Assembly: GCA_963714275.1 (NCBI GenBank)
Contig: CAVQNT010000002.1
Location: 672,001 to 736,000, forward strand
Length of the DNA stretch: 64,000 bases
Direction: 5' to 3'
Source of the DNA: Candidatus Bathyarchaeota archaeon
GTDB taxonomy: Archaea; Thermoproteota; Bathyarchaeia; Bathyarchaeales; DTEX01
Made by a program: the position numbers and the translations under genes. The notes under the pieces were generated by a model. The model saw only the letters and a list, made by a program, of their open reading frames with translations, had not been told where the DNA came from and did no database searches. Of the stretch, positions 1 to 64,000 are shown piece after piece. How positions within the stretch are numbered: position 1 is the first letter of the stretch; every line of letters starts with the position of its first letter.

Positions 1-2
1 TC

Positions 3-203
3 GCAGGTCCGGGCATAGCGGACACGGCTTTGTACAGGGATTACCTTAAGCATATGCAGATTTGGTACGTGGTTTTCGAGGCTCAGAGGCGGGGCATAGT
101 CATCGGCATAACGCGGAGCTGCACGGTGACACTGTTCAGTAAAAGCACAATCGGCGACCTCATAAAATACATACAACAAGACATACTAAAACTCATACAA
201 TAA
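3..203 (+). CDS. 3' end of a hypothetical protein (partial, runs off window start)
   Basis: Open frame from position 3 (AGPGIADTALYRDYL...DILKLIQ) to TAA at 201-203. Confidence 0.5.
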   Translation, partial: AGPGIADTALYRDYLKHMQIWYVVFEAQRRGIVIGITRSCTVTLFSKSTIGDLIKYIQQDILKLIQ

Positions 204-238
204 TAAAAAAACCAAGCATATGAATTCATAGGTTACTG

Positions 239-280
239 TTTGTTCTTTAATTGGAAAACTTGGTTGTTACGCAAAATAGA
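239..280 (-). repeat. 42-bp dispersed intergenic repeat, copy 1
   Basis: Minus strand TCTATTTTGCGTAACAACCAAGTTTTCCAATTAAAGAACAAA aligns without gaps to the copies at 2036, 14007 and 33253. Confidence 0.7.
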
Positions 281-441
281 TTATCCTAAACGCAGTGAAT
301 CCACGGTCATATAGTGGTTCCACATATTATTTAAATATAAAAAATTCCCACATAAATTCAAATGTTCTTTTTTTCTTTCTTTCAGTACGCTAGACCACAC
401 ATATATCATATGAGTGATGTCTATACATGCAAGAGCGGAGT

Positions 442-1195
442 TTAGGACTGTTTACGGGATTCTATGTTTACGTCTTTAATAGTTTGTTGTCTGAGCCTTT
501 CGTACAGAATGAGGGCAGTGGACACGCTGACATTAAGTGACTCTATCCTGCCCCGCATGGGAATACGGATAACATTATCGCATTTCCCGAGAAGGGAACG
601 ACTGATACCTCTGTCCTCACCACCAAGCACGAAGGCAACCGCTCCCTTAAGGTTCTCAGAAAAATACTCAGCGAACCCTGATGGGTCTACACCGATGACC
701 CGTATTCCCTTTTCTTGAAGCAGTTTAGTTACAGAATGAAGGTTCTCTCTGAAAAGAGGCACATATAAACTTCCACCCATCGAAGCCCTGTGAACCGTTG
801 GAGTCAACTCAACGCTCCTCCGCTTCGGGATTACAACGGCACTAACGACTGTTGACTCAGCGGTCCTGAGTATGGCTCCGAGGTTCTGAGGGTCCTGAAT
901 TTGTTCAAGAAGCAGCATGCATGAATCGTCGTTCATCCCTTCGACGATTGCCCCCAAAGACCGAATCTGGGATAACTTAACAACCGCTATTACGCCTTGG
1001 TGGCGACCAGTCTCAGACAGCCCATCTAGGCTCAGTCATGCTTGTGAAATTTACTGGAACACCAAGAGCCTTCGATAACTCCATAATAAGCTGAACCTTT
1101 CTTTCCTTTTCAACCTCCCTGGCTACCATGAGCTTAAGCACACGGTGAGCCTTAAGAGCCTCGTATACGGGATTCCTTCCTTCTGCTTGGATCAC
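442..1195 (-). CDS. TrmH/RlmB (SpoU) family RNA 2'-O-methyltransferase (frameshift near 960-1015)
   Basis: EGRNPVYEAL N-terminus, DPQNLGAILRTA, GGEDRGI, IPMRG..ESLNVSV; GGAGG upstream of GTG at 1195. Confidence 0.88.
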
Positions 1196-1588
1196 GCCAC
1201 AAATCCTCCTACCGTCCAATAGGCTAAGACACAAGATCGAATGTTTCGGGTAAACAACAAAATATGGTATGGCTCTCCTGCAGAAAAACCTTAGTTAGCG
1301 GACTCGAAGAAGGAACCTTCAGCAATACGGATGGATCTCGAGGTTCTCGGTGGAATGCCTGAACAGGAATTTATTTGTAACCCTAGACAAACGTGCTCAC
1401 GGGCGAAAAAAGAAATGAAGGAAATCCGCATCATTTCCCAATTTTCTTGGCGTGTTTTTCCTTCTTTTTAATATTCTTTTTCTTCAATGAAGGCATACAC
1501 AAATCTCCACGAAACACATCTTTCAATGATATTACTGTGCGATAGTCTTAAATACTTTTCAACAAAGCGGCATATGAACAATATTCGG

Positions 1589-1953
1589 TTACATTATTGC
1601 GTTGCCTTTGGCACTTTTGGCTTTTTCAAGGTAATCCTCACGGGGCGGATTAAAAACGTCAAGGAACAGGCTCGGCTCATCAGCCAACGAGGCTACGCTG
1701 TGTTTTTCGTTGGGCTTGAACCAGTAGAACATGCCTTCCGTGACTGTGGTTTTCTCGGTTTCTGTGCGGAGTGAGCTCTGCCCTTTAGGCACACGCCCAT
1801 CTGCTCGTGGCGGTGGCTGTGCATGGGAACCTCAGCTCGGTGCGGAATCTCCACAAGCAGAAACATGACGTTCTCGCTGCTGAACACGATTTTGCCTTCA
1901 CTCTCGCAGAACAAGCGAAACGGCTTCAAAACACGGGCGTCGACAACCTTCAA
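1589..1953 (-). CDS. Cupin domain protein (frameshift near 1790)
   Basis: PMHSHRHEQMG and PNEKHSV..LDVFNPPREDY cupin motifs in two frames. Confidence 0.82.
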
Positions 1954-2035
1954 TCCAGATATCCTCCAAACACCTATACAAACAACACAGACATAAAGAA
2001 CTAATCCAATAAAAAACCGTCATTTATTAATGGTT

Positions 2036-2077
2036 ATTGTTTTGCAAACGGAAAATTCTATTGTCACACAAAACAGA
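2036..2077 (-). repeat. 42-bp dispersed intergenic repeat, copy 2
   Basis: Minus strand TCTGTTTTGTGTGACAATAGAATTTTCCGTTTGCAAAACAAT. Confidence 0.8.
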
Positions 2078-2171
2078 CCAGTCTGAGACGTATGAATTGA
2101 TGATTGTTGATAGATACTATATATAGATAAATCCTCACAACCGCGCGGAGAGGCTTATATTAAGAAAATGA

Positions 2172-2637
2172 TTATGATTTTGGCAGGGCATATGTAGACT
2201 GGATAATGTCATCTGTTCCCCACTGGAGAAACTGTGAGATACGGTTGAATTCCAGGTTCTGCGCATAATCTAAAGCATCAATATACCACTGTATCCCTAG
2301 GTCTAACAAGTCTATACTTCGCGTGTAGGTGGGAAAAGCGACATTCCTCATCTCAGTTAACTCGGTCCTTAACGCAGTCATACCGGTTTTTAGGTTCGCC
2401 ATCCGAATTATAAAAGTCGAGTTGTCGATGCTATGGTTAGCTAAAGCTTGTTATGTCGTCGCTCATGTTGCCCAAGATGACTTGGGTTCTGGAGTAAATG
2501 CTGTTAAGCCTCCCAGCAGTCTGCGCGCTTGACAGACCGGATGACATAAAGAAAAGAACGTAAACCCCGGACACAGTGGCTACAATTGCAATTGCCACAA
2601 ATATGAAAAACAGAAAAGCCCTCTTCTTCAACCGCAA
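2172..2637 (-). CDS. Hypothetical membrane-anchored helical protein (frameshift near 2440)
   Basis: KKR plus hydrophobic N-terminal anchor; continues in a second frame to the stop at 2172. Confidence 0.55.
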
Positions 2638-2723
2638 CGGACCAAACCACCATGAAACCAGATATGGAAAATAGTTACAACCTCTTTATACCGTTTTTTC
2701 TCCACAACACCCAAAAGCCGCCA

Positions 2724-3839
2724 TCAATCAACAGGAAACCTGACGAGAACCCGCCCGGGCTTAATCCGCGACTCACCCTCCTCAGTGTCCGCATACCTGA
2801 AAGCCGCCTCCAAATTCCCAGCTGACATAACTGTGAAGCTCCTATCAGAAATAGCCCTTTTTACCTGAGTCCTGAAAACATCGTCCTTCAGCAAATCCAA
2901 AACCCGAACATAATGCTCCATCCGGCTGCGCGTCGAACCCATGAACGTCAAACCCTTGTTAACGACATTAGTCACCGCGACGGGAACTTCACCCAACGAA
3001 ATCCCAAGCAAAACACACCTGCCGCCCGGTCTTAAAAGATGAACAGCTTGGGCAACCGTAACCCTATGAGCGCCTCCGCCAGCAGCCTCAAAAACAACGT
3101 CCACGCCATCAGTCAAAGCCTCAAGCCTCAGCCTTTCACTCATAGAATTCAGGGGAGAAGCAAAATCTTTGGTTAAAGCCAGCTTTTCATCAACCACACC
3201 CACGAAAAACAGGTCTTCAACAGGAACCTTCGCCACGGACGAAACCACCGCAGTCACGAGGTAACCAACCGTCCCGTCGCCGATGACCGCAACCCTTTCG
3301 CCTGAACTGATGCCTGCGGACTCAACAGCGTTCAAAGCAACCGAAACAGGCTCAGACAAAGCAGCAACCTCCAAACTGACGCCGTCTGGAACAGGAACAA
3401 CGCGGGATTCGGGGTAAACAAAAAAGGTCCGAGCTAAACCGTCCATGGTTGCAGCCATGTACCGTCCTTCACGGCAAAGGTTCTCACGAAGGTTCAGGCA
3501 CGCACGGCATTTTCCGCACGGAACCAGCGGGTCAACAACCACCTTCGTCCCTTTCTGCAGCTTCGTACCATGCCCAGATTCGACAACCTCAGCCACACCC
3601 TCATGCAGCAAACATATGGGAAGCCGCTTCTTGAGCTTCTCAGCCTCCTTTTGACCTTTAAAGTAAAGCATTTCGCTGCCACAAATCCCAGCCACAACGG
3701 GCTTAAGCAAAAGCCAGCCGTCAGGAACAGAATCGATGACCCGCTTCCGCTCGACAAACGTGAAAGGCTCAACCAAACAGTATTCCCGAGCAACAACCTC
3801 CGCAATCTTCAAGGGCAACTTCAAAAACCCCAAGTTCAA
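2724..3839 (-). CDS. Zn-dependent MDR alcohol dehydrogenase, TarJ (ribitol-5-P dehydrogenase)-like
   Basis: GICGSE, KKRLPICLLHEG, structural Zn CGKCRAC..C, GDGTVG; TTGA start/stop overlap with hisI. Confidence 0.82.
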   Translation of the reverse strand: MNLGFLKLPLKIAEVVAREYCLVEPFTFVERKRVIDSVPDGWLLLKPVVAGICGSEMLYFKGQKEAEKLKKRLPICLLHEGVAEVVESGHGTKLQKGTKVVVDPLVPCGKCRACLNLRENLCREGRYMAATMDGLARTFFVYPESRVVPVPDGVSLEVAALSEPVSVALNAVESAGISSGERVAVIGDGTVGYLVTAVVSSVAKVPVEDLFFVGVVDEKLALTKDFASPLNSMSERLRLEALTDGVDVVFEAAGGGAHRVTVAQAVHLLRPGGRCVLLGISLGEVPVAVTNVVNKGLTFMGSTRSRMEHYVRVLDLLKDDVFRTQVKRAISDRSFTVMSAGNLEAAFRYADTEEGESRIKPGRVLVRFPVD

Positions 3840-4195
3840 GTTTGTTTCTTTTGTTCAGCTTTCAGCTTGTTGTGGAAACACGTCTCCTCGCCCAAGTGGC
3901 AAGCTGGACCCTTAGGCTTAATCAGAAACAGAACCGCGTCGCCGTCGCAGTCAACTAGTATGTCGACGACTTCCTGAACGTTCCCAGAGGACTCACCCTT
4001 TTTCATCACGCGACCGAAAGACCGCCGATAAAAATGGGCAAGCCCAGACTCAATGGTCCGTTTCAAGGCTTCACGGTCAACGTAAGCTAAACTCAGAACC
4101 TGCTTAGACTCAGAGTCCTGAACGATGACGGGAATTAATCCACCTACTTTACTGAAGCCCAGCTCGTCAAGGCTTAACAGTTTTTTAGGCTTCAA
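3836..4195 (-). CDS. hisI: Phosphoribosyl-AMP cyclohydrolase
   Basis: [31 protein letters not shown]; no HisE domain. Confidence 0.93.
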
Positions 4196-5002
4196 ACTCG
4201 AACAGCCACACCCCTTTCAGCCAAAAACCGCTTCACAACAGGAATAGGAAACTTGTCGTAATGGAAAACCGAAGCAGCCAAAGCCGCATCAGCCTTCCCA
4301 GCAACGAAAGCATCAAGAAAATGCTCAGGCTTCCCCGCTCCGCCGCTCGCAATGACGGGAACGTTGACCCTTTCAACCACGCTTCTGGTCAACTCAAGGT
4401 CATACCCATCCTCTGTTCCGTCACGGTCCATCGAAGTCACGAGAAGCTCCCCGCCCCTAACTCCTCAACCTGTTCAGCCCAACGAAGCGCATCGATGCCC
4501 GTAGGCTTTCCACCAGTGCCGCCGTAAGTGTGAACCTCAAACCAGCAAGACCCATCAAATGTGTTAACCATGACCTTGTCGGAACGTTCTTCGAACCTTC
4601 TTTTCGCATCAATCGCCACAACAACGCACTGCCGCCCAAAAATCTCAGCCAACTCGCTAACCAACCCAGGATTCTCAACAGGAGCCGTATTAATTGAAAC
4701 CTTGTCCGCGCCGTTACAGAGAACGACACGGGCATCCTCAACGCTTCGAATTCCACCCCCAACTGTGAACGGGATGCCAACCTCAGTCTGCCACAGCCCG
4801 AACAACGTCCTTGAGAATGTCGCGTTTCTCGGGAGAAGCCGTAATGTCCAAGAAAACAAGCTCATCAGCGCCCTCCTCGCTGTAACGCCTGCCGAGGCTC
4901 AACGGGGTCACCTGCGCCTCTGTGACCCAAGAAACGGACGCCCTTAACGACCCTTCCGTGGTCAACGTCGAGGCACGGAATAATCCTCTTCGCCAAAACC
5001 AA
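4192..5002 (-). CDS. hisF: Imidazole glycerol phosphate synthase cyclase subunit (several indels)
   Basis: [46 protein letters not shown] spread over several frames. Confidence 0.93.
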
Positions 5003-5020
5003 CCTCAGCCAACCTCCCTA

Positions 5021-5750
5021 TTATGGGTCCTTAACGGTTCTTAAGGCTTCATTTAAACTAAACCTTCCTTCGTAAAGGGCTTTCCCAACGACGACCGCAC
5101 CTACGCCTAATGTCTTCAGAGCCACAAGATCATCTAGACTTCCGATACCTCCAGCAGCAATCACACTGACGCCTTTCCGACAAAGCTGAGACAAAACATC
5201 AAGATCAGGACCCGACAAGGTTCCGTCCCGAGCCACAGAAGTCACCAAAAAAAGCTTGACGCCCATCTTGGAAAACCGTGCCACAGCCTCAGACGCGGAG
5301 ACCTTGGCAGAAGCCTTCCATCCCCGAATCATAACCAAACCTTCAAGGTTGTCCAGAGCCACAATTACACGTTCCTCGCCAAACTCGCATAAAAGAGCCT
5401 CAACAACAGAAGGTGAAGAGAAAGCAACTGACCCCAAAACCACCCGTTTGACGCCAGTTAAAAGTAAACGACGGGTTGCTTCAACGCTTCGTATTCCGCC
5501 CCCAACCTGAAGCTGAACCCTAACAGCTTTGGCGATTAATTCCACCATGTTCAGGTTGCTTCCCAGCTCCCAAGACTGCATCCAAATCAACAACGTGAAC
5601 GAAACGGGCTCCCTCAGCCTCCCACTTTTTTGCCACGGAAACAGGGTCGCCTAAACGCTCGTAAGAAGTTGCCAGCTTAGGGTCTCCACAAACAAGCCTG
5701 ACAACCTTGCCACCCATCAGATCAACCGCTGGAATAATGTCCACAGCCAA
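5021..5750 (-). CDS. hisA: ProFAR isomerase (frameshifted)
   Basis: IIPAVDLMGGKVVRL, HVVDLDA, QVGGGIRS, RDGTLSGPD. Confidence 0.92.
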
Positions 5751-5757
5751 CCCTCTC

Positions 5758-6366
5758 TCATTTTTTTATGATTTCAGCAAAGTTGCGGAGGACGACTTCG
5801 CCTGGTTTACCCGACTTTTCTGGGTGAAACTGGGTGCCCCAAACGTTCCCGCAGGCAACAACCGAAGCGAATCTTAAGCCATAGTCCGTTTCTGCCACAA
5901 CAACGTTTCTGTCAACTGGATTGCCGTAGTAGCTGATGGACAAAATAGAAAAAATCATTGTCACTGATTCCGTCCAAAAGACCATTCGGTCTGACGACTT
6001 CGAGCGTGTTCCAACCCATGTGCGGAATCTTCGTAGCCAGAGGCAGCTTTACGACTTTGCCTTTCAGTATGCCTAAACCTTCACCCTGACTTTCCTCGCT
6101 GGATTCGAAAAGAAGTCTGCATCCCCAAGCAGACACCTAAAAGCGGAACCCCGCGTCCAACGAGTTCAGCAATCTCGTCTTTCATCGCTTGAATGTTTTG
6201 GGACCCCGCCCTAAAGTTGCCAACACCAGGCAAGACAACCGCATCTACGTTTTCAAGACTCCTTGAACCTGAAACGATGTTGGCTTCTAAACCCGTCTTT
6301 CGCAGGGCGCATGTTATGCTAAAGAGGTTGCCGACGCCGCAGTCGATTATGGCAACTTCGGGGAAC
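5758..6366 (-). CDS. hisH: IGP synthase glutamine amidotransferase subunit (frameshifted; start approximate)
   Basis: IIDCGVGNL, PGVGNF, IPHMGWN, TQFHPEKSG. Confidence 0.92.
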
Positions 6367-6944
6367 CTAGATCACCCCTTTTGAGGCTGGGAATTCCGCC
6401 TCTTCTGGAATCAAGCGAAACAGCTTGCCGTAACGCCAAAGCCAAAGCCTTGAAGGCAGCCTCAACCTTGTGGTGATCATTCGCGCCGTACTGAACCCAA
6501 ATGTGGATGTTCGCCCGTAAAGCCATAGCCAACGTTTCAAGAAAATGCATGATGTTCTCGCAAGGCATGTCCTCAACCCTTTTGCCTCTCAGCTTCAGGT
6601 CGACCACCACATAAGGTCTCTTAGCAAGATCAACAGCTGCCAACGCTAGGGAACAGTCCATAGGCACAATCGCATACCCAAACCTCGTTATCCCAGATGC
6701 GGAGCCTAAAGCCTTCAGAATCAGCTTCGCCGAGACAGATAGCCACGTCCTCAAGCGTGTGATGCGTCAAATCTCCCTTAGCTTTAACAGTTATGTCGAT
6801 TAGGCTGTGGGTGGCAAGAGACTTCAACATGTGGTCCAGAAACTCAATCCCAGTTTCAACCTCAGCAACGCCTTGGCCATCAAGGTTAACCTTTACACTG
6901 ACATCGGTTTCGCTCGTTTTTCTTGAAACTTCGCCTACACGCAA
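6367..6944 (-). CDS. hisB: Imidazoleglycerol-phosphate dehydratase (frameshifted)
   Basis: [31 protein letters not shown]. Confidence 0.93.
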
Positions 6945-6946
6945 CT

Positions 6947-8152
6947 TTATCCTCTCCTGATAGCTCCCAATATTGAAGGTAAATCGTTAACTGAAGGTAT
7001 AACTATGTCGCAACCAGACTCTAGGAAACCGTCACGAACAACGTCGTCAAGACCCGAATAATGGTAGACGCTAGCAAAAACGTAACTCTTGCCAGTTTTC
7101 GACGCGTCCTCAGCCATCAAAGCGTCCTCCATGGAATCCCCAACATAAAGCACCAAATTAGGTTCACCAAGTCCCTCTGCAGCCTTAAGAAGCGAATAAG
7201 GATTCGGCTTCCTCAAATTGACCAGCACCCCCTTTTCTTTTGAAAGTTTACGTTCAGCCTCCACCGCATTCTCCAAAAAAATTAGGGCTCTGGGGTCAAA
7301 TTGTTCAATCAAATCTCCCAGAACATATTTTGCGGGTTTAGACCAGCTGCCAGACGCAATGCCGAGCTTTCTTCCGCCTAAAAGCAAGGCTAATTTTTTA
7401 AGAACCGCTGGCTGAACGATAATTTTTTCATTTTCAATCATCCCAGAACCGTTGTTGAAGGCAGGTTCGACCCCGAAAGTTTGTTTAAACAGTTTTGCAC
7501 CGCAAAAGAACTCCTCCTGAGCAGTGGCAATTATGCTTTTACCGACTTCAGCGGGAAAGTAAAGGAAACTACTCAAAACACCGTAAAAGGCATTAAAGTC
7601 CCCGCTTGAGCCAGCTCTTTCAGCCAAGACTTTGTCAACAGACGCTATACCTGACGCGTCGAGAAGCTTCGCGAACTCCTTCAGGTTGCGAACCGTTTCC
7701 TCAAAAAAACCTTCGATCAAGAAACCTTTTTTGAATTCTATTTTTGTACCATTCATAGCCAATGAAAGCCGTTTAAAAGGGTCTTGTTGCGTTCCTATTT
7801 TCGTAATTAGTTTTTTTAGGACGTCCCTACAATCATCTGGTAAGCTGCAGAGAATGAACATGAGGGTTCCATAAACTGTGTCCCAATCGTTGTTGAACCC
7901 TCCGGTCTTTCTGAAAAGGTAGATAACTTCGTTGGAAATCAACCTTTCTGGGACCTCGAAGTTTGTTAGGGCTTTGAGTGTGTAGGAGACGGTTTTGGCG
8001 ATGGCTTTATTGTATGATTCCCGTATGTCAACAAGCACACCGTCGCAGTCGAATATGACACCGTCAACGTGTTTCAGCTGAGAAAGCTTGTCTTTCCTTA
8101 CGTACGCCTTTTGACCGTCAACACTGAAAACGTTATAGTTTTTTACCCACAT
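6947..8152 (-). CDS. HAD-superfamily hydrolase, probable histidinol-phosphate phosphatase
   Basis: FDCDGVLVD motif I, KPNP, VGDSMED; lies between hisC and hisB. Confidence 0.75.
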
Positions 8153-9268
8153 TCAGCCCAAGACCTCCTTTAAGGCTTTCAGGAACCTGTCCATCATTGG
8201 CTGAGGGGCAACCGTGACCCTTAAACAGTTTTTGCTGCTCAAAACCTGCCCAATGTTTCTCACAATCACGCCTTTGTCGAGGAGCTTCTTGTAGACCGTT
8301 TCTGAACCTTTAACAGTTTGGAAGAGAACAAAGTTCGTTTCAGAACCGAAGGCTCTGACTCCGACGATTTTGTTAAGGGCTTCTATGAGGATGCTGCGTT
8401 GAACTTTTACTTCATCTATGGCTTTGTTGATGACATCCATTCTTCCCAAAATCTTTGAAGACGCCCTCAAAGTGACAAGCGTTACCGTGTATGGCATCTG
8501 GAACCTTTCGTCCATGACCTTTGCCAAGACAGGATTTGAAACTGCACAGCCCAATCTTAAGCCAGCTAAGCCAAAAACTTTTGAAAATGTTCTGAAGACA
8601 ACTAGATTCTCGTAGTCGCCGACCGCTTCGATGATGGAGCTGCCAGAAAAATCAGCATAAGCCTCATCAACCGCAACGATTCCGTCAAAATTTTTTGCTA
8701 AATACTCGATGTCTCGACAGGCAAGACTGTTTGCAGTCGGATTATTCGGAGAGCAGAGGAAGATTACTTTGGTTTTAAGTGAAACAGCGTCCAGCAATCC
8801 TTCTGTGTCAAGGGAAAAATCCTCCTTGAGAGGAACAGGCTTGTAGGTTGCTCCCTGAATTCTTATGCACCGCTCGTAAATCGAAAACGTCGGCGAAATA
8901 GAGAGGGCTTCGTCGTCTTTTCCGAGCATCATCCTCGAGACTAAATCTATGAGATTGTCGCTTCCTGTACCAACCACTATCTGGTTAGGCAAAACCCCGA
9001 GATACTTGCCCAAGGCTTCCTTAAGCTCCACGTATTCGTCTCTCGGATAAATGCGAGGGTCAACCTCACCCACGGATTCACTTAGAATGTTGCGGAGGAA
9101 ATCCAGAGGAACAAAAAAATTCTCGTTAGAGTTTAACTTCAAAATCTGCTCAGGCTTCTTTCCTAATTTACGAGCCAAGCCATCAACCGTTTCTCCGACA
9201 TCGTAAACGCTTAAGCCTTGAGCCTCAGCAAGAACCTTCTTAACGGTTGCCCCGCTTCGTTTACGCAT
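8153..9268 (-). CDS. hisC: Histidinol-phosphate aminotransferase
   Basis: KLNSNEN, SPNNPT, DEAY, RTFSKVFGLAGLRLG. Confidence 0.95.
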   Translation of the reverse strand: MRKRSGATVKKVLAEAQGLSVYDVGETVDGLARKLGKKPEQILKLNSNENFFVPLDFLRNILSESVGEVDPRIYPRDEYVELKEALGKYLGVLPNQIVVGTGSDNLIDLVSRMMLGKDDEALSISPTFSIYERCIRIQGATYKPVPLKEDFSLDTEGLLDAVSLKTKVIFLCSPNNPTANSLACRDIEYLAKNFDGIVAVDEAYADFSGSSIIEAVGDYENLVVFRTFSKVFGLAGLRLGCAVSNPVLAKVMDERFQMPYTVTLVTLRASSKILGRMDVINKAIDEVKVQRSILIEALNKIVGVRAFGSETNFVLFQTVKGSETVYKKLLDKGVIVRNIGQVLSSKNCLRVTVAPQPMMDRFLKALKEVLG

Positions 9269-10568
9269 TTTTGAACCGTCCCTCCACAGCCAAAGAGTGG
9301 TTAAGAAGACCCTCTGCTTCAGCCATAACCTTCGCTGTTTTTCTCACTTTAAGGAGTCCTTGCTTTGAACACTCAACGATGTTGAACCGTTTAACGAAAT
9401 CGAAGACCGAAAGCCCAGAGTAAACGTGGCTGAAACCCTCGGTTGGAAGAATGTGAACCGTCCCAAGGCAATAGTCGCTCGCAGCAACAGGCGTGTAATC
9501 GCCAACCAAGACCAAGCCTGCGGACTTAATCTGTTCAGCAACACCCCAGCCATCATTAGACAAAACTTCAAGGTGTTCAGGAGCAAACTCGTTCACGAAC
9601 CCAACAGCCTCCTGAATGTTCTTGCAGACAACTATACAACCGTTTTTTGCTAGATTTTGAGCAACCATCCCGCAATTGGGAACCGTTTTAATGGCTTTTT
9701 GTAACTCTTTTACTACGGATTCTGAAACTTTCTGCGATGTCGTCACAAGAACCGCAACACCGTCCAAGTGCTCTGCCTGAGAAATCAAGTCCAAAGCAAC
9801 CGTACGCGGATTCGTTGTTTCATCAGCCAGCACGACAATTTCGCTTGGACCTGCAGGAACGTCAATCGGCAAATCCTGCGACACCAGCATCTTTGCTGCC
9901 ACGACGTATTTGTTGCCAGGTCCAACCAGCTTGTCAACGGGCTTAATTGTTTCAGTTCCGTACGCCATCGCTGCAACTGCCTGAGCGCCGCCTACTCGGT
10001 AGACTTCGTTGACTCCGCATATGTCTGCAGCCACCAAAATTGACGGGTCAATTTCGCCCTCGCTTCGGGGCGGCGAACAAACAACAATTTCGGGCACACC
10101 AGCGACCTTGGCTGGAGCAATCGTCATGACTAGGCTGCTCGAGTAAGCTGCTTCTCCTCCTGGAACGTAACAGCCTAACCTGCGGATTGGAGCAACGCAG
10201 CTGCGAAATTTTGTTCCGTTTGCTTCATACTGGAAGCTGAGTCGTTGAAGGAGCCTTTTTTGGGATGCTTCGACGCGTCTTTTGACAAACTTAATAGCAG
10301 AAACCTGTGCTCTACTGACTTTCAGATACGCTTTTCTGATGTCTTCGCTGTCCACTTTTATTTGGTTGTTAGACAGTTTCACGCCGTCTAATTTTTGGGC
10401 GAAATCAACGAGGGCTGAGTCACCTCGCTTCTTAACGTCCTCAATTATGGTTTTCGCTTGTCCTGTAACTTCGGAGTCAAAGCGTTTATTGTTCGGCCAT
10501 CTATTCTTTAAGATGGTAGTCTGTGCAGCGGAACAATCAAGCATTCTCATTTTGAGTTCACTGTTCAA
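9261..10568 (-). CDS. hisD: Histidinol dehydrogenase
   Basis: YVPGG, GGAQAVAAMAYG, GPGNKYV, AGPSE, SQAEH, APEHL. Confidence 0.96.
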   Translation of the reverse strand: MNSELKMRMLDCSAAQTTILKNRWPNNKRFDSEVTGQAKTIIEDVKKRGDSALVDFAQKLDGVKLSNNQIKVDSEDIRKAYLKVSRAQVSAIKFVKRRVEASQKRLLQRLSFQYEANGTKFRSCVAPIRRLGCYVPGGEAAYSSSLVMTIAPAKVAGVPEIVVCSPPRSEGEIDPSILVAADICGVNEVYRVGGAQAVAAMAYGTETIKPVDKLVGPGNKYVVAAKMLVSQDLPIDVPAGPSEIVVLADETTNPRTVALDLISQAEHLDGVAVLVTTSQKVSESVVKELQKAIKTVPNCGMVAQNLAKNGCIVVCKNIQEAVGFVNEFAPEHLEVLSNDGWGVAEQIKSAGLVLVGDYTPVAASDYCLGTVHILPTEGFSHVYSGLSVFDFVKRFNIVECSKQGLLKVRKTAKVMAEAEGLLNHSLAVEGRFKNA

Positions 10569-11551
10569 CTTTCGCTGTTTCCCCCAAAATTCATCTCGTC
10601 GAGTGGCAGTACTTGGCGAGGCTCATAGACGACCAGTCCCTGAGCGAGCTTCCTTAAGGTCGGCAGAATCTCCAAGAAACGGTCTCTTTCGATGACCGTG
10701 TTCACCGAAAACCAGTCTTTGTCCGAAAGGGGAGAAACCGTTGGTCGCCTTAAAGCAGGCAAACTCGTTAACAGTTTTTCGAGGTTTTTTTTGTTGACGT
10801 TCACGAAGATGTGAAGTTTCTTCCTACCGTCCACGACTCCTCTCAAAAGAGTGATAATGTCGTAGATTTTTTCCTGTTTCGCCGGGTCTCTGAACGCCTT
10901 TTTGTTGGCTATCAAAATTGCGGTTGACTCCATCACAGCTTCCACGGTTTTAAGGTCGTTCTGTTCCAAAGTAGACCCAGTGTCAGCAACGTCGATTATG
11001 GCGTCAGCGTTCTCCGGTGGTTTAGCCTCAGTTGCACCGAAAGAAAGGAACAGGGCAACCTTGTCGTTCTGACCCTTCTTCCACCACGGCGTAATCATGA
11101 GAGGGTCTTTAGCACCATAAAGCGCGTTGTAGACGGGGTTCTTTTTCAGGAATTCCGCTGACAGGTTAAGGTACTCAGTTGAAACCCTCAGGGTCTTTCC
11201 TTGCTTAGAGAAACTTTCCAGCAGTTCTGAAAGGGAATTTATTTCCGTCCAAGGTTTTGGGACAGCTAGGACAAGTTTGACCCATGAGTATTCTAGGTCA
11301 AGCAAGACTTCAACGTCGACCTTGGTTTCCTGCAACCAGTCTTGGCCGGTGATACCTAGGTCTTGCAGTCCTTCGTTGACATAGATGGGGATTTCTTGGG
11401 GTCTCAGTACCTTTAACTCCATCATTGGGTCATTGACCTTTGGACGGTACGTTGTGTCTCCGCCTGAGATTACATATCCTGCGCGTTCCAACGTTTTGAA
11501 CGTGGCTTCTGCCAGGTGTCCTTTCGGGATGGCTAACCTAACTTTCTCCAT
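10565..11551 (-). CDS. hisG: ATP phosphoribosyltransferase, long form
   Basis: LAIPKG, RPQEIP, DLGITG, GATEA, C-terminal regulatory domain (PTVSPL). Confidence 0.95.
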   Translation of the reverse strand: MEKVRLAIPKGHLAEATFKTLERAGYVISGGDTTYRPKVNDPMMELKVLRPQEIPIYVNEGLQDLGITGQDWLQETKVDVEVLLDLEYSWVKLVLAVPKPWTEINSLSELLESFSKQGKTLRVSTEYLNLSAEFLKKNPVYNALYGAKDPLMITPWWKKGQNDKVALFLSFGATEAKPPENADAIIDVADTGSTLEQNDLKTVEAVMESTAILIANKKAFRDPAKQEKIYDIITLLRGVVDGRKKLHIFVNVNKKNLEKLLTSLPALRRPTVSPLSDKDWFSVNTVIERDRFLEILPTLRKLAQGLVVYEPRQVLPLDEMNFGGNSES

Positions 11552-11775
11552 AATTCATCAACTAACGTTTGTACCTTTTAGAAAATAACTTTGACGCTGA
11601 AATGAACATGAATGCGCTGAAAATTGTGAAGAAAACAAAAATACGTAAACGTTAAATCAGAATCTAAAGTAGGGTCACGAAGGCTAAGGATGAACGCAAC
11701 CGCCTCGTGTGAACTTGATCCCTCACTTTGCACCACTCGCAGAAATATGCGTACGCTTTCCTCATATAAATCTTT
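11552..11775 (-). promoter_or_regulatory. his operon promoter (AAAGATTTATAT) and ~190-nt structured leader with uORF MRDQVHTRRLRSSLAFVTLL (11726-11664)
   Basis: BRE/TATA near 11775-11763; GTG uORF inside a long bulged hairpin; U-rich tract downstream. Confidence 0.55.
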
Positions 11776-11830
11776 CCATAGCAAATGACCCTAAAGGTGT
11801 ATGTTGAACTTTTTTATAAAATTTCCGAAT

Positions 11831-12925
11831 TCATGGATTATTACATCTGTAAATTCTCAGGTTGGCGGTGTTTGATTCACTATGTTTTCTGTAAAGTCTT
11901 TTCTCACCTGTTTCAGCATTACACAACACGACAGCGTTCCCAGCGTCTACTCCAATCCACCACAGCCCAACAAAGTCCTCCAGATACTGAAAAGGAATGT
12001 TCCCGATTCTTCCAAGCATCACCTCTTTTGGCTCAATAGACTCTTTTTCTGCCACATTAAGGAAGTCGTCTTTTCTCATATCCATTGAATCATTCATTGA
12101 CTTAAGGTCTAATTTGTCTATTGTGAATTGATGCCACAAATCGATGAAAAGCGTGGGTTTAACCAGCTCCTTCACAGCGATCTCGTAGACTTCGGGATCG
12201 TGTTCTTTCAATGCAACCAGGTATTCTCTGCCTAAACTGACTGATGGTTGACACAGGACGCTGCAAGGCACATGGGCAACAACTTTTAATTCAATGGGAA
12301 CAGATTTTTCCAAGCCTTTATCGACTATTGACTCGTAGAACAAATAGTCCTCTTGCGACTTCCGCTTTTCCCTTTCACTAGTGAACCTTTCGGTGCAACA
12401 TTCAGGGTATCCGAAGGCTGTCCCGAGGATTCTGTCAAACAACTCCATGGATTGTTGCGTCTGGGAATGCTGAGTTTTTGCTATGGCATATTGAGTGAGG
12501 AAATTCGTCAGTCCCTCGAAATCTTTTGTTATGATGATTTCAGAGGACGGGTTTAATGTGCCGCCTGCAAGATTTAGAGGAATTAACTTGCCTTCCGTCA
12601 GCGAACCCCAAAACTTTTCATACTCATTCAAGTTTGCAGACAAGCACTGAAAACGGTAATTCCTGGTCTCAACGTACCATGGAAGAGCCTTCACTTTTAC
12701 TTCTACGCTTTTTTGAAGGGAAGTTGGGTAACAAATCCTTATGGGATTGGGGGAATGCTCAAACCAAACGAGGTTAAGATCTGTCAAAAGTTCAATGAAG
12801 TTCGCGTAGTCTTCGCCGTGAAGTTCGAACTCCACTCTGACAGCAGGCTTCTTTCCTCGTATGATGGCTGCAAGTTGGGCGACGAAGGCTGGCTGTTTTC
12901 GGGCAAAATCTTCAATTAGCCTCAT
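11831..12925 (-). CDS. Hypothetical protein, DUF483-like Cys-motif domain
   Basis: FGYPECC and HVPCSVLC motifs; 364-aa intact ORF. Confidence 0.6.
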   Translation of the reverse strand: MRLIEDFARKQPAFVAQLAAIIRGKKPAVRVEFELHGEDYANFIELLTDLNLVWFEHSPNPIRICYPTSLQKSVEVKVKALPWYVETRNYRFQCLSANLNEYEKFWGSLTEGKLIPLNLAGGTLNPSSEIIITKDFEGLTNFLTQYAIAKTQHSQTQQSMELFDRILGTAFGYPECCTERFTSEREKRKSQEDYLFYESIVDKGLEKSVPIELKVVAHVPCSVLCQPSVSLGREYLVALKEHDPEVYEIAVKELVKPTLFIDLWHQFTIDKLDLKSMNDSMDMRKDDFLNVAEKESIEPKEVMLGRIGNIPFQYLEDFVGLWWIGVDAGNAVVLCNAETGEKRLYRKHSESNTANLRIYRCNNP

Positions 12926-13016
12926 AACACGGAAACATAGTCGAATAAACGAGATAAAGGTTCTTTCACGAATCCATAATCGTGATGAAAGAACCCCGAA
13001 AAGACATCTTTGGTGA

Positions 13017-13817
13017 TTATTTTATGTATTTTTTCAGAGCTGCCTTAACGTCTAAGCCTTCGTGGACGATGCCGCAGATCACGCGGACCATGCTTGCGGG
13101 GTCTTTGTGTTGAAAGACGTTTCTTCCGGTTGCCGCGCCAGCTCCTCCAGCTTTCACTGAATCGTAGACCATCTGGCAAAACTCCGCTTCTGTCTCGGTT
13201 TTCGGTCCGCCCGCCATAATAACAGGAACTGGGCAGCCCTTAACAACCTCTTTGAACGTTTCCAGACTGCCAGTGTAGTTGGTTTTCACGATGTCGGCTC
13301 CGAGCTCAGCGCCTATACGCGCGGCGTGCTTGACAACCTCAACGTCGTACTGGTTCTTAATCTTCTCTCCCCTTGGGTAGACCATGGCTAAAAGCGGCAT
13401 GCCCCAGTCTTCGCATATTTTGGTAACTTCGCCGAGAACCCGTAGCTGTGCAGGTTCAGTTTTCGAGCCGACGTTAATGTGTATCGATACAGCGTCAGCG
13501 CCTAACTTAATCGCCTCAAGAACGTCAGCAACCAACACTTTGTCGTTTGGGTCAGACCCTAGCGAGGTGCTTCCTGAAAGGTGCATTATGAGGCCAATGT
13601 CTTTGCCGTAGCCTCTGTATCCCGCTCTTATGATGCCTTTATGCAGAAGCACGGCGTTCGCTCCGCCTTCCGCTACCTTGTTCACGGCGGTTCTCATGTC
13701 CTCTAAGCCGCGGATTGGACCGTCGGTTAATCCGTGATCCATGGGAATGATGACGGTCCTTCCGGTGTCTCTTTTCATGATTCTGTCCAGTCTGATTCTT
13801 TTTCCGATTTCTGTCAC
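13017..13817 (-). CDS. aroA': 2-amino-3,7-dideoxy-D-threo-hept-6-ulosonate synthase (AroA', class I aldolase)
   Basis: [34 protein letters not shown]; divergent from the shikimate operon. Confidence 0.88.
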
Positions 13818-13945
13818 TTTTAATACACCTTAGTTGGATGGTTTGGTCTGAACTGCCCGTAAAATAAACGAGGTTAAGGCATAAAAGATTTTGCTTTAAT
13901 AAAAGTATATGCCATCTTGTTGTCAGTTTTTATAGATTCTTCTGG

Positions 13946-14109
13946 TCTGTTTTGTTCAACATCAGGTTTTGCTGTTTGAATAACATTTGCTGTTTTCGAG
14001 AGGCTATCTGATTTGTGTAACAATCAAGTTTTCCGTTTGCATAACAATATTAAAACTTGTGAAAAATGACCTGTTTTAAAGCATGTTTGTTTCGCGGTTT
14101 TGGAACAAT
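13946..14109 (+). repeat. Tandem copies of the 42-bp repeat (13946-13987, 14007-14048, degenerate ~14070-14109)
   Basis: TCTGTTTTGTTCAACATCAGGTTTTGCTGTTTGAATAACATT and TCTGATTTGTGTAACAATCAAGTTTTCCGTTTGCATAACAAT, period ~61-63 bp. Confidence 0.75.
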
Positions 14110-14236
14110 TTGACCAAATTTGTAGTTAGTTTCTAGGCTGAACATTTTTTATAAAACGGTCATGAAAGAGTGTTCTCTGTTTTCACAAGGCTTAAATACG
14201 ACTTAAAGGTAGAAACGTGGCGCGGAGAACCCGAAA

Positions 14237-14323
14237 ATGCACAGAAAATGTTCATTAAGGCTTCTCGGCACGATCCGTGCGTTTCGTTTCTTTAGCTGGT
14301 ATACTAAATATACCACATATTAG
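14237..14323 (+). CDS. Putative leader peptide of the lysC-aro operon, MHRKCSLRLLGTIRAFRFFSWYTKYTTY
   Basis: Translated by hand; GGAG at 14224-14227 upstream; 7 of the last 13 codons are F/W/Y; TATA-like CTTAAATA at 14191-14198. Confidence 0.55.
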   Translation: MHRKCSLRLLGTIRAFRFFSWYTKYTTY

Positions 14324-14326
14324 GCT

Positions 14327-14375
14327 GGAAGAGCCAACACATTCGCATTCCATCCGTCTCTGGTTCTTCCTTTTT
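14327..14375 (+). terminator. Hairpin plus U-tract in the lysC-aro leader (attenuator-like)
   Basis: GGAAGAGCCA (14327-36) pairs with TGGTTCTTCC (14361-70): 10 bp with one G-U, 24-nt loop, followed by TTTTT. Confidence 0.55.
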
Positions 14376-14388
14376 GGGGTTGTTGAAA

Positions 14389-15664
14389 ATGAGTGTAAAC
14401 AAAAATAGAAAGATGCTCGGTCGAATCGTCGTCAAGTTCGGCGGCACAAGCCTAGCTGACGGACTCGGCATTTTCCACGCCGCGGAATCCGTTATCAAAA
14501 AAGCGAAGCAGGGCGTTCAAGTAGTGGTTATTGTCTCAGCTATGGGAAAATCCACAGATGCTTTGATTGAAACGACTCGCCAAGCCTGCGAAGGCTCGGG
14601 TTCAAACGTGGACTTAGACGACGTCGTCGCAATGGGCGAACGCATTAGCGCTAGAATCTTTTCAGCCACGCTGAAGGCACAAGGAATATACAGTCATTAT
14701 CTGGACCCTTCACATCAAGACTGGCCAATCATTACGGACGACAATTTCGGGAACGCCAGCCCCATTTTGCCTGTTTGCGAGAAACTAATCAAACATCATG
14801 TTCAGCCATTGCTTGAGAAAGGTGTGACGGTTGTCGTTCCTGGCTTCATCGGCAGAACTGAAGACGGCAGAACAACGACGATGGGAAGGGGAGGAAGCGA
14901 CATAACGGCTTTTGTCTTGGCTCAAGCCTTGTCTGCAGACCTGATTTTGTTAGTCACTGACGTTCAGGGCATATTGACGGCTGACCCGAAAATCATCAAG
15001 AACCCTCGGAAGCTCAACGAAATATCAATCGACAACCTTATAGGGTTAGCTGACTCCGGAACCAAATTCATCCATAAAAAAGCCTTAAAGTACAAGACAC
15101 CCAAAATAGACGTAAAAGTCGTCAGCAACGCCTCCAGCGACTTGGATTTGGATGGAACCTTGATACGTGGAGGGTTCCCCCAAAACCTGCTTGTCGAATC
15201 GCACCCAGACTCAGCCGCAGCAATCACAATAGTGGGAAGGGGTCTTTCGGAATCACCTCAGACTCTTTTTAGGGTTTTCAGTGAGATTTCGAAGGCTGAC
15301 GCTCAGCTTTTGGGGATGTCTGTTAACCATAATTCCATAATTTTGTATCTGCCTTCGAAGGCTGCTGAAGGCATCCTAGAATCCATCCATTCGATCGTGG
15401 TCAGCGACGAAAAGGCTCAAGCTGATGGCGGTGAAAAAGGACCTTACTTTTGTTAGGGTTAAAGGTGTCGGGTTAGAGGACACTCCTGGAGTTGTAAGCA
15501 ACATAACTAAAGCCTTAAACTCTGAGGGTGTCAACATCTATGGGATTTTCACTATCACGTCAAGCGTTGTGATCTTCGTGGACTTTAAGGACGAGGAAAA
15601 AACGGTTCGTCTAATGAAAAAAACCTTGACAATGAATCACAATGGGCAATTTAAAGCCCTTTAA
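14389..15664 (+). CDS. lysC: Aspartate kinase with two ACT domains (frameshift near 15425)
   Basis: VVKFGGTS, VSAMG, MGRGGSD, TDVQGILTADPK. Confidence 0.93.
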
Positions 15665-15678
15665 AGGAGACGAAGAAG

Positions 15679-16774
15679 ATGCGGGAACTATGGGTTAAAA
15701 TCAATCCTAACTTATCCTTGAAGGGAAAGAAGATGGTTGTCGAAAAGACGGCTACGTTAGTTTCAGTCTTCATTGTTGAACCTCAGGACCTCGAATTAGT
15801 GAAAGAGTCGGGAGCGAAGACAACAGCAAGTTCGACTGAAAAAGGAGACATAATGATAGTAGAAGGTCCCAAAGAAATCGCCAAAGCTAGACAGACTGGA
15901 AAGAAAACGTGCATTCTTGTGACGGTGAAATCAAAAGCGGACGAAGCCAAAATCGAGGCTGCAGACTGAGGCTTCAACAGACTATGTAGCGGTTGAGTGC
16001 CCAGACTGGAAAGTCATTCCTTTAGAGAATCTCATCGCGAAGGTGCACGGGAAAACTAAGCTGCTGGCTGTTGCATTAAGCGTGCAAGAGGCAAAGACGG
16101 CGCTTGAGACTCTTGAGATAGGGGTTGACGGAATCGTGGCATACCAGACGAACGTAAATGAAATAATAAAAATCAGCGAGGTCATAAAGGAAACCAAGAC
16201 AAGAACGGATGAGGAGGAGTCAATCAAAACAATATCGCTTCTCCCTGCCAGAGTGACCGAAATTAAACCTCTTAGCTCAGGAGCTCGGGTATGCATAGAC
16301 ACATGCGATCTCATGAGGGAAGGCGAAGGCTTGCTCGTCGGATGCCAGTCTAACGGTCTTTTCCTCGTCGAAGCTGAGGTTCATGAAACACCGTTCGTTG
16401 CTCCTCGCCCGTTCAGAGTTAATGCTGGGTCAATCTCGCTTTATGTTCTTGCGCCGGACGGTAAAACCCGGTACCTTTCGGAGCTTAAAGCTGGAGACGA
16501 GGTGCTGATAATTGACCGAAACGGAAGACCGAGAACGACGAACATAGGTCGCGTAAAAATAGAGTGGCGACCGTTGCTGATGATTGAGGCTGAATGCCAA
16601 GGGAAAACTGTCAAAACAATATTGCAAAACGCTGAAACCATAAGAGTCGTCACGGAAAAAGGAAGCAAATCCGTTAAAGACATGAAAGCTGGCGACACAA
16701 TTATGGTGCGGTTTGAGGAGGGCGGCAGACACTTCGGAACCCTTGTTAAAGAAGAGAAAGTGATTGAAAGGTGA
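15679..16774 (+). CDS. aroB': 3-dehydroquinate synthase II (AroB'; frameshift near 15965)
   Basis: DWKVIPLENL, RVCIDTC, RPFRVNAG, YLSEL, LQNAETI, GRHFG. Confidence 0.92.
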
Positions 16775-17470
16775 AGCCTAGAATCTGTGTTCCGCTGCCG
16801 GTCGAAAGGCTCTCTGACCTTACATCAATGATTAAAAGAGCTGAGAACGCGGGGGCGGACTTAATCGAGATACGTTTAGACTACTTAAAAGACACCCAAA
16901 GTCAGCTGAGATGCCGTGAAAGAGGTAATCAGCCAAGTTTCAGTGCCCCTAATTGCTACAAACAGGGAGCACAGCCAAGGAGGAAAACGGGTCCAAAAAG
17001 AAGAACTGAGAGTTCAAACTTTGGTTAAAGCAGCTGAAATCGGTTTTCAGTACGTCGACATCGAATTGACCACGGCAAGTTTAGAAACAATTGTCAAAAA
17101 AATTCTGGACTGCAGTTCAAAACCCATCATCTCATTCCACGATTTTAAAGGCACGCCTTCAGACTCGGAAATGGAAAACATCGTAAATTCACAGATTAAG
17201 GCAGGAGCGTCCATCTGCAAGTTAGTCACAACAGCAAAAATCCTCGACGACAGCGTCAGATGCCTACTTTTCACTCAAAAAATGAGCAATGTCACGGACA
17301 TCGTTTGCTTCGCCATGGGCAGCCAAGGCGTCCTTTCAAGGATTCTTTCGCCTTTGTTCGGGGGATTTTTTACCTTCTCTGCGCTTGAGGTTGGCTTAGA
17401 GACTTCTTCGGGCCAAATCTCATTAACCGAGCTAAAAGAACTCTACAGGAAATTAGGTGTCAACGCATGA
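16771..17470 (+). CDS. aroD: Type I 3-dehydroquinate dehydratase (frameshifted)
   Basis: ADLIEIRLD, ISFHDF, FAMG..G..SR, GQI. Confidence 0.9.
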
Positions 17471-18348
17471 AGATCTCAGGGAAAACTAAGGTCTGCGGGT
17501 TGATAGGAGACCCAGTAGAGCACTCTTTAAGCCCTTGTTTTCAAAACGCTGCTTTTCAGAATCGAGGCTTAGACTTTGTTTACGTCGTTTTTAAAGTAGA
17601 AAAGGGAGGACTTGAAGCAGTCATCGCAGGAATGCGGAGCTTAGGGATATTCGGGTTAAATGTTACGATGCCTTACAAGATCGATGTTATCCAGTATCTC
17701 GACGAGTTAGACGAGACAGCGAAAAGCATCGGATCAGTCAACACCATTCTAAACAAGAAAGGAAAGCTAATTGGGTTCACGACGGATGGCAAAGGCGCCC
17801 TCGAAGCCCTAAAATACAATGGCGTAGAGCTGCCAGGAAAAAAAGTAGTGGTCTTAGGAGCTGGAGGTGCTTCCAGATCAGTTTCTTTGACTCTGGCTAA
17901 AGAGGTTAAGGAACTAGTGATCCTAAATAGGACTTTAGGGAAAGCCGAGGAACTCGTCAAAGAACTCAAGACGACTCAGGCTGTCAATGCATCCGTTAAA
18001 GCTGAAGAACTCAATCATCATAATGCTCAACAGGAGCTGCGGAACGCTGACATCCTCGTCAACGCAACATCCATGGGCATGCGTCCGCATGACAGGTTGA
18101 TGCCGGTGGATTCGTCGTTTCTACGGTCTGATTTGGTGGTTTTCGACCTCGTTTACGAACCTCTTGAGACAAGGCTGCTTGTGGAAGCAAAGAAAAAGGG
18201 AGCGACAACAATAGACGGACTGACCATGCTTGTGTTTCAAGGAGCCGTTTCCTTCGAAACTTGGACAGGCGTAAAGGCGCCAGTGGAAGTGATGATGGAG
18301 GCTGCTGCAGAGGAAATAGCTCAAAGGTCAACAAGTAAAAGGGGATAA
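17467..18348 (+). CDS. aroE: Shikimate dehydrogenase
   Basis: HSLSP, NVTMPYK, SVNT, GAGGAS, NATSMGM, MLVFQG. Confidence 0.95.
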   Translation: MKISGKTKVCGLIGDPVEHSLSPCFQNAAFQNRGLDFVYVVFKVEKGGLEAVIAGMRSLGIFGLNVTMPYKIDVIQYLDELDETAKSIGSVNTILNKKGKLIGFTTDGKGALEALKYNGVELPGKKVVVLGAGGASRSVSLTLAKEVKELVILNRTLGKAEELVKELKTTQAVNASVKAEELNHHNAQQELRNADILVNATSMGMRPHDRLMPVDSSFLRSDLVVFDLVYEPLETRLLVEAKKKGATTIDGLTMLVFQGAVSFETWTGVKAPVEVMMEAAAEEIAQRSTSKRG

Positions 18349-18352
18349 TAAT

Positions 18353-19224
18353 GTGGCTGACGTTGGAAAAGCGGTTGCGTATGGTGCTGTGACCGTCATA
18401 AACGCCATCTCATGCGGATTTGGTGCTGCCCTCAGCATCGACCTAAAAACTGAAGCCACCGTGAAACTGACTGACGAACCGGGTCGGATTAAGGGGCGAA
18501 TATTGTCAGACCTAGAGGAAAGCCCAGCTCTCATTGAGAAGACTGTTAGTCAAGTTTTTAGATGGTTCGATCTTGAACATGAACATGGCGCTTACGTGGA
18601 AACGCAATCGAACATTCCCATAGCACGCGGTCTAAAAAGCAGCAGCGTGGCAGCTAACGCAATAACGCTTGCATCACTAGCAGCATTGGGAAAAAAAGTT
18701 AGTGACCTAACTGCAGTCAACATCGGAGTGGACGCAGCCTTGGATGCTGGAGTTACAATTACAGGCGCATTTGACGATGCTTGCGCATCCTTTTTCGGAG
18801 GCATCGTAATCACCGACAATTTTAGAAGAAAAATTATGAAAAAGATTCAGCCTCCAGAAAAGCATCCAATTCTGATACATGCGCCCACAGCCAAAGCTTA
18901 CACGGCTGATTCGAACGTGCGGAAAATGAAAATCATATCTGAGGAGGCGAAGGCTCTTCACAGAATGGCTTTTCGCGGAGACTGGATGGCAGCCATGACG
19001 CTGAATGGATTATTATATTCAGTGGTTCTGGAATACGACCCAAACACAGCTATCGACGCACTGGAAGCAGGAGCTCAGCTGCAGGATTATCGGGAAAGGG
19101 ACCAGCAGTCGCTGCCGTTGTTCCACGAGAAAACGTCAACAGCGTAAGGGAAGCATGGAAAAAGTTTGGCGGCAACGTAATTGAGGCTAAGATTAACACT
19201 GAGAAAGCCCACAGATTATGGTGA
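18353..19224 (+). CDS. aroK: Archaeal GHMP-type shikimate kinase (frameshift near 19075)
   Basis: TVINAI, PIARGLKSSS, TGAFDDA, GLSGKGP in the shifted frame. Confidence 0.9.
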
Positions 19225-20525
19225 CCAATGTGACTGATCTCATCGTTAAACAAGTAGAAAGCCTAGACGGAACCGTTAAAGCGCCTCCTTCAAAGTCTTT
19301 CACGCACCGAGTCATAATCGCTACTTCGCTTTCGGAAGGTCGCTCGATAATCAAAAACGCGCTTTTCTGCGACGACACGTCGGCGACCCTTGAAGCATGC
19401 CGTATGCTGGGAGCCAGAATAGACCAGAATGAATATGGTGCCCTAAAAATTGATGGGCGTTCTAAGCCTTTAACGCCTGAAGATGTGATTGACTGCCGAG
19501 ACTCAGCTTCGACGATGCGGTTTCTCGCCCCAGTCTGCGCGTTAGCGGACGGCATATCGGTGTTAACGGGCGGAGAAAGCCTTCGCCTGAGACCCATGGA
19601 ACCTGTTTTGTCAACGTTGATGCAGCTAGGCGTTCTTTGTTATTCTGCGAGGGGAGACAATCATCCGCCATTGATTGTTTTCGGAGGAGGAATCACAGGT
19701 GGCGAAGTCGTTCTCAAAGGAGACGTAAGCTCACAGTTTACGTCAGGATTGCTTTTTGCATCGCCTTTGGGAGAGAAAGACACAGATATTATATTGTCGA
19801 CTCCTCTCGAGTCCAGACCTTACGTGGAAATGACGCTGGATGTTCTGAGAAAGCATGGGTTAAATTTTGAGGTCCAACGCGATTACGGGCAGTTCCACGT
19901 GCCTTGCCAGCAAACTTACAGTCCATCCGACCACGTTATAGAAGGCGACTATTCGTCAGCAGCGTTTCTTCTGGCAGCAGCAGCCATAACAAAATCGAAC
20001 GTAAAGTTAACGAACCTTCGAAGCGATTCAGTTCAAGGTGACCGTGCAATCGTCAAACTGCTCAGGGAAATGGGCGTTCAAGTCAAGGTGGGTAAAGGCT
20101 CCGTAGAAGTCCAAAACGTGAAAAACGAGTTAAGACCCATAGATGTGGACCTTAAAGACAACCCAGACTTAATCCCAGTGATGACTGTTGCTTCTTGTTT
20201 TGCAGACGGAAAATCCCTTATTCGCGGTACGAAGAGACTGCGACTTAAGGAGTCTGACCGTGAAACTGCTTTGCTCAGCGAGTTGATGAAGGTGGGCGCA
20301 AAAATCAAGTCCACCAAAGGCATAATACAGGTCGAAGGCACAAAAAATCTCAAAGGGGCACAGTTGGATTCGCACGGGGATCACAGGATAGCGATGGCTT
20401 GCGTTGTCGCTAGTTTAAGGGCTGCCGGAACAACAACCGTTAAGGGCATCGAATGCATAAATAAGTCGTACCCCGATTTTGTTAGAGACATCGTTTCCTT
20501 GGGAGCGGATGTTGTTGAGCGGTAA
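19218..20525 (+). CDS. aroA: EPSP synthase
   Basis: PPSKSFTHR, SSQF, LRLKESDR, DHRIAMA, KSYPDF. Confidence 0.96.
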   Translation: MVTNVTDLIVKQVESLDGTVKAPPSKSFTHRVIIATSLSEGRSIIKNALFCDDTSATLEACRMLGARIDQNEYGALKIDGRSKPLTPEDVIDCRDSASTMRFLAPVCALADGISVLTGGESLRLRPMEPVLSTLMQLGVLCYSARGDNHPPLIVFGGGITGGEVVLKGDVSSQFTSGLLFASPLGEKDTDIILSTPLESRPYVEMTLDVLRKHGLNFEVQRDYGQFHVPCQQTYSPSDHVIEGDYSSAAFLLAAAAITKSNVKLTNLRSDSVQGDRAIVKLLREMGVQVKVGKGSVEVQNVKNELRPIDVDLKDNPDLIPVMTVASCFADGKSLIRGTKRLRLKESDRETALLSELMKVGAKIKSTKGIIQVEGTKNLKGAQLDSHGDHRIAMACVVASLRAAGTTTVKGIECINKSYPDFVRDIVSLGADVVER

Positions 20526-21616
20526 CTCAATAAGCAAAATTCTGGTCGTCACATGCTTCGGAGAAAGCCACGGACCATGCGTCGGAGCAGTTGTAGATGG
20601 ATGTCCAGCGGGTTTACCCATAACTTCCGATGACATACAAACTGAGTTAAACAAGAGAAAATCTGGATTAACAGCAGTCAGTACGCCGAGGAGGGAAGAA
20701 GACCAAGTCGAGATTCTTTCAGGAGTCTTCAATGGGCATACTACCGGCGCACCGATCTGTCTGATTATTGGGAACCGGGATGTTGAACCGGAAGCCTACG
20801 AGCATATGAGACACAAACCTAGACCTGGACACGCTGATTACATAGCCTACATGAAATACGGCGGATTCAACGATTACAGAGGCGGAGGACGATTCTCCGG
20901 ACGTGTCACAGCAGCATACGTCGCGGCGGGAGCAATCGCCAAGAAACTGTTGACACAAATAAGCGTTGAAGTATTAGCGCACACGGTTCAAATCGGTAAG
21001 ATAAAAATCACAAAAAATGTTTCATACGACCAAATTCGCGAGAACGTTTATGATAATGCTGTCCGCTGTGCAGTGCTCGAATCCGCTGATCTCATGGAAA
21101 AAGAAATCCTGAAGGCTGCGGAAGAAGGGGATAGCCTTGGAGGTGTAGTTGAGGTTATTGCCTTAAACGTTCCAGCTGGACTGAGGTGAGCCAGTTTTTG
21201 ACTCGTTGGATTCGGACATTGCTAAGATGATGTTCAATATTCCAGCCGTTAAAGGCGTGGAGTTTGGCGCTGGTTTTCAGGTGGCTTCTCTAAAAGGTTC
21301 AGAAAACAACGATGCATATGTCATACGGAAAGGAAAGGTTACCTCTCCAACCAACAATGCAGGTGGGGTTCTGGGCGGACTCTCAACAGGCATGCCGATT
21401 GTCTTAAGGGTCGCGTTTAAGCCAACGTCCTCAATAGCGAAAAGGCAAAAAACTGTTGATCTGACAAAAATGAAGGAAACCGAGATTGAAGTTGCGGGTA
21501 GACATGATTTGTGCATCGTGCCGCGTGCTGTGCCAGTCGTGGAATCTTGCCTTGCTTTGGTTCTGGCGGATCATGCGCTCAGAGCTGGGAAGATACCTAA
21601 AGTAATTAAGGCTTAA
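20509..21616 (+). CDS. aroC: Chorismate synthase (frameshift near 21185)
   Basis: FGESHG, RPGHAD, GGGRFSGR, IPAVKGVEFG, FKPTSSI, GRHD. Confidence 0.95.
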
Positions 21617-21695
21617 TTTTGGATTCTGTCTTCTTTTCACGTTTCAGAACAGTAGGCTTTAATGTCTATTATGATTCTATCGTTTATAGACCGTT

Positions 21696-22957
21696 ATGTC
21701 TCGTCTTTTAGGCGTGATCGCGGACGATTTCACAGGCGCATGCGACGCTGGCATCCAATTCAGAAAGTGTGGTCTTGAAACTGTTGTTTTGGCTGACGTT
21801 GAAAAAATACGCGAGTTTAAAGATGCTGCGGACATCATTGTTGTTGACACCGAAACCAGAAACCTTGACCCAAAGGCAGCTTACGATAAAGTGAATCAAA
21901 CGCTGAAAACTTTTCAAAAGATCGACGTTAAACTTGTCTATAAAAAAATCGATTCAACACTTAGGGGAAACTTCGGAGTTGAACTTGACGCTGTTCTGGA
22001 TGAACCGACAATCAGAGGCGTTTTAGTGGCTTCATCTTATCCGCAACAGGGCAGAACCGTCGTAAATGGGCAGGCTTACGTTAAAGGTGTCTCGCTTGAA
22101 AAAACGGAGTTTGCCTATGAATTATTGAGTCCAGTGAAAGATTCTCATGTTCAACCGCTGATAGAAAGGCAATCCAACCGAAAAATTGGGCTTTTAAACC
22201 TGTCCATGATTAGAGCTGGACCTGACGAATTGAGAGATCATCTAGAAAAGCTTTTGGAAAAAGGCAACAGAATAATCGTGGCTGACGCTGAAACCCAAGA
22301 AGACCTAGACAAGGTTGCGAAAGCTTCTATCGATCTGAACCTTTTGCCCTGTGGGTCAGCTGGGCTGGCTGAGAAAATCGCTTTGTCAATGACTTCTAAG
22401 AAGCGGTTGCTTGTAGTTTCAGGAAGCGTTAACAACGTGACGCTTGACCAGATTGAAACGGCAGAAAAAAGCTTGGGATTCCAATTGTTGAACCTGACCT
22501 CGACGAAATCTTGGTAAGCGACAAAAAACTGCGAGTTGCAGCAACCAATCTTGCTGATAAGGCTGTAACAGTCCTTCGGGAGACGGGAATCGTCACAGTT
22601 AGGCTTGCAAGCTCCAGAAATGTTATTCAAAAAACGTTAGATTTAGGCGAAAAGCTTGGTTTAAGCCGCATGCAAGTTGTTGAAAAACTTCTTTCTGTCT
22701 TAGGTTTGGCTGTAGGTGAAGTTTCTAACCATTGTAGGCTAAACAGTTTGGTCTTGATAGGAGGTGATTCTTCGGCGAAAGTAATAGATGCGATTGGGGC
22801 TGAAGGAATAAGGATTGAGGTTGAAATTTTTCCCAGCATATCGATGGGCAGAATCCATGGTGGTAAACATGAAGGGATGTTAGTTGTCACAAAGGCAGGC
22901 GGATTCGGTGACAAACAAACACTTGTAGATGTCATCAATTATTTAGAAAAAATTTAA
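21696..22957 (+). CDS. Four-carbon acid sugar kinase (DUF1537, DtnK/OtnK family; frameshifted)
   Basis: IADDFTGACD, YKKIDSTLRGN, GSAGLA, GGD, TKAGGFG. Confidence 0.88.
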
Positions 22958-23056
22958 CATCGAATGAAAAGTAAATCGAAAGGAACATTCTAGATTAATT
23001 AAATGATTTTAAAAATGTGGTTTGAAAATTCCTTTCCACAAAGGATTTTTGCTTGT

Positions 23057-24393
23057 TTATGCTTTTTTAAGGTGCTTAAGGGCGTCTTTCACGTTTTTGA
23101 ACCCGTATTTTATGTCAGCGTGTTCGTTCCTTAAAGCCATCACGTCTTCCCTGACTTCGGGCGGTTTACGCTTACCTTTTATGATATCAAGCATCAGGTC
23201 GCAGAAGTGCTTAACGTCGTTTTCATTGAAGCCTCTTCTTGTGATGTCCTGGAAGCCAATTCTGAGCCCAGAAGGATTCTCCCTGTTGTTCTGGTTGTCG
23301 TAGGGCAACAGGTTTCTGTTCAGAATTATGTTGGCAGCCTCAAGGTTTTCCGAGATTTTCTTTCCGCCACCAAAAGCTCGGACGTCAACCGCTATTTGAT
23401 GTGACCTTGTGAATCCTTTGTGCTGACCCAGCACTGTTACGCCGTTCTCGTAAAGGTATTGCCCAGCAGTCTGAGCGTTCTTCACTGTCTGTTTCGCGTA
23501 GGCTTCGCCGAACAACCGCATCTCAAGGGCAGCCACACCCAAAGCGGGTAAACGCCCCAGATGAGTGTTCGACGTGCTCAGCGGAAAAATGGCGTACTGA
23601 ATGTTTTTTATGGCTTTTTCCATGCGGGCACCCTTAAGGTTTCCAAGGATTACACCTCCTTGGGGTCCTGGAAACGTTTTATGGGTTGATGCTGTTATGA
23701 AGTCTGCTCCTTCTTTGAATGGGTCTTGGAATGTGCCTCCAGCTATGAGCCCAAGTACATGCGCTGCGTCATAAACAACATAGGCATCTACTTCGTCTGC
23801 AACAGCCCTTAGTTCTTTAACTGGGTGTGGAAACAGGAAAAGACTGCCGCCAAATGTTATGATTCCTGGTTTTGCAGCTCTGATTATTGCACTGATTTGT
23901 CGGGATCGATGTTCATTTCTTGTGGGTCGTAAGCGTGTTCGATATTTACCAGCCCCAGAACTCTCCCTGCAAGACCCGAATAGTCATGGGTGATGTGCGC
24001 TCCAGCACTAAGTGGCGTAACGACCATCTTTTGGTTTTTCGAGGTTAAAGACAAACCCTTGAAAGCTGCAAGATTCGCGTGTGTACCAGAAACCAGACGT
24101 ACGTCGGTCCAGCTACATCTGAAAAGTCCTTTCATTAAGTCAGCTGCCCTGTCTTCGATGGTCGACATGTATTTTTGGCCTTGATAGTACCGTTTCTCAA
24201 CATGCCCTTCTAGATCGTTTTCGCCTTCAGCGTATCGGCTTTCAAGATCCATCGACAAACGAAGCATTTCCTTAACTGCTGGGGATTTTATGCCTTCGCT
24301 GGCGATGAGGTTAATGCATTCTTTTTCGCGGTATTGCTCATGTTTTTCGCTGGCTTCAATGAGTTCGAGAGCAACCTCAAGAAATTCGTCCAT
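23057..24393 (-). CDS. glyA: Serine hydroxymethyltransferase (two indels)
   Basis: INLIASE, RYAEG, RYYQG, SGTHAN, STHKTFPGPQG, NRNLLP, SGLRIG. Confidence 0.93.
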
Positions 24394-24674
24394 AAATGTC
24401 CAACCTTCGGACTGAGTAACCGCTTACAAAAAGATTATTGGCTATTTATTCTTTGTGTACACTTTTTTGGGAAGCTGCCTGTTCTTCGTATAAGTCGAAG
24501 GCGAAAAATATATATGTTAGTGAATAATATTTAGCAAAAATATATAATAGAATATATGGAGGAAACGGAAACTTAACATAATTCCCAATAAAGCACGAAA
24601 TTCAAAATGCGTTGAATTGTCATTTTCAGAACCAACGATCAAGAACGTGCATACAAACTTTTGGAGGAAAAGAG

Positions 24675-26210
24675 ATGTCTGAAAACGAAAAAACAGAAAC
24701 GATCAGGTCAGTAGAAGAAATCAATGAGAAAATTAAACGCGGCGACGCTGTTGTGTTGACGGCTGAAGAGATGATTAAACTAGTTGAAAGCAGCGGCGTT
24801 GAAGTCGCAGCGAAAGAGGTGGATGTCGTAACTTCAGGAACCTTTGGTGCAATGTGCAGCTCCGGAGTATTCCTCAACTTTGGGCACTCTGACCCGCCGA
24901 TAAGGATGACCCAATGTTGGCTGAACGACGTCCCATTATACAAGGGGCTGGCTGCTGTTGACGGTTACCTTGGCGCTACAGCTTTAAGTGAGACTTTAGG
25001 GCTCGAATACGGCGGTGGACATGTCATTGAAAACCTTGTTTCAGGCAAAGAAATCGAGCTCAGAGCCGAATCCTACGGGACCGACTGTTATCCGAGGAGA
25101 CACATTGAAACAGTCATAACAATCGATGACTTGAACCAAGCCGTGCTTCTTAACCCCCGAAACTGCTACCAACGATACGATGCGGCAACAAATAGCACAG
25201 ACCGCGTACTCTACACATACATGGGCACCCTTCTACCAAACTATGGAAATATCTCTTTTTCAGGCGCTGGCCAACTAAACCCATTGTGTAAGGACCCGAA
25301 TTATGAAACGTTGGGAATGGGCACACGAATCTTTCTTGGCGGAGGAACTGGATATATCATAGGCGAAGGAACCCAGCACAGTCCATCCGGAGGATTCGGA
25401 TCATTGATGGTTAAAGGCGATTTGAAGCAAATGAACGCCAGGTACCTTAGGGGTTCCGCCTTTTACCGGTATGGAGTGAGCCTTTATGTAGGCGTGGGAA
25501 TCCCTATTCCAATCATTAATCAGAAGGTTGCTTCCACAGCTGCCGTGAGAGACGAGGACATCTTTGTTTCCATCAAGGACTATGGAGTTCCGTCCAGACC
25601 AGATTTAAGACCAGTTGTAAAGAAAGTCTCATACTCAGAACTGAGGTCAGGAAAAGTTGAAATTAAGGGTAAGGATGTGCCTTCGTCTTCGTTGTCGAGC
25701 TACAAGATGGCTGTTGAAATTTCCGAAGTCTTGAAAAAATGGATTCAGGAAAGAAAGTTTTATCTAACAAGCCCTGTTGAAACTCTTCCCACTCAACGGG
25801 TAGTCAAGCCTTTAGAAATAAAAAGGAAGGAGCTCAGAGTCTCAGATGTGATGAGGACTAAAGTCATTACGGCGAATCCTGACGACGACGTGAAGGAAGT
25901 GGCGAAGAAACTTGTTGAAAAAGGAATCGACCACCTTCCAGTCGTGGATGAAACAAAAACGTTGATCGGAATAGTGACTTCGTGGGATCTCGCAAGAGCC
26001 TTAGCAAGTGGCAAAGGAAGGCTCGCGGAAATAATGACCAAACGAGTCATCACAGCCTTACAGAACGAATCTATCGATGTCGTCGCTAGGAGGATGGCGA
26101 AACACAACATCTCCGGAGTGCCCGTTGTTGACAAGGCGAACCGTGTCGCTGGAATCGTGACGACAGACGACATCTCCAAGAGACTTGTAGGAGGAAGAAC
26201 CACAATATGA
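24675..26210 (+). CDS. L-aspartate semialdehyde sulfurtransferase / homocysteine synthase (DUF39 plus CBS pair, MA1821-like)
   Basis: EINEKIKRG, VDVVTSGTFGAMCSSG, YGGGHVIE, NPRNCYQ, C-terminal CBS domains. Confidence 0.9.
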   Translation: MSENEKTETIRSVEEINEKIKRGDAVVLTAEEMIKLVESSGVEVAAKEVDVVTSGTFGAMCSSGVFLNFGHSDPPIRMTQCWLNDVPLYKGLAAVDGYLGATALSETLGLEYGGGHVIENLVSGKEIELRAESYGTDCYPRRHIETVITIDDLNQAVLLNPRNCYQRYDAATNSTDRVLYTYMGTLLPNYGNISFSGAGQLNPLCKDPNYETLGMGTRIFLGGGTGYIIGEGTQHSPSGGFGSLMVKGDLKQMNARYLRGSAFYRYGVSLYVGVGIPIPIINQKVASTAAVRDEDIFVSIKDYGVPSRPDLRPVVKKVSYSELRSGKVEIKGKDVPSSSLSSYKMAVEISEVLKKWIQERKFYLTSPVETLPTQRVVKPLEIKRKELRVSDVMRTKVITANPDDDVKEVAKKLVEKGIDHLPVVDETKTLIGIVTSWDLARALASGKGRLAEIMTKRVITALQNESIDVVARRMAKHNISGVPVVDKANRVAGIVTTDDISKRLVGGRTTI

Positions 26211-26596
26211 GAGTGAAGCTTGTCTACTCGCCTGAAGTCGTAGAAAAATCTGTCCTTGCAGAGGTCATACTGAAAACTGGTGTTCTAATCAACATTCTCG
26301 AGGCGAAGGTGAACACTCAGAAAGGCGAGCTCGTCATCTCAATTCCTGCAACAGGAAAGACTCTGGAAAAAATTTTGGGCATGTTCAAAGACGCAGGAGT
26401 GACGGCACAAAAGTTCACGAAGATTCTCCAGATAGACTATGACAAATGCACATCGTGCGGCGCCTGCATATCGCCTTGCCCGACAAAAGCGCTGCGGTTC
26501 AAGCCTGACTGGACACTTGAGTTCGACGAAGAAAAATGCGTAGCCTGCAGAACGTGTGTGACCGCTTGCCCAGTAAAGGCGATAACTGTTTCTTGA
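26207..26596 (+). CDS. NIL domain plus 2x[4Fe-4S] ferredoxin (MA1822-like)
   Basis: INILEA (NIL), two CxxCxxCxxxCP motifs; ATGA overlap with the upstream gene. Confidence 0.9.
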   Translation: MRVKLVYSPEVVEKSVLAEVILKTGVLINILEAKVNTQKGELVISIPATGKTLEKILGMFKDAGVTAQKFTKILQIDYDKCTSCGACISPCPTKALRFKPDWTLEFDEEKCVACRTCVTACPVKAITVS

Positions 26597-26613
26597 TCTG
26601 GTGAACTGCATAA

Positions 26614-27327
26614 TTGCTGAATGAACTGTACGAGCAAGGCTTCGCGCTTAAGGAATCCAGAATCCACCTTAAAAGCGACAAAAAAGAGGCTATTGCTGAA
26701 GCTCTAAAGGACATAAAAAATCATCGAAAAAACCTCGTTGACTACATAAAAAAGCACCCAGAATTTCAACACGCCCTAAAACCTATAACGGTTCCTCCAG
26801 AAGCCCCAGAAATAGTTCAGTCCATGGCGGAAGATGCGAAGAAAAGCGGAAGTTGGACCGATGGCTGCCGTTGCTGGTGCACTTGCGGACCTCGGGATGA
26901 AGGCGATGCTTAGAACAGGAGCAAAAATTGCCATCGTAGAGGACGGGGGCGAGATTGCAGTGACCACAGATCGACCTATCACAGTGACGGTACTATCAGA
27001 GCTATCCGGGGCTTTCGGGAAAGATTGGTCTATGCATCACTAAGGAAGACTGCCCACTGGGCGTTGCCACTAGTTCAAGTAAAACTGGCGCGTGTCTTGA
27101 GTTTTGGGAAGGCTGATTCGGTTACAGTCATAGCGACGAACGCTTCTTTGACTGATGCTGCTGCCACCGCTGTCTGCAACGCCGTAGCGGGTGAAAATGT
27201 CGGAGTTTCCATTCAACGGGGACTTGAGAGAGCCAAGGCAATAGACGGAGTCCTTGGCGTCATCATAGTTCGTGAGGGACAGACAGGTCTGTGGGGGAAA
27301 CTTCCCAAATTAATCAGCATAAAATAA
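26614..27327 (+). CDS. UPF0280/ApbE-like protein (COG2122, sulfide assimilation; two indels)
   Basis: VGPMAAVAGALAD, EDGGEI, SFGKADSVTV, DAAATAVCN. Confidence 0.85.
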
Positions 27328-27355
27328 TGAAGAATTTGATTCTTATCTTGAAGGG

Positions 27356-28205
27356 TTAAAGGGCGTTGGATATTTCGGGGGCTTTGGGATATGAGCCGAG
27401 TACTTTCACGAAGACTGCTTTGCTTCTTAAATCTTCTAATGCTTCGCTGCAGCGTTTTTCGGTTCTGTGTCCTTCAAAATCCAGGTAGAAATTGTATTCC
27501 CATGGCTGCCGCTTTGTGGGTCTTGACTCAATTTTTGTCAGGTTAATGCCTCTTCCTGCGAACTCTCCTAAGATCTGGTAGAGTGCGCCAGGAATGTGTT
27601 TCGCTGAAAAGATGACAGAGGTTTTGTCATTGCCTGAAGGTACGGCGTCATTTTTTGACAGCACAAAAAACCGTGTGAGATTGTTTGTGGTGTCCGAAAT
27701 GTTCCTTGCGACGATTTTCATTTCATAAATTCCTACGGCTTTCTCTCCTGCTATGGCTCCCGAATTCAGCATCCGTTGCTCTTTTATCATTTTGACGCTT
27801 CCGGCTGTGTCGTATGTTGAGATAATTTCGCAGTTTAGGCTTTCAAGGAAGCTTCGACATTGAGCTAAGGCTTGAGGGTGCGAGTATATGATTTTGATGT
27901 CCTCAAGTTTCGTTTCGTTGTTAGCGATGAGGCAATGGTCAATTTTCAGGACTATTTCGCCGCAGACTTTGTGGTCATACATCAAGAACAAGTCGTAAAC
28001 TTGGTTGACGCTTCCCTCTATGGAGTTTTCAATGGGGACAACGCCGAACTCGGTTTTATCAGTCTCAACATTCTTGAAAACATCCGAAAATCCTTTACAT
28101 GGAACAGACTTTAACTGAACGACCGAAGAACGCGTAGACTGCGCTTTCGCTGTATGCCCCTGGTTCGCCTTGGTATGCGATTCTTTTTTGTTTTTGGGCA
28201 CCCAT
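27356..28205 (-). CDS. pheA: Prephenate dehydratase (frameshift near 28115)
   Basis: True N-terminus MGAQKQKRIAYQGEPGAYSE; PIENSIEG, SHPQALAQC, TRF, ESRP. Confidence 0.93.
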
Positions 28206-28423
28206 GGATTTCAGAATCCCTAAGTTTTTAATGTGTCGAGTTTAAGGCTTTTTCCTCTTTATTCTCGTAGCATTAATATCTTTTGGTTTCTTAATTGCTG
28301 TTTTATTCCGTTAGAAACAACATTGGGAGAGTTAGTGAAAATATCCGAAAATCGTAATTTTTTTCCGAAACATTTAAAAATAATCCTTGTATGCTTATTA
28401 CGGACAATTGAAGGTGTAACCGT

Positions 28424-30036
28424 TTGCAGAAAGTTCCGGTCGCGATGGCTACTCAGCACGCTGATTCGGCGACTAAACTTGTTCCGGTAAGGGATGAGGT
28501 TGATGAGGCTGTTCTCTCGTTCGAGCAGGAGGGGTTAGACTGCGATGAATATCTTGTCGATTACATGGGTAAGCTTACGCCTTACCATCAGATTGGGCAG
28601 ATTATTCAGAGGATTCGTGAGAAGACGAAGTTTGTGCCTGGAGTTGACGTGTTTGTTACGCCGCGGATGGTTAGCTCTTTCGAGGAGGATCCTTTCAGGC
28701 AGCTGATGACAACGAGCTGCGATTATCGAAGGCATAAAGTACTGTGTGGACAATTATGGGCAACAGGGAATAACGGAGGTCATTCAAGCAGCGGTTACGA
28801 CAACCGAGGAGTTGAGAAACTGCAAAATAAGATGTGAGGACCTTCTCAGGGTGTTTGGGAAACACCTTAAGATGAAGACTGAAGACATGTCGATAAGAAT
28901 TGTACCCCTTTTTGGCGGACTTGCTGAACAACTCTCCATGGAGCAGGTTCTATCCATCTATGTCAAGGACGTGAGCGCAGAAGGATATGCGAGAGTCTTC
29001 ATCGGAAAGTCTGAAGCTGCACTTCTTTATGGGCACATGGCTTCGGTGCTTTCTTGTAAGGTTGCTATTGCTGGATGCAAAAAAACTGAGGATACGCATG
29101 ACATTAAGATTTACCCAATTCTTGGTTGTGGAGCATTGCCCTTCAGGGGGCACATGACGCTTGAGAACGCGGATAACTTCCTCAAGGAGTATCAGGGAAC
29201 GCGGACTTACACTATTCAGTCAGGTTTAAGGTATGACCATGGCGTTGAAAAAACAAGAGCTTTAATCGAGAAGATCAAGGAGGCTGTTAACCGTCCGTCT
29301 CCCGAGTACGATGAAGGGCAGCTTCGAGAAATGGAGAGGATGATCTTCATCTTCGCAAAGAATTACTTGCTTGAGCTTTCCGAGATTGCTGAGAAAATTT
29401 CCGTGATTGCGGATTACATTCCTGACCAGCGGGAACGGTTGCTGAACGTTGAAGAAGTTGCTTATTATCGTGAACTGAGGAATGTTGAAAGTATCCTGCG
29501 GTTGTGTCCAGACAAGGAAGTGAAAAGAAGTATCATGGGATATGCTTACACGGCTTTCCATAAGCCTCCCAGATGGGTGAGGTTCATAGCCTCATCATAC
29601 ACTTGCGGTTTGCCGCCTGAGTTCATCGGGTTGGGGACAGCACTTTCGGAGATTAAGGAGACGATGGGAGAAAAGGCGGTTGAGAGGCTTCTCGGTGAGA
29701 TATATCCCTCATTGGAGGTTGATGTTAAGTTCGCCTCAAGATTCCTCGATAAGAACCTCGACGGCAACATTCTCTTAACTGAAAGATTGCTGAAAAGCAT
29801 AGGTGAGTTAGAGAACTTCATAAGCCTTGAAGAACCTGACAACGGCTACCTTATCCTCAGCAGACTGGCGTCAGCATACATTAAGGACATGCTTACAGGA
29901 AAGGCTTCGAAGGGAAGACGGTTGCACTATCATGATCGAGAAGTCCACGGTCGCCGAGTACCTAAACGGCACCAGCAGGGATAACCTGAGCAAGATGGTT
30001 CTTGACCTTGGGAGGATTAGGAAGTCGCTGGCTTAA
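28424..30036 (+). CDS. ppcA: Archaeal phosphoenolpyruvate carboxylase (two indels)
   Basis: PVAMATQH.DSA, RVFIGKSE, GCGALPFRGH, TIQSGLRYD, GLPPEFIG, RKSLA C-terminus. Confidence 0.85.
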
Positions 30037-30060
30037 AGAAGACTGGAGGAAGATTGAAGA

Positions 30061-31143
30061 ATGTGCAGTTTTTGTATAACCAAGTTTCCGGGCAGAGTTA
30101 ACTATTATTCGCCTAAATTTACGATGAGAATCAATGAGGACGCGAGGGACGCGCTGGTTGAGTACTGCAAGCCCTTTGTGAGATACGTGGATAACGCGTA
30201 TTTTGACGGCTTGAACATTAGGCTTTACACGAACATCGAGCACGTTTATGACTTTTGGCGGGACAACTGGTGGTCATACTCGCACAATGTTGTTCCTCAC
30301 GGCCAAGTCTACACGATTGATGATGGAGGAAAATTCAACCTTAAAGACTATTATGATGGACCAATGCAGAATCCTGACGTGAATGCTGGCGGACTGTATA
30401 ACGCCGAGACTAAAACGGCGATTATCTTTAACCAGGATTATTATGGTCAGACGAAGCCTTCGGCTCTTGGGATTGCGGCTGACATTTTCGAGGACCAGTA
30501 CGACATTCTTTCGGTTCACGGTGCTTCAGGCGCTATTGATGGTAAAGGATACCTTCTGATTGCGCCGACTAACACTGGGAAGACGACTCATTCATACGGT
30601 CCAGCTATTCATCATCCCGGAGGAGAGTTCCATCAGGATGACTGGATTTTCGTCGAGTTTGAGGGCGGTAAAGCGGTTGGGAAGGCTTCTGAGAAACAGT
30701 TTTACATGCGGACGAACTCGATTGAGAACTTTCCTTGGTTAGAAAAGGTTTTCCGTACGCGTAAGCTTGAGAACGTGAAGCCCAGTGATCCACGTGAAAA
30801 GTTTCTGCCGCCTGATCCGAGGGTAATGATTGACCCGAGGGAGATTTTGAGCCCTCAGAAGGTTGCGAACGAGATTCGGATTAACAAATGTTTCCTGCTG
30901 GAAAGGAACCCTAAGGAGAACGTGGTTGCGAAGTCTCTTTCTCCAGATGAGGCGGTTGATGTTTTGTTGAAGGCGCCTGAACAGTTCTATAACAACTACT
31001 TGACCATTTACTCTGAGCGGAAGATAAAAAAGCGGGCGCAGCTGTTCAGGAAGCTGTTCAATATCGCGGAGCCGTACCAGATCAACATCGTCGCAAAAGT
31101 TGAAGCCATCAGAGATATAATCATAAAAATAACGAAAAGCTAA
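30061..31143 (+). CDS. HPr-kinase/PEPCK-like P-loop protein of unknown function
   Basis: SVHGAS, APTNTGKTTHS (Walker A), HQDDW. Confidence 0.7.
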   Translation: MCSFCITKFPGRVNYYSPKFTMRINEDARDALVEYCKPFVRYVDNAYFDGLNIRLYTNIEHVYDFWRDNWWSYSHNVVPHGQVYTIDDGGKFNLKDYYDGPMQNPDVNAGGLYNAETKTAIIFNQDYYGQTKPSALGIAADIFEDQYDILSVHGASGAIDGKGYLLIAPTNTGKTTHSYGPAIHHPGGEFHQDDWIFVEFEGGKAVGKASEKQFYMRTNSIENFPWLEKVFRTRKLENVKPSDPREKFLPPDPRVMIDPREILSPQKVANEIRINKCFLLERNPKENVVAKSLSPDEAVDVLLKAPEQFYNNYLTIYSERKIKKRAQLFRKLFNIAEPYQINIVAKVEAIRDIIIKITKS

Positions 31144-31242
31144 AGGAACCCTTCTTTTATTCATGGTGTGGTTTCGTTTAATTTTCGTTTTCACAATATT
31201 CTTTTTAATATCGATGTCAATAATGACGGAGCGTGATCATGA

Positions 31243-31719
31243 ATGAACAAAAAGTTCTCGTATGGTATATGCGGTGTCTACTGTGGGCAATGTCCAAGTG
31301 GGAATGGTAGAGTCAGATTTGCTGCTGGGGAACTCAAGAGGCTTGTTGATACAGCTCGTTACGATTGGGCTGAAAATGCAGTTAAATCGTTCAGTTTCAG
31401 GGAGTTTAGAAAAGGGTTAGAATGGTTTTTGAACTCTCAATGCCCGATGTGCCTGAACGGTGGAGGTGCGCCTTGCGAAAACCGGAAATGCGCATCTGGG
31501 AAGAAGCTTGAAAGCTGCCTTCTCTGCGATGACTACCTTACATGTGAACATACTAATTATCAGAGAGACTGGTATCCCTTCGTGGTCGATAATTACAGGC
31601 GAGTTAAGGAAGTTGGGTTTCAAAGGTACCTTGAAGAAGAGGAAGAAAAATCTCAGGCAGGCGTGGATTTGATGGGTCATTTGGAGCGGAGATGCTGCAA
31701 GGTCGTGAAACTAGACTAG
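31243..31719 (+). CDS. Cys-rich DUF3795-like protein
   Basis: CGVYCGQC, CPMC, C..RKC, CLLC..YL.C. Confidence 0.75.
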   Translation: MNKKFSYGICGVYCGQCPSGNGRVRFAAGELKRLVDTARYDWAENAVKSFSFREFRKGLEWFLNSQCPMCLNGGGAPCENRKCASGKKLESCLLCDDYLTCEHTNYQRDWYPFVVDNYRRVKEVGFQRYLEEEEEKSQAGVDLMGHLERRCCKVVKLD

Positions 31720-32786
31720 TCGAGTCTGCCTTGCTTGTAGCCTTCGTCGTACATGGCGAGAATGTTTTCGGTGGGCGTCACAGGCTGGATGTTGTGACAA
31801 GGAGCCAGAACGTAGCCTCCGTTTTTTCCGAGGATTCTGAGGTTGTCTCGGACTTCTTGGCGGACTTCTGCTTCTTTTCCGAAGGGTAACGTGTACTGGT
31901 TGTCCATGGCTCCGTGGAAGACGAGTTTGCTGCCAAATTCGCGTTTCAGCGTTTCTCGGTCCATGTCTTTGCACCTCCACTGTATGGGGTTGAGGATGTC
32001 GATTCCTGCTTCGATCATGGCAGGGACTATTTTTCGTACTGAGCCATCGCTGTGGTGGAAGGCGTAGGCTCCGTGGCTGTGCGCGAGATCAATCATCCGC
32101 TTCATTCGTGGAACGAAGTATTCGCGTACATGTTCAGGCTTGAATAATAGTCCTGTTTGTCCGCCGAAGTCTTCTGCGACGTAGCTGAGCATGACTTGTT
32201 TGGGTATCTGTTCGTAGATTCGTTTTGTGTTTTCGTAGCAGAAGCCAAACAGCTGGTCTAAGCAGTAGTGCACGATGTCTGGGTGAAGGTAAAGGTCGAG
32301 GAAAGCCTGTTTCATGCCCCGTCACTCTTTGTAGGTAAGGAAGGGTTCTGAGCCACCTCCTCGTATGAGGTAGTCCTCGTAGCCTTTGACTTGGTCAGGA
32401 ATCACGGAGTAATTGTACATGTCGACCGTGGGCCAAGTGTAGTTTTTCTTGATTTCGCTGACGGACTTGTATTCAGCCAGTGGGCTGTAGATGATTTCGC
32501 TGTAGGTTCCTGTTTTGTGTTTTATGTCTCTGAAGCGGCAGCCATAGATGTTGGAGCCTTCAGGCGGAGTTGGACCCACATAGTTTGACCACACCGATAC
32601 AACCGCGTCTATGCGCAGTTTTTCGTACATTTCCTTGGGCGTCCTGCATTTAAGGTGTCGCATGAGCCGTTCTGTGACTTCGGGCGTTGCCCAGTAGTCC
32701 ATGGGGACGCGGTCGGGTTTCCTGCGTTCAAGCACAGCTAGCCACCGTTCCCTAGGAGTCATCTCGTCTTCTTTCATTTTGGGCAT
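31716..32786 (-). CDS. Uroporphyrinogen decarboxylase / MtaA-like family protein with an in-frame TGA at 32324-32322
   Basis: MTPRERW..PDRVP, EDFGGQ, HHSDG, NPIQ, APCHNIQ; the two halves are in the same frame. Confidence 0.8.
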
Positions 32787-32922
32787 ATTCCTTTAGTATA
32801 TTTATCAAAAATTATGACGTATTGTATTTACGGTTATAGGTTTAGAGCCTTTCTCTGTGCGGAAAAAACATCATTATTTATTGTCTTTCGACGTTCATCG
32901 GTTCATTGCGTTTTTCGACTGG

Positions 32923-32965
32923 TCTGATTTGTGTAACATCCGACTTTCAATTTACAGCTAGCACT
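32923..32965 (+). repeat. Degenerate copy of the 42-bp repeat
   Basis: TCTGATTTGTGTAACA is identical to the first 16 nt of the 14007 copy; preceded by GACTGG as in the 2036-2077 copy. Confidence 0.65.
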
Positions 32966-33122
32966 GTCATGTTCTTCAAATCTCGTTTGTCTGGTTAGAT
33001 ATAGAATTTGATCATTATAATACATGTTAATATTTAGGAAACGGTGTTCGGACTTTGGGTTCACAAGCGTATAATGAGTGTTTGTTGTTTGTTTGTGTTT
33101 TATGGGTCAACGCGCAGAGCTA

Positions 33123-33248
33123 ATGAGTATTAGGCAGTGCCGCCACCGTTGGCTTGAGTTAGGTTTGTCAGCCAAAAACGGTAAAAGGTACAGGCGGTGC
33201 GAAAATTGTGGCACAATCAGAGAAGACCGTCTATCCTACATTGCCTAG
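33123..33248 (+). CDS. Small Zn-ribbon protein (41 aa; in-frame ATG also at 33102)
   Basis: MSIRQCRHRWLELGLSAKNGKRYRRCENCGTIREDRLSYIA: CxH..W and CxxCG. Confidence 0.65.
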   Translation: MSIRQCRHRWLELGLSAKNGKRYRRCENCGTIREDRLSYIA

Positions 33249-33252
33249 AGGC

Positions 33253-33294
33253 TCTGTTTTGTGTGACAATAAAGTTTTCCGTTTGTATGACAAT
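33253..33294 (+). repeat. 42-bp dispersed repeat copy
   Basis: TCTGTTTTGTGTGACAATAAAGTTTTCCGTTTGTATGACAAT. Confidence 0.8.
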
Positions 33295-33374
33295 GAAGAT
33301 TGAACATTTTTCTATTCTGCGTTGAATTAATATTACATCATGGGATGCAACTATCATAGACAAGTTTGATGTGC

Positions 33375-35775
33375 CTATTCTTCCGTTTTCTTTTCTACGA
33401 CGAATGTTGGGAACTCTTTGAGCCGTTCAGCCATTTCTCTGAGGCGTTTGTCGACTTTGTGGCTGATTGTGTTTTCCTCGAATGTTCCATCAGGTTTTTT
33501 CTTGCCAGCTTTAGTGCCAGTTAAGACTTCGATGCCTTCGTCTATGGTTTTCACCGAGTAGAGGTGGAACCTCCCATCTTTGACTGCCTCAACTATCTCC
33601 TCTTTCAGCATCAGGTTCTGAACGTTGCTTTCTGGCACCATCGCTCCTTGGTCGCCCGTGAACCCCCCTGCCTTGCACACTTCGTAGAATCCTTCGATTT
33701 TCTCGTTCACTCCGCCGATGGCTTGAACCTCGCCTTTCTGGTTAACTGAGCCTGTGACAGCAATGTTTTGTTTGATTGGGACTTCTGACAAGGCTGAAAT
33801 AAGGGCGTACAACTCTGTGCTTGAGGCGCTGTCCCCTTCGACTCCGCCGTAGCTCTGCTCAAAAACGAGGCGTGCGGAAAGGCTTAGAGGCTTGTCCCGA
33901 GCGTACTCATCCGAAAGGTAGCCGCTGAGAATCAACACTCCCTTCGTGTGGATGGGTCCGCCGAGCTTCGCTTCCCTTTCGATGTCCACGACTCCTTCGC
34001 GACCGATGCCTATGCTTGCCGTAACACGGGACGGCGTGCCGAAGCTGAAGTCTCCCATGCCCGAAACTGATAAACCGTTAACCTGCCCGACTGCTGAGCC
34101 CTCCGTGTCTATGAGGAGGACTCCGCGTTTAATCATCTCCTGAATTTTTTCCTGAATCATGTTTGACCTATAGATTTTTTCTTCAATCGCCCTTTTGACG
34201 TGGTCTGCCATGATGTAGTCGGAGTTGTCTTGAACCGCGTAAAAGTTGGCTTCCCGAATAATGTCCGCCACATCAGCGAACCTTGTGGAAAGCTTTTCTT
34301 GGTCCTCCGCAAGCCTCGACCCATACGCGATTATCTTAACAACCGCTGAAGCATCAAGATGTTTGAGGTTCCCTTTCTGGCAGAAGGCGCAGATGAAAGC
34401 TGCGTACTTGTGCATATTTTCTTCCGTGCGAACCATTGTGGTGTCGAAGTCCGCTTTAACCTTGAACAGCTCCTTGAACTGCGCGTCGTACATGTAAAGC
34501 ATCTCGTAAAGAAGCGGACTCCCGATGAGAACAACCTTAACATTCAACGGAATAGGCTCAGGCTTCAGTCCCTTCGTGGTAATGAACCCTAAGCTTTCGC
34601 CTGCCTCCTCAATCGTGACTTCCCTGTTAGTCAAAGCCCTCTTCAGGCTGTCCCACGAAAGCACATTGACAAGCGTTTCCTCGGCTGGAAGCACCAAATA
34701 GCCGCCATTAGCCCTGTGCAACGAACCGCCGTGAACCATCGTGAAGTCGGTAGTTAAGACCCCAAACCTTGCTTCCTTCTCGATTCTACCAATAAGGTTA
34801 TGGTAGGTGGGATTCCGTTCAACCACGACTGGCGCGCCCTTAAGTTCGGAGTTGTCAATGATGACCTTCACTTCGTACTTCCTGAATGGAAGCTCCTCCA
34901 TCCACGGAAATGGTTGCTGAGCCTTAGGTTCTCCGATAAACTGGTCAAGATTTTCGAGAACATCGTTCTGGACAGCGTTTAAATACTCGATGATTTCTTT
35001 AAAGTCCTTGTATTTTTCTTTAAGTTCGTTAACCGCAAACTCGATTGTGTAAAGGGCAACATCACGGTCCATCTTCTTAATTTCTTCGTCAGTCTTCTTC
35101 GCCAACCCTCTGAGCTGCCTCATTGCGTTCCTCAAGTCAGCGTTCAAAGTGTCCCTTCTCTTCTGAATTTCAGCCCTCAATTCAGGACTCAACGAAAGAA
35201 AATCTTTCTCGTTTAAAGGACGACCTTTCACGACAGGAATAGTCAACAATCCAACAGGGCTGCTTTGGAGGACGAAGCCTTCAGACTTGGGCTTTCTTGT
35301 TAAGTTCCGCGAAGAGCTGCTCCCTTTCGGTTTCTATGGCTCCAATCGTGGCTTCCCTTTTCGCAGTGTAATCCTCGCTTTCGAACGCCTTTGGAAGTCC
35401 CTTTCGCACCTCATCGATGAGGTTTGCCAAGTCCTTCTGAAAAACTTTTGCTTTCCCCGGAGGAAGACTTATCGCGTTAGGCTCGTAGGAATTCTGAAAA
35501 TTGTACACGTAACACCAATCGTTTGGAACAGGCTTTGTTTTCGCTACTTCCTCCAAAAAGTTTTTAACGGTAGTGGTTCTGCCTGTGCCAGAAACGCCTG
35601 CCGCATAAATGTTGAACCCACGTTCCTTTATGTCTATTCCGAACCTTAACGCCCGAATAGCCCTTTCCTGACCGATGATCTCTTCAAGTGGCGACAACTC
35701 CTCGGTCGTGTCACATTTCATTAAGTTAGGATCACATTCTTTCCGAAGATCCTCAGGAGCCAATTCCCTGACCAA
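33375..35775 (-). CDS. LonC-type (AAA_32) Lon-like protease (frameshift near 35285)
   Basis: IIGQERA, GTGRTT, ANGGYL, VGQVNGL, EGDSAS (Ser), NEKIEG (Lys). Confidence 0.9.
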
Positions 35776-35879
35776 ACAAACTCACCCCAAAACAATAAAC
35801 ATCCGTACATTGTATTATGTTTTATTTGTTCTTAAAAATATGCATGGAAGCTGAATGCCCTTTAGGTTAACATGTCGCA

Positions 35880-37237
35880 TCATGCTTCGAAGGAACGAAT
35901 CAGTGAGGCTGCAAACTTTATGGAGTTCATGTAATCCTTGATTTTTATGTTTTCGTTGGGCGCGTGAGCCTTGGAATCTGGGTATCCGACGCCGCCTGCA
36001 GAAGCAACGGGGATTCCCATCCAATTCTTAACCACGTAAATTGGGCTTGTCCCCGCAACCGTCGGCCAAACAACAGGTTTAGAGCCATAAATCCTTTCAG
36101 CTGTTTCGATCACCCGCTTCACAAACGGGTCGCCGAGAGGAGTCTTCGCAGGCTCGTAGCCGCTGTGGTTTATGACCGTTATGTCGCCGAATCTTTGGCT
36201 TATCAAGTACTTTTTTAACCGTTGGAGCTGAACATCGGGTTTCTGAGCCTCAACCAGCCTGAAGTCAACCTTAGCCATAGCTTCGGAAGGCAGAACAGTC
36301 TTTGAGCCTGGTCCCGTGTATCCACTTCAAACCCAGCGATGTTGCATGTCGGCGAAAAACGCAGAATTTTCTGGCTCTCAATGCCCGTTACTCCGTGAAG
36401 GTATTCTTTGAGTCCCAGTTCTTCCTTGATTGTCTCTTCGTCGAAGGGCGCTTCTTTAAGCAACTGAACCTCCTTTTCGGTCGGCGGAACCACCTCGTCG
36501 TACCAGCCTGGAATCTTGATTTTCTCGTCTGGTCCTTTTAATGATGAAAGCAGCCAAACCAGCCTCCACGCTGGGTTTGGAACAACAGGAGCCATGGACG
36601 AATGCACATCCCTTTTTGGTCCCTTGGCTCTGAACTCCACGTAAAGTATGCCTTTGACGCCGAGGCTGACGTTCGGTCGGTTGTGCTGGTCCACGCCGTC
36701 GCCTTCCCACACGTAGCCATCGGCTTTCAGAAGGTCCATGTTTCCTTTTACAAAGGACCCGAGGTGTGGACTTCCAATTTCCTCCTCGCCTTCCACGAAG
36801 AACTTCAGGTTCATGGGGATTCGTCCGTAAACCGCCTTCAAAGCCTTAACAGCCTCCAAACGGGCTACGAGGCTTCCCTTGTTGTCTTCGACACCTCGAG
36901 CAAAGATTTTTCCGTCCACGACTTTGGCTTCGAAGGGAGGAGAATCCCACAGCTCCAAGGGTTCAGGAGGCTGCACATCGTAGTGGTTGTAGAATCCCAG
37001 AGTCTGCTTAGCACCTTGCAACTTGAGTTCGCCAAAAACGACGGGGTTTCCATCCCTAACCGGAATAACCTTGACATCGATTCCAGCCTCAGTCATCATT
37101 TCTGTCAAGAGATGAACGCATTCGTGTATGCCTTTGTTTTGTGCGGAAATGCTTGGCTGTTTGCAGATTTTTCGTAGGTCTTCAACGTAGCCATCAACGT
37201 GCGAGTCGATGTAACTAAACAATTTCTGCGTGGACAT
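35880..37237 (-). CDS. M20/M25/M40 family metallopeptidase (frameshifted)
   Basis: HYDVQP, RGVEDNKG, EGEEEIGS, HAPNE. Confidence 0.9.
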
Positions 37238-37327
37238 TTACCCTTAATCCTCCAAACTAAATGAGTTATTGTGAACCGCATGGACTATAAGCTTTAAGCC
37301 AAAAACGACGCAGCTGGATTACACATT

Positions 37328-37828
37328 TTACCACGGCAATTTCCCGTGCTTCTTAACGTAACTCACAAGCCCGCCCTCGGAAAGAATAACCCTCAGCTGA
37401 GGCGGAAAAGGCTTAACAGCGTAGGATTCGCCTTTCGAAATGTTCCTGACAACCCCCTTCGCCAAATCGACCTCAAGGAGGTCTCCTTCACTAATTCTGT
37501 CAGCCTGTTCGCATTCAACCGCGGGCAACCCAATGTTCAAGGCGTTCCGGTAAAAGATTCGTGCAAAAGACTTCGCGATGACGGCAGACACACCCAGATG
37601 CATGAGGACAAGAGGCGCCTGTTCACGGCTTGAGCCGCAACCAAAGTTTTTTCCTGCAACCACATAGTCGTCTTTCTGAACCTTTTCAGCAAAATCAGGC
37701 ATGGCAGCTTCCATCGCGTGCTTCGAAAGCTGGTCAAGGTCAGTTATGCTGAGCTTGTATTTTCCCGAGATTATGATGTCGGTGTTGACGTCGTCCCCGA
37801 ACTTCCAAGACTTGCCACTTTTTACCAA
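37328..37828 (-). CDS. leuD: Isopropylmalate/homoaconitase-type dehydratase small subunit (paralog 2)
   Basis: [26 protein letters not shown]. Confidence 0.88.
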
Positions 37829-37833
37829 TCAGC

Positions 37834-39096
37834 CTAAGCCTCCTTCAACAATCTTCTAGGGTCAGTTAACTTACCCTCAACCGCCGTGGCAGCTGCAGTC
37901 GCAGGCGAAACCAAGAAAATCTGGGACTCCACGCTTCCCATCCTCGCCTTAAAGTTGCGGTTAGACGTGGAAACACACACTTCGCCAGACGCCAAGATGC
38001 CTTGATGCCCACCAGCGCACGGTCCACAACCCGGATTGCAGACTGCACACCCAGCGTTAACAAAAACCTCGATTAAACCTTCCTTCAAAGCCTGCATGTA
38101 AACCGTCCGCGACGCAGGGGTAACAATCACACGTACTCCTTTCTTCGCTTTCTTTCCTTTCATGATTTCCGCCACTATTCGAAGGTCATACATTCGCCCG
38201 TTTGTGCACGAGCCAATGAACACCTGATTGACCTCTTTTCCCTCAACCTCCGAGACGGATTTAACGTTGTCAACTAAGTCTGGGCACGCAACTTGAGGTT
38301 CAAGGTTTGACGCATCAAAACGAAGCTCCCCACAATACTCGGCGTCCTCATCACTCTTGAATCCCGCGTGAGGCTTGTGCCCCAGCGATTTCAGGTAAGC
38401 AGCGGTCTTCGCATCAGGTTCAACCAAGCCCGTTTTAGCGCCCATCTCAATAGCCATGTTCGAAAGAGTTAGCCTCCCTTCAACATCCATCGCCTTAATG
38501 GTTGACCCCTGATATTCTATGGCTTTATAGCTGGCTCCGTCAGCCTTCACGGTTCCAACAATCTTCAAAATCACGTCTTTAGGGAAAACCATAGGCGGTA
38601 GCTCACTGTCTACGGTAACCTTCAATGTTTCAGGAACCTTGAACCACAGCTTCCCCGATAAGAAAACAGCAGCCATCTCCGTTGAGCCTATACCCGTGGC
38701 GAAGGAGCCAATTGCCCCGTAAGTGCACGTGTGAGAGTCAGAGCCGACGACGAGACCGCCCGGAAACGCCAAACCAGATTCGACCATGAGCTGGTGGCAC
38801 ACGCCTGAGCCCACCTCGTAAAAGTTGGTTCCGTGTTGAAGGGCAAACTCCCGCAGGTTTTTCTGAACCGCTGAAATGGCTTCGTTGGCGCTTGGCGCAA
38901 CATGGTCGATGACAGCCGCGACCTTGGAGGGGTCCCAAAGCCGTTTTCCACCCATCTCCCTGAAGGCGTCTATCACGAGCTTCGCCATCGAATCGTGCAT
39001 CATGGCAGCATCAATGTTCGCGATGACGATGTCTCCCCTGTAGGCTTCCTTTCCCGAAGCGTGGCTAAGAATTTTTTCGGATATGGTCTTGCCCAT
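37834..39096 (-). CDS. leuC: Isopropylmalate/homoaconitase-type dehydratase large subunit (paralog 2)
   Basis: [25 protein letters not shown]. Confidence 0.88.
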   Translation of the reverse strand: MGKTISEKILSHASGKEAYRGDIVIANIDAAMMHDSMAKLVIDAFREMGGKRLWDPSKVAAVIDHVAPSANEAISAVQKNLREFALQHGTNFYEVGSGVCHQLMVESGLAFPGGLVVGSDSHTCTYGAIGSFATGIGSTEMAAVFLSGKLWFKVPETLKVTVDSELPPMVFPKDVILKIVGTVKADGASYKAIEYQGSTIKAMDVEGRLTLSNMAIEMGAKTGLVEPDAKTAAYLKSLGHKPHAGFKSDEDAEYCGELRFDASNLEPQVACPDLVDNVKSVSEVEGKEVNQVFIGSCTNGRMYDLRIVAEIMKGKKAKKGVRVIVTPASRTVYMQALKEGLIEVFVNAGCAVCNPGCGPCAGGHQGILASGEVCVSTSNRNFKARMGSVESQIFLVSPATAAATAVEGKLTDPRRLLKEA

Positions 39097-39177
39097 TTTC
39101 CAAACCTCAACAAACTGAATATACCATTCTAAAAAAGGTTGTCCTCCAAAAAGAAGGTTACGCCACTCGTTTGATGC

Positions 39178-40705
39178 CTAATCTTGTGGTTTGTCTTGAC
39201 GTCTCTGTCTCGCCAGCAGCTTGTTTATGCCATTAATCATGGCTTCGACGCTTGCCATCACGATGTCTTCGCGGGCGCCCCTTGCGGAAATGACGTTTCC
39301 GTCTTTGCCCTCGACCTTTATTATGACCTCTGCAACAGCGTTCGACCCGCCTGTCAACGCCTCGAGACGGTACTCCGTTAACCGCACATTTGCGAGATTA
39401 TTCGTTATTTTCTGAATAGCCTTAATGGCAGCGTCCACTGGACCGACGCCTGTTTCAGCAGCAATGTAATCTTTGCCGTCAAGCGTCAGCTTCACCGACG
39501 CTGTGGGGATAACGTGGATGCCGGTTGTTACCGCGAAATCGGTCAGATTAATGATCCGTTCTTCAGCAGCCTCGCCGATGACGGTTCTGGAAATGGCAAA
39601 CAGGTCGTCGTCCGTCACGGTTTTGCCTTTGTCGCCCAAGTCTTTCACGCGGTTCACAATCTCCAGAAGCTGAGCTTCGTTCGGATGAAGCCCTGACTCT
39701 TCAAGTTCAGCCTTTATCCCGTGTTTCCCGGCGAGCTTGCCAGCTATCAGCCTTCTCCGTCTGCCTACGACCTCTGGGCTGAACGGTTCAAAAGTCAAAG
39801 GCTCCACGGTCACGCCTCGCGTGTGGACGCCTGACTCGTGCGAGAAAGCGTTTTCGCCGACGATAGCCTTGTTCGGCTGAATCATGATGCCCGTTAATCG
39901 GGAAACAAGCCTTGAGGTGCCGTAAAGGAGCTGCGTGTTTATCCTTGTCTTCTTTTTGTAGATGAGCTGAAGCCCCATCACGACCTCTTCCAGCGACGCG
40001 TTCCCCGCTCTTTCTCCTAAACCGTTCACGGCTACATGGACTTGGGATGCACCCCCGACCACTCCAGCTAAAGAGTTCGCAACAGCTAAGCCGAAATCGT
40101 TGTGGCAGTGAACGCTTAAGGGAGTCTTCAAAACGGCTTTAAGGTCCCGAATCGAGCTTTTCCATAGAATTGGGTTTCATGATGCCCACGGTGTCCGGAA
40201 TGTTGATTCGGTCTGCTCCCGCTTCTTCTGCTACTTTGCAGATTTTCTTCAGAAAAGCTATCTTAGTTCGCGTCGCATCCATCGGAGAAAACTCGCAGAC
40301 GACTCCGTGGTCCTTAATGTACTGGACTGAGTCCAGCGCAGCTTTCAAAACCTGTTCAGGAGTCATGCCTAAAGCGTACTTCATCTGGACTTCTGAGGTT
40401 GAGATAAAAGTATGAATTGAATTTGGGTTGCACGCCAAGGCAATGTCCAAATCGTTCTTCTTTGTTCGGGTTAAACAGCAGACCTCAGCCTTCAAACCTG
40501 CGGACACGATGTTTTTGATGGCTCTTTGTTCACCCTCGGACGACGATGGAAACCCAGCCTCAATCGTGTCGACGCCTAGATTGTCGAGCTGCACAGCAAT
40601 CTCCAACTTCTGTTCAGGCGTAAGAGACACGCCAGGCGTCTGCTCTCCATCCCTCATGGTTGTATCGAAAATTCTGATTTTTTCCATGTCTTTCTTATCC
40701 TCCAA
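39178..40705 (-). CDS. leuA: 2-isopropylmalate synthase family with regulatory domain (frameshift near 40140)
   Basis: [33 protein letters not shown]. Confidence 0.85.
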
Positions 40706-40715
40706 AAACCGTTAC

Positions 40716-41747
40716 CTAAAGATTCAATTCCGCAATCTCGGCAGCTATGGCTTCACCCATCTGAACCGTTGTGAGCTTGCCTCCGAAATCTGGAACCGTT
40801 AATCCCTTGCTTAGGGCTTTAACCATGCCTTCTTCGACTGCGTCAGCTGCCTTTTTACACGTAGGATCGTTGTGTTTTTCGCTTAGCCATTCAAGCATCA
40901 TCTTCGAAGCCAAAACCATCGAACACGGGTTAGCTGTGTGCTTGCCAACTCTCGTAGGCGCAGCCCCGTGGACGGGTTCAAAAAGGGCAAAGTTGTCGCC
41001 AATATTCGCGCCCGGAGCCATACCGAGTCCGCCAACCAGCTGGGCTGCCTCATCCGAGAGGATGTCGCCGAAAAGGTTCGTCGTAACAATCACGTCGTAC
41101 TCTTGGGGTTCCTTGATCAGCCTCATCGAAGCCGCGTCAACGTACTGTTCGTTGAAGATTACGTTCGGATACTTCTTTGCGACTTCCCTGCAAACCTCGG
41201 CAAAGAGCCCGCACGTCTTCCTCAAAACGTTGGCTTTGTGGACAGCTGTAACTTTTCTTTTGCCGTTTCTTTGCACCACTATTTCGAAGGCTTTTTTGGC
41301 TATGCGTTCGCTTCCTTTTCGGGTGATGACTCTTAATGCGATGGCAGCATCGTCAATCATGAACTCGAAGCCCTTGTAGAGTCCCTCCGTGTTTTCCCTC
41401 ACAATAACGAGGTCGATGTCACCTCTATGGCACGGCACCCTAGGATACGCCTTTATTGGACGAATGTTGGCGTAAAGGTCAAACATCATCCTCAACTTAA
41501 CAACAACGTCAGCAGCAGTTTCGCCCACTGGTCCCTTAAGGCATACATGAGAGTCACGAATCGCCTCAACAGTTTCTTCGGGAAGCGCAACTCCCCTTTT
41601 TTCCAGACAAGCGTCACCTGCCTCCAATTTAGTGAAGCCAAGCTTAAGACCAAACTTTTCCTGAACCGCATCCATGACGCAAAGCGTGGTTTCAGTTAAT
41701 TCTGGACCGATTCCGTCTCCCGGAATTAGGGCGACTTTGTATTTCAC
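40716..41747 (-). CDS. leuB: 3-isopropylmalate dehydrogenase family
   Basis: GDGIGPE, RENTEG, HKANV, NLFGDILSD, EPVHG. Confidence 0.9.
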   Translation of the reverse strand: MKYKVALIPGDGIGPELTETTLCVMDAVQEKFGLKLGFTKLEAGDACLEKRGVALPEETVEAIRDSHVCLKGPVGETAADVVVKLRMMFDLYANIRPIKAYPRVPCHRGDIDLVIVRENTEGLYKGFEFMIDDAAIALRVITRKGSERIAKKAFEIVVQRNGKRKVTAVHKANVLRKTCGLFAEVCREVAKKYPNVIFNEQYVDAASMRLIKEPQEYDVIVTTNLFGDILSDEAAQLVGGLGMAPGANIGDNFALFEPVHGAAPTRVGKHTANPCSMVLASKMMLEWLSEKHNDPTCKKAADAVEEGMVKALSKGLTVPDFGGKLTTVQMGEAIAAEIAELNL

Positions 41748-42244
41748 GGGTTTTTTCCTCCTTTCTTTTTCAGATGAGCGATTAAACCTCCGTCCTGCAG
41801 AATCTTGAGTATGAATTCGGGAAGCTTCGTTGCCTTGATGGTGCGGTTCCGTGTTTCGTTCACGATTCGTCCTTCTTCAAGGCTGACTGCGAGCACATCG
41901 CCTTCCTCGACCTCTTTCGAGACGTTTGGGCTTTCAAGAACAGGCAACCCGATGTTGATTGCGTTCCTGAAAAATATTCGGGCAAAGGACTCGGCAAGTA
42001 TGCACTTTACGCCAGCATACTTTAGAGCCAACGGAGCCTGCTCACGGCTTGAGCCACACCCGAAGTTTTTTCTAGCAACAATGATGACTCCGTTTTTGGC
42101 TTTTTCCGAAAAGTTCGGGTTCAACCCTTCCATCGCGTGCTTCGCCATCTCCGTTGGGTCCAGCAAAGTCAAGTATTTTCCGGGAATAATGGCGTCGGTG
42201 TTTACGTCGTCTCCGAAAACCGTGGCTTTACCTGAAACCTTCAA
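41744..42244 (-). CDS. leuD: 3-isopropylmalate dehydratase small subunit
   Basis: [23 protein letters not shown]; TTG start just after the leuC stop. Confidence 0.9.
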   Translation of the reverse strand: MKVSGKATVFGDDVNTDAIIPGKYLTLLDPTEMAKHAMEGLNPNFSEKAKNGVIIVARKNFGCGSSREQAPLALKYAGVKCILAESFARIFFRNAINIGLPVLESPNVSKEVEEGDVLAVSLEEGRIVNETRNRTIKATKLPEFILKILQDGGLIAHLKKKGGKNP

Positions 42245-42248
42245 ATTG

Positions 42249-43512
42249 CTAAGCCTCCTGAAAATATGCTGGGTCAACAATCTTGCCAGCAACAGCTGAA
42301 GCAGCAACGGTAGCTGGAGAAGCCAAGTATATTTGGGCTTCAGGGCTGCCCATTCTTCCTACAAAGTTTCTGTTAGAGGTGCTAACGCAGACTTCGCCAG
42401 CAGTAAGTAATCCCATGTGACCGCCGAAACAGGCTCCACACGTAGGATTGCACACGAAACCCCCAGCCTTCACAAAAACCTCGAACAAACCACGCTGCAA
42501 AGCCTGCATGTAAACCTCCTGCGAAGCTGGAGTAACGATCAGCCTCACGTCTCTAGCGACCTTTCTTCCATCAAGGAACCTTGCTGCTAGTTCAAGGTCT
42601 TCCAGCCGACCGTTTGTGCATGAGCCTATGAAAGTCTTGGTCAATTTTGGTTCCTTCGACGTCTTTGACTGGCTTCACGTTGTCAACCGAGTGCGGGCAT
42701 GCAACCTGAGATGTAAGCTTGTCCAAGTTCACCTCAACCGTTTTTTCGTATGTCGCATCTAGGTCGCTTGTTAAAACCTTGAATGGCTTATCGGTGACGG
42801 TTTTAACGTATTCCAGAGTAACCTTGTCTGGGTTGATTAAGCCCGTTTTGGCGCCCATCTCAACCGTCATGTTGCAGATAGTCATTCGTCCGCTCATACC
42901 GATTCCGCTAATGGCTGAGCCCGTAAACTCTACAGCCCTGTAGTTTGCGCCGTCAGCTCCGACCTCGCCAATTACGTGTAATATGAGGTCTTTGGGAGCC
43001 ACGGACTTCTGGAATTTTCCGTCCACCACGATTCTGATGGACGATGGAACCCTAAGCCAGATCGTTCCAGTGGCGAAGACTCCAGCCATCTCGGTTGAGC
43101 CTATACCCGTAGCGAAGGAGCCTACGCAACCATAGGTGCACGTGTGAGAGTCTGCGCCTACTACGAGTTCGCCTGGGAGAACGTGACCTTTCTCAACCAT
43201 GACTTGGTGGCAAACGCCTCCGTGACCTACGTCATAAAACAACGGAATGCTCTGTTCTTTGGCGAAGGTTCTCATGATTTTGTGAAGCTCAGCTGACTTC
43301 ACGGAGTCAGCGGGAACATGATGGTCCAGAATCATGACTACGCGTTTCTTGTCCCAAACTTTCGGAGTTCCGATTTCCTTGAACGCTTGGATGGCGAGTG
43401 GACCAGTGATTTCGTTAATCATTGCCTCGTCGACTTTGGCGTCTACGATGTCGCCTAGTTTAACCTCATCCTTTCCCGAAGCCGACGCGAGAATTTTCTC
43501 CGCAATGTTCAT
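42249..43512 (-). CDS. leuC: 3-isopropylmalate dehydratase large subunit (frameshift near 42640)
   Basis: [30 protein letters not shown]. Confidence 0.9.
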
Positions 43513-43541
43513 TATCTTCGTTTTTCCATGATGTCTTAATG

Positions 43542-44532
43542 TTACTTTTCGATGCCTGAGGTCTTCCTAATGGTCTTGCCAACCTGTTCAAGCGGATGCT
43601 TCTCAATCTCGTCCATGAGGGCTTTGAGCTTCTTTTCTCCAGACTTGTGATCCTCAACCCATTCTTTGGCGAAACTGCCGTCTTGGACAGCTTTTGCGGC
43701 TTTTTTCATGTTTTCTTTAACGTGGCTGTCAACAACTTTAGGACCTACTATCAGTCCGCCGTATTTTGCTGTGTCTGACACCGCTCGAAGCATGCCGATG
43801 ATTCCTTTCTGGTATATGAGGTCCATTATGAGTTTGGCTTCGTTGCAGGCTTCGAAGTAGGCTAGCTCAGCTGGATAGCCGTTTTCAACGAGCACCTCGA
43901 ACCCGTTCTTTATGAGTCTCAATTAAGCCGCCAACCAGAACCGTCTGTTCCCCAATGAGGTCGCTTTCAGTCTCATCCTTGAAAGTGGTCTCGATAACTC
44001 CAGCCCTTGTGCTGCCAAGCGCCTTCGCAGCAGCCAAAGCGGTCTCCATGGCTTTGCCTGAAGGATTCTGGTAAACAGCAACCAATGCAGGCACCCCGAA
44101 GCCGTTTTGATATGTTTCCCTTAGCCTGATGCCTGGACTTTTTGGAGCAACCATTATCACGTCCACATTTTTTGGTGGGACAATCTGTTTGAAGCGGATG
44201 TTGAAGCCGTGGGCGAAGTCCAAGGTCTTGCCTTCAGACAGGTAGGGAGTGATTGATTGCTTGTAAATGTCGGGTTGAACCATGTCGGGCACCAAAACGA
44301 AGATAACGTCAGCCTTTTTCGCTGCTTCTGAGATTTGGTAGACTTTGAATCCGTCTTTTTTGGCTCTTTCCCAAGATTCTCCTCCTGACCTGAGGCCTAC
44401 GATGACATTTAAGCCTGAGTCTCTCATGTTCTGAGCTTGCGCGTGTCCTTGGCTGCCGTATCCGATTACGGCTATTGTTTTGTCTTTCAACGGATTTAGA
44501 GATGCGTCTTTTTCGAAATATACCTTAACCAT
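43542..44532 (-). CDS. ilvC: Ketol-acid reductoisomerase (frameshifted)
   Basis: [37 protein letters not shown]. Confidence 0.95.
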
Positions 44533-44551
44533 TTTCCGAATTCACCTTTCC

Positions 44552-45073
44552 TTACTCCATTCTTGTTGATCTCATTCCTCTTGATAATGCAGTAACGCCT
44601 GTTCTCGCAATTTCCTTCAAGCCGAAGGGTCTCATCAACTCGATGAAGGCGTTTATTTTGTCCGAGTCGCCCGTGATTTCGACGACTAACGAATCGTGCG
44701 CAACGTCAACGACGTGTCCCTTAAAGATTTCAGTGTAGTTGATGACGTCCGACCTGACCTTCGTGTCAACCGTGTTCACTTTGACAAGCGCCAGCTCCCT
44801 GGAAACAGTGTTTTCAGGCTCCAGAATGCTGACTTTAACGACGTCTATGAGTTTCTGGAGCTGCTTAACGCTTTGTTCAACCATTCTTTCGTCTCCCTTG
44901 ATCGTCACCGTCAACCGGGCAAGGTCCTTCTGTTCTGCTGCTCCAACAGTTATGGTTTCAATGTTGAAGCCTCTCCTTCGGAACATGTTGGAGACGCTGT
45001 AGAGCACACCGGGCTTGTGTTCAACGATTGCTGATACTATATACATTTTTTCTTCTTTCGGCATACAAATCAC
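44552..45073 (-). CDS. ilvH: Acetolactate synthase small subunit
   Basis: EHKPGVL, RRGFNI, RELALVKV, EIARTG. Confidence 0.93.
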   Translation of the reverse strand: MICMPKEEKMYIVSAIVEHKPGVLYSVSNMFRRRGFNIETITVGAAEQKDLARLTVTIKGDERMVEQSVKQLQKLIDVVKVSILEPENTVSRELALVKVNTVDTKVRSDVINYTEIFKGHVVDVAHDSLVVEITGDSDKINAFIELMRPFGLKEIARTGVTALSRGMRSTRME

Positions 45074-46746
45074 CCAATCATTATCTTGTCAATTCCAGCT
45101 CCCGGAGGAACCATTGGGAACACGTTCTGCTCAGGCGAAATCGGCACGTCAACGACCGTTGTGACGTCGCTCTTGATTGCTGCTTTCACGGCTTTCACGA
45201 ACTCCTCTGGTGAGCCAACACGAACACCTTGAGCCCCATAAGCCTCCGCTAACTTGACGAAGTCAGGATTCTTTCCAAGGTCGATGCCAGAGTAACGTCT
45301 ATCATAGAACATCCTCTGCCACTGTGCCACCATGCCTAAAACCGAATTGTTCAGCACTATGACCGTGACTGGAATTTTCCAAGCGACCGAGGAAGCCAAG
45401 TCCTGTTCAGTCATGACGAAACTTCCGTCGCCAGCAATGTCCACAACAGGAACGTTGGGGCACGCGACTTTTGCTCCGAGAGACGCGGGAAAACCGAAGC
45501 CCATTGTGCCAAGACCGCCTGAACTGATGAACGTTCTAGGCTCGTAAGATTTCAGATATAAAGCTGCCCACATCTGGTTCTGGCCAACTTCAGTGGTTAT
45601 TATCGCGTTTTCAGGCAGTATCTTCCGCAGTTCGACTAACAGGTGTATAGGAGTCATCCCGTCCTTGTTCTCCATCTCAGCCTGCTGCTTCTTCTGTTCC
45701 TGGATCCTACTCATCCACGTTGACCGTTCCTTCTTACGGAAACTTTTTACGAGACGGTCTTGGATGGCTTTCAGGGCAATCTTCGCGTCGGCAACGATCG
45801 GAACGTGCGGTCTGATGTTTTTTCCAATCTCAGCAGGATCAATGTCTATGTGAATTATTTTTGCGTCTCGACAGAACGTTTCAGCTTTTCCTGTGCTTCT
45901 GTCCGTGAACCGCATTCCAACCGCAAGCAACACGTCTGCTTCGGGAACAATTTTGTTCGCGGTTATGGTTCCATGCATTCCCAGCATCCCAAGCGATAAT
46001 GGATGGTTTTCGGGGATGCAGCCTTTCCCCATAAGCGTTGTCGAAATGGGTGCAACGAGAAGCTCAGCTAAGGCTAAAAGCTCCTGCGACGCCCCTGAAG
46101 TGATCACTCCGCCGCCAGCAACAATAACAGGTCTTTCAGCTTGAATCAACAGTTTCACTGCTTTCTCTATCTGCAGTGGGTGAGGCTCAACGTTTGGTTT
46201 GTAACCTCGTAGACTTATACCATTGTCGAATTCCATGTTGTCCACTTCTGTCTGGGTGTCCTTGGGCAAGTCAACAAGCACAGGTCCAGGTCGACCTGTT
46301 GAGGCGACATAAAAAGCTGTTTTCACTATCTTGTGAATCTCTTTGGCACTCGTGATTTGAAAGTTGCATTTGGTTATCGGTGTCGTTACGCCTACTATGT
46401 CGGTTTCCTGAAAAGCGTCTTTCCCTATGAAGGCTCTTGGAACGTTGCCTGTGAAAGCAATGATCGGCGAAGAATCCATGTATGCGTTGGCTATGCCTGT
46501 GACGAGGTTTGTTGCCCCAGGTCCAGAGGTTGACATGCAAACGCCGACTCGTCCACTTGCGCGGGCGTATCCGTCAGCCGCGTGAGCTGCACATTGTTCA
46601 TGCCTCATTAGGATGTGTTTTATGTCTGAGTCGTAAAGCACGTCGTAGATGGGTAACACGTATCCTCCAGGTATGCCGAAGATGACTTCGACTTTCTGTT
46701 TCTTCAAGGATTCGATTAGAGCTTTGGCGCCTGACATTTTCACCAT
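45070..46746 (-). CDS. ilvB: Acetolactate synthase large subunit
   Basis: RHEQ.AAH.ADGYAR, SGPGATN, DAFQE, GDGSF..NN ThDP motif. Confidence 0.96.
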   Translation of the reverse strand: MVKMSGAKALIESLKKQKVEVIFGIPGGYVLPIYDVLYDSDIKHILMRHEQCAAHAADGYARASGRVGVCMSTSGPGATNLVTGIANAYMDSSPIIAFTGNVPRAFIGKDAFQETDIVGVTTPITKCNFQITSAKEIHKIVKTAFYVASTGRPGPVLVDLPKDTQTEVDNMEFDNGISLRGYKPNVEPHPLQIEKAVKLLIQAERPVIVAGGGVITSGASQELLALAELLVAPISTTLMGKGCIPENHPLSLGMLGMHGTITANKIVPEADVLLAVGMRFTDRSTGKAETFCRDAKIIHIDIDPAEIGKNIRPHVPIVADAKIALKAIQDRLVKSFRKKERSTWMSRIQEQKKQQAEMENKDGMTPIHLLVELRKILPENAIITTEVGQNQMWAALYLKSYEPRTFISSGGLGTMGFGFPASLGAKVACPNVPVVDIAGDGSFVMTEQDLASSVAWKIPVTVIVLNNSVLGMVAQWQRMFYDRRYSGIDLGKNPDFVKLAEAYGAQGVRVGSPEEFVKAVKAAIKSDVTTVVDVPISPEQNVFPMVPPGAGIDKIMIG

Positions 46747-46749
46747 TTT

Positions 46750-46878
46750 AGATCCTTCCTAGTTATCTTTGGTTCAAAGGATCTTTCGGTTTGCATGTCC
46801 TCATCGAGAACTGCACAATAGACATTGGGAATGTTTAAAAATCTTTTTGGGCTATGTGCTGGAGAAAACATTGGGAAT
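46750..46878 (-). promoter_or_regulatory. ilvB proximal promoter, repeated ACATTGGGAAT sites and SD-occluding hairpin
   Basis: BRE/TATA AAAAAGATTTTTAAA near 46848-46834; ACATTGGGAAT at 46822 and 46868; AGATCCTT/AAGGATCT inverted repeat (46784-46777 with 46757-46750) overlaps the GGAAGG SD. Confidence 0.55.
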
Positions 46879-46884
46879 CTCGTT

Positions 46885-47016
46885 TTAGAAGCGGAGGAAA
46901 AGGTCCCTCCGTACCCGAATATCCCTCACTTTTTTGTCCTCCAGAGGAAACGAAACCGAGACTACTATCAACAGGATACTTATAAGCTTTTTGAACTCGT
47001 TGTTCTGTGTAAGCAT
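46885..47016 (-). CDS. Putative ilv-leu leader peptide MLTQNNEFKKLISILLIVVSVSFPLEDKKVRDIRVRRDLFLRF (or short form MRDIRVRRDLFLRF from GTG 46929)
   Basis: Translated by hand; LISILLIVVSV run; GGAGG SD before the internal in-frame GTG. Confidence 0.5.
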   Translation of the reverse strand: MLTQNNEFKKLISILLIVVSVSFPLEDKKVRDIRVRRDLFLRF

Positions 47017-47036
47017 TTTCAATGTTATGCTAAATA

Positions 47037-48580
47037 TTATTTGCCTGATGTAGTGTTGTTTTCTGTTTTGTTGTGGTTGCTCATGAGGACGTTCATGCCG
47101 TTCAGCATGGCTTCGACGCTTGCCATAACGATGTCTCCGTGGGCTCCCATCGCCGTGGCTATTCTGTCGCCTTTCCTCAGCCTAACAATGACTTCGACCA
47201 AGGCGTTTGTGCCCCCCGTTATGGCGTTAACGTGATATTCATCAAGCCTGATAGGTTCAACGGCGGAAACAGCCTTCCTTATGGCGCTCATCGCAGCGTC
47301 AACTGGGCCAATGCCCGTAGCAGCCTCAGTTAAAAGCTTACCGTTAAGGTTCAGCCTAACCGAAGCCGTGGGTGTAACGCGGTCTCCGGTCACGACTGTT
47401 AGTTCCTCGAGCTTTATCGCCCGTGTACTCGGTAACTCCATGATGGACTCAGCGACCGCCTGAAGGTCAGCGTCAGTGATCCGTTTGCCCTTGTCGCCCA
47501 ACGTTTTTACGCGTTGAAAAATCTCGTTCAGCTGCACATCGGTTGGATTGAGACCCATTTCTTTCAGAACCGCTCCGATGCCCCGTGACCCAGCGAGTTT
47601 TCCGACTGCCAGCCTTCTTGTGCGTCCAACAATCTCCGGCGGAATCGGCTCGTATGTCAAGGGATCAGCAAGTATGGCGTGGGTGTGGATGCCAGCTTCG
47701 TGAACGAAGGCGTTTTCGCCGACGATTGCCTTGTTCGGTTGAACCGGGATTCCGGTGAGGCGCGAAAATAGCAGTGAAGTGTCATACAGCCGTTCAGTCT
47801 TCATGGACATTTCGACGTTGTAGAGCAGCTTCAATGAAACAACGACTTCTTCTAAAGCCGCGTTTCCAGCTCTTTCACCCAGCCCGTTTACTGTGACGTG
47901 AACCTCTTCTGCTCCTGCTTTTAGGGCAGCTATCGAGTTTGCGACGGCCATGCCGAAGTCGTCGTGGCAGTGCACACCTAGGTGAGCTTCTGGGAAAGCC
48001 TGCTTAAGTTCTGAATAGAAATCGTTCGTCTTTTCCGGCGTCAATACGCCTACAGTGTCGCACGGAGTCACCCTGTCTATGCCTGCTGATGTGCCTGCTT
48101 CTATCATGTTTTTGAGGAAAGCTGTGTCTGCTCGGGTTGCGTCTTCAAGTCCTAGCTCGACAAGCAGTCCACGCGTTTTGGCGTATTTGACTGTTTCTCG
48201 GGTGAGCTTAAGCACGTCTTCCCTTGTCTTTTTGAGTTTATGTTGGATGTGCAGGTCTGAGGCTGGGATGACGAGGAAAACTGAGTTCGAGCCGCTTTCA
48301 ACGACTGCGTCTACGTCTTTTTTGACTCCTCTGGCGAAGCTGCATATTTCAGCTTTGAGTCCTTCTTTGACTATGCTTTTGATGGCTTCCATTTCGCCTT
48401 CGGATGCAGCAGCGAATCCCGCCTCGATGACATCGACTCCTAAATGGTCAAGCTGCTTGGCTAAGGCTGTTTTCTTTTCAGAAGTTAAAGAAGCTCCGGG
48501 GGTTTGTTCGCCGTCTCTCAGGGTTGTGTCGAAAATTCGGATTTTACTTGGGAAGCGGTTGGATAAAGCAATACCCCATT
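47037..48580 (-). CDS. cimA: Citramalate/isopropylmalate synthase paralog (start approximate, 5' indel)
   Basis: [16 protein letters not shown] upstream of the listed ORF; HCHDD, GERAGN, regulatory domain; leuA versus cimA assignment is uncertain. Confidence 0.7.
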
Positions 48581-48713
48581 TTCAGTAACACCGAAACAAC
48601 AACGCATATGCAAGGTGTATAAAAGCCTTTTGGTGCCCAAGTCCAGACAGCGAAACTCCGAAACACATTGTAAATGATTTTAAAGTATAGGGAAAAGGTT
48701 TAAGAGCGTACGG

Positions 48714-50396
48714 TTGAACAAGTTTTTGGTTTTAGGTTTGAGAAGCGATACTGTTAAGCGTGGATTGGAGAGGGCTCCTCACCGGGCAATTTGGAAGTGC
48801 CTAGGGCTAACCGAAGACGATTTCAGTAAACCCTTCATTGCAGTAGCTAACAGCTTCACCGAAACGGTTCCGGGACACATGCACCTAAACAGGCTTGTTG
48901 AATCTGTTAAGGCTGGAGTTCAAGCTGCTGGAGGAGTGCCTTTCGAGTTCAATACGATTGCCATATGCGATGGCTTAGCCATGGGCCACGAAGGAATGAA
49001 CTATTCTCTTCCCTCAAGGGAACTGATAGCTGACTCCGTGGAGGTCATGGTTCAGGCACACAGGTTCGACGGGCTTGTATTGTTAACCAACTGTGACAAG
49101 ATCACGCCTGGAATGATGATGGCTGCAGCGCGTTTAGATATTCCATCAATCGTTGTGACGGGAGGCCCAATGCTTTCAGGCTTCTATAAGGGTAGAAAAG
49201 TCGATGTTACTGCGATTTTTGAAGCTGTGGGAGAAGCCTCAGCAGGAAAAATAACAGAAGAAGACCTCAAAGAAATCGAAGACAGGGCATTCCCCGGATG
49301 CGGCTCCTGCAATGGCATGTACACAGCGAATACCATGGCATGCGTAGCTGAATCCATCGGAATGTCTCTGCCAGGTTGCGCCACAGCCTTGGCTGTCTCA
49401 TCCGAGAAGGCAAGAATAGCTAAAAAAAGTGGAGAAAGGGTCGTCGGATTAGTTAAAGAGGAGACAAAACCTTCCGCCATCCTGACGCGGAAAGCGTTTG
49501 AGAATGCCATAACGGTGGACATGGCGCTTGGAGGTTCAACCAATACTGTTCTACACTTGAAAGCCATAGCCAACGAAGCTGGTATAGGCTTGCCATTGGA
49601 AGTCTTCGACGAGAAAGCGAGAAGGACGCCTCACCTGTGTGACATGAGGCCAGGAGGACCACATGACCTCGCAGAACTCGACGCGGCAGGAGGAATCCTA
49701 GCTGTCATGAGGCTACTCAGCGACAGGCTTCATTTGAACGCCATCACCGTGACTGGTGCTACGGTCAAAGAAAACATCAAGGACGCGCCCTTATACGACA
49801 CTGACGTAATTCGACCTTTGGAAAATCCTATTCATAAAGAGGGCGGGATAGGTGTACTAAGTGGAAACTTGGCTCCTAATGGCGCTGTTGTGAAGGTTAC
49901 CGCCGTGCCTTCTAAAATGCTTGTTTACAAGGGTCCAGCAAGAGTTTTTGACTCCGAAGAGGAGACGATGAAGGCGATACTTAAGAAACAAATCAAAGCT
50001 GGAGACGTTGTCGTCATACGTTACGAAGGACCAAAAGGCGGACCAGGAATGAGAGAGATGCTTTCCCCAACAGCAGCAATAGCTGGCATGGGTTTAATCG
50101 AGTCCGTGGCTTTTGTAACTGATGGCAGATACTCAGGCGCAACGAGAGGACTCTGCATAGGTCACGTTTCTCCTGAAGCAGCTGCAAGCGGTCCCATAGC
50201 AGCTTTGCAGAATGGCGACATAGTCCAAATCGATGTTCCGAAAAGGACCTTAAATGTCGTGTTAAATGACGAAGAGTTGAAGAACCGTTTGGCTAAGTGT
50301 AAGCCTAAGCCACCAAAGATTCAGAAGGGCTATCTCAGAAGGTACTGGGCTCTTGTGCAGTCAGCAAACGACGGCGCAACGTTCAGGACTCCATGA
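48714..50396 (+). CDS. ilvD: Dihydroxy-acid dehydratase
   Basis: [43 protein letters not shown]. Confidence 0.96.
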
Positions 50397-50451
50397 CTTA
50401 AGCTTTTAAGCCCTAAACATGAAGATAACGAGAAGTTGAGGCGAAGCATCC

Positions 50452-50923
50452 TTGAAATACGATGTTACTCTGGCTTTGGCTGATAAGCCTGGCCATCTGC
50501 TGAAGGCTTTGGAGCCAATTGCTAAAAACGGCGGAAACATAATCTCGATAATACACGAACGGGAGAAGCCAGCTGAAGGCTTCGTTCCAGTCAGCCTTGT
50601 TCTGGATTTTCCGTCAAAATGGAACTTGAGAAAGACAATCGACGACCTGAAAGCCCTAGACGTGGCAATAATCAAGTCTGAGGAAATCATCGAAACAACC
50701 AGCGTAACGTTGATCCTCATAGGTAAAATGGACCTAAAGAAGCTCATCGAAACCAAGTTTGAAAACACGAGAATCACGGGATTTGAGGTTTCTGCTCCAA
50801 GCTCCAAAGAAGCCTGCGTAAAAATGGACTTGGAAGTTCCCACAAACCTCGTAGAAACGGTTCTCGGTGAACTGAAAAAGAATCTCAAAGGAAGAAAACG
50901 CGATTCTAATATCCTCAGTCTAG
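50452..50923 (+). CDS. ACT-domain protein paired with homoserine dehydrogenase (indel in the A-run near 50875)
   Basis: LADKPGHL..LEPI..GGNIISIIHER; corrected frame ends ...AILISSV* at 50923. Confidence 0.8.
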
Positions 50924-50941
50924 GAAAGGTGCACAATAAAA

Positions 50942-51943
50942 ATGAAAGCAATTATTGTCGGGTTCGGCTTTATGGGAAGAGACCTCTTAAGGGTCCTTCA
51001 CGAAAAATCGGATGTTGTTGCGAAGTTTGACGGAGAGTTTAAGGTTGTCGGCGTTTCGAACAGCAAGGGATACATTTATGAGAAGAAAGGCTTGGACCTT
51101 GAGAAGCTGCTGAAAACCGAAGCCCTCTTAGACTACGGCAAAAGCTTCAGTGCCGGAGGCTCTTCGCTTGAGCTCATCGAAAAAAGTGGCGCAGACTTAA
51201 TGGTTGAGGCTACCTTGACTCGCATAAAGGACGGGGAACCCGGCGTAACCTTCATCAAAGAAGCTTTGGGTAAGGGAATCCATGTAGTCACCCCAAACAA
51301 AGGGCCATTAGTTGTTGCCTTTAAGGAGCTTACATCTCTGGCTGAGAAGAGCGGCTGCGAGTTCCTCTACGAGGCTACGGTTGCTGGAGCAGTTCCCGTG
51401 TTCTCTCTTGTTCGCGAGTGTTTGCAGGGCGACAGAGTGCAGCGGATTTCGGGCATACTTAATGGAACAACGAACTACATTCTCTCGAAGATGTATTTTG
51501 AGGAAACCAGCTTCGAACTTGCACTGAAAGAGGCGCAAGAAAGAAGAATTTGCGAGCGAGACTCATCCTATGACGTGGACGGTATCGACGCCACCTGTAA
51601 GGTGGTAATATTGGCTAACGCGTTGATGAAAAGAAACGTCATGTTCGGAGACGTTGAACGGCTAGGTATACGTGACATCACCCAAGAGGCTGTTAGCTTG
51701 GCGAAGAAGGCGAACTACGCTATTAAACTGGTTGGCACAATTGATGGAAACCTTCAAGTTGCGCCGAAACTGGTTCCGATTAACCACCCGCTTTGTGTCC
51801 ATGGCACTCTTAACGCTGTTCATTTAGAAACGGATTTGGCTAAGGAGATAACATTGATAGGTTACGGAGCGGGAAAAGAATCGATCTCAGCAGTCTTTAA
51901 TGATGTGCTTACGATTCTGAAAAAGGCAAAATCAGCCACTTAA
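50942..51943 (+). CDS. hom: Homoserine dehydrogenase
   Basis: GFGFMG, TPNKGP, YEATVAG, GILNGTTNYIL, DVDGID..K. Confidence 0.93.
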   Translation: MKAIIVGFGFMGRDLLRVLHEKSDVVAKFDGEFKVVGVSNSKGYIYEKKGLDLEKLLKTEALLDYGKSFSAGGSSLELIEKSGADLMVEATLTRIKDGEPGVTFIKEALGKGIHVVTPNKGPLVVAFKELTSLAEKSGCEFLYEATVAGAVPVFSLVRECLQGDRVQRISGILNGTTNYILSKMYFEETSFELALKEAQERRICERDSSYDVDGIDATCKVVILANALMKRNVMFGDVERLGIRDITQEAVSLAKKANYAIKLVGTIDGNLQVAPKLVPINHPLCVHGTLNAVHLETDLAKEITLIGYGAGKESISAVFNDVLTILKKAKSAT

Positions 51944-51949
51944 TACAGA

Positions 51950-53223
51950 CTAACAAATAACCATAATACTAGGCTTTTGATTTTCAGTCGCTTCTGAAAC
52001 CATTAACTGTTCAACAGCTTCAAGTGTGGCTTCAACCTCGACTGGCACAGGAAACTTTTTGAGCACAATCTCTGGGTCTTTAAGCCCGTGACCCGTAAGG
52101 ACGCAGACAACTTTTTCGTCTTCGTCTATGAGACTCTTTTTTGCGAGCTTGATGAGCCCTGCGACTGAAGCAGCGCTTGCAGGTTCAACGAACAATCCTT
52201 CAAGCTGAGCCAGCAGCCTTTGAGCATCGAGGATTTCGCTGTCGGAAACGGTTTCAACAAGCCCATTAGACTCCTTGATGGCGTTGACGGCTTTTTTCCA
52301 GTTCACCGGCGACCCTATTCTAATGGCCGTCGCAATAGTTTCAGGCTTCTTGACAAACTTGACCTCCATCAAGCCCTGTTTTACGGAGTGTGCTATAGGT
52401 GCAGCTCCTTCAGCCTGTATACCGACCATCTGTGGAAGCTTTTCGGTTAAACCAAGTTCATAGAGTCTCTTTAAAACCCTTCCAATAAGCGCTGATGTTC
52501 CCGGCGTTTCCAATTGGTACAATTAACTTGTCTGGGACTTGACGATCTAGTTGGTCTCGTATCTCGAAGGCTGCCGTTTTTTGGCCTTCTAAACGGAACG
52601 GATTCAAAGAATTCAGCATATAGACTGGTCGTTTGAGGCAAAGCTCCTGCACAATTTTCAACGCTTGGTCGAAGTTTCCCCTAATCTGGACGACCTTGGC
52701 TCCGTGAACTATGGCTTGGGTTAATTTGCCAAAAGCTACCTTTCCTGAAGGAATAAGCACCATACATTCAAGCCCAGCTTTCAGCTGCGTAGGCAGCCAG
52801 AGACGCTGAGGTGTTACCCGTCGAGGCACACATGACCTTTTTCATCTTTAACTCCAAAGCCTTGGAAACACCGACAGTCATCCCTCGGTCCTTGAATGAG
52901 CCAGTTGGATTTTCGCCCTCGTTTTTGGCGTAAAGGTTTTTTATGCCGATTTTTTCCGAAAGTTTATGGCACTGGTTCAGGCTTGTACCGCCTTCTCCCA
53001 GCGTAACTATTTTCTTTTCGTCTTCAACTGGCAACAGTTCAGCGTATTTCCAAACTGATAAACCGCGGTTCTCCCATTCTGCGTCAAGGTTAGAAGGCAG
53101 TTTGGAAAAGTCATACTTTACTGCTAGCAAACCACCGCATTTGTAGCAGGTGTAGATAACCATGTGTGGGTTGTATTCAGCTCCGCAGTCGATGCATTCA
53201 AGGTAGTAAGAATCCGCGTCCAT
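51950..53223 (-). CDS. thrC: Threonine synthase (two indels), catalytic Lys intact
   Basis: [42 protein letters not shown]. Confidence 0.92.
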
Positions 53224-53365
53224 GAAGGCTTAGCTCCGTAAACAAATCTCGCCTAAACGGTTCGTAAATATCGCCAGTTCCCTTAAAACATTATTGCCCC
53301 AACTAAGGGGTTCTGAAAGATTTCCGACAACAAATATTATAGTCACTTCGCCGTATCTGCAAAGT

Positions 53366-53875
53366 ATGCCTTTGACGCCGTTCCATCTCGGTCCGGGACT
53401 CTTCATTCCGCTGCTGTTATTGAACATCGTGGATTTGCCTACGTTTCTGATTGCCAGCGTTATATTGGACATCGAACCAATTCTAATTTTGTCTCTGTCC
53501 CTTCAATACCCAGTTCACGGCTTCCTCCATTCCTTCATGGGAGGCTCAATTGTTGCCTTAGTTCTCACCGTCATCATGTTTAGATTCAGAAAACTCTTTT
53601 CACCAGTGACGTCGTTCTTCAAACTTGAACAGAAATGGTCTATTACTAGCATCTCAGTTGCTTCTTTTTTAGGCATCTACCACCACCTGTTCTTGGACGC
53701 ACAGATACATCAGGACATGCAGCCATTTTTCCCGTTAACAATAAATCCGTTTTTGAACCAAAGTTCACTCGCTGGGCTAATACCAGTAATCTTTTGCGTG
53801 TGGTGCTTCTTCGGGGCAATGATGATGTATTCTATCAGGCTTGCCACTTTCGCAAGAAGGTCCAAAAAACTGTAA
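53366..53875 (+). CDS. Membrane protein, metal-dependent hydrolase-like
   Basis: MPLTPFH, LDIE, HGFLHS, HHLFLD; about 4-5 TM helices. Confidence 0.7.
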   Translation: MPLTPFHLGPGLFIPLLLLNIVDLPTFLIASVILDIEPILILSLSLQYPVHGFLHSFMGGSIVALVLTVIMFRFRKLFSPVTSFFKLEQKWSITSISVASFLGIYHHLFLDAQIHQDMQPFFPLTINPFLNQSSLAGLIPVIFCVWCFFGAMMMYSIRLATFARRSKKL

Positions 53876-54009
53876 AATAATTTAGTCCAACATCATCTTA
53901 AATGAAGATAACAATTTAAGGCTGTTAACTGTTCATGCGTGCAAGTTAAAAAACTTAGGCATTTATGCATGAAAAGGCGAAATTGATAGACTGATGCGGG
54001 GTACAACGG

Positions 54010-55404
54010 TTGAGCGTCCTCCAATGTGTCAAATGTGGAAACCTTGCTGAGCCTTATCCGCCTAAAAACAGGTGCCCAAAGTGTGGTGAACTATACGAGT
54101 ACAAAGTTGACCTCAGCAAGCTCAAAACCGCGGATTCCACAGAGAGCTTCACCTTCTGGCGCTATCGGAACTTTCTTCCTGAAGTAAAAAACCAAGCAAC
54201 GATGCATGAAGGCGGAACCCCCCTTTACAGAGCTGAACGCTTAGCTCGACAGATGGGCTTGACCCAACTTTACTTGAAGGACGAGACCCGCAACCCAACC
54301 AACTCTTTTCGGGACAGGGGCGCAGCGCTCATGGTTTCAAACATTCTCGATCTCAACCGCACGGTGGCTGCCTGTGCAAGCAACGGAAACATGGGCGCCT
54401 CTTTGGCTGCTTACTGCGCAAAATATGGTGTAACCTGTCACCTCGTGATTCCGAAGCTCGTTGACATGGGAAAACTGGCTCAAATGCTGGTGTACGACGC
54501 AGTGATTGAGGAGCATGGCGAAACCGTAGATGAGTCCATTAAACGAGCAGAAAAACTGGCTCAAGAAACAGGCTGGTACCAAGTTACGCCGGAGCTGAAC
54601 CCCCTCGTCATAGAGGCACAAAAGACAATAGCGTTCGAGGTAGCTGAACAATATGGAGTTCCCGACTGGTTCATCGTTTCCATGGGAAGCGGCGGAACCC
54701 TCTATTCTGTGTGGAAAGGATTCACGGAGCTTTACGAACTTGGTAAGGTTGACAGGATTCCTCGAATCGTAGGCGTCCAAGCAGAAGGGTGCTCACCCAT
54801 AGTCGACACGTTCTACGAAATAAAGAAAGAAAGCCTGAAACCGACTACGCACGCAATCGGAATCCTCTTCGCTGAACCCGTTCACAAAGACCTTGCAGTA
54901 AAATCTATAAGAGAATCAAAGGGTCTAGCTGTTTCAATATCGGACCAAGAAATTTTTTTAGCTGAACAACAAATAGTGAGGCTGGAAGGTCTGTTCGCTG
55001 AACCAGCGAGTTCAGGTACAATTGCAGCGTTAAACAAGCTCAGAGCTGAAGAAGCCATAGGTAAGGACGAGTCTGTCGTCTGCTTGATTACTGGAAGCGG
55101 ACTGAAAGCTACGGATGTTCTACAGGCGCTTTCAAAGAAGCGGAAGTCCGCGATAGTCGGCGCTGAGTTCAGCACAAAAGAGAAACTGTTGCGTACTTTA
55201 GACAAGCAGGATAGGTACGGCTACGAGTTGTGGAAGGAACTTGGTAAAACGATGACTCGGTCTGCTATATATCAACATTTGAACGAGATGCGTAACCGGG
55301 GTCTCCTTTCCTCTCATGTGAGAAGGGGGAAAAGGTACTTCGCAATTACCGAAAGAGGAAAAAGGATACTGAAAGCCATTGACGACGTAAAAACCTTACT
55401 TTGA
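54010..55404 (+). CDS. ThrC-like fold-type II domain (Schiff-base Lys replaced by Arg) fused to a C-terminal PadR-like winged HTH
   Basis: NPTNSFRDRG; C-terminal YGYELWKEL..AIYQHL..M..RGLL..KRYFAITERG. Confidence 0.85.
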   Translation: MSVLQCVKCGNLAEPYPPKNRCPKCGELYEYKVDLSKLKTADSTESFTFWRYRNFLPEVKNQATMHEGGTPLYRAERLARQMGLTQLYLKDETRNPTNSFRDRGAALMVSNILDLNRTVAACASNGNMGASLAAYCAKYGVTCHLVIPKLVDMGKLAQMLVYDAVIEEHGETVDESIKRAEKLAQETGWYQVTPELNPLVIEAQKTIAFEVAEQYGVPDWFIVSMGSGGTLYSVWKGFTELYELGKVDRIPRIVGVQAEGCSPIVDTFYEIKKESLKPTTHAIGILFAEPVHKDLAVKSIRESKGLAVSISDQEIFLAEQQIVRLEGLFAEPASSGTIAALNKLRAEEAIGKDESVVCLITGSGLKATDVLQALSKKRKSAIVGAEFSTKEKLLRTLDKQDRYGYELWKELGKTMTRSAIYQHLNEMRNRGLLSSHVRRGKRYFAITERGKRILKAIDDVKTLL

Positions 55405-55477
55405 TAATCAGAACGGATTCTAACAATTCTATTTTTATTTTAAGTTGTAAAGGCTTCGAGGGTTACGGTTCAACAGG

Positions 55478-56707
55478 TCAACAGCTGAATTCTTTGGCGA
55501 ACTCCATGGTAATGTACCCATCATACACCATTTCAGAGAGAACTGTTGCCACCTGCAGCCTCACCATTCTGGACTTAGCGTAGCTCCATTCAACAACGTA
55601 GGCGTCGCTGAAGAAACCGTTCGACTTGTTTCTAGGCAACATTTGAAGCCTTTCTTGTAGGAATTGTTTGATGAACGTCGGATAGAAGGTGTACCACCAG
55701 TATCCCGAAACATGGACATTCGGGTAATTTTTTGCAACCACAGCCAGTTGATGCGAAAGCAGCGGAGTCGTCGTGAAAACATCAAACTTCAACCCACTAA
55801 ACTCGCTGAACAACGGACAAAGAGACGAAACCGTGAAGCTTTCAAACCCCGTAATAGCGTAATCAGAAGGAGCAGCCCCTACAACAGGTCTTTTAGCTCC
55901 GAGCATGACCTGAAAAACGAAACCCGACTTCTCTGCAAGGCTGAGAGCCAACCGAAGAGCAAATGAAGAAAGTGTCTGTTTTTCTTTTGGAGTTAACTTG
56001 CTGTCTCCTAGAAGGTTCTTGAAAGCCTTTTCAGACTCAAGTCTAGTTGGGTTTACAAAAGAGTCTTCAGGTTGAAAACTTACGGTTGCAGTGACGCAAC
56101 TTGCAAACATTTTAAAAATACGATTAAGAGAGTCCGAGAAATCGTCAAGAGACTTTATGGAATTGCTGGTTGCCTTTTCTAAACTTTCCATGCTGGTTTT
56201 GTTCAGATTGCTGATTAACGGATCAAGCCTAAGAGCACCCGCGAAAAATTCAGGGTCAAACTGTGGCTCCGCTTCATCGTATCTAAGGGTTAAAAAGGTT
56301 TTCTCGATCTTAGCTTTCTCGCCTAAGACCCATTTGTACCTTTCAGCCTGTTTTGATCCTTCATAAATTGCATCTAGGAGCCCATTTAAGTTTTTTGTGT
56401 TGATTTCGTCATGTTCGAAGCTGTAAGCTCCTTCAGCATTCTAATGAAGTACCAGTATGTTGAAGTGTTTTTAATCAGTTGCAGAAACGGCACAGCGTTC
56501 TTTATGGCGTCTTCAACAGGCAGCTTGGGAGAAATGAGCTCAAGCGGCATACCCGCTGATCTGAGCTCCGTGGCAATGTAATGGTAGAAGAGAATGTCCC
56601 GAGAGGTTCGGGCGTGAGGGTGGGAAGCATCTATATGGGAGTGAATGTCAATCATCGGAATGGTGTCAACAAACTTGCTCAGTTCTGAGAAAAGCCTTTT
56701 TTTGCAT
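55478..56707 (-). CDS. Glucuronate isomerase (UxaC)-like amidohydrolase-fold protein (several indels; ends approximate)
   Basis: IDIHSH, YHY, NYPNV..GYWWY, FFSDAY. Confidence 0.72.
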
Positions 56708-56870
56708 GACTGTGATCTCCTTGCTCTTTATACAACATTCTCTTTCCTTATAGAGTGATAAATCTGTATGCCTCTGGTTTTATGAATACCGATTTCGACT
56801 TGTTGAGCTTCCGTAAATCTTTTATTTTGAAATAGAAAAATAGTAAAGTTATAACTAAACTATTTGAGGT

Positions 56871-57629
56871 ATGGTCATGCTTCAGAAAAAAACTCTGTCA
56901 CCGCTCACTTTAGCAGTCACAGCCATATTCACAACTTTCGTGTGCGTGGCAACCATGGTTTTTTCGATTTATGTTCCATCAACCGAGGGCTTTTTCAACA
57001 TAGGCGAATCAATGGTCTTTCTCTCAGCCCTCCTGTTCGGTCCATATGTTGGAGCTTTCGCAGGAGGCGTAGGATCAATGCTGGCAGACATACTGTTAGG
57101 CTATTCGTACTATGCGCCTGCAACCCTCATCATTAAGGCTTGTGAAGGATACGTTGTTGGCCTCATAAAGAGAAATAATCCCCGATTTCTATCAATGGCT
57201 CACTGGAAACTGCTCACGTTGTTTCTCGGATTAATCGCAGGCGGGGTGCTCTCGACTGTTGGCATCATCTATTACAGTGGAACAATAGAGTTAACTTTAG
57301 GAGCAACAATTTATTCACTTTTTATACCACAGGAACTCTGGATAGTCCTCGGAGCCCTAGTAACCCTATTTATAGCCGTGATTGGGTTTGCTGCAGAACC
57401 GGAGTTCGGCTGGACCGTTTTCTCCGTTGTAAGCGGCGGACTTGTCATGGTGCTGGGATATTTCCTCTACCAGATGTTCTTTATCGGCTGGCTTTTCAAT
57501 ATTCCAGTGGTCGCAATAGCAGAGGTTCCCTTCAACATTGGGCAAATGATCATAGGGGCTATGGTGGCTCTTCCTTCCGCAAGGGTCGTCTGGCGTGCAT
57601 TTCCTTCTTTGAAACAAACATCAGCATAA
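56871..57629 (+). CDS. ECF transporter S component
   Basis: GFFNIGE, GGVGSMLAD, YAPATLIIK, PFNIGQ. Confidence 0.85.
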   Translation: MVMLQKKTLSPLTLAVTAIFTTFVCVATMVFSIYVPSTEGFFNIGESMVFLSALLFGPYVGAFAGGVGSMLADILLGYSYYAPATLIIKACEGYVVGLIKRNNPRFLSMAHWKLLTLFLGLIAGGVLSTVGIIYYSGTIELTLGATIYSLFIPQELWIVLGALVTLFIAVIGFAAEPEFGWTVFSVVSGGLVMVLGYFLYQMFFIGWLFNIPVVAIAEVPFNIGQMIIGAMVALPSARVVWRAFPSLKQTSA

Positions 57630-57736
57630 GCAGTTCATTCAATAATTACGGTGAGACTGCATCCGAAGTCTGACAAGACTTTTATTGACATTTTTCTGTT
57701 AAAATGCTTTTTATTATTGTTCTTCTTTTGTAATAT

Positions 57737-59185
57737 ATGGATAAAATGCATGAGCATTGTGGAGTAATTGGGGTATTCTCGCTCGGTGAACACAACGTAG
57801 TTTCTATGCTTCTTTCGGGCTTAGAGGCTCTTCAACACCGAGGGCAAGAAACTTGGGGCATAGCCGTTCCGAACCTACATTCTTTCAAAAGAGCCGGAGT
57901 GGTTTCTCAATTAATGGGAAAAAAGCCGAAGGCTCTCACCGGACTCGTGGGGAATGTTGGGATAGGTCATGTAAGATATTCAACCACTGCCAAATCGATA
58001 CTGCGAAATGCGCATCCGCTGCAAATAGGCGAAAAAGGAGACAAAAACAGTTTCCGAATAGCGCACAACGGAACTCTGGAAAGGGAACTTCTCATTGACG
58101 GCTTAAAGGAAACTGGAGTCCAAGCTCCTAGCGAGTTGACTGACACAGAGCTTATGGGAATGGGGCTTTACCAAAACCTGAGGAAAGGGAAAACTTGGAC
58201 CGAAGCATTCGAATCTTTGAATCCCTATCTGAATGGTTCATTTTCAACAATAATCTTAACTGAAAAGGGAGAACTTGTTGCTGCGAGGGATGAAAAAGGG
58301 TTCAGACCGCTCTGTCTCGGTTGGCATTGGGAAACAAGCTCTCACGTAATAGCTTCAGAAGTCTGCGCCTTAGATACTCTTAATGCTCGTCTCATTAGGG
58401 ACATTCAACCCGGTGAAATCCTAAGGATAAACAGGGAAGGTGTGGCAAGCGACCGATTTTCTGACCAAAAGGAACATGCCCATTGCCCGTTCGAGTATAC
58501 CTATTTTGCTCATCCAACCTCACGAATAGAGGGAATAAACGTTTATACGGCTAGAAAAACCATTGGTCGAATTTTGGCTGAAAAATATTCTTTTGATGCG
58601 GACATTGTTGTACCTGTACCGGATTCAGCCAGACCTGCTGCTTTGGGTTATTCTGAAAGATCAGGCATTTCCTTTGAAGAGGGATTGATGAAGGATCGAT
58701 ACAGAAGAAAAGGGAGCTGGCGAAGCTTCATCGAGCCAAAGAAGCGGGAAGAAGTTGTCTCTAATATTATATCAATCGATGAAGTTGTGAATGGCAAAAG
58801 GCTTGTTCTCGTAGATGACAGCATCGTCAGAGGTACAAGCTCCAGAATAATCGTTGGCAAGAAGCTTCGAAGCGCAAAGGAAGTTTCTTTACTTCTCACT
58901 TTTCCGCCAATAATCTACCCATGCTACATGGGAATAGACTTTCCAACTCAAAAAGAACTTCTCGCCTACAGGATTTCGGGGACTACTAAGAACCTGGAAG
59001 AGATTAACAGCGCAGTCGCAAAACATATTGGTGTACATTTCATAGGCTACAATGATGCGAATGGTCTAAGTAAGGGCATAGGAATGCCAAAAAGTGAATT
59101 GTGCCTGTCCTGTACAAATGGAAACTACGACTGCCTTAGACGCATGCCCGAATTCAAAACTAGGAACGAAATGAAATGCCAGTGA
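57737..59185 (+). CDS. purF: Amidophosphoribosyltransferase
   Basis: EHCG N-terminus, QHRGQE, GHVRYST, HNG, DDSIVRG, Fe-S Cys ligands. Confidence 0.95.
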   Translation: MDKMHEHCGVIGVFSLGEHNVVSMLLSGLEALQHRGQETWGIAVPNLHSFKRAGVVSQLMGKKPKALTGLVGNVGIGHVRYSTTAKSILRNAHPLQIGEKGDKNSFRIAHNGTLERELLIDGLKETGVQAPSELTDTELMGMGLYQNLRKGKTWTEAFESLNPYLNGSFSTIILTEKGELVAARDEKGFRPLCLGWHWETSSHVIASEVCALDTLNARLIRDIQPGEILRINREGVASDRFSDQKEHAHCPFEYTYFAHPTSRIEGINVYTARKTIGRILAEKYSFDADIVVPVPDSARPAALGYSERSGISFEEGLMKDRYRRKGSWRSFIEPKKREEVVSNIISIDEVVNGKRLVLVDDSIVRGTSSRIIVGKKLRSAKEVSLLLTFPPIIYPCYMGIDFPTQKELLAYRISGTTKNLEEINSAVAKHIGVHFIGYNDANGLSKGIGMPKSELCLSCTNGNYDCLRRMPEFKTRNEMKCQ

Positions 59186-60732
59186 AAGAAGGGCTTGACG
59201 CAATATTAGTATTAGACTTTGGGGGACAATATTGTCATCTCATAACCCGTAGAATTAGGGAGTTCAATGTATATTCTGAGATAGTTCCATTCGACATCAC
59301 CCTCGAAGAGTTAGAAACGATCAGAAAAAGGGTCAGTGCCAAAGGACTCATTTTATCAGGCGGTCCCTCAAGTGTTTACGAACAAGACGCCCCAACCATC
59401 GATCCTCTCGTCCTTAACATGGGCATTCCAGTTTTGGGTCTATGTTACGGTCATCAACTGATAGCCTATTTGACCAGCGGAAAAGTTAAACAAGGACCAA
59501 AACAGGAATATGGCATAACATACGTAACCATAACCAAACCGGTAGGTGTTCTCGAAGACCTAGACCGTAAGGAAAAGGTTTGGATGAGCCACGGTGACAC
59601 TGTACAAAAATTGGCTGACAACTATGAGATTTTGGCTTACACAGAGAACTGCCCTGTTGCCGCATTCAGGCATAAACAAAAGCCCATCTACGGTTTGCAG
59701 TGGCACCCTGAGGTTGTACATACTGAACACGGCAACATGATGTTGAGGAACTTTGTCTTCAAAGTTTGCGGGTGCCAACCGAATTGGAAGCCTTCTTCTA
59801 TTGTGGATGAACAAGTAAACGAGTTGAAAAGAACCGTAGGCAGTGGCAAAGCCATCGTTGCTTTAAGCGGAGGCATAGACTCCAGCACAGCTGCCATCAT
59901 CGCCTCAAGGGCTTTAGGACAGAACTTAATCGCTGTGTTTGTCGATCACGGATTTATGAGGGAAGGGGAACCTGAGTTTGTCGAGGAGACCTTTGGGAAA
60001 CTCGGCGTCAAAGTTATAGTAGCAAATGCAAGCGACAGATTCTTTCGGAAGCTGAAAGGCGTGGTTGAGCCTGAGGAGAAACGGCGAATCATCGGAAATG
60101 AGTTCATAAGAGTCTTCGAGGAAGAAGCGAGAAGAACAGGCGCAGAATTTCTTATTCAAGGCACCATTTACCCTGACAGAATAGAGTCTGGAATCAGAAA
60201 GCACTCGGACAAAATCAAAAGCCACCATAATGTTGCTGGTCTGCCAACAGACATAAGGTTCAAAGCCATCATTGAACCGCTGAAAGACCTCTATAAAGAC
60301 GAAGTGAGAAAGCTGGCGAAGACTCTTGGATTACCTGACAGCATAACTCATAGGCAGCCGTTTCCTGGACCTGGACTTGCGGTTCGTGTCATCGGCGAAG
60401 TTACTCCTGAAAAAGTTGAGCTTGTTAGGAAAGCGGAGAAAATCGTGTCAGAAGAGGTTGAGAAATCTGGACTCCAAGACGGGTTGTGGCAGTATTTTGC
60501 AGTTCTCACAGACACGAAGAGCACAGGCGTCAAAGGTGACTCCAGAGCATACGGTTATGTGGTGGCTGTGAGGATGGTTGAAAGCCGTGAAGCCATGACT
60601 GCGAGCTTCGCAAAGATTTCGTTCGATGTGCTAGAGCGAATTTCGACGAGGATAACGAACGAGCTGCCCTTGGTGACAAGAGTCGTCTATGACGTAACTC
60701 ACAAGCCACCAGCAACAATCGAGTGGGAGTAA
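59176..60732 (+). CDS. guaA: GMP synthase (fused GATase plus ATPPase)
   Basis: LDFGGQY, GLCYG, HPEV, SGGIDS, IKSHHNV, KPPATIEWE. Confidence 0.96.
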   Translation: MPVKEGLDAILVLDFGGQYCHLITRRIREFNVYSEIVPFDITLEELETIRKRVSAKGLILSGGPSSVYEQDAPTIDPLVLNMGIPVLGLCYGHQLIAYLTSGKVKQGPKQEYGITYVTITKPVGVLEDLDRKEKVWMSHGDTVQKLADNYEILAYTENCPVAAFRHKQKPIYGLQWHPEVVHTEHGNMMLRNFVFKVCGCQPNWKPSSIVDEQVNELKRTVGSGKAIVALSGGIDSSTAAIIASRALGQNLIAVFVDHGFMREGEPEFVEETFGKLGVKVIVANASDRFFRKLKGVVEPEEKRRIIGNEFIRVFEEEARRTGAEFLIQGTIYPDRIESGIRKHSDKIKSHHNVAGLPTDIRFKAIIEPLKDLYKDEVRKLAKTLGLPDSITHRQPFPGPGLAVRVIGEVTPEKVELVRKAEKIVSEEVEKSGLQDGLWQYFAVLTDTKSTGVKGDSRAYGYVVAVRMVESREAMTASFAKISFDVLERISTRITNELPLVTRVVYDVTHKPPATIEWE

Positions 60733-60817
60733 CCTGCTCATACTAGGTAATACAGAGGATTCAATGACTGTAATTGATAATAGCGGAAAATTTTAAATCT
60801 AAAAGGAACGAGACTTC

Positions 60818-62015
60818 ATGGAAGCCCAGAAAGAAGAACCAAAAACCGATGGGATGAAAAATATCTTCACTTTGGGTGTCGTAAGACTTCTTCACGGATG
60901 TCTCAAGTGAAATGGTCTTCAGCCTTCTGCCATTATTCGTGGTTGGACTTCCTGGGTCTGGAGCTGAGATTTTAGGCATAATTGAAGGTCTCGCTGAAGC
61001 TTTAAGCAACGGCATGAGGGCTGTCTCAGGCTTCTTCTCAGACAAGTTTAGAAAAAGAAAGACGATAGTGCTCATTGGTTATGCATTTTCAAATGCTGTT
61101 AAACCCTTATTCGCTGTTGCACAAACTGCGGTGGATGTTCTAGTTATACGTGTTGCTGACAGAATTGGGAAGGGAATCAGAACTTCGCCGCGAGACGCTC
61201 TTCTAAGCGAATCAATACCGGAAAACCGTAGAGGAACAGCTTTTGGTTTGCACAGAACCCTTGACCAGTCAGGCGCCATCATTGGACCGTTATTTGCCTC
61301 TTTTGCGTTGTACGTATTAGGTTTCAATATGCGGGATATTTTCTGGATTTCTTTCATTCCAGGTTTTATTGCTCTTGTCGTTTTGATAGTTTTTGTTCAG
61401 GAAAAAGTTAGGAAGCCATCAGGCGAATTCAAATTTCTAGCTGGAATGCACGATGTTTTTAAAGGGAGTTTTCCATTTCTGCTTTTTATTGTCGGCGTCT
61501 TTTCCTTGGGCGCTTTCAATTATTCGTTTATACTTCTTAACGCAAGTGAGGCTGGGATTGACTACCGCATAGTTCCAATCTTTTATACGTTGATAAACGT
61601 AACCCACACGCTCATAGCGATTCCATCTGGAATTCTGTCGGACAAGATAGGAAAAGAAAAAGTTCTCATGATAGGTTACGGAGCCTTTCTCATAACCGCT
61701 GTTTTTCTGTATCTCTTTCCTGCCCATTACCTTTTTGCATTTTTAATGGCGCTCATCTTCGGCATCTACGACGGAATCAACAACACTGTCGCCAGAGCCT
61801 TAGTTCCAAAATATGCAGCAAACGAATTTAGAGGAACCGTATATGGACTTTACTATCTTGTGGTTGGCTTATGTTTCTTAGTGGCAAACGTTATAGTGGG
61901 TGTATTATGGCAAACCATTGGTCCAGCAGCCTCAGCCACATACAGCATAATATTGTCAACTGCAGCAATAATCGGCATGATCTTATTCACAATCCGACAA
62001 AAAAATCAAACCTAA
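60818..62015 (+). CDS. MFS transporter (5' indel)
   Basis: DVSSEM, GFFSDKFRKRK, GIRTSPRD, about 12 TM helices. Confidence 0.85.
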
Positions 62016-62049
62016 GACACAGCGCAACCATCATATAAAGGCAATGTCT

Positions 62050-64000
62050 TCATTTTATTGAAACTTCATTGATTCCGTTTACTACTGCCCATTTTGATAT
62101 GAATCTTGAGTGAGTCGCATACCTTCGGTCCATAAGGTAGAAGTGGCACCAGTCGTCTCTGTGGCGGATTCCCCTTCCCATCGCCTGGTTCGCAGCTCTG
62201 AACGCATCCATCAGGTACCAGAGTTCTCCGAGGCGGGGCTTCTTTTTGTTAAAGTATTCAATCTGAACCTTCACCAGAGGGTCATGGTAGTCAGCGTAGG
62301 GAACCCCAACGTTGAAGATTCCCCGAGCCTCCTCGTAAGGGAAGTTTGAGCCCTCAGCGTTGCGTCCCCTGAACACGGCGAAAAGCACCGCGCCCTTTTC
62401 TGTCCTAGCAGTCTTCTTGTAGTTATCCACAATATGCGAATTCTGCGATGCGCGGGTTCCTTCAACAAAAACCTTCTTGCTTCCCATAAACAGGTTATTA
62501 CCGTGTCTTTTTATGAAACCCGTTTTTCGCCACAATTGAGCAGCTTCGTTCATGAGTCTTCTCTGAGGAAAGAAGATTAAAGCGCCGTTTGGCACTTTTT
62601 TCATGATTTTTGAGATTCGATCTCCGTACAATTCTAGCATCCCGGCGCTTCTTTCCTCGAACCTTGTCGTAACGGAAACGTCAACGTAGGTTCGGATGTT
62701 CTCAGGTTTCGCAATAGCAGAATACGTATGCGTTTTAGCATCGGAAAGTCCTAAAGTTTCCGTGAACAGGTCCAAAGGTGAAAGCGTACCTGACATAATC
62801 AACGAAGCGTAAGCCTCTTCTAAAACTGGTTTGAGAGCGAGAGTCGGATCCAAACAGCGGTATTCAGCCATGTTTCCTACATACGGTGATTTACGGAAAA
62901 TAACTGCGTAACTGTCTTGGTCGCTGGACTCCACCAAGGACAGGAAGCGCAGAAGCCCACTCAGGTAGCAGACAGGCGCTTCGCCTTGGGAAAGCTTGTG
63001 TTCCCTAACCTCGTTGACTGTCGGCGAAAATGTCTCAACATAAAACGAAAGTTCATCGCCTAACAGCTGCTTTAGGTCCAAGTGAAACTGGGAGCCTCGT
63101 ATTGGAGTATGTTCAATTAACGTGGTTTCCTCTAAATATGCGATTAACTGGTCAATAAATTTGTTAGGTAAACCTATTTGCTCGAGCTCCTTTTTCGCGT
63201 TTTTCAGTCCCTTTTCGGACAATGTGTCACTGAGCACTTCTTGACTGATCTTGTCCGCGTTATGTGCTTCGTCAAAAATAAGGACTTTGTCACTGATATC
63301 AAGTTTTACGGTTGCTCTTATCCTTTCGTTAAAGATATACTGGTACGGAGCCACAACCACCAAGCAGTCTTCAGCTGCCCGTCTGGAAAGAAAGTATGGG
63401 CAAAAATTTTTTGTTTTTCCGATCTTCAGCAGCTTCTTTATAGAGAGAACCATGGGAAGGGAGGATGGTAAGCTGTTAAACCTCGATTTGTAGAGACATT
63501 TCTTTGAGTCCCTCAGCAATCTGCAAGCTTCCACAGCGTCGTTTGAAGGCAATTTTCTGCAAACCTCGTTTAAACAAAGGTTTTGTCTGCTTGCTAATGC
63601 GACGGCTGAAAATTTCGTGTCAGATTTCTTGTTTATTTGTTCGACTTCACGGAGGACCTGCTTCACCTGTTCGTGGGTTCTCGTGGCATATATGACCTTT
63701 CGACCCAGTGGCAAACAACTTGACAATACACAAACAGTTTTTCCGAATCCGTTGCAGGCTTCAGCTACAAAAACTCCTCCTTGACTAAGAATCTTTGTGG
63801 CGTCCTGCATGAATGTCAGCTGCTGAGGGTAGGGAACGTAAGGAAACAACTGCATGAAATCTTCTTCCGAACCCATAGAACCATGTTCAGTCATGCTGTT
63901 TTTTTCAGTATTTATTGTCTTTACGTTTTGATGCACTAAAATCTGGCCGCATTGGCGACAGAAACGGTTCTCTTCGTACTCTTCTTTTGAATGTGACCGA
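62050..64000 (-). CDS. XPD/Rad3/DinG Fe-S DNA helicase (5' partial)
   Basis: Q-motif, GFGKT, Fe-S Cys residues, DEAHN, SGTL, QAMGRGIR; frame stays open to the window edge. Confidence 0.9.
   Translation of the reverse strand, partial: RSHSKEEYEENRFCRQCGQILVHQNVKTINTEKNSMTEHGSMGSEEDFMQLFPYVPYPQQLTFMQDATKILSQGGVFVAEACNGFGKTVCVLSSCLPLGRKVIYATRTHEQVKQVLREVEQINKKSDTKFSAVALASRQNLCLNEVCRKLPSNDAVEACRLLRDSKKCLYKSRFNSLPSSLPMVLSIKKLLKIGKTKNFCPYFLSRRAAEDCLVVVAPYQYIFNERIRATVKLDISDKVLIFDEAHNADKISQEVLSDTLSEKGLKNAKKELEQIGLPNKFIDQLIAYLEETTLIEHTPIRGSQFHLDLKQLLGDELSFYVETFSPTVNEVREHKLSQGEAPVCYLSGLLRFLSLVESSDQDSYAVIFRKSPYVGNMAEYRCLDPTLALKPVLEEAYASLIMSGTLSPLDLFTETLGLSDAKTHTYSAIAKPENIRTYVDVSVTTRFEERSAGMLELYGDRISKIMKKVPNGALIFFPQRRLMNEAAQLWRKTGFIKRHGNNLFMGSKKVFVEGTRASQNSHIVDNYKKTARTEKGAVLFAVFRGRNAEGSNFPYEEARGIFNVGVPYADYHDPLVKVQIEYFNKKKPRLGELWYLMDAFRAANQAMGRGIRHRDDWCHFYLMDRRYATHSRFISKWAVVNGINEVSIK

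Follow-up and report, generated by a model that had tools for sequence, protein, structure and literature searches.

A conserved leader cassette upstream of amino-acid biosynthesis genes in Bathyarchaeia as a candidate prfB-like +1 frameshift sensor of cognate tRNA charging

The hisG, ilvB and leuA leaders in the 64,000-nucleotide stretch of Candidatus Bathyarchaeota DNA analysed here (the window), and the trpE leaders of related genomes, share a cassette in which an SD and a start codon are followed by RGG, NAU, NNN, in most cases NUU as the fifth codon, and one codon cognate to the pathway. This cassette lies upstream of hisG in 14/14 leaders, of ilvB in 37 leaders, of leuA in 52/52 genomes and of trpE in 29/29 genomes, counts that overstate independence, the genomes compared being kin; trpE was not found in this genome. 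In a test proposed by an earlier, sequence-only reading, codon identity tracks the pathway: His CAY at hisG, Leu CUC or Val GUA at ilvB, Ile AUY at leuA and Trp UGG at trpE. The short ORFs carry the SD and start codon (ATG, GTG and TTG interchange), and this frame 0 soon reaches a stop. The +1 frame lacks a usable start, yet it is LeuA or TrpE itself or runs stop-free up to the ilvB start. What the sequences show is the conserved cassette, the pathway-specific codon, the start-less downstream frame, the stop suppression within it and the overlap of its termination with the gene start. From these patterns we infer that the leaders are probably prfB-like programmed +1 frameshift elements triggered by a hungry cognate codon, a reading that comprises the occurrence of the shift, its site and its control by tRNA charging. 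If true, cells would here have an apparently new means of sensing amino-acid supply, with the sensing role of the bacterial leader peptide filled without terminator hairpins; no report of such a system was found in the literature searched.

The his and ilv leaders had been linked by an exact 12-mer, AAAGTGAGGGAT. Both copies were recovered (11718-11729 and 46921-46932, minus strand), each at the start of a short ORF 5' of hisG or ilvB, and within the window there are no others at up to one mismatch. In the whole genome (2,643,548 bases) these two are likewise the only exact copies, and ten 1-mismatch sites bring the total to 12, against 7 for a reversed control. Shuffled windows gave a mean of 0.38 matches, with at least two in 5 of 100 shuffles. 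The earlier chance estimate ignored multiple testing, but conservation decides the matter: every orthologous leader examined keeps the start codon, RGGNAU and the cognate codon. Within the cassette, the 12-mer corresponds to the A-rich spacer, the start codon and the first two codons (the conserved RGG-NAU motif). The layout first described also stands, with a TATA 41 nt above the his copy (ATTTATATG) and 53-54 nt above the ilv copy (GCTTATAAG), SD-like runs 5' of both (GAGTGGTG in his, GGAGG in ilv) and parallel uORFs encoding V/M-RDQVHTRRLRSSLAFVTLL (11726-11664) and V/M-RDIRVRRDLFLRF (46929-46885) up to their stops, with His and Val at codon 6. The proposal of a common amino-acid operon leader system is upheld, his and ilv belonging to one conserved system, while its supposed 'aro leader' drops out, the cassette being absent upstream of the aspartate-kinase, aroA' and DHQS genes. 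Two features had been overlooked: the frame leading downstream is not the short 'MRD' frame but the +1 frame (+2 in his), which has no start codon, and a third copy of the system lies in the window at leuA (48579-48544).

The his leader is laid out as follows.

11763..11771, minus strand: TATA-like box ATTTATATG, a putative promoter element by its sequence
11730..11740, minus strand: SD-like run GCGAGTGGTGC, preceding the short ORF
11664..11726, minus strand: frame-0 short ORF, GTG to TAG, encoding MRDQVHTRRLRSSLAFVTLL and then stop; an ORF is present here in 14/14 leaders
11723-11709, minus strand: cassette 1, AGG GAT CAA GTT CAC, with the candidate sensor His CAC at 11711-11709
11684..11725, minus strand: +1 frame, from the TGA inside GTGA to TAG, encoding GIKFTRGGCVHP and then stop; contains cassette 2
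11552..11683, minus strand: remaining leader, +2 frame kept open to hisG, by stop counts
10565..11551, minus strand: hisG, ATP phosphoribosyltransferase (NCBIfam TIGR00070, 157 bits; TIGR03455)

The TATA-like box is kept as AGATTTATAT in 7/8 aligned his leaders, and the SD-like run as AGTGGTG or AGTGGTT in most of the 14; the GGUG of the latter run is complementary to CACC in the 16S 3' tail GGAUCACCUCCU. Short ORFs start with GTG (7), ATG (6) or TTG (1), and 14/14 leaders have CAC or CAT at the sensor position, which is codon 6 in 13 of them and codon 7 in L015. A second His codon, CAT at 11692-11690 and 19 nt past the first, forms cassette 2 in the +1 frame, where GUU, AUU or UUU followed by CAU recurs in 14/14 leaders. 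The +1 frame then stops 1-3 codons after the second His in 13/14 leaders, and after 11 codons in the remaining one (L016). Between nt +36 and hisG-12, the 14 leaders together contain 41 stops in frame 0 and 55 in +1, and 2 in +2. One of these two is the window's own, where an extra T at 11637 breaks the frame in this assembly; contigs covering the position in 4 independent runs all lack this base. In 12/14 leaders the stop of the +2 frame comes 5-11 nt after the hisG ATG; a conserved start is absent from this frame, and in 6/14 a stop just upstream closes it. With a one-base offset between the two cassettes, a ribosome would have to shift twice in succession, each time depending on His (0 to +1, then +1 to +2), to reach hisG, the first gene of hisG-hisD-hisC.

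The ilv leader has two cassettes in its short frame.

46979..46987, minus strand: TATA-like box GCTTATAAG, of presumed promoter function by its sequence
46930..46942, minus strand: SD GGAGG and A-rich spacer, preceding the short ORF
46885..46929, minus strand: frame-0 short ORF, GTG to TAA, encoding MRDIRVRRDLFLRF and then stop; two cassettes
46914-46912, minus strand: candidate Val sensor GTA of cassette 1, AGG GAT ATT CGG GTA
46896-46894, minus strand: candidate Leu sensor CTC of cassette 2, AGG GAC CTT TTC CTC
46740..46925, minus strand: +1 ORF, 61 codons, no 5' start codon; recognised by stop suppression
45070..46746, minus strand: ilvB, acetolactate synthase large subunit (NCBIfam TIGR00118, 796 bits)

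Relatives have CTTTTTATTTG-type boxes at equal distance, and GGAGG or AGAGG lies 7-8 nt 5' of the start in the ilv leaders compared. Codon 6 is CTC in 20 and GTA in 17 of the 37 leaders. The +1 ORF begins just after the TGA of GTGA, and its end, the TGA in ATGGTGA, overlaps the start of ilvB (46746); ilvN, ilvC and leuCDB-type genes follow downstream. Across 20 leaders and 906 codons this frame contains 0 stops, versus 74 in frame 0 and 48 in +2, and across 17 further leaders 0 versus 60 and 66 in the other frames. ATG, GTG and TTG are wholly absent from 7/20 of these +1 ORFs. The open frame ends between -9 and +20 of the ilvB ATG, as ATGA in 9/20. Over nt 15-42, pN/pS is 0.12 for +1 versus 1.03 and 1.04 for the other frames, and upstream of nt 15 the frames do not differ clearly (0.53 versus 0.34).

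At leuA and trpE the +1 frame is that of the enzyme.

48544..48579, minus strand: leuA frame-0 short ORF, ATG GGG TAT TGC TTT ATC to TAA, encoding MGYCFIQPLPK and then stop
48567-48565 and 48564-48562, minus strand: candidate P-site codon TTT and Ile sensor codon ATC
47037..48575, minus strand: LeuA, 2-isopropylmalate synthase type, in the +1 frame of that ATG (NF002085, 535 bits)

The leuA short ORF begins with ATG, has TTT at codon 5 and ATC (33) or ATT (19) at codon 6, and is 6-11 codons long in 52/52 genomes, with an SD-like run in 49/52; LeuA stands in +1 relation to it in all 52. In the window, no canonical start lies in frame with LeuA ahead of the catalytic DTTLRDGEQ motif. Of the first 30 genomes, 13 lack any ATG, GTG or TTG in the open LeuA frame upstream of that motif, and the rest have only scattered, non-conserved candidate starts. 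TrpE is in the +1 frame and the TGG sensor present in 29/29 leaders; in 21 the TrpE frame is shut by the TGA of ATGA, and in the remaining 8 the stretch between the upstream stop and codon +60 is devoid of canonical starts.

In a scan of the genome itself the architecture was fitted by the leuA and ilv leaders only, and a generic scan of all collected loci returned 123 matches, 119 of them these leaders. Controls have ordinary in-frame starts, in 20/20 readable thrC and 28/28 readable pheA genes and in 6/6 leuA paralogs (ATG or TTG). Each cassette has one sensor codon rather than a run, and the fifth codon is NUU in 29/29 trpE leaders, 52/52 leuA leaders and both his cassettes of 14/14 leaders. 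The G-rich GGNAU sits 3 nt 5' of the NUU codon and, paired by eye, matches the 16S 3' tail only if bulged.

On the frameshift reading, Bathyarchaeia would place a promoter and then a recoding cassette before amino-acid biosynthesis genes, and ribosomes would initiate in frame 0, the short one. An ample supply of cognate aminoacyl-tRNA would let them continue to the stop a few codons on, leaving no downstream product. When the charged tRNA is scarce, the ribosome would pause at the sensor codon with an empty A site, and the peptidyl-tRNA on NUU could slip one base forward, aided by the SD-like GGNAU three bases upstream. The +1 frame entered in this way would be the enzyme itself for LeuA and TrpE; in ilv, it would lead through the stop-free frame to the stop overlapping the ilvB start, with ilvB translated by coupling. 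This coupling may not be obligatory, as ilvB and some hisG genes carry their own SD. The ilv P-site codon speaks against a shift of this kind: it is CAC in the commonest cassette (12/20), which cannot re-pair in +1, and CGG in the window type.

The site of the shift bears on a rather unlikely alternative, in which recoding at codon 2 (an RGG to GGN slip) is constitutive, sends a fixed share of ribosomes into +1 regardless of supply, and is combined with classical stalling. Just past the start codon, nucleotides 4, 7 and 10 vary; all three are third positions in +1, a frame that invariably encodes Gly-Ile/Val at this point. This variation would fit a shift already at codon 2, in which case the sensor codon would have no bearing on the shift. 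Constitutive recoding would also suit the G-[IV] that all four leader types encode in +1 starting at nt 5, the synonymous-type variation at nt 7 and nt 10, and the 2-3 base pairs that AGG-G and GGG-N permit after a +1 slip by our own pairing. The frame-0 cognate codon would then regulate otherwise, for instance by a codon-6 stall covering the start region, or leader translation would guard the transcript against premature termination, in line with T-rich tracts 3' of the short ORFs. However, such a stall would reduce expression under starvation, not raise it, and purifying selection on the ilv +1 frame is strong only past nt 15. Constitutive recoding also leaves unexplained the second His cassette, 19 nt downstream in +1 in 14/14 leaders with +2 open to hisG, and the TTTAT(C/T) that is invariant in 52/52 leuA leaders although the LeuA frame allows synonymous change.

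Readings without any frameshift appear less probable still. The long frame could be initiated non-canonically, for example at AUH at nt 8-10 or at the next codon, with GAGGGAU or GGGG as SD and the overlapping short ORF competing with or tuning initiation. GAGGGA is an ordinary SD elsewhere in this genome and its relatives (e.g., before asd at C6:461508 and in locus L279), and the 9/29 trpE genes whose third TrpE-frame codon is ATG or GTG could start conventionally, with GAGGGAU as SD. We regard this as improbable because the other 20 have ACG, GCG, ACC, GCC, GTA, GTT, ATT, GCA or GTC at that codon, AUH is replaced by GUY in 3 leuA leaders, GAGGG and AUH are just 0-1 nt apart, and the long frames of his and of 7/20 ilv leaders lack conserved or canonical starts, the his frame being closed upstream in 6/14. 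It is more doubtful again, and in our view very improbable, that the motif belongs to an RNA switch or is bound by a transcription factor, RNA-binding protein or sRNA common to these leaders, with the frames incidental. Archaeal repressors commonly bind just downstream of the transcription start, and the motif lies ~15-30 nt 3' of the expected start; there are direct repeats (GATTGCGTTCAT twice in the his leader L015, GGGATCGTC twice in ilv leaders) and a palindrome (TCCTCTGGAGGA, 46948-46937). Yet a binding site cannot account for 0 stops in 906 plus about 900 codons of one frame, and leaves start-less enzymes and a pathway-specific codon at a fixed position unexplained. The hairpin or RNA-switch mechanism first proposed did not hold up either: the leaders match no Rfam family, and no conserved RNA structure was found by a consensus fold of 12 ilv leaders (just -9.6 kcal/mol, 1 covarying pair, hence no convincing covariation) or a shuffle test of 4 segments, 0/4 of which fold better than their own shuffles (z = +0.99, -0.29, -0.83, -1.33). 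GGGAU does pair with a downstream CCC in minimum-energy folds, as the suggested 5' hairpin arm would, but with no excess of folding energy over shuffles this pairing is not confirmed as meaningful.

Bacterial his, trp, leu, ilv, phe and thr operons are controlled by leader-peptide attenuation, in which a ribosome awaits charged tRNA. The leaders described here resemble them in placing a short SD-led ORF with pathway amino-acid codons before the same pathways, but have one cognate codon instead of runs and no conserved terminator or antiterminator hairpins; their output would be a change of reading frame instead of transcription read-through, and the leuA and trpE 'leader' overlaps the enzyme N-terminus. 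T-box riboswitches are a functional analogy only: they too sense tRNA charging pathway-specifically through one specifier codon in a leader, whereas here there is no structured RNA or Rfam match and the codon would be read by the translating ribosome. Hungry-codon frameshifting (Gallant) and the Ty1 CUU-AGG-C site are among the closest known systems. In the available text of a review on hungry-codon shifting, it is said of starvation-induced functional trans-frame proteins that 'no examples are known'; here the shift would be a designed, conserved expression route of biosynthetic enzymes. Antizyme and archaeal fucA1 are also cellular genes whose full product arises by programmed frameshift, and the antizyme shift rate reports a metabolite as a polyamine sensor, according to the accessible part of a 2021 review (PMC8211752). 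Antizyme differs in that its +1 shift occurs at a stop codon and polyamines are sensed; the fucA1 shift is a -1 event at A-AAA-AAT for which no sensor is known. For cellular archaeal genes, the same part of that review gives fucA1 as the only demonstrated programmed frameshift, and the sole archaeal +1 event it mentions is viral (PMC8211752). The proposed logic is that of bacterial prfB (release factor 2) autoregulation, as described in the available sections of PMC10798248, where a short frame-0 ORF likewise precedes a +1 frame encoding the full product, the A-site codon is decoded slowly, and scarcity of the decoding factor increases the shift, a negative feedback. The prfB site is CUUUGA with an SD 3 nt upstream (PMC10798248); both systems thus have a G-rich SD-like element 3 nt 5' of a U-rich slippery codon, CUU-U there and NUU-N here, and in 7/29 trpE leaders the fifth and sixth codons are CUU-UGG, one base from CUUUGA. 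In contrast to prfB, the present host is archaeal, the cassette occupies codons 2-6, at the very 5' end of the mRNA, and occurs in tandem, and the his and ilv +1 frame would merely bridge to a coupled gene; with a sense codon in the A site, charged tRNA instead of release factor would be sensed.

The 12-mer AAAGTGAGGGAT was found at 11718–11729 and 46921–46932 of the window, both on the minus strand, with no further copy there even when one mismatch was allowed, and the 2.64 Mb genome contains no other exact match. An SD-like run lies immediately 5' of each copy and a TATA-like box 41 nt (his) or 53–54 nt (ilv) above it. The two exact genome copies confirm that the starts of the his and ilv leader ORFs share this sequence, as the sequence-only reading had reported. 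Fourteen candidates among the other genome sites matching RTGAGGGAT were inspected, and all were coding, antisense or without a gene downstream. No tRNA genes were found in the window. The features discussed below are:

11664–11726, minus strand: his short ORF, peptide MRDQVHTRRLRSSLAFVTLL and stop, beginning at the his copy of the 12-mer, upstream of hisG (TIGR00070)
46885–46929, minus strand: ilv short ORF, peptide MRDIRVRRDLFLRF and stop, beginning at the ilv copy, upstream of ilvB (TIGR00118)
47037–48575, minus strand: leuA (isopropylmalate-synthase type) gene, upstream of the ilv leader, no canonical in-frame start
48579–48544, minus strand: leuA short ORF, ATG GGG TAT TGC TTT ATC..TAA, with an SD-led ATG in the −1 register to LeuA

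In the window, the catalytic N-terminus of LeuA is encoded upstream of the first in-frame ATG. Since the SD-led ATG of the short ORF stands in the −1 register, LeuA occupies its +1 frame, and this arrangement was recovered in 52 of 52 genomes (30 plus 14 from the same order, 6 from the class but outside that order, and 2 whose family is listed under a different class). Each of the 52 leaders starts with ATG and carries TTT at codon 5, followed by an Ile codon at position 6 (ATC 33, ATT 19). Their frame-0 ORF, the short SD-led leader ORF, has 6–11 codons, with an SD-like run in 49 of the 52 and a stop directly after the Ile codon in only 23. No leader departs from TTTAT, even though synonymous changes would be possible there in the LeuA frame (GCU UUA UCN), and paralogous copies of leuA had ordinary starts in 6 of 6 cases. 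One genome reads ATG AGG GAT CGT TTT ATC TAA, a direct link of the leuA type to the 'MRD' type. Within a single genus (L130, L132, L133 and L189–L192), two tandem frame-0 cassettes precede LeuA, AGG GAT CAT TGG GTW with a Val codon and then GGG GAT CGY TTT ATC with an Ile codon, and both open into the LeuA frame.

Neither trpE nor argJ was found in the window's genome, which is 91% complete; trpE was present in 56 of the 121 genomes of the order. All 29 readable trpE leaders are built of an SD, a start codon (ATG 28, GTG 1), AGG/GGG, GAT/AAT/TAT/GGT, NNN, NTT and TGG, so that codon 6 is Trp throughout, and the frame-0 ORF spans 7–24 codons. TrpE (GI[VMA]FG...) lies in the +1 frame in 29 of 29; it begins right after the TGA of ATGA in 21, and the other 8 have no canonical start within 60 codons. 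Seven leaders carry CTT TGG, one base off the prfB site CUUUGA.

For ilv, 30 of the 80 ilvB loci returned were examined, and other genomes supplied 17 more leaders, located downstream of leuA. The motif [AG]TGAGGGAT was located 135–185 nt upstream of ilvB at 19 of the 30 loci, an ATG GGG TAT variant occurred at 3, and the leuA coding sequence lay directly upstream of ilvB at 8. Of the 37 leaders, 20 carry a Leu codon (CTC) at position 6 and 17 a Val codon (GTA); most contain another unit in the same frame that closes with whichever of the two codons position 6 lacks, and the frame-0 ORF spans 6–19 codons. The +1 frame starts just past the TGA inside ATGA/GTGA and is stop-free to the ilvB start in every leader: in 20 leaders (906 codons per frame) it holds 0 stops, compared with 74 for frame 0 and 48 for +2, and in the 17 additional ones the counts were 0 versus 60 and 66 for the other frames. 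It ends between −9 and +20 relative to the ilvB ATG, nine times in ATGA. No ATG, GTG or TTG was present in 7 of the 20 +1 ORFs, and elsewhere such codons were only scattered. Between nt 15 and 42, pN/pS of the +1 frame was 0.12, and the other two frames gave 1.03 and 1.04; before nt 15 the frames did not clearly differ, and beyond nt 42 openness is kept while the peptide is not conserved. At two loci, L041 and L070, a leuA-type leader (ATG GGG TAT CGT TTT ATC) and roughly 15 codons of LeuA are joined directly to the 5' side of ilvB, which looks like a leuA deletion that retained the cassette; at L041 the +1 frame of this leader is open up to the ilvB start.

The his comparison comprised the window and the hisG upstream regions of 13 relatives (HisG identity 60–94%). 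These leaders share a conserved block from the start codon onward, with diverging flanks, and a short ORF M-R-D-x-[VI]-H-x-R-R-L.. was present in 14 of 14, starting with GTG (7), ATG (6) or TTG (1). A second, near-identical unit of the GAU UGC GUU CAU type follows nineteen bases past the first His codon and is therefore in the +1 frame, which meets a stop 1–3 codons past this unit in 13 of the 14 leaders. Behind the second unit it is the +2 frame that is open, with 2 stops versus 41 and 55 (622 codons). It ends 5–11 nt past the hisG ATG in 12 of 14, the window being among the two exceptions; in 6 of the 14, a stop lies just upstream of this frame and no start is found at its 5' end. A single −1 shift was ruled out in L014 and L015, two his leaders in which a +2-frame stop comes right after the first His codon. 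The break in the window's own +2 frame is probably an assembly or strain indel, because the base at 11637, within a T run, is absent from the contigs of four independent metagenome runs. Further frame breaks in the window, at 43542–44532, 42249–43512, 39178–40705, 35880–37237, 33375–35775 and 51950–53223, interrupt ilvC, leuC, a leuA paralog and the genes for an M20 peptidase and Lon, and divide one thrC copy into three pieces. The assembly probably carries homopolymer indels, given that the one break checked, the extra T at 11637, was missing from all four runs.

The proposal of a common leader system with a cognate codon was thus upheld and extended to four pathways, each of which carries the cassette with the codon of its own amino acid. 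The 'aro leader' did not hold as a member, as no cassette stands upstream of the aspartate-kinase, aroA' or DHQS genes. The aspartate-kinase leader does contain a short ORF (14217–14258, plus strand; GTG..TAA, MARRTRKCTENVH and stop) some 115 nt upstream of its gene, but this ORF does not have the cassette form. At thrC, the window has a cassette-like ORF (54000–54030, plus strand; ATG CGG GGT ACA ACG.., MRGTT..) that overlaps the gene start in the −1 register, which places thrC in its +1 frame. Conservation of this ORF does not extend past the genus, and thrC was rejected: relatives have their own TTG/ATG start, ordinary in 20 of 20 readable among 30 loci. Upstream of pheA no cassette was found, with ordinary starts in 28 of 28 readable among 31 loci. 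The pheA genes of a single genus follow a short ORF GTG TTT TAT TTT GG. (M-F-Y-F-G.. in L314, L316 and L322; F-Y-W-G in the variants L320 and L321), an aromatic codon run that looks like a different, classical-looking leader design.

Scanning by architecture revealed no further cassette copy in the window's genome, and 119 of 123 matches in a generic scan of all compared loci were the leaders described here. The pattern ATGRGGNATNNNNTT matched 48 times in three genomes versus 13 in the control. Of the 45 matches examined, only the leaders of trpE, leuA and his held up; the others were chance or ordinary genes, including eight inspected closely and rejected (L271, L279, L281, L283, L292, L297, L309 and L310). 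A second match in genome G056 (L211) was likewise put down to chance, as were 12 of 14 pattern matches outside the class.

The hairpin or RNA-switch mechanism first suggested for these leaders was not borne out. Four leader segments of the window folded no better than their shuffles (z +0.99 to −1.33), RNAalifold on 12 ilv leaders returned a weak consensus (−9.6 kcal/mol) with one covarying pair, and Rfam 15 gave no match at gathering threshold across the whole 64 kb. The claimed leader hairpin is not meaningful. About 75 nt past the short ORF start, the ilv leaders contain a conserved box ACCCUCUGAAAC (columns 84–96 of alignment A2) that can pair, without covariation, with the SD AGAGG of the short ORF, and in the window this SD sits within a palindrome TCCTCTGGAGGA at 46937–46948. 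The ilvB SD of the window can pair with sequence 30 nt upstream.

The cassette layout comprises a G-rich, SD-like RGGNAU, a three-base spacer, a U-rich codon and a codon needing a limiting factor; from this layout and the +1 position of the productive frame we propose a +1 frameshift at a hungry codon. A prfB-like, amino-acid-sensing shift is the best-supported mechanism and, judged from comparative sequence data, a rather probable one. With charged cognate tRNA present, frame 0 would be read to its stop; with charged tRNA absent, the ribosome would shift and make LeuA or TrpE directly, or, at his and ilv, travel to the stop overlapping hisG or ilvB and reinitiate. Two His-dependent shifts would be needed in the his leader, and leader translation would presumably open the upstream pairing of the ilvB SD in the window. 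Constitutive recoding, with the shift at codon 2 (RGG to GGN) instead of at the sensor codon, is conceivable because the variable nucleotides after the start are third positions of a +1 frame that always reads Gly-Ile/Val there; as a whole we regard it as unlikely. No quadruplet-reading tRNA for RGGN was identified among the 39 tRNAs predicted by ARAGORN. One ARAGORN tRNA outside the window (G000 C5:136338–136415) has an 8-base anticodon loop, 'gcgg', which could be an assembly indel in a tRNA-Arg/tRNA-Pro gene or a real expanded loop.

On the sensor-codon shift, we somewhat favor the broader view that in Bathyarchaeia and in at least one family classified outside them the synthesis of His, Trp, Leu and Ile/Val may be under 'frameshift attenuators', modular +1 cassettes in which a single hungry end-product codon would decide entry into the enzyme frame. 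AND logic could arise ahead of hisG, where the His codons occupy two successive frames, and OR logic where two cassettes share a frame, with Leu and Val at ilvB and, within one genus, with Val and Ile at leuA. Operon-level amino-acid sensing in archaea is, to our knowledge, largely unknown. According to a 2021 review (PMC8211752), the −1 shift in fucA1 is the only frameshift shown in archaeal cells; for +1, the review mentions only a viral event. Where starvation-induced frameshifting would yield functional trans-frame proteins, Atkins et al. (2016; PMC5009743) write that 'no examples are known'. Our search of the open-access literature returned nothing relevant on archaeal leader peptides or T-box-like systems, on frameshifting or uORFs in Bathyarchaeota/Bathyarchaeia, on hungry codons with leader peptides, or on frameshifting with isopropylmalate or anthranilate synthase. 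If correct, the proposal would give the first natural gene control by hungry-codon frameshifting, a starvation-induced shift as a designed switch and, for cellular genes of archaea, the first programmed +1 frameshift. The 5' ends of LeuA and TrpE would then be mis-annotated across a whole archaeal class, gene callers having been forced to wrong starts, and these gene models could be corrected across a widespread uncultured sediment lineage. A swappable sensor codon in a conserved, sequence-defined cassette would make the mechanism directly testable and offer synthetic biology a compact, amino-acid-specific translational sensor.

Among known systems, T-boxes and riboswitches are recognized by curated covariance models, which gave no match here. 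Bacterial attenuators combine a short leader ORF rich in codons of the regulated amino acid with mutually exclusive terminator/antiterminator hairpins; the archaeal leader ORFs resemble the former, being SD-led, with interchange of ATG, GTG and TTG and a conserved cognate codon, usually single per cassette, but the weak ilv consensus fold and the shuffle-like folding of the segments do not match the latter. In prfB the ribosome pauses on the stop codon UGA in the A site, whereas here a sense codon (CAY, AUY, UGG, CUC or GUA) occupies this position. The slippery CUU-U of prfB, able to re-pair in the +1 frame, may have its counterpart in NUU-N in trpE (29 of 29; CUU 7, UUU 4, GUU 14, AUU 4) and in both his cassettes (14 of 14), and in UUU in leuA (52 of 52); the ilv P-site codon is mostly CAC or CGG, not U-rich, with re-pairing judged by eye. 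The SD-like element of prfB, which pairs with the 16S 3' tail, lies 3 nt upstream of the slippery codon. In each of the four leader types three bases separate RGGNAU from codon 5, and pairing of GGNAU with the 16S tail GGAUCACCUCCU would require a one-base bulge, as judged by eye. As in prfB, where the +1 frame yields the full-length product with no alternative start, LeuA (52 of 52) and TrpE (29 of 29) are encoded in the +1 frame and lack any conserved start within it, and at his and ilv the shifted frame forms a stop-free bridge to the gene start.

What the first reader, a model, noticed from the sequence alone, without database searches (positions are those of the whole stretch)
14191..14391. 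Attenuator-like leader with an aromatic/Thr-rich leader peptide ahead of the lysC-shikimate operon
Seen: TATA-like CTTAAATA (14191), then GGAG, then a 28-codon ORF (14237-14323) ending FRFFSWYTKYTTY. Seven of its last 13 codons are Phe/Trp/Tyr and four more are Thr/Lys, products downstream of this lysC-aroB'DEKAC operon. Three nt after the stop a 10-bp hairpin begins (14327-36/14361-70), followed by U5, 13 nt before lysC. Competing helices exist: AGAAACG..GCGCGGA (14211-26) pairs with TCCGTGC..CGTTTCT (14274-91), and TTCTTTAGCT (14288-97) can pair with the terminator's left arm (14323-33). Established: this layout is how bacterial trp/phe/thr attenuators are built. Inference: a ribosome stalled on the last Tyr/Thr codons would cover the left arm and allow read-through. 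I know of little precedent for multi-codon leader-peptide attenuation in archaea. Caveats: AT-rich DNA favours F/Y/K codons, the 24-nt loop is long, and the assembly has many indels.
Basis: partly seen in the sequence, partly recalled or inferred. Interest (0 to 1): 0.88.

Follow-up and report, generated by a model that had tools for sequence, protein, structure and literature searches.

The report
Archaeal Phe/Tyr leader peptide before aromatic operon
A tiny upstream reading frame packed with phenylalanine and tyrosine codons, followed at once by an RNA hairpin, sits in front of the aromatic amino-acid operon throughout the Bathyarchaeia, and looks like an archaeal version of the amino-acid-sensing leader peptides so far known from bacteria.

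Summary
The 28-codon ORF (14237-14323), its GGAG, the 10-bp hairpin 3 nt after the stop, T5 and the lysC start are all present, and short-read contigs from four runs show no indel in the ORF.

It is not chance. Every orthologous lysC locus examined in Bathyarchaeia (39 + 29 loci, many families and orders) carries a short upstream ORF. In 54 of the 68 loci this ORF ends in a Phe/Tyr-rich run. Aromatic residues fill 46-63% of the last 13 codons, against 9% in the proteome, and only in that frame. A hairpin starts 0-5 nt after the stop and ends about 5 nt before the lysC Shine-Dalgarno. Hairpin sequences differ between families but stay paired.

A T-run after the hairpin occurs in only 16 of 54 loci, and hairpin-plus-T terminators are not typical of this genome. 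A conserved antiterminator was not found.

Best reading: a ribosome-dependent Phe/Tyr sensor. A ribosome held on the last aromatic codons keeps the hairpin open, and the closed hairpin is the OFF element. The output step, transcription termination or lysC initiation, is unresolved.

Six literature searches found no archaeal precedent.

The parts
13017..13817 (-). Divergent neighbour gene: DeoC/LacD-family aldolase. It is likely aroA' (ADH synthase), the first step of the archaeal aspartate-semialdehyde route to dehydroquinate.
   Evidence: Pfam PF01791, E 7.8e-72. The functional name is inferred from the family and its context next to DHQS II.
14185..14198 (+). Archaeal promoter: CACAAGG followed by the TATA box CTTAAATA (14191-14198).
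   Evidence: T11, T12, A15, T16 and A17 of the TATA are invariant in 14 of 14 aligned leaders. Promoter function is inferred and has not been mapped.
14209..14217 (+). Conserved GTAGAAACG motif between the TATA box and the predicted start site. It may be a promoter-proximal or operator element.
   Evidence: Conserved in the type-A leaders. Its position relative to the start site is inferred from the usual TATA centre at about -26.
14219..14236 (+). Predicted 5' end of the transcript and the short 5' UTR, carrying the leader's Shine-Dalgarno GGAG (14224-14227).
   Evidence: CGGAGA is invariant in 11 of 11 type-A leaders. It complements the 3' end of the 16S rRNA..GGATCACCTCCT. RNAalifold pairs GGAGAR with the FF codons UUUCUU.
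14237..14323 (+). Leader ORF of 28 codons plus stop: MHRKCSLRLLGTIRAFRFFSWYTKYTTY*.
   Evidence: The frame is intact in contigs from 4 runs. An equivalent ORF is present in all 14 loci. Pfam gives no match and the exact sequence is not in the protein collection.
14282..14320 (+). Sensor run, the last 13 codons: F R F F S W Y T K Y T T Y. Seven are aromatic and three are Thr.
   Evidence: The enrichment is frame-specific: 256 aromatic residues in frame 0 against 39 and 63 in the other frames, over 37 leaders. Aromatic residues make up 46% (type A) and 63% (type B) of these codons, against 9.1% in the proteome.
14327..14370 (+). Hairpin P2: arms 14327-14336 and 14361-14370, with a 24-nt loop.
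   Evidence: Folded (-13.9 kcal/mol). In type A, 94.5% of cells are paired, 5 of 10 pairs change on both sides, and 0-1 of 500 shuffles reach that. A hairpin starts 0-5 nt after the stop in 54 of 54 loci.
14371..14375 (+). T5 tract. It is a possible oligo-T termination signal, and it also forms the spacer between the hairpin and the lysC Shine-Dalgarno.
   Evidence: A T4+ run after the hairpin occurs in 16 of 54 loci. It is replaced by TTCTC in the congeneric locus L003.
14376..14392 (+). lysC ribosome-binding site: GGGGT (14376-14380) and the ATG at 14390.
   Evidence: The spacer from the hairpin to an SD-like motif is 0-10 nt in 52 of 54 loci, with a mode of 5. The 16S 3' end is shown.
14390..21616 (+). 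The controlled operon. It encodes aspartate kinase (lysC; split in the window by an assembly indel at 15423/4), DHQS II (aroB'), dehydroquinase I, shikimate dehydrogenase, a GHMP-type kinase, EPSP synthase and chorismate synthase.
   Evidence: Pfam hits. The indel is shown.

Best explanation
This is a translated leader that senses the supply of charged Phe- and Tyr-tRNA and sets expression of the lysC-aroB'DEKAC operon.

Shown by sequence and comparison:
- A promoter is followed by a short 5' UTR with a Shine-Dalgarno.
- A 12-45-codon ORF follows, whose last ~13 codons are about half Phe/Tyr.
- A stable hairpin (P2) begins 0-5 nt after the stop and ends about 5 nt before the lysC Shine-Dalgarno.
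- In about half of the folds, the leader's own Shine-Dalgarno pairs with the first aromatic codons (P1).

Inferred mechanism:
- When Phe/Tyr are plentiful, the leader is read quickly. P1 and P2 then close, and closed P2 keeps the operon low.
- When Phe or Tyr is scarce, ribosomes stall in the aromatic run. A ribosome on the first aromatic codons keeps P1 open, so more ribosomes load.
- A ribosome held on the last 2-4 codons covers the 5' arm of P2 and keeps it open. This raises operon expression.

How closed P2 represses is not settled. In this window it may enhance termination at the T5 tract that follows it. It may also hinder ribosome entry at the lysC site that abuts it, with loss of lysC translation then lowering transcription of the operon through polarity. 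Because only the stop-hairpin-SD geometry is invariant across the class, I favour the translation-level step as the ancestral output. T-run termination would be an added layer in some lineages, including this one.
For: Conservation:
- All 14 orthologous loci from relatives have the ORF.
- 22 of 26 further Bathyarchaeia loci have it.
- 18 of 29 loci from a class-wide sample have it, 14 of them from other orders. Their sequences are unrelated, for example ..NPYYYYYYYCFF* and ..RFFDFFYYYFYFE*.

Controls:
- Maximum aromatic count in a 13-codon window is 4-10 in the 39 orthologous loci. It is 2-4 in 15 paralogous aspartate-kinase loci and 0-6 on the antisense strand.
- Frame 0 holds 256 aromatic residues, against 39 and 63 in the other frames.

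Coding signal:
- Wobble changes occur within F, Y and T codons.
- Differences fall 76 times on the third codon position, against 47 and 51 on the first two.

Ribosome-binding sites: SD-like motifs lie at 9 nt spacing and match the organism's 16S 3' end.

Hairpin:
- Compensatory changes are seen within type A, and the arm sequences differ wholly between families.
- The hairpin starts 0-5 nt after the stop in 54 of 54 loci, has dG <= -12 kcal/mol in 51 of 54, and lies 0-10 nt from an SD-like motif in 52 of 54.

Ribosome footprint modelling in 31 loci: the hairpin stays folded unless the A site is in the last 2-4 codons or on the stop.

P1: the leader SD pairs with the start of the aromatic run in 13 of 26 MFE folds, using family-specific sequences.

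Fit to metabolism: the operon makes chorismate, and no anthranilate synthase was found in this 91%-complete genome. This matches a Phe/Tyr-rich, Trp-poor leader.

Hairpin-enhanced oligo-T termination by an archaeal RNA polymerase is reported (PMC13675443, passage read).
Against: There is no expression data. No RNA run holds the stretch, so the start site, translation of the ORF and any 3' end at T5 are all unverified.

The lysC Shine-Dalgarno is not inside the hairpin. Modelled accessibility of the lysC site does not change when the 5' arm is masked: mean unpaired fraction is 0.50 against 0.52, with 3 of 33 loci less accessible and 7 of 33 more. Any translational block would therefore have to be steric.

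The T-run after the hairpin is absent in 38 of 54 loci. Hairpin plus T4 follows only 6 of 1185 gene ends in this genome, against 12 and 5 in controls.

Timing is a problem for co-transcriptional control. A fast ribosome sitting on the stop codon also covers the 5' arm, so a simple kinetic model predicts read-through when amino acids are plentiful.

In type B both hairpin arms are almost invariant and show no double changes. This could indicate a sequence-specific partner.

The whole leader is not unusually stable (z = -1.04).

Fourteen of the 68 loci (4, 10 of the 29) carry a different kind of upstream ORF. It is less aromatic, and in 4 of them the run is not at the end.
Confidence: 0.55

Rival explanations
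1. Strict bacterial-type transcription attenuation. The hairpin plus U5 is the terminator. A ribosome stalled on the last Tyr/Thr codons, or an antiterminator formed by the FFS codons with the 5' arm, prevents it. Control acts only on transcription.
For: The window has a hairpin followed directly by T5, and so do 16 of 54 loci, including family f14 with 12-13-bp stems and T4-T5. In the window's genus the modelled hairpin probability drops when the ribosome sits at codons -16 to -7 (L001-L003). An archaeal polymerase can terminate better at an oligo-T tract when a hairpin precedes it (PMC13675443, passage).
Against: The T-run is missing in 38 of 54 loci. Even the congeneric L003 has TTCTC. The alternative fold is not conserved outside a few type-A loci. 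Hairpin plus T-run is not used at gene ends in this genome more than in controls. A ribosome at the stop codon would also block the hairpin when amino acids are plentiful.
Confidence: 0.2
2. Factor-dependent control, as in the tna operon. The U-rich aromatic run and nearby U-tracts are binding sites for the termination factor aCPSF1/FttA. A ribosome stalled on them hides them, so transcription continues. After fast translation and release they are exposed, and transcription ends before lysC.
For: F/Y codons make U-rich RNA by necessity. T4+ runs lie inside the hairpin region in 33 of 54 loci, 15-25 nt after the stop. That is where T5+ runs are enriched after ordinary genes in this genome. aCPSF1 binds U-tracts with an affinity that rises with their number (PMC8716108, abstract). 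This model gives the right regulatory direction without a timing problem.
Against: The window's own aromatic run has no U4 tract, and its hairpin loop has no T-run. Sixteen of 54 loci have no T4+ run either inside or after the hairpin. The model gives the invariant hairpin no clear role. There is no direct evidence.
Confidence: 0.1
3. The hairpin is a positive element, with the logic reversed at the RNA level. A ribosome stalled upstream lets it form, and the formed hairpin protects or activates the lysC message. A fast ribosome that reaches the stop prevents it. This mirrors segment 2:3 of classical attenuators.
For: The stop codon abuts the 5' arm, just as the stop abuts segment 2 in classical leaders (recalled knowledge). 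This removes the timing problem. Most loci have no T-run after the hairpin.
Against: No conserved partner was found for the freed 3' arm. Masking the 5' arm does not lower lysC site accessibility. Without any ribosome the hairpin also forms, which would make the default state ON.
Confidence: 0.08
4. The small ORF makes a functional peptide, or a nascent peptide that senses free amino acid, rather than acting through codon supply.
For: Some motifs recur at the peptide level: FFS, YTT[YF] and SF[DE]Y. A second leader type, MGDxLFGDGVY.., looks peptide-conserved.
Against: The peptides of different families share only their F/Y richness. Non-synonymous differences outnumber synonymous ones, 79 to 42. 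Pfam gives no match and the exact sequences are not in the protein collection. The recurring motifs coincide with RNA pairing partners.
Confidence: 0.05
5. An untranslated RNA or DNA element, such as a protein-binding site or riboswitch-like structure, in which the ORF is incidental.
For: The arms and the 5' motif are nearly invariant in type B. A conserved GTAGAAACG motif lies next to the promoter in type A.
Against: Start codon, Shine-Dalgarno, frame-specific aromatic enrichment and the fixed position of the stop relative to the hairpin are kept across families whose nucleotide sequences are unrelated. Rfam gives no match at E <= 10.
Confidence: 0.04

Closest known systems
Ribosome-mediated (leader-peptide) attenuators of bacterial amino-acid operons: the trp, pheA, his, thr, leu and ilv leaders
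   Same: A short translated leader lies in front of a biosynthetic operon. It is packed with codons for the pathway's end products, which run almost to the stop codon. RNA helices follow whose formation depends on where the ribosome sits. The leader's 5' part can pair with the regulatory-codon segment.
   Different: The host is an archaeon. There is one hairpin after the stop, not the 2:3 / 3:4 pair. No conserved antiterminator was found. The U-tract is not conserved. The hairpin always abuts the next gene's Shine-Dalgarno. No Rfam leader family matches.
Translational attenuation of erm and cat resistance genes
   Same: A ribosome stalled in a short leader ORF opens a downstream hairpin next to the main gene's ribosome-binding site.
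   Different: There the stall is caused by a drug and a specific nascent peptide, and the hairpin contains the Shine-Dalgarno. Here the stall would come from hungry F/Y codons. The Shine-Dalgarno lies about 5 nt outside the hairpin, and its modelled accessibility does not change.
pyrBI / pyrE attenuators of E. coli (recalled knowledge)
   Same: An upstream reading frame ends at or just before a terminator hairpin, so a ribosome physically prevents its folding.
   Different: Those systems sense polymerase speed (UTP) through coupling. This one would sense ribosome speed, which by the same physics gives the opposite sign unless control acts after transcription.
tna operon leader TnaC (recalled knowledge)
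   Same: A ribosome held at the end of a leader ORF hides RNA needed by a termination factor.
   Different: TnaC senses free Trp through the nascent peptide and acts on Rho. Here the factor would be aCPSF1/FttA, and the sensing would be through codon supply. This is entirely untested.
Polycysteine leaderless short ORFs of mycobacteria (bioRxiv 10.1101/834739; only the title and the start of the abstract were seen, in the listing)
   Same: Short upstream ORFs rich in one amino acid's codons act as amino-acid-responsive attenuators of operon expression, outside the classical proteobacterial scheme.
   Different: They are bacterial, sense Cys and are leaderless. I did not read their mechanism.

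Membership tests
Leader-peptide transcription attenuators (bacterial trp/phe/his/thr class) | Short ORF with its own ribosome-binding site between the promoter and the first gene of an amino-acid biosynthesis operon | tested here: met
   ORF 14237-14323 with GGAG 9 nt upstream. It complements the 16S 3' end. An equivalent ORF is present in 14 of 14 loci, in 22 of 26 and in 18 of 29. The operon content comes from Pfam.
Leader-peptide transcription attenuators (bacterial trp/phe/his/thr class) | Clustered codons for the amino acid(s) made by the operon | tested here: met
   Seven of the last 13 codons are aromatic in the window. Across type A and type B leaders the figure is 46-63%, against 9.1% in the proteome. 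The enrichment is frame-specific. Paralogue and antisense controls are lower.
Leader-peptide transcription attenuators (bacterial trp/phe/his/thr class) | Intrinsic terminator (hairpin followed by a U-tract) before the first gene | tested here: inconclusive
   Present in the window (hairpin plus T5). A T4+ run follows the hairpin in only 16 of 54 loci. Hairpin plus T-run is not enriched at gene ends in this genome: 6 of 1185, against 12 and 5 in controls.
Leader-peptide transcription attenuators (bacterial trp/phe/his/thr class) | Mutually exclusive antiterminator helix selected by a ribosome stalled on the regulatory codons | tested here: not met
   In footprint modelling of 31 loci, the hairpin stays at about 0.7-1.0 probability in most loci for all A-site positions except the last 2-4 codons. 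An alternative fold appears only in L001-L003, L005, L006 and L015.
Leader-peptide transcription attenuators (bacterial trp/phe/his/thr class) | Read-through rises on starvation for the cognate amino acid | not testable with these tools
   No RNA run holds the stretch, and the organism is uncultured.
Translational attenuation (erm/cat type) | The hairpin that the stalled ribosome opens contains the ribosome-binding site of the regulated gene | tested here: not met
   The SD-like motif lies 0-10 nt (mode 5) downstream of the hairpin. Mean unpaired fraction of the lysC site is 0.50 with the arm free and 0.52 with it masked.
Rfam leader and riboswitch families | Match to a curated covariance model | tested here: not met
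   There were 0 matches at E <= 10 in window 13000-15500 on both strands.
Archaeal oligo-T terminator | Run of five or more T shortly after a stop codon | tested here: inconclusive
   In this genome T5+ runs are enriched 10-30 nt after long ORFs: 348 of 1185, against 178 in shuffles. The window's T5 lies 48-52 nt after the leader stop. In 33 of 54 loci a T4+ run lies within the hairpin region.

The most novel reading that the evidence does not exclude
Bathyarchaeia use ribosome-mediated, codon-supply sensing of Phe and Tyr to control their aspartate-kinase/shikimate operon. This would be the first leader-peptide attenuator described in Archaea. It has its own architecture. The leader's ribosome-binding site is gated by the first aromatic codons. 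A single hairpin is wedged between the leader stop and the next gene's Shine-Dalgarno. It is ancient enough to span the orders of a class while its sequence has turned over completely.
Probability: 0.6. Interest if true: 0.9.

Novelty: new variant of a known kind. Interest (0 to 1): 0.86.

Why it matters
Leader-peptide attenuation is the textbook example of gene control built on coupled transcription and translation. So far it has been treated as a bacterial invention. My six full-text searches listed no archaeal case.

A class-wide archaeal example would show that archaeal ribosomes and RNA are used in the same way to read amino-acid supply. It would give a natural probe for transcription-translation coupling, oligo-T and aCPSF1/FttA termination, and re-initiation in archaea. 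It would also supply a compact Phe/Tyr-responsive switch for archaeal genetics.

It adds physiological information on an uncultured, globally abundant sediment lineage:
- These organisms regulate de novo aromatic synthesis.
- They dedicate a separate aspartate kinase to it.
- This genome may lack Trp synthesis.

Tried and rejected
RNA evidence: the look-up of sequencing runs listed no RNA holder, only DNA runs. Nothing can be said on expression. I used the single read-laying run on 4 DNA runs to check the frame.

Rfam: no match at E <= 10.

Whole-leader stability: z = -1.04, not informative.

The sigma-70/terminator scanner found only a 5-bp stem inside the ORF, at chance level. Its loop limit of 8 nt excludes the real hairpin.

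SD-sequestration idea (3' arm pairing with the lysC Shine-Dalgarno when the 5' arm is covered): rejected, because accessibility does not change.

Search for sister leaders in the same genome:
- I scanned all small ORFs of 12-45 codons for amino-acid-rich windows followed by a hairpin.
- Only the lysC leader combined a strong stem with a T-run.
- A candidate at C3:3946-4050 precedes an unrelated gene, and one at C7:126650 precedes no gene.
- The region upstream of pheA (window 28206-28460, minus strand) has no F-rich ORF.
- The region upstream of tyrA (L113) was fetched but not examined.

Minus strand of the intergenic region towards aroA': no aromatic-rich ORF.

Pfam on 9 leader peptides gave 0 families at E <= 10. 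An exact look-up of 6 peptides found none in the collection.

The covariance model R1 of type B found only family f10, 10 of 151 genomes. It is too sequence-specific to measure the spread of the architecture. I measured that instead by fetching regions upstream of lysC orthologues.

Rows dropped:
- L031 duplicates L006.
- G047 was not fetched, because the hit lies at the contig start.
- L148 (72 nt only) was not analysed.
- Not fetched: 13 further same-order hits (G012 and G014 were already held as L015 and L010; G040 as L013).
- L007 and L052 were left out of the frame test after an automatic mis-pick.
- The four type-E loci and 10 of the 11 low-aromatic loci were left out of the hairpin table.

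Non-Bathyarchaeia archaeal loci (L057, L058, L060, L063, L064, L068) showed no such ORF. Their kinases are distant (<= 38% identity), so this says little.

Supplementary files of papers were not consulted.
Full report
**What is in the window.**

- CTTAAATA at 14191-14198.
- GGAG at 14224-14227.
- An ATG-started ORF at 14237-14323, encoding MHRKCSLRLLGTIRAFRFFSWYTKYTTY (also listed).
- Three bases after the stop, a 10-bp hairpin (14327-14336 with 14361-14370).
- T5 at 14371-14375, GGGGT at 14376-14380, and the ATG of the next gene at 14390.

Pfam names the genes:
- Downstream lie an amino-acid kinase with ACT domain (aspartate kinase, lysC), 3-dehydroquinate synthase II, dehydroquinase I, shikimate dehydrogenase, a GHMP kinase, EPSP synthase and chorismate synthase.
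- Upstream and divergent lies a DeoC/LacD aldolase. I read it as the archaeal aroA'; that name is an inference from family and context.

The hairpin folds in the MFE and centroid structures, but the 205-nt leader as a whole is not unusually stable (z = -1.04). Rfam has no match at E <= 10.

**The assembly caveat.**

No RNA run holds this stretch. I laid the contigs of four DNA runs on 14100-15750.
- They cover the leader without any indel inside the ORF, and one contig over 14211-14332 is identical.
- The strain differences they show include a synonymous TTT>TTC and the R>K and W>Y changes also seen in a related genome.
- All four runs lack one base at 15423/15424. The split of lysC in the window is therefore an assembly error.

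**Who it is.**

Record titles of the closest loci in the species-representative collection are all Candidatus Bathyarchaeota/Bathyarchaeia MAGs. The 16S rRNA of the genome ends ..GGATCACCTCCT. GGAG before the leader ORF and GGGGT before lysC, each 9 nt from its ATG, are therefore plausible Shine-Dalgarno sites.

**Conservation of the leader ORF.**

I collected lysC orthologues from three sources.
- Relatives: 13 loci plus the window's own.
- The species collection: 26 Bathyarchaeia loci, one of them a duplicate.
- An even sample of 151 genomes of the class: 45 have an orthologue at E <= 1e-80. I fetched and analysed 29 upstream regions, 25 of them from other orders.

Results:
- All 14 loci of the first set have a 24-31-codon ORF with a Shine-Dalgarno and an aromatic-rich end.
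- 22 of 26 in the second set do.
- 18 of 29 in the third set do.
- The peptides of different families share nothing but Phe/Tyr richness: ..RFFSxY..YTT[YF]*, ..SF[DE]YGFYYYGYFP*, ..FYSFGYFFYN*, ..PFFGRFGYFGY*, ..NPYYYYYYYCFF*, ..RFFDFFYYYFYFE*, ..FHYPYFYFFYCYYFFEG*.
- The other 4 + 11 loci hold other upstream ORFs. Families f26 (6 loci), f35 (4 loci) and the 4 carry a different conserved ORF (MGDxLFGDGVY....GYIFGGHIYGGHYWL..). The single f15 locus has a leader with only 4 aromatic residues (..SSFYTYY*).

**Controls.**

- The highest aromatic count in any 13-codon window of an upstream small ORF is 4-10 in the 39 orthologous loci of the first two sets (32 of 39 at 6 or more). It is 2-4 in 15 paralogous aspartate-kinase loci from the same genomes, and 0-6 on the antisense strand of the same regions.
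- Over 37 leaders, the last 13 codons hold 256 aromatic residues in frame, against 39 and 63 in the other two frames.
- Aromatic residues make up 46% (type A) and 63% (type B) of these codons, against 9.1% in the genome's long ORFs.
- Substitutions between close relatives fall more often on third positions (76, against 47 and 51) and include TTT/TTC, TAT/TAC and all four ACN codons. Non-synonymous changes are still common, 79 against 42. This is what one expects if only the codon classes matter.
- Taken alone, the window's ORF would not be significant: 50 of 55,406 small ORFs in the genome reach 7 aromatic residues in their last 13 codons.

**The hairpin.**

Within the window's family and neighbours (11 leaders):
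- 94.5% of cells are paired, against 43-66% when the partner is slid.
- 5 of 10 pairs change on both sides.
- 0-1 of 500 shuffles reach the observed values.

Within type B (family f10, 16 leaders) the arms GCCCAGAAC/GTTCTGGGC are almost invariant. They are 96.5% paired, with only one-sided G-U changes.

Across families the arm sequences are unrelated. Over the 54 loci with a Phe/Tyr-rich leader of this layout:
- The hairpin starts 0-5 nt after the stop in 54 of 54.
- It has dG <= -12 kcal/mol in 51 of 54.
- It ends 0-10 nt (mode 5) before an SD-like motif in 52 of 54.
- A run of four or more T follows the hairpin in 16 of 54, lies inside it in 33, and is absent from both places in 16.

The invariant is the stop-hairpin-SD geometry, not a hairpin-plus-U terminator.

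**Terminators in this genome.**

After 1185 long ORFs, T5+ runs are enriched 10-30 nt past the stop (348, against 178 in shuffles). Hairpin followed by T4 is as rare as in controls (6, against 12 and 5). This fits what is reported for archaeal polymerases: oligo-T suffices, and a hairpin can enhance (PMC13675443, passage). Where they occur, the T-runs in the loops of type-B hairpins lie where ordinary terminators lie.

**A second helix.**

- RNAalifold pairs the leader's Shine-Dalgarno (GGAGAR) with the FF codons (UUUCUU) in type A. Both sides are invariant, so there is no covariation.
- In type B the 5' end GGUUCGAAGC pairs with GCUUCGAM, the S-F-D/E codons that open the aromatic run (93% paired).
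- In MFE folds of 26 leaders from many families, the region -14..+2 of the leader start pairs with the start of the aromatic run in 13, with family-specific sequences such as GAAGGAGUC/GACUUCUUC and AGAAGGGCCA/UGGCUGCUUCU.
- In the window's own MFE the partner lies further upstream in the ORF. This helix is therefore less certain here.

**Where the ribosome matters.**

I masked a 30-nt footprint at each A-site position in 31 leaders.
- In most loci the hairpin stays folded for every position except the last 2-4 codons and the stop, where its probability falls to about zero.
- Only in L001-L003, L005, L006 and L015 does an alternative fold displace it from further upstream.
- A general antiterminator is thus not supported. 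Direct occlusion by a ribosome at the end of the ORF is the only interaction shared by all.

**Mechanism.**

Shown: a conserved, frame-specific Phe/Tyr codon run at the end of a short ORF with a ribosome-binding site. It is physically coupled to a conserved hairpin that abuts the next gene's ribosome-binding site.

Inferred:
- Stalling on hungry F/Y codons keeps the leader's own site open, so more ribosomes load.
- Stalling on the last codons keeps the hairpin open.
- The closed hairpin is the OFF state.

How the closed hairpin represses is open.
- For the window, the T5 directly after the stem allows hairpin-enhanced termination.
- The class-wide geometry argues for an effect on lysC initiation, either steric or by hand-over of ribosomes that finish the leader. 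Polarity would then carry the effect to the operon.
- Against the translational version: the Shine-Dalgarno is outside the hairpin, and modelled accessibility does not change (0.50 against 0.52).
- Against the co-transcriptional version: a fast ribosome on the stop codon also covers the 5' arm.
- A factor-dependent variant also gives the right sign but lacks support in this window. In it, the stalled ribosome hides U-rich RNA from aCPSF1/FttA, which binds U-tracts (PMC8716108, abstract).

**Fit to physiology.**

- The operon makes chorismate from aspartate semialdehyde. This is established for the aroA'/aroB' route and recalled, not tested here.
- The genome has a second, distant aspartate kinase elsewhere.
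- Prephenate dehydratase and dehydrogenase are present.
- No anthranilate synthase domain was found in this 91%-complete assembly. That agrees with leaders rich in Phe and Tyr but poor in Trp.
- Thr codons (YTT[YF]) are conserved only in the window's family.

**Comparison and novelty.**

The element works like a bacterial leader-peptide attenuator, but it fails two membership tests: a conserved antiterminator and a conserved U-tract. It also fails the defining test of erm-type translational attenuation, an SD inside the hairpin. It matches no Rfam family.

Six full-text searches listed no paper on leader-peptide attenuation in archaea. A review of archaeal transcription-translation coupling contains no word beginning with 'attenuat' (PMC8116511, term search). 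Papers outside the held library could exist.

I rate it a new variant of a known kind, of high interest. The sensing part is well supported and the output step is unresolved.

Noticed in passing
window 15423-15424: lysC is split in the window into a 355-aa piece and a 79-aa ACT piece. All four short-read runs lack one base here, so the frameshift is an assembly error. Similar splits affect DHQS II, dehydroquinase and chorismate synthase, and are probably the same kind of error.
   Followed up: partly
window 14209-14217: GTAGAAACG lies between the TATA box and the predicted start site. It is conserved across the genera of the window's family, while its flanks vary. It could be an operator for a transcription factor acting on the same promoter.
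   Followed up: no
L134, L136, L137, L140, L142, L145 (family f26); L146, L147, L149, L150 (f35); L043, L045, L052, L055: In these Bathyarchaeia the lysC orthologue is preceded by a different conserved small ORF (MGDxLFGDGVY.., MGGHLYWH.., ..GYIFGGHIYGGHYWL..). It has fewer aromatic codons, interleaved with Gly/Asp/His, and sometimes about 10 further codons before the stop. It looks conserved at the peptide level and may work differently.
   Followed up: partly
own genome G000 (whole): No chorismate-binding (anthranilate synthase) domain was found in the 91%-complete assembly, while prephenate dehydratase (window 27356-28205, minus strand) and prephenate dehydrogenase (C6:465750-466058) are present. 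The organism may not make tryptophan.
   Followed up: partly
L034-L056 (type B), about 12 nt before the leader ATG: The invariant motif AGGTTCGAAGC lies at the predicted 5' end of the transcript and contains GGTTCGAA, the sequence typical of a tRNA T-arm. I read it as one strand of helix P1. A T-loop-like role was not examined.
   Followed up: no
window 21696-22957: Directly after chorismate synthase come two ORFs with the SBD_N and NBD_C domains of four-carbon acid sugar kinases, possibly one gene split by an indel. They may belong to the same operon.
   Followed up: no
own genome C6:461708-462667 and C6:465750-466058: The second, distant aspartate kinase (37% identity) lies about 3 kb from the prephenate dehydrogenase gene on the same strand. 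In relatives, the ORF found just upstream of this paralogue looks like the C-terminal end of the preceding gene.
   Followed up: no

Follow-up and report, generated by a model that had tools for sequence, protein, structure and literature searches.

A family of tiny leader ORFs with pathway-cognate codons in Bathyarchaeia includes a candidate amino-acid sensor upstream of the ilv-leu operon

We analysed a 64,000-nt stretch of Bathyarchaeota DNA (the window), in which the ilvB-ilvN-ilvC-leuCDBA cluster is preceded by a leader that contains a short GTG-started ORF. Comparison with relatives places this ORF in a conserved family of tiny Bathyarchaeia leader ORFs, each carrying a codon cognate to the downstream pathway. 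Taken as a whole, the leader is probably a ribosome-stalling sensor of the leader-peptide attenuation type for the ilv-leu operon. Conservation, coding signatures and the placement of cognate codons over four kinds of operon are directly supported by the sequences. A translated regulatory leader for this operon had been proposed in an earlier sequence-only reading, and the general idea was both supported and extended by our comparison, in which the short ORF, Val at codon 6 and Leu/Ile at codon 12 were retained.

The gap upstream of ilvB, the first gene of the cluster, would contain the promoter of the ilvBNC-leuCDBA operon and its 5′ leader of roughly 210 nt. The main features are as follows:

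46979..46993, minus strand: predicted BRE/TATA promoter element, CAAAAAGCTTATAAG, with TATA box TTATAA at 46985-46980
46954..46960, minus strand: predicted transcription start region, 22-26 nt past the TATA box
46938..46942, minus strand: Shine-Dalgarno sequence (SD) GGAGG of the leader ORF, 8 nt 5′ of the GTG
46885..46929, minus strand: conserved leader ORF, (M)RDIRVRRDLFLRF, GTG start, 14 codons plus TAA
46912..46914, minus strand: codon 6, GTA (Val), candidate sensor codon
46894..46896, minus strand: codon 12, CTC (Leu), candidate second sensor codon
46747..46884, minus strand: untranslated spacer of 138 nt, with T-runs TTTT (46868-46865) and TTTTT (46841-46837)
about 46848-46833, minus strand: TATA-like AAAAAGATTTTTAAAC in the spacer
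46759-46754, minus strand: SD of ilvB itself, GGAAGG
45070..46746, minus strand: ilvB, acetolactate synthase large subunit (TIGR00118, 796.4 bits; cut-off 538.35)

The gene upstream of the gap is a member of the isopropylmalate/citramalate/homocitrate synthase family (NF002085, 535.3 bits; cut-off 517). Its earlier label, cimA, could not be upheld: that identity is unconfirmed because all citramalate synthase models scored below their cut-offs. In archaeal BRE/TATA promoters, an AT-rich 8-mer lies about 25 nt 5′ of the transcription start, with an A-rich BRE in front of it. A TATA-like motif was present 48-60 nt 5′ of the GTG in all 41 leaders whose upstream sequence spanned 75 nt or more, and the element in the window, judged by the archaeal consensus, likely acts as a promoter. 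The start region was predicted from the usual archaeal TATA-to-start distance, and a conserved block, GCTTCGTTCC, comes after it in the alignment. A second, proximal promoter near 46840 was rejected, as the TATA-like sequence in the spacer is missing from the four closest leaders (L003-L006). None of the listed sequencing runs contained this stretch, and three metatranscriptome runs from the same study yielded one partial contig of 90-95% likeness, located inside ilvB only.

The layout of the ilv leader was shared by 42 non-redundant Bathyarchaeia leaders: a GGAGG, a spacer of 7-10 nt and a GTG-started ORF of about 14 codons reading MRDxRVRRNRFLxx. The sequence-only reading had described a GTG at 46929 lying 8 nt past a GGAGG (46942-46938), and this arrangement proved to be the conserved one. 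GGAGG was found at -12 to -14 in 40/42 leaders, with GAGGAG or GGTGA in its place in two short forms, and the spacer between it and the GTG varied in both length and sequence. All SD variants were complementary to the 16S 3′ end CACCTCC; the host 16S rRNA ends in GGATCACCTCCT. The start codon was GTG in 41 of the 42 leaders and ATG in L024. The ORF was 14 codons long in 28/42 (stop at codon 15; range 10-19), and the stop codons were TAA (20), TGA (18) and TAG (4). The start, SD and stop were thus swapped for working equivalents among these leaders. Between start and stop, no indels were observed except an exact 18-nt in-frame deletion in L024 and L028, which defines the short form.

Codon 6 was GTA in 40/40 long-form leaders, and codon 12 encoded Leu or Ile in 40/40 (Leu in 38, as CTC 35, CTA 2 and CTT 1; Ile in two). 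GTA is the rarest Val codon of the host genome (0.16), and both GTA and CTC are among the rarest codons for their amino acids there. The changes of CTC to CTA, CTT, ATC or ATT at codon 12 weaken an RNA hairpin described below, yet Leu/Ile was kept. Codon 11, which precedes this candidate sensor codon, encoded Phe (20), Tyr (19) or Leu (1), a pairing that parallels codons 5-6 of the short form, where codon 6 was Leu in both leaders. The ORF contained two to four Ile, Leu or Val (ILV) codons among 13, with no run and no enrichment. Two features mark leader-peptide attenuators: a 5′-leader ORF, short and equipped with translation signals, and codons for the regulating amino acid within it. By sequence, the 42 leaders show the first of these features, and Val 6, Leu/Ile 12 and the cognate codons of the sister leaders provide the second.

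These sister leaders precede his, trp and cys genes, and one of them lies in the window:

11664..11726, minus strand: his leader ORF, (M)RDQVHTRRLRSSLAFVTLL, with His CAC at codon 6; the second family member in the window
11770-11765 and 11734-11731, minus strand: TATA box and SD (GGTG) of the his leader

The cognate codon occupied position 6 across the sisters: His before hisG, Trp before trpE and Cys before tRNA-Cys, as well as Leu in the short ilv form. The his leader ORF lies 112 nt upstream of hisG (ATG at 11551), whose product matched TIGR00070 at 157 bits (cut-off 75.75). His leaders were found in 21 genomes, with His at codon 6 in 21/21 (CAC 19, CAT 2) and synonymous changes of Leu and Thr codons in the tail of the ORF; hisG was checked downstream in 14 loci. 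Among 22 trpE loci, codon 6 was TGG in 19, whose N-terminal contexts were of at least five kinds, and three broke the position-6 rule. The cys leaders carried TGC or TGT at codon 6 in 13/13 loci, 135-155 nt upstream of tRNA-Cys(GCA), with ATG, TTG or GTG as start codon. SepCysS (TIGR02539, 378.6 bits; cut-off 365.25) followed tRNA-Cys in 7 of the 11 cys-leader loci inspected. The motif M-[R/G]-[D/C]-x-[V/F/I/L]-X was kept across the leader classes with differing codons, and the codons were invariant within the ilv class. GTGAGGGAT was common to ilv, his, cys and some trp leaders.

A search of the host genome for leaders starting with [AGT]TGAGGGA recovered just the ilv and his leaders; two further candidates, C1:32810 and C1:102832, were discarded for want of a plausible downstream gene. 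In the host assembly (91% complete), no trpE was found, and the sole tRNA-Cys found was a paralogue without a leader. Exact matches in genome contigs numbered 32, of which 31 were in Bathyarchaeota/Bathyarchaeia records and one in an 'uncultured archaeon'; an ilvB-like ORF lay within 190 nt of all 31 matches with enough downstream sequence. AAGTGAGGGATNNNGTT was rejected as a genome-contig query, being too unspecific (at least 119 matches, mostly bacterial chance hits). The covariance model matched 36 of 40 genomes of the family (E ≤ 2e-10) and, among 151 genomes sampled across the class, that family only. By this sampling, the leader-ORF family is lineage-specific, belonging to one order of Bathyarchaeia.

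The family module would be Met-Arg-Asp-x-hydrophobic-X, in which X codes for the amino acid supplied by the downstream genes. The long ilv form may be read as two such modules in tandem, R2-D3-x-R5-V6 and R8-N/D9-x-F/Y11-L12, which places Val at codon 6 and Leu at codon 12. A shortage of charged tRNA-Val or tRNA-Leu would make the ribosome pause at the cognate codons; with a good supply, it would reach the stop codon and depart. The position of the ribosome would then set the amount of transcript reaching ilvB. The likeliest output would be on transcription across the 100-140-nt spacer, with control over pausing or premature termination at its T-runs, and the conserved GGAGG/CCTCC segments of the leader would serve as a ribosome-sensitive RNA element. 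We favour an output on the transcript because one family member precedes a tRNA gene, which is beyond control of translation initiation. Translation, stalling and the whole output step are what we infer from these sequence features.

For the family at large, we regard it as an even bet that the leaders are modular ribosome-read sensors with a single 'programmable' codon behind a conserved nascent motif, Met-Arg-Asp-x-hydrophobic, a design re-targeted to Val/Leu, His, Trp and Cys. In this conserved peptide context, the ribosome would respond with unusual sensitivity to how much of the next aminoacyl-tRNA is available. The target of the output would be the transcript, through termination or processivity, and not initiation at the main gene. 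The Cys version would control the tRNA-Cys gene together with SepCysS, and hence the tRNA-dependent route to Cys-tRNA.

T-runs were frequent in the spacers. Runs of at least four T occurred in 33/42 ilv spacers (shuffle mean 16.3) and runs of at least five in 14/42 (shuffle mean 5.4), with shuffles that ignore relatedness and intergenic T-richness; nine of the 42 had no run of four or more. T-run enrichment was also seen in the spacers of his and cys leaders. A fixed oligo-T terminator 3′ of the ORF was rejected, as the T-runs were enriched but varied in position. TTT(N0-2)TAG occurred within 65 nt of the stop in only 11/42 leaders, against 2.2 expected. Sequestration of the ilvB SD by a mid-leader CCCTC was likewise set aside; 24/42 leaders have this sequence, those of the window's own genus not among them.

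The first half of the ilv ORF appears to be constrained at the nucleotide level beyond coding, because GTGAGGGATAnnCGGGTAyGGAGG was invariant including every synonymous position, whereas in ilvB from 23 of the same genomes 0/215 invariant-residue columns kept one codon. The extra constraint could reflect RNA structure, a bound factor or a DNA site. Val at position 6 is perhaps conserved for RNA reasons, since the first module has Arg and no hydrophobic residue before it. One alternative, which we consider unlikely, takes the conserved block as a nucleic-acid element for a trans-acting factor, with the ORF incidental or only constitutively translated. Candidates are a small RNA or RNA-binding protein acting on the 5′ leader and a factor at a DNA operator just past the transcription start; a general amino-acid regulator would then bind the leaders at their shared GTGAGGGAT. 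The nucleotide invariance agrees with such a factor, as do the lack of covariation pointing to a self-contained RNA fold and the over-representation of AAGTGAGGGAT in family genomes relative to a reversed control (e.g. 9 vs 0 in G018). However, a trans-acting factor leaves unexplained why the codon five triplets past the start matches the pathway in four operon classes, and why working equivalents take the place of the start, SD and stop. It also fits poorly with two further observations: in one genus, the trp leaders retain Trp at position 6 although their N-terminus differs (ATG GGT GAT) and GTGAGGGAT is missing, and GTGAGGGAT lies about 50 nt from the TATA box in the ilv leader but about 38 nt from it in the his leader.

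A leader ORF that is translated and regulatory but not specific to branched-chain amino acids seems rather improbable. Such an ORF might report general translation capacity, or act near the 5′ end as a constitutive ribosome-loading or mRNA-stabilising element. This would suit the MRD N-terminus and overall layout common to leaders of unrelated pathways, the Arg-rich and not ILV-rich composition of the ilv ORF, and its first module, which has no hydrophobic residue before codon 6. It does not account for the his, trp and cys leaders having their cognate codons fixed at position 6, nor for the retention of Leu/Ile at ilv codon 12 despite nucleotide changes.

We also examined whether the leader RNA could fold into a switch, as the sequence-only reading had suggested. 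Three segments are relevant here:

46944..46950, minus strand: pyrimidine element 'a', TTTCCTC, complementary to GAGGGA at the start codon
46906..46910, minus strand: internal GGAGG, element 'e', (nearly) invariant; 5′ arm of a GGAGG-N8-CCTCC hairpin
46893..46897, minus strand: CCTCC, element 'f', anti-SD-like 3′ arm

The complementarities proposed earlier do exist: CGGAGG (46911-46906) lies opposite CCTCCG (46897-46892), GAGGGA is complementary to TTCCTC, and TCTCG (46961-46957) can close the unit with CGAGA (46882-46878). Element 'f' is complementary to the internal GGAGG, to the SD and to GAGGGA at the start codon, and RNAalifold paired it with 'e' on one alignment and with the SD on another. 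Three candidate helices were tested with RNAalifold and pair counts, namely 'a'/GAGGGA, GGAGG/CCTCC and a loop-presenting helix over codons 10-14. In 37 distinct sequences, 78.8% of cells were paired for 'a'/GAGGGA, which shows no covariation because the GAGGGA partner is invariant, and the GGAGG/CCTCC core pairs formed in 33-37 but never covaried. The two-helix structure scored 0.126 for covariation against a shuffled mean of 0.124, with 80.0% of cells paired in both cases, and the third helix, tested apart, gave no excess over shuffles. We then folded 39 leaders with the ORF masked as if the ribosome had stalled at codon 6 or codon 12 or were terminating. For the ilvB SD/start, the unpaired probability came to 0.45 in the free RNA and to 0.41, 0.44 and 0.45, respectively, in these states; the codon-6 stall raised accessibility in three leaders and lowered it in 10, so that no consistent switch emerged. 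Thus, the complementary conserved segments of the proposed switch stood, but covariation and a consistent effect of folding on the ilvB ribosome-binding site did not.

Terminator and antiterminator hairpins with a U-tract were not detected in the leaders: the sole consensus helix was GGAGG/CCTCC, and no U-tract follows it. Archaeal termination does not depend on hairpins, so this bacterial hallmark may not apply. A conserved structure with compensatory changes, as expected of a riboswitch, was not found either, the covariation being equal to that of shuffles. An Rfam scan of 44000-50000 (E up to 10) gave no match in the leader gap (46747-47036), whether to Leu, His, Trp or Thr leaders or to the ilvB-OMG and ilvH motifs, and four weak matches elsewhere, all under the gathering score. 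A T-box-like or riboswitch-like RNA that reads uncharged tRNA or a metabolite, with the cognate triplet as specifier and the ORF untranslated, is very unlikely, even though each leader has one cognate triplet, akin to a T-box specifier codon, among strongly conserved neighbouring nucleotides. Neither an Rfam match nor a covariation-supported structure indicated a Stem I specifier loop, a T-box sequence or an antiterminator in this leader. Furthermore, the triplet is always in frame, exactly five codons past an SD-preceded start and followed by an in-frame stop, and the sequence around it differs between leader classes.

The sequence-only reading had also drawn attention to a longer ORF in the same frame:

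46885..47016, minus strand: 43-aa ILV-rich ORF, MLTQNNEFKKLISILLIVVSVSFPLEDKKVRDIRVRRDLFLRF, judged not to be a gene, as it is unconserved and overlaps the conserved promoter

Its described composition was confirmed, with ILV at 16 of 43 residues and at 9 of 11 in the run LISILLIVVSV. The run is unusual, because at least nine ILV per 11 residues occurred in only 12/5539 (0.22%) ATG-started ORFs of 35-55 aa in the host genome. Two possibilities had been raised: that read-through from the upstream gene supplies the RNA for the long peptide, or that the short form is the sole product and the ILV run a coincidence. Alignment of the regions upstream of ilvB favoured the second, as the short ORF was conserved in 42 leaders and the long one was not. 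An in-frame ATG 5′ of the GTG was missing in 31/42 leaders and reached the TATA region in only 4/42, most leaders had an in-frame stop 0-17 codons 5′ of the GTG, and the long ORF was already interrupted within the same genus (L006; also L018). No SD precedes the ATG at 47016. The BRE/TATA element does lie inside the long ORF (46993-46979), as had been noted, and the ILV run overlies this predicted promoter and the stretch down to the predicted transcription start. By these comparisons, the long ORF is a by-product of promoter sequence. Although the ORF exists and its ILV run is rare, a 43-aa peptide acting as a classical multi-codon ILV attenuator on read-through RNA is hardly credible, given the lack of conservation, the missing SD and the overlap with a TATA element present in 41/41 leaders. 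All the features that had been named could be located at their positions in the window, but the resemblance to enterobacterial ilv leaders did not carry over to the conserved ORF, whose ILV codons are no more frequent than in average protein composition.

The leader family appears to represent the first archaeal case of amino-acid sensing of the leader-peptide type. A full-text literature search, which returned mostly listings and abstract starts, found no description of amino-acid-sensing leader ORFs in archaea, and the accessible part of one article (PMC11456600) names archaeal uORFs as a possibility only. If our reading is true, archaea would sense charged-tRNA supply through the position of the ribosome on a leader ORF, and one codon after a fixed peptide context would appear to be sufficient. 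A tRNA gene and the SepCysS pathway would be under leader-ORF control, and leader-peptide attenuation would have been re-invented with archaeal transcription machinery. The family offers a testable case for archaeal RNA polymerase or factor-dependent termination responding to a trailing ribosome. It also suggests a search rule for uncultured archaea (SD, start codon, R-D-x-hydrophobic, then the pathway codon), and the leaders may provide small, portable, amino-acid-responsive control elements for archaeal genetics.

Leader-peptide attenuators of amino-acid operons are known from bacteria, such as trpL, hisL, leuL and ilvL/ivbL of Enterobacteria, and the mechanism requires coupled transcription and translation as well as hairpin terminators. 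Like these, the leaders described here have a short 5′-leader ORF with codons for the end product, use rare codons (GTA and CTC) and would have ribosome progress as the presumed sensor, with translation inferred in our case. Unlike them, they occur in an archaeal host, replace the run of cognate codons by one or two, fixed in position behind a conserved N-terminal motif, and show no demonstrable terminator/antiterminator hairpins with a U-tract and no Rfam leader match; one member precedes a tRNA gene. In T-box riboswitches, too, each leader carries one cognate triplet, and the genes controlled serve amino-acid biosynthesis and tRNA charging, with which the cys leaders with tRNA-Cys and SepCysS may be compared; in our leaders, however, the triplet lies in frame in a ribosome-readable ORF, with neither a T-box structure nor an Rfam match. 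Arrest peptides that sense small molecules include TnaC, SpeFL and the fungal arginine attenuator peptide. They share with our family a conserved short nascent-peptide motif directly before the regulatory site, whereas the variable element here is a codon that tracks the pathway, with no sign of ligand binding by the peptide.

Among bacterial uORFs, the closest in position is the ilvB-II motif of Corynebacterium, a conserved uORF on ilvBNC mRNA that, according to the accessible part of the source, regulates ilv expression (PMC10272879). It too lies 5′ of ilvB and was first seen as a nucleotide motif, but it is bacterial, and the sequences are unrelated so far as the Rfam scan shows. In mycobacteria, the available portions of two reports describe polycysteine leaderless ORFs (bioRxiv 10.1101/834739) and alanine sensing by a whiB7 uORF (PMC10274678), in which, as proposed here, downstream genes respond to the supply of one amino acid through its cognate codons. 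As far as those portions go, the mycobacterial uORFs have other architectures; in the Bathyarchaeia leaders, R-D-x-hydrophobic precedes a single sensor codon, and this design appears to have been reused for four amino acids.

The ilv leader lies in a 290-nt gap on the minus strand of the window, between the end of a synthase-family gene and the start of ilvB; ilvN, ilvC and then leuC/D/B/A-like genes follow ilvB.

47037-48392, minus strand: isopropylmalate/citramalate-synthase family gene, upstream of ilvB
45070-46746, minus strand: ilvB, first gene after the 290-nt gap

An Rfam scan of this gap (E up to 10) gave zero matches. Several genes of the ilv-leu cluster (37834-48392, minus strand) look split or truncated: the matched profile span was 1-205 of 337 for ilvC (43885-44532), 1-292 of 415 for leuC (42592-43512) and 197-503 of 504 for the leuA-like ORF (39178-40131), and in the upstream synthase the match begins at position 65. 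These look like frameshifts, either assembly errors or pseudogenes. A 136-aa TTG-started ORF on the opposite strand (46825-47235, plus) covers the entire leader plus the last part of the upstream gene. Unsupported and probably spurious, it could make gene callers mask the leader.

The sequence-only reading had described a 43-aa ILV-rich ORF (47016-46885, minus strand), an internal GTG (46929) after GGAGG, a complementary CGGAGG/CCTCCG pair and a BRE/TATA (46993-46979), all of which were present when the sequence was re-read. We compared the ilvB loci of 29 related genomes. In genome contigs the core motif had 32 exact matches, 31 labelled Bathyarchaeia and the remaining one 'uncultured archaeon', and ilvB lay at most 190 nt downstream in 31/31 with enough sequence. 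After duplicate removal, 42 ilv leaders were left. The long ILV-rich peptide, one of the two alternatives offered for the leader, was rejected: an in-frame ATG 5' of the GTG is missing in 31/42, most leaders have an in-frame stop 0-17 codons 5' of the GTG, and the ORF is already broken inside the window's own genus. The ILV run is rare among random ORFs of the window's genome (12/5539), and it sits on the predicted promoter, with a TATA-like motif 48-60 nt 5' of the GTG in 41/41 leaders. Because of this TATA position and the usual archaeal TATA-to-start spacing, transcription should start near 46954-46960, which is 3' of the long ORF's ATG. None of the RNA runs searched contained the stretch. 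The proximal promoter suggested near 46840 corresponds to AAAAAGATTTTTAAAC (about 46833-46848, minus strand), a stretch within the leader that closely resembles the BRE/TATA of other family leaders. In the window's genome it might serve as an additional promoter close to ilvB; the stretch lacks conservation in the closest relatives (leaders L003-L006).

What is conserved is a block that opens with a pyrimidine stretch at the predicted transcription start and extends through the short ORF. Its core is GTG AGG GAT Ann CGG GTA yGG AGG ... TwC CTC C, with the stop at codon 15 in 28/42 (TAA 20, TGA 18, TAG 4 across the 42). The SD is GGAGG in 40/42, with GAGGAG or GGTGA in the remaining two, at a variable, A-rich distance from the start; the 16S rRNA of the window's genome has the 3' end GGATCACCTCCT, and therefore all three variants fit. 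In two leaders, both of more distant families, exactly 18 nt (six codons) are missing, and one of these starts with ATG instead of GTG. The exact in-frame deletion and the start replacement point to translation of the ORF. Some further constraint must act besides coding, because leader codons 1, 2, 5, 6 and 8 never vary, whereas in ilvB from 23 of the same genomes 0/215 invariant-residue columns keep a single codon. A site for a trans-acting factor on RNA or DNA would account for this nucleotide invariance, but it leaves unexplained both the functional replacement of translation signals and the cognate codons described below.

The competing helices proposed for this RNA held only as complementary segments: alignment pair counts gave no covariation in the GGAGG-N8-CCTCC hairpin or other candidate helices, although the arms are complementary, and folding with the ORF masked gave no consistent change in ilvB ribosome-binding-site accessibility. 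A covariance model of the leader matched 36/40 genomes of the family and, in a class sample of 151 genomes, was confined to that family; the locus collection added ilv leaders from another three families within the order. In one family (L029) the gap is missing entirely. Locus L087 (G006:C14, around locus position 1500) carries a TATA box, a pyrimidine stretch and GTG AGG GAT GTA GGG AGG TGA (VRDVGR), with no SD and no ilvB nearby. No ilvB orthologue was found in that genome, and L087 may be a decayed ilv leader.

A weak covariance-model match led to a second leader type within the window, upstream of hisG.

11552-11790, minus strand: his leader, upstream of hisG-hisD-hisC, same family as the ilv leader
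11770-11765, minus strand: TATA (TTTATA)
11734-11731, minus strand: SD (GGTG)
11726-11664, minus strand: leader ORF (M)RDQVHTRRLRSSLAFVTLL, His at codon 6
11551, minus strand: hisG start ATG

The ORF begins GTG AGG GAT CAA GTT CAC, or (M)RDQVHTRRL..., and a very T-rich tract, TATTTTTGTTTTCTT, lies 3' of it. Sister leaders were traced by the common start GTGAGGGAT and the downstream genes, which resulted in four classes: his, trp, cys and the short ilv form.

L268/L301 (G005:C17), L285/L307 (G022:C74) plus another 20 trpE loci, L302-L325: trp leaders
L104/L329 (G014:C7), L286/L328 (G020:C105) and L330-L340: cys leaders, of the form M-R-D-x-hydrophobic-Cys
G000:C2:848209-848284 (window's genome, outside the window): tRNA-Cys paralogue L343, 83% identical to the leader-linked type

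In the his class, codon 6 is CAC in 19 and CAT in 2 of 21 genomes, with hisG checked in 14 loci. Before trpE (TIGR01820, 513.8 bits vs 512.05), codon 6 is TGG in 19/22 loci; the three exceptions have Trp at codon 8, TAG at codon 6, and no Trp. The trp N-termini are MRDKV, MRDRF, VRC(C/H)(I/V), MRDHL, MRDII and MGDLV, one genus having ATG GGT GAT (MGD) in place of GTG AGG GAT. The window's own assembly (91% complete) yielded no trpE. In the cys class, tRNA-Cys(GCA) lies 135-155 nt downstream, starts are ATG, TTG or GTG, and codon 6 is TGC (11) or TGT (2) in 13/13 loci. SepCysS follows the tRNA by ~30-110 nt in 7/11 inspected loci, one with an intervening gene; in genomes G014 and G020 a peptide-type ABC ATPase follows instead. 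The T-rich stretch directly before the tRNA may also contain a separate promoter for it. The window's genome yielded a single tRNA-Cys, the paralogue L343, which has no leader ORF and an ordinary, TATA-like upstream region.

In the 40 long-form ilv leaders, codon 6 is always GTA and codon 12 is Leu (38) or Ile (2), several codon-12 changes weakening the hairpin; GTA ranks among the rarest Val codons of the window's genome, and CTC among its rarest Leu codons. In the short form, also upstream of ilvB, codon 6 is Leu in 2/2. The long form reads as the short MRD/RFL plus an inserted xRVRRN, which yields two R-(D/N)-x-residue-X modules (R2 D3 x R5 V6; R8 N/D9 x F/Y11 L12).

That a cognate codon follows the start at a constant distance, before four kinds of amino-acid-supply locus, is best explained by ribosome reading, on comparative evidence from MAGs of one order in which counts across relatives are non-independent. 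For ilv taken by itself a non-specific uORF is possible, but it is a poor fit for the leaders of his, trp and cys. Both the frame rule and the absence of structure contradict a T-box-like reading of the cognate triplet.

The sensor would be a ribosome pausing at the hungry codon. For ilv, we tentatively favor an output in which ribosome position would govern transcript completion within the spacer between leader ORF and gene. The second choice is that the CCTCC element pairs within the RNA in a ribosome-sensitive way, and the third that the paused ribosome shields the 5' end. T-runs are the archaeal intrinsic termination signal, and the spacers are enriched in them. Runs of at least 4 occur in 33/42 ilv spacers (16.3 shuffled), and runs of at least 5 in 10/14 his (5.9) and 7/12 cys spacers (3.8), in tests inflated by the relatedness of the compared spacers; ilv positions are not fixed, and 9/42 spacers have none. 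At least for cys, where the downstream gene is a tRNA, the transcript itself must be the target of the output. Occlusion of translation would be an alternative for trp, because the ORF (7-35 codons) terminates at or overlaps the trpE start; in both closely inspected trp leaders the trpE frame is open from within the leader ORF and its start codon is ambiguous.

Full-text literature searching returned no account of archaeal leader ORFs that sense amino acids, which is not proof of absence; one paper raises archaeal uORFs as no more than a possibility (PMC11456600). The leader family stands apart from bacterial attenuators in being archaeal, in placing a single codon behind a conserved peptide context, in reusing one design across four amino acids, and in reaching a tRNA/SepCysS locus.
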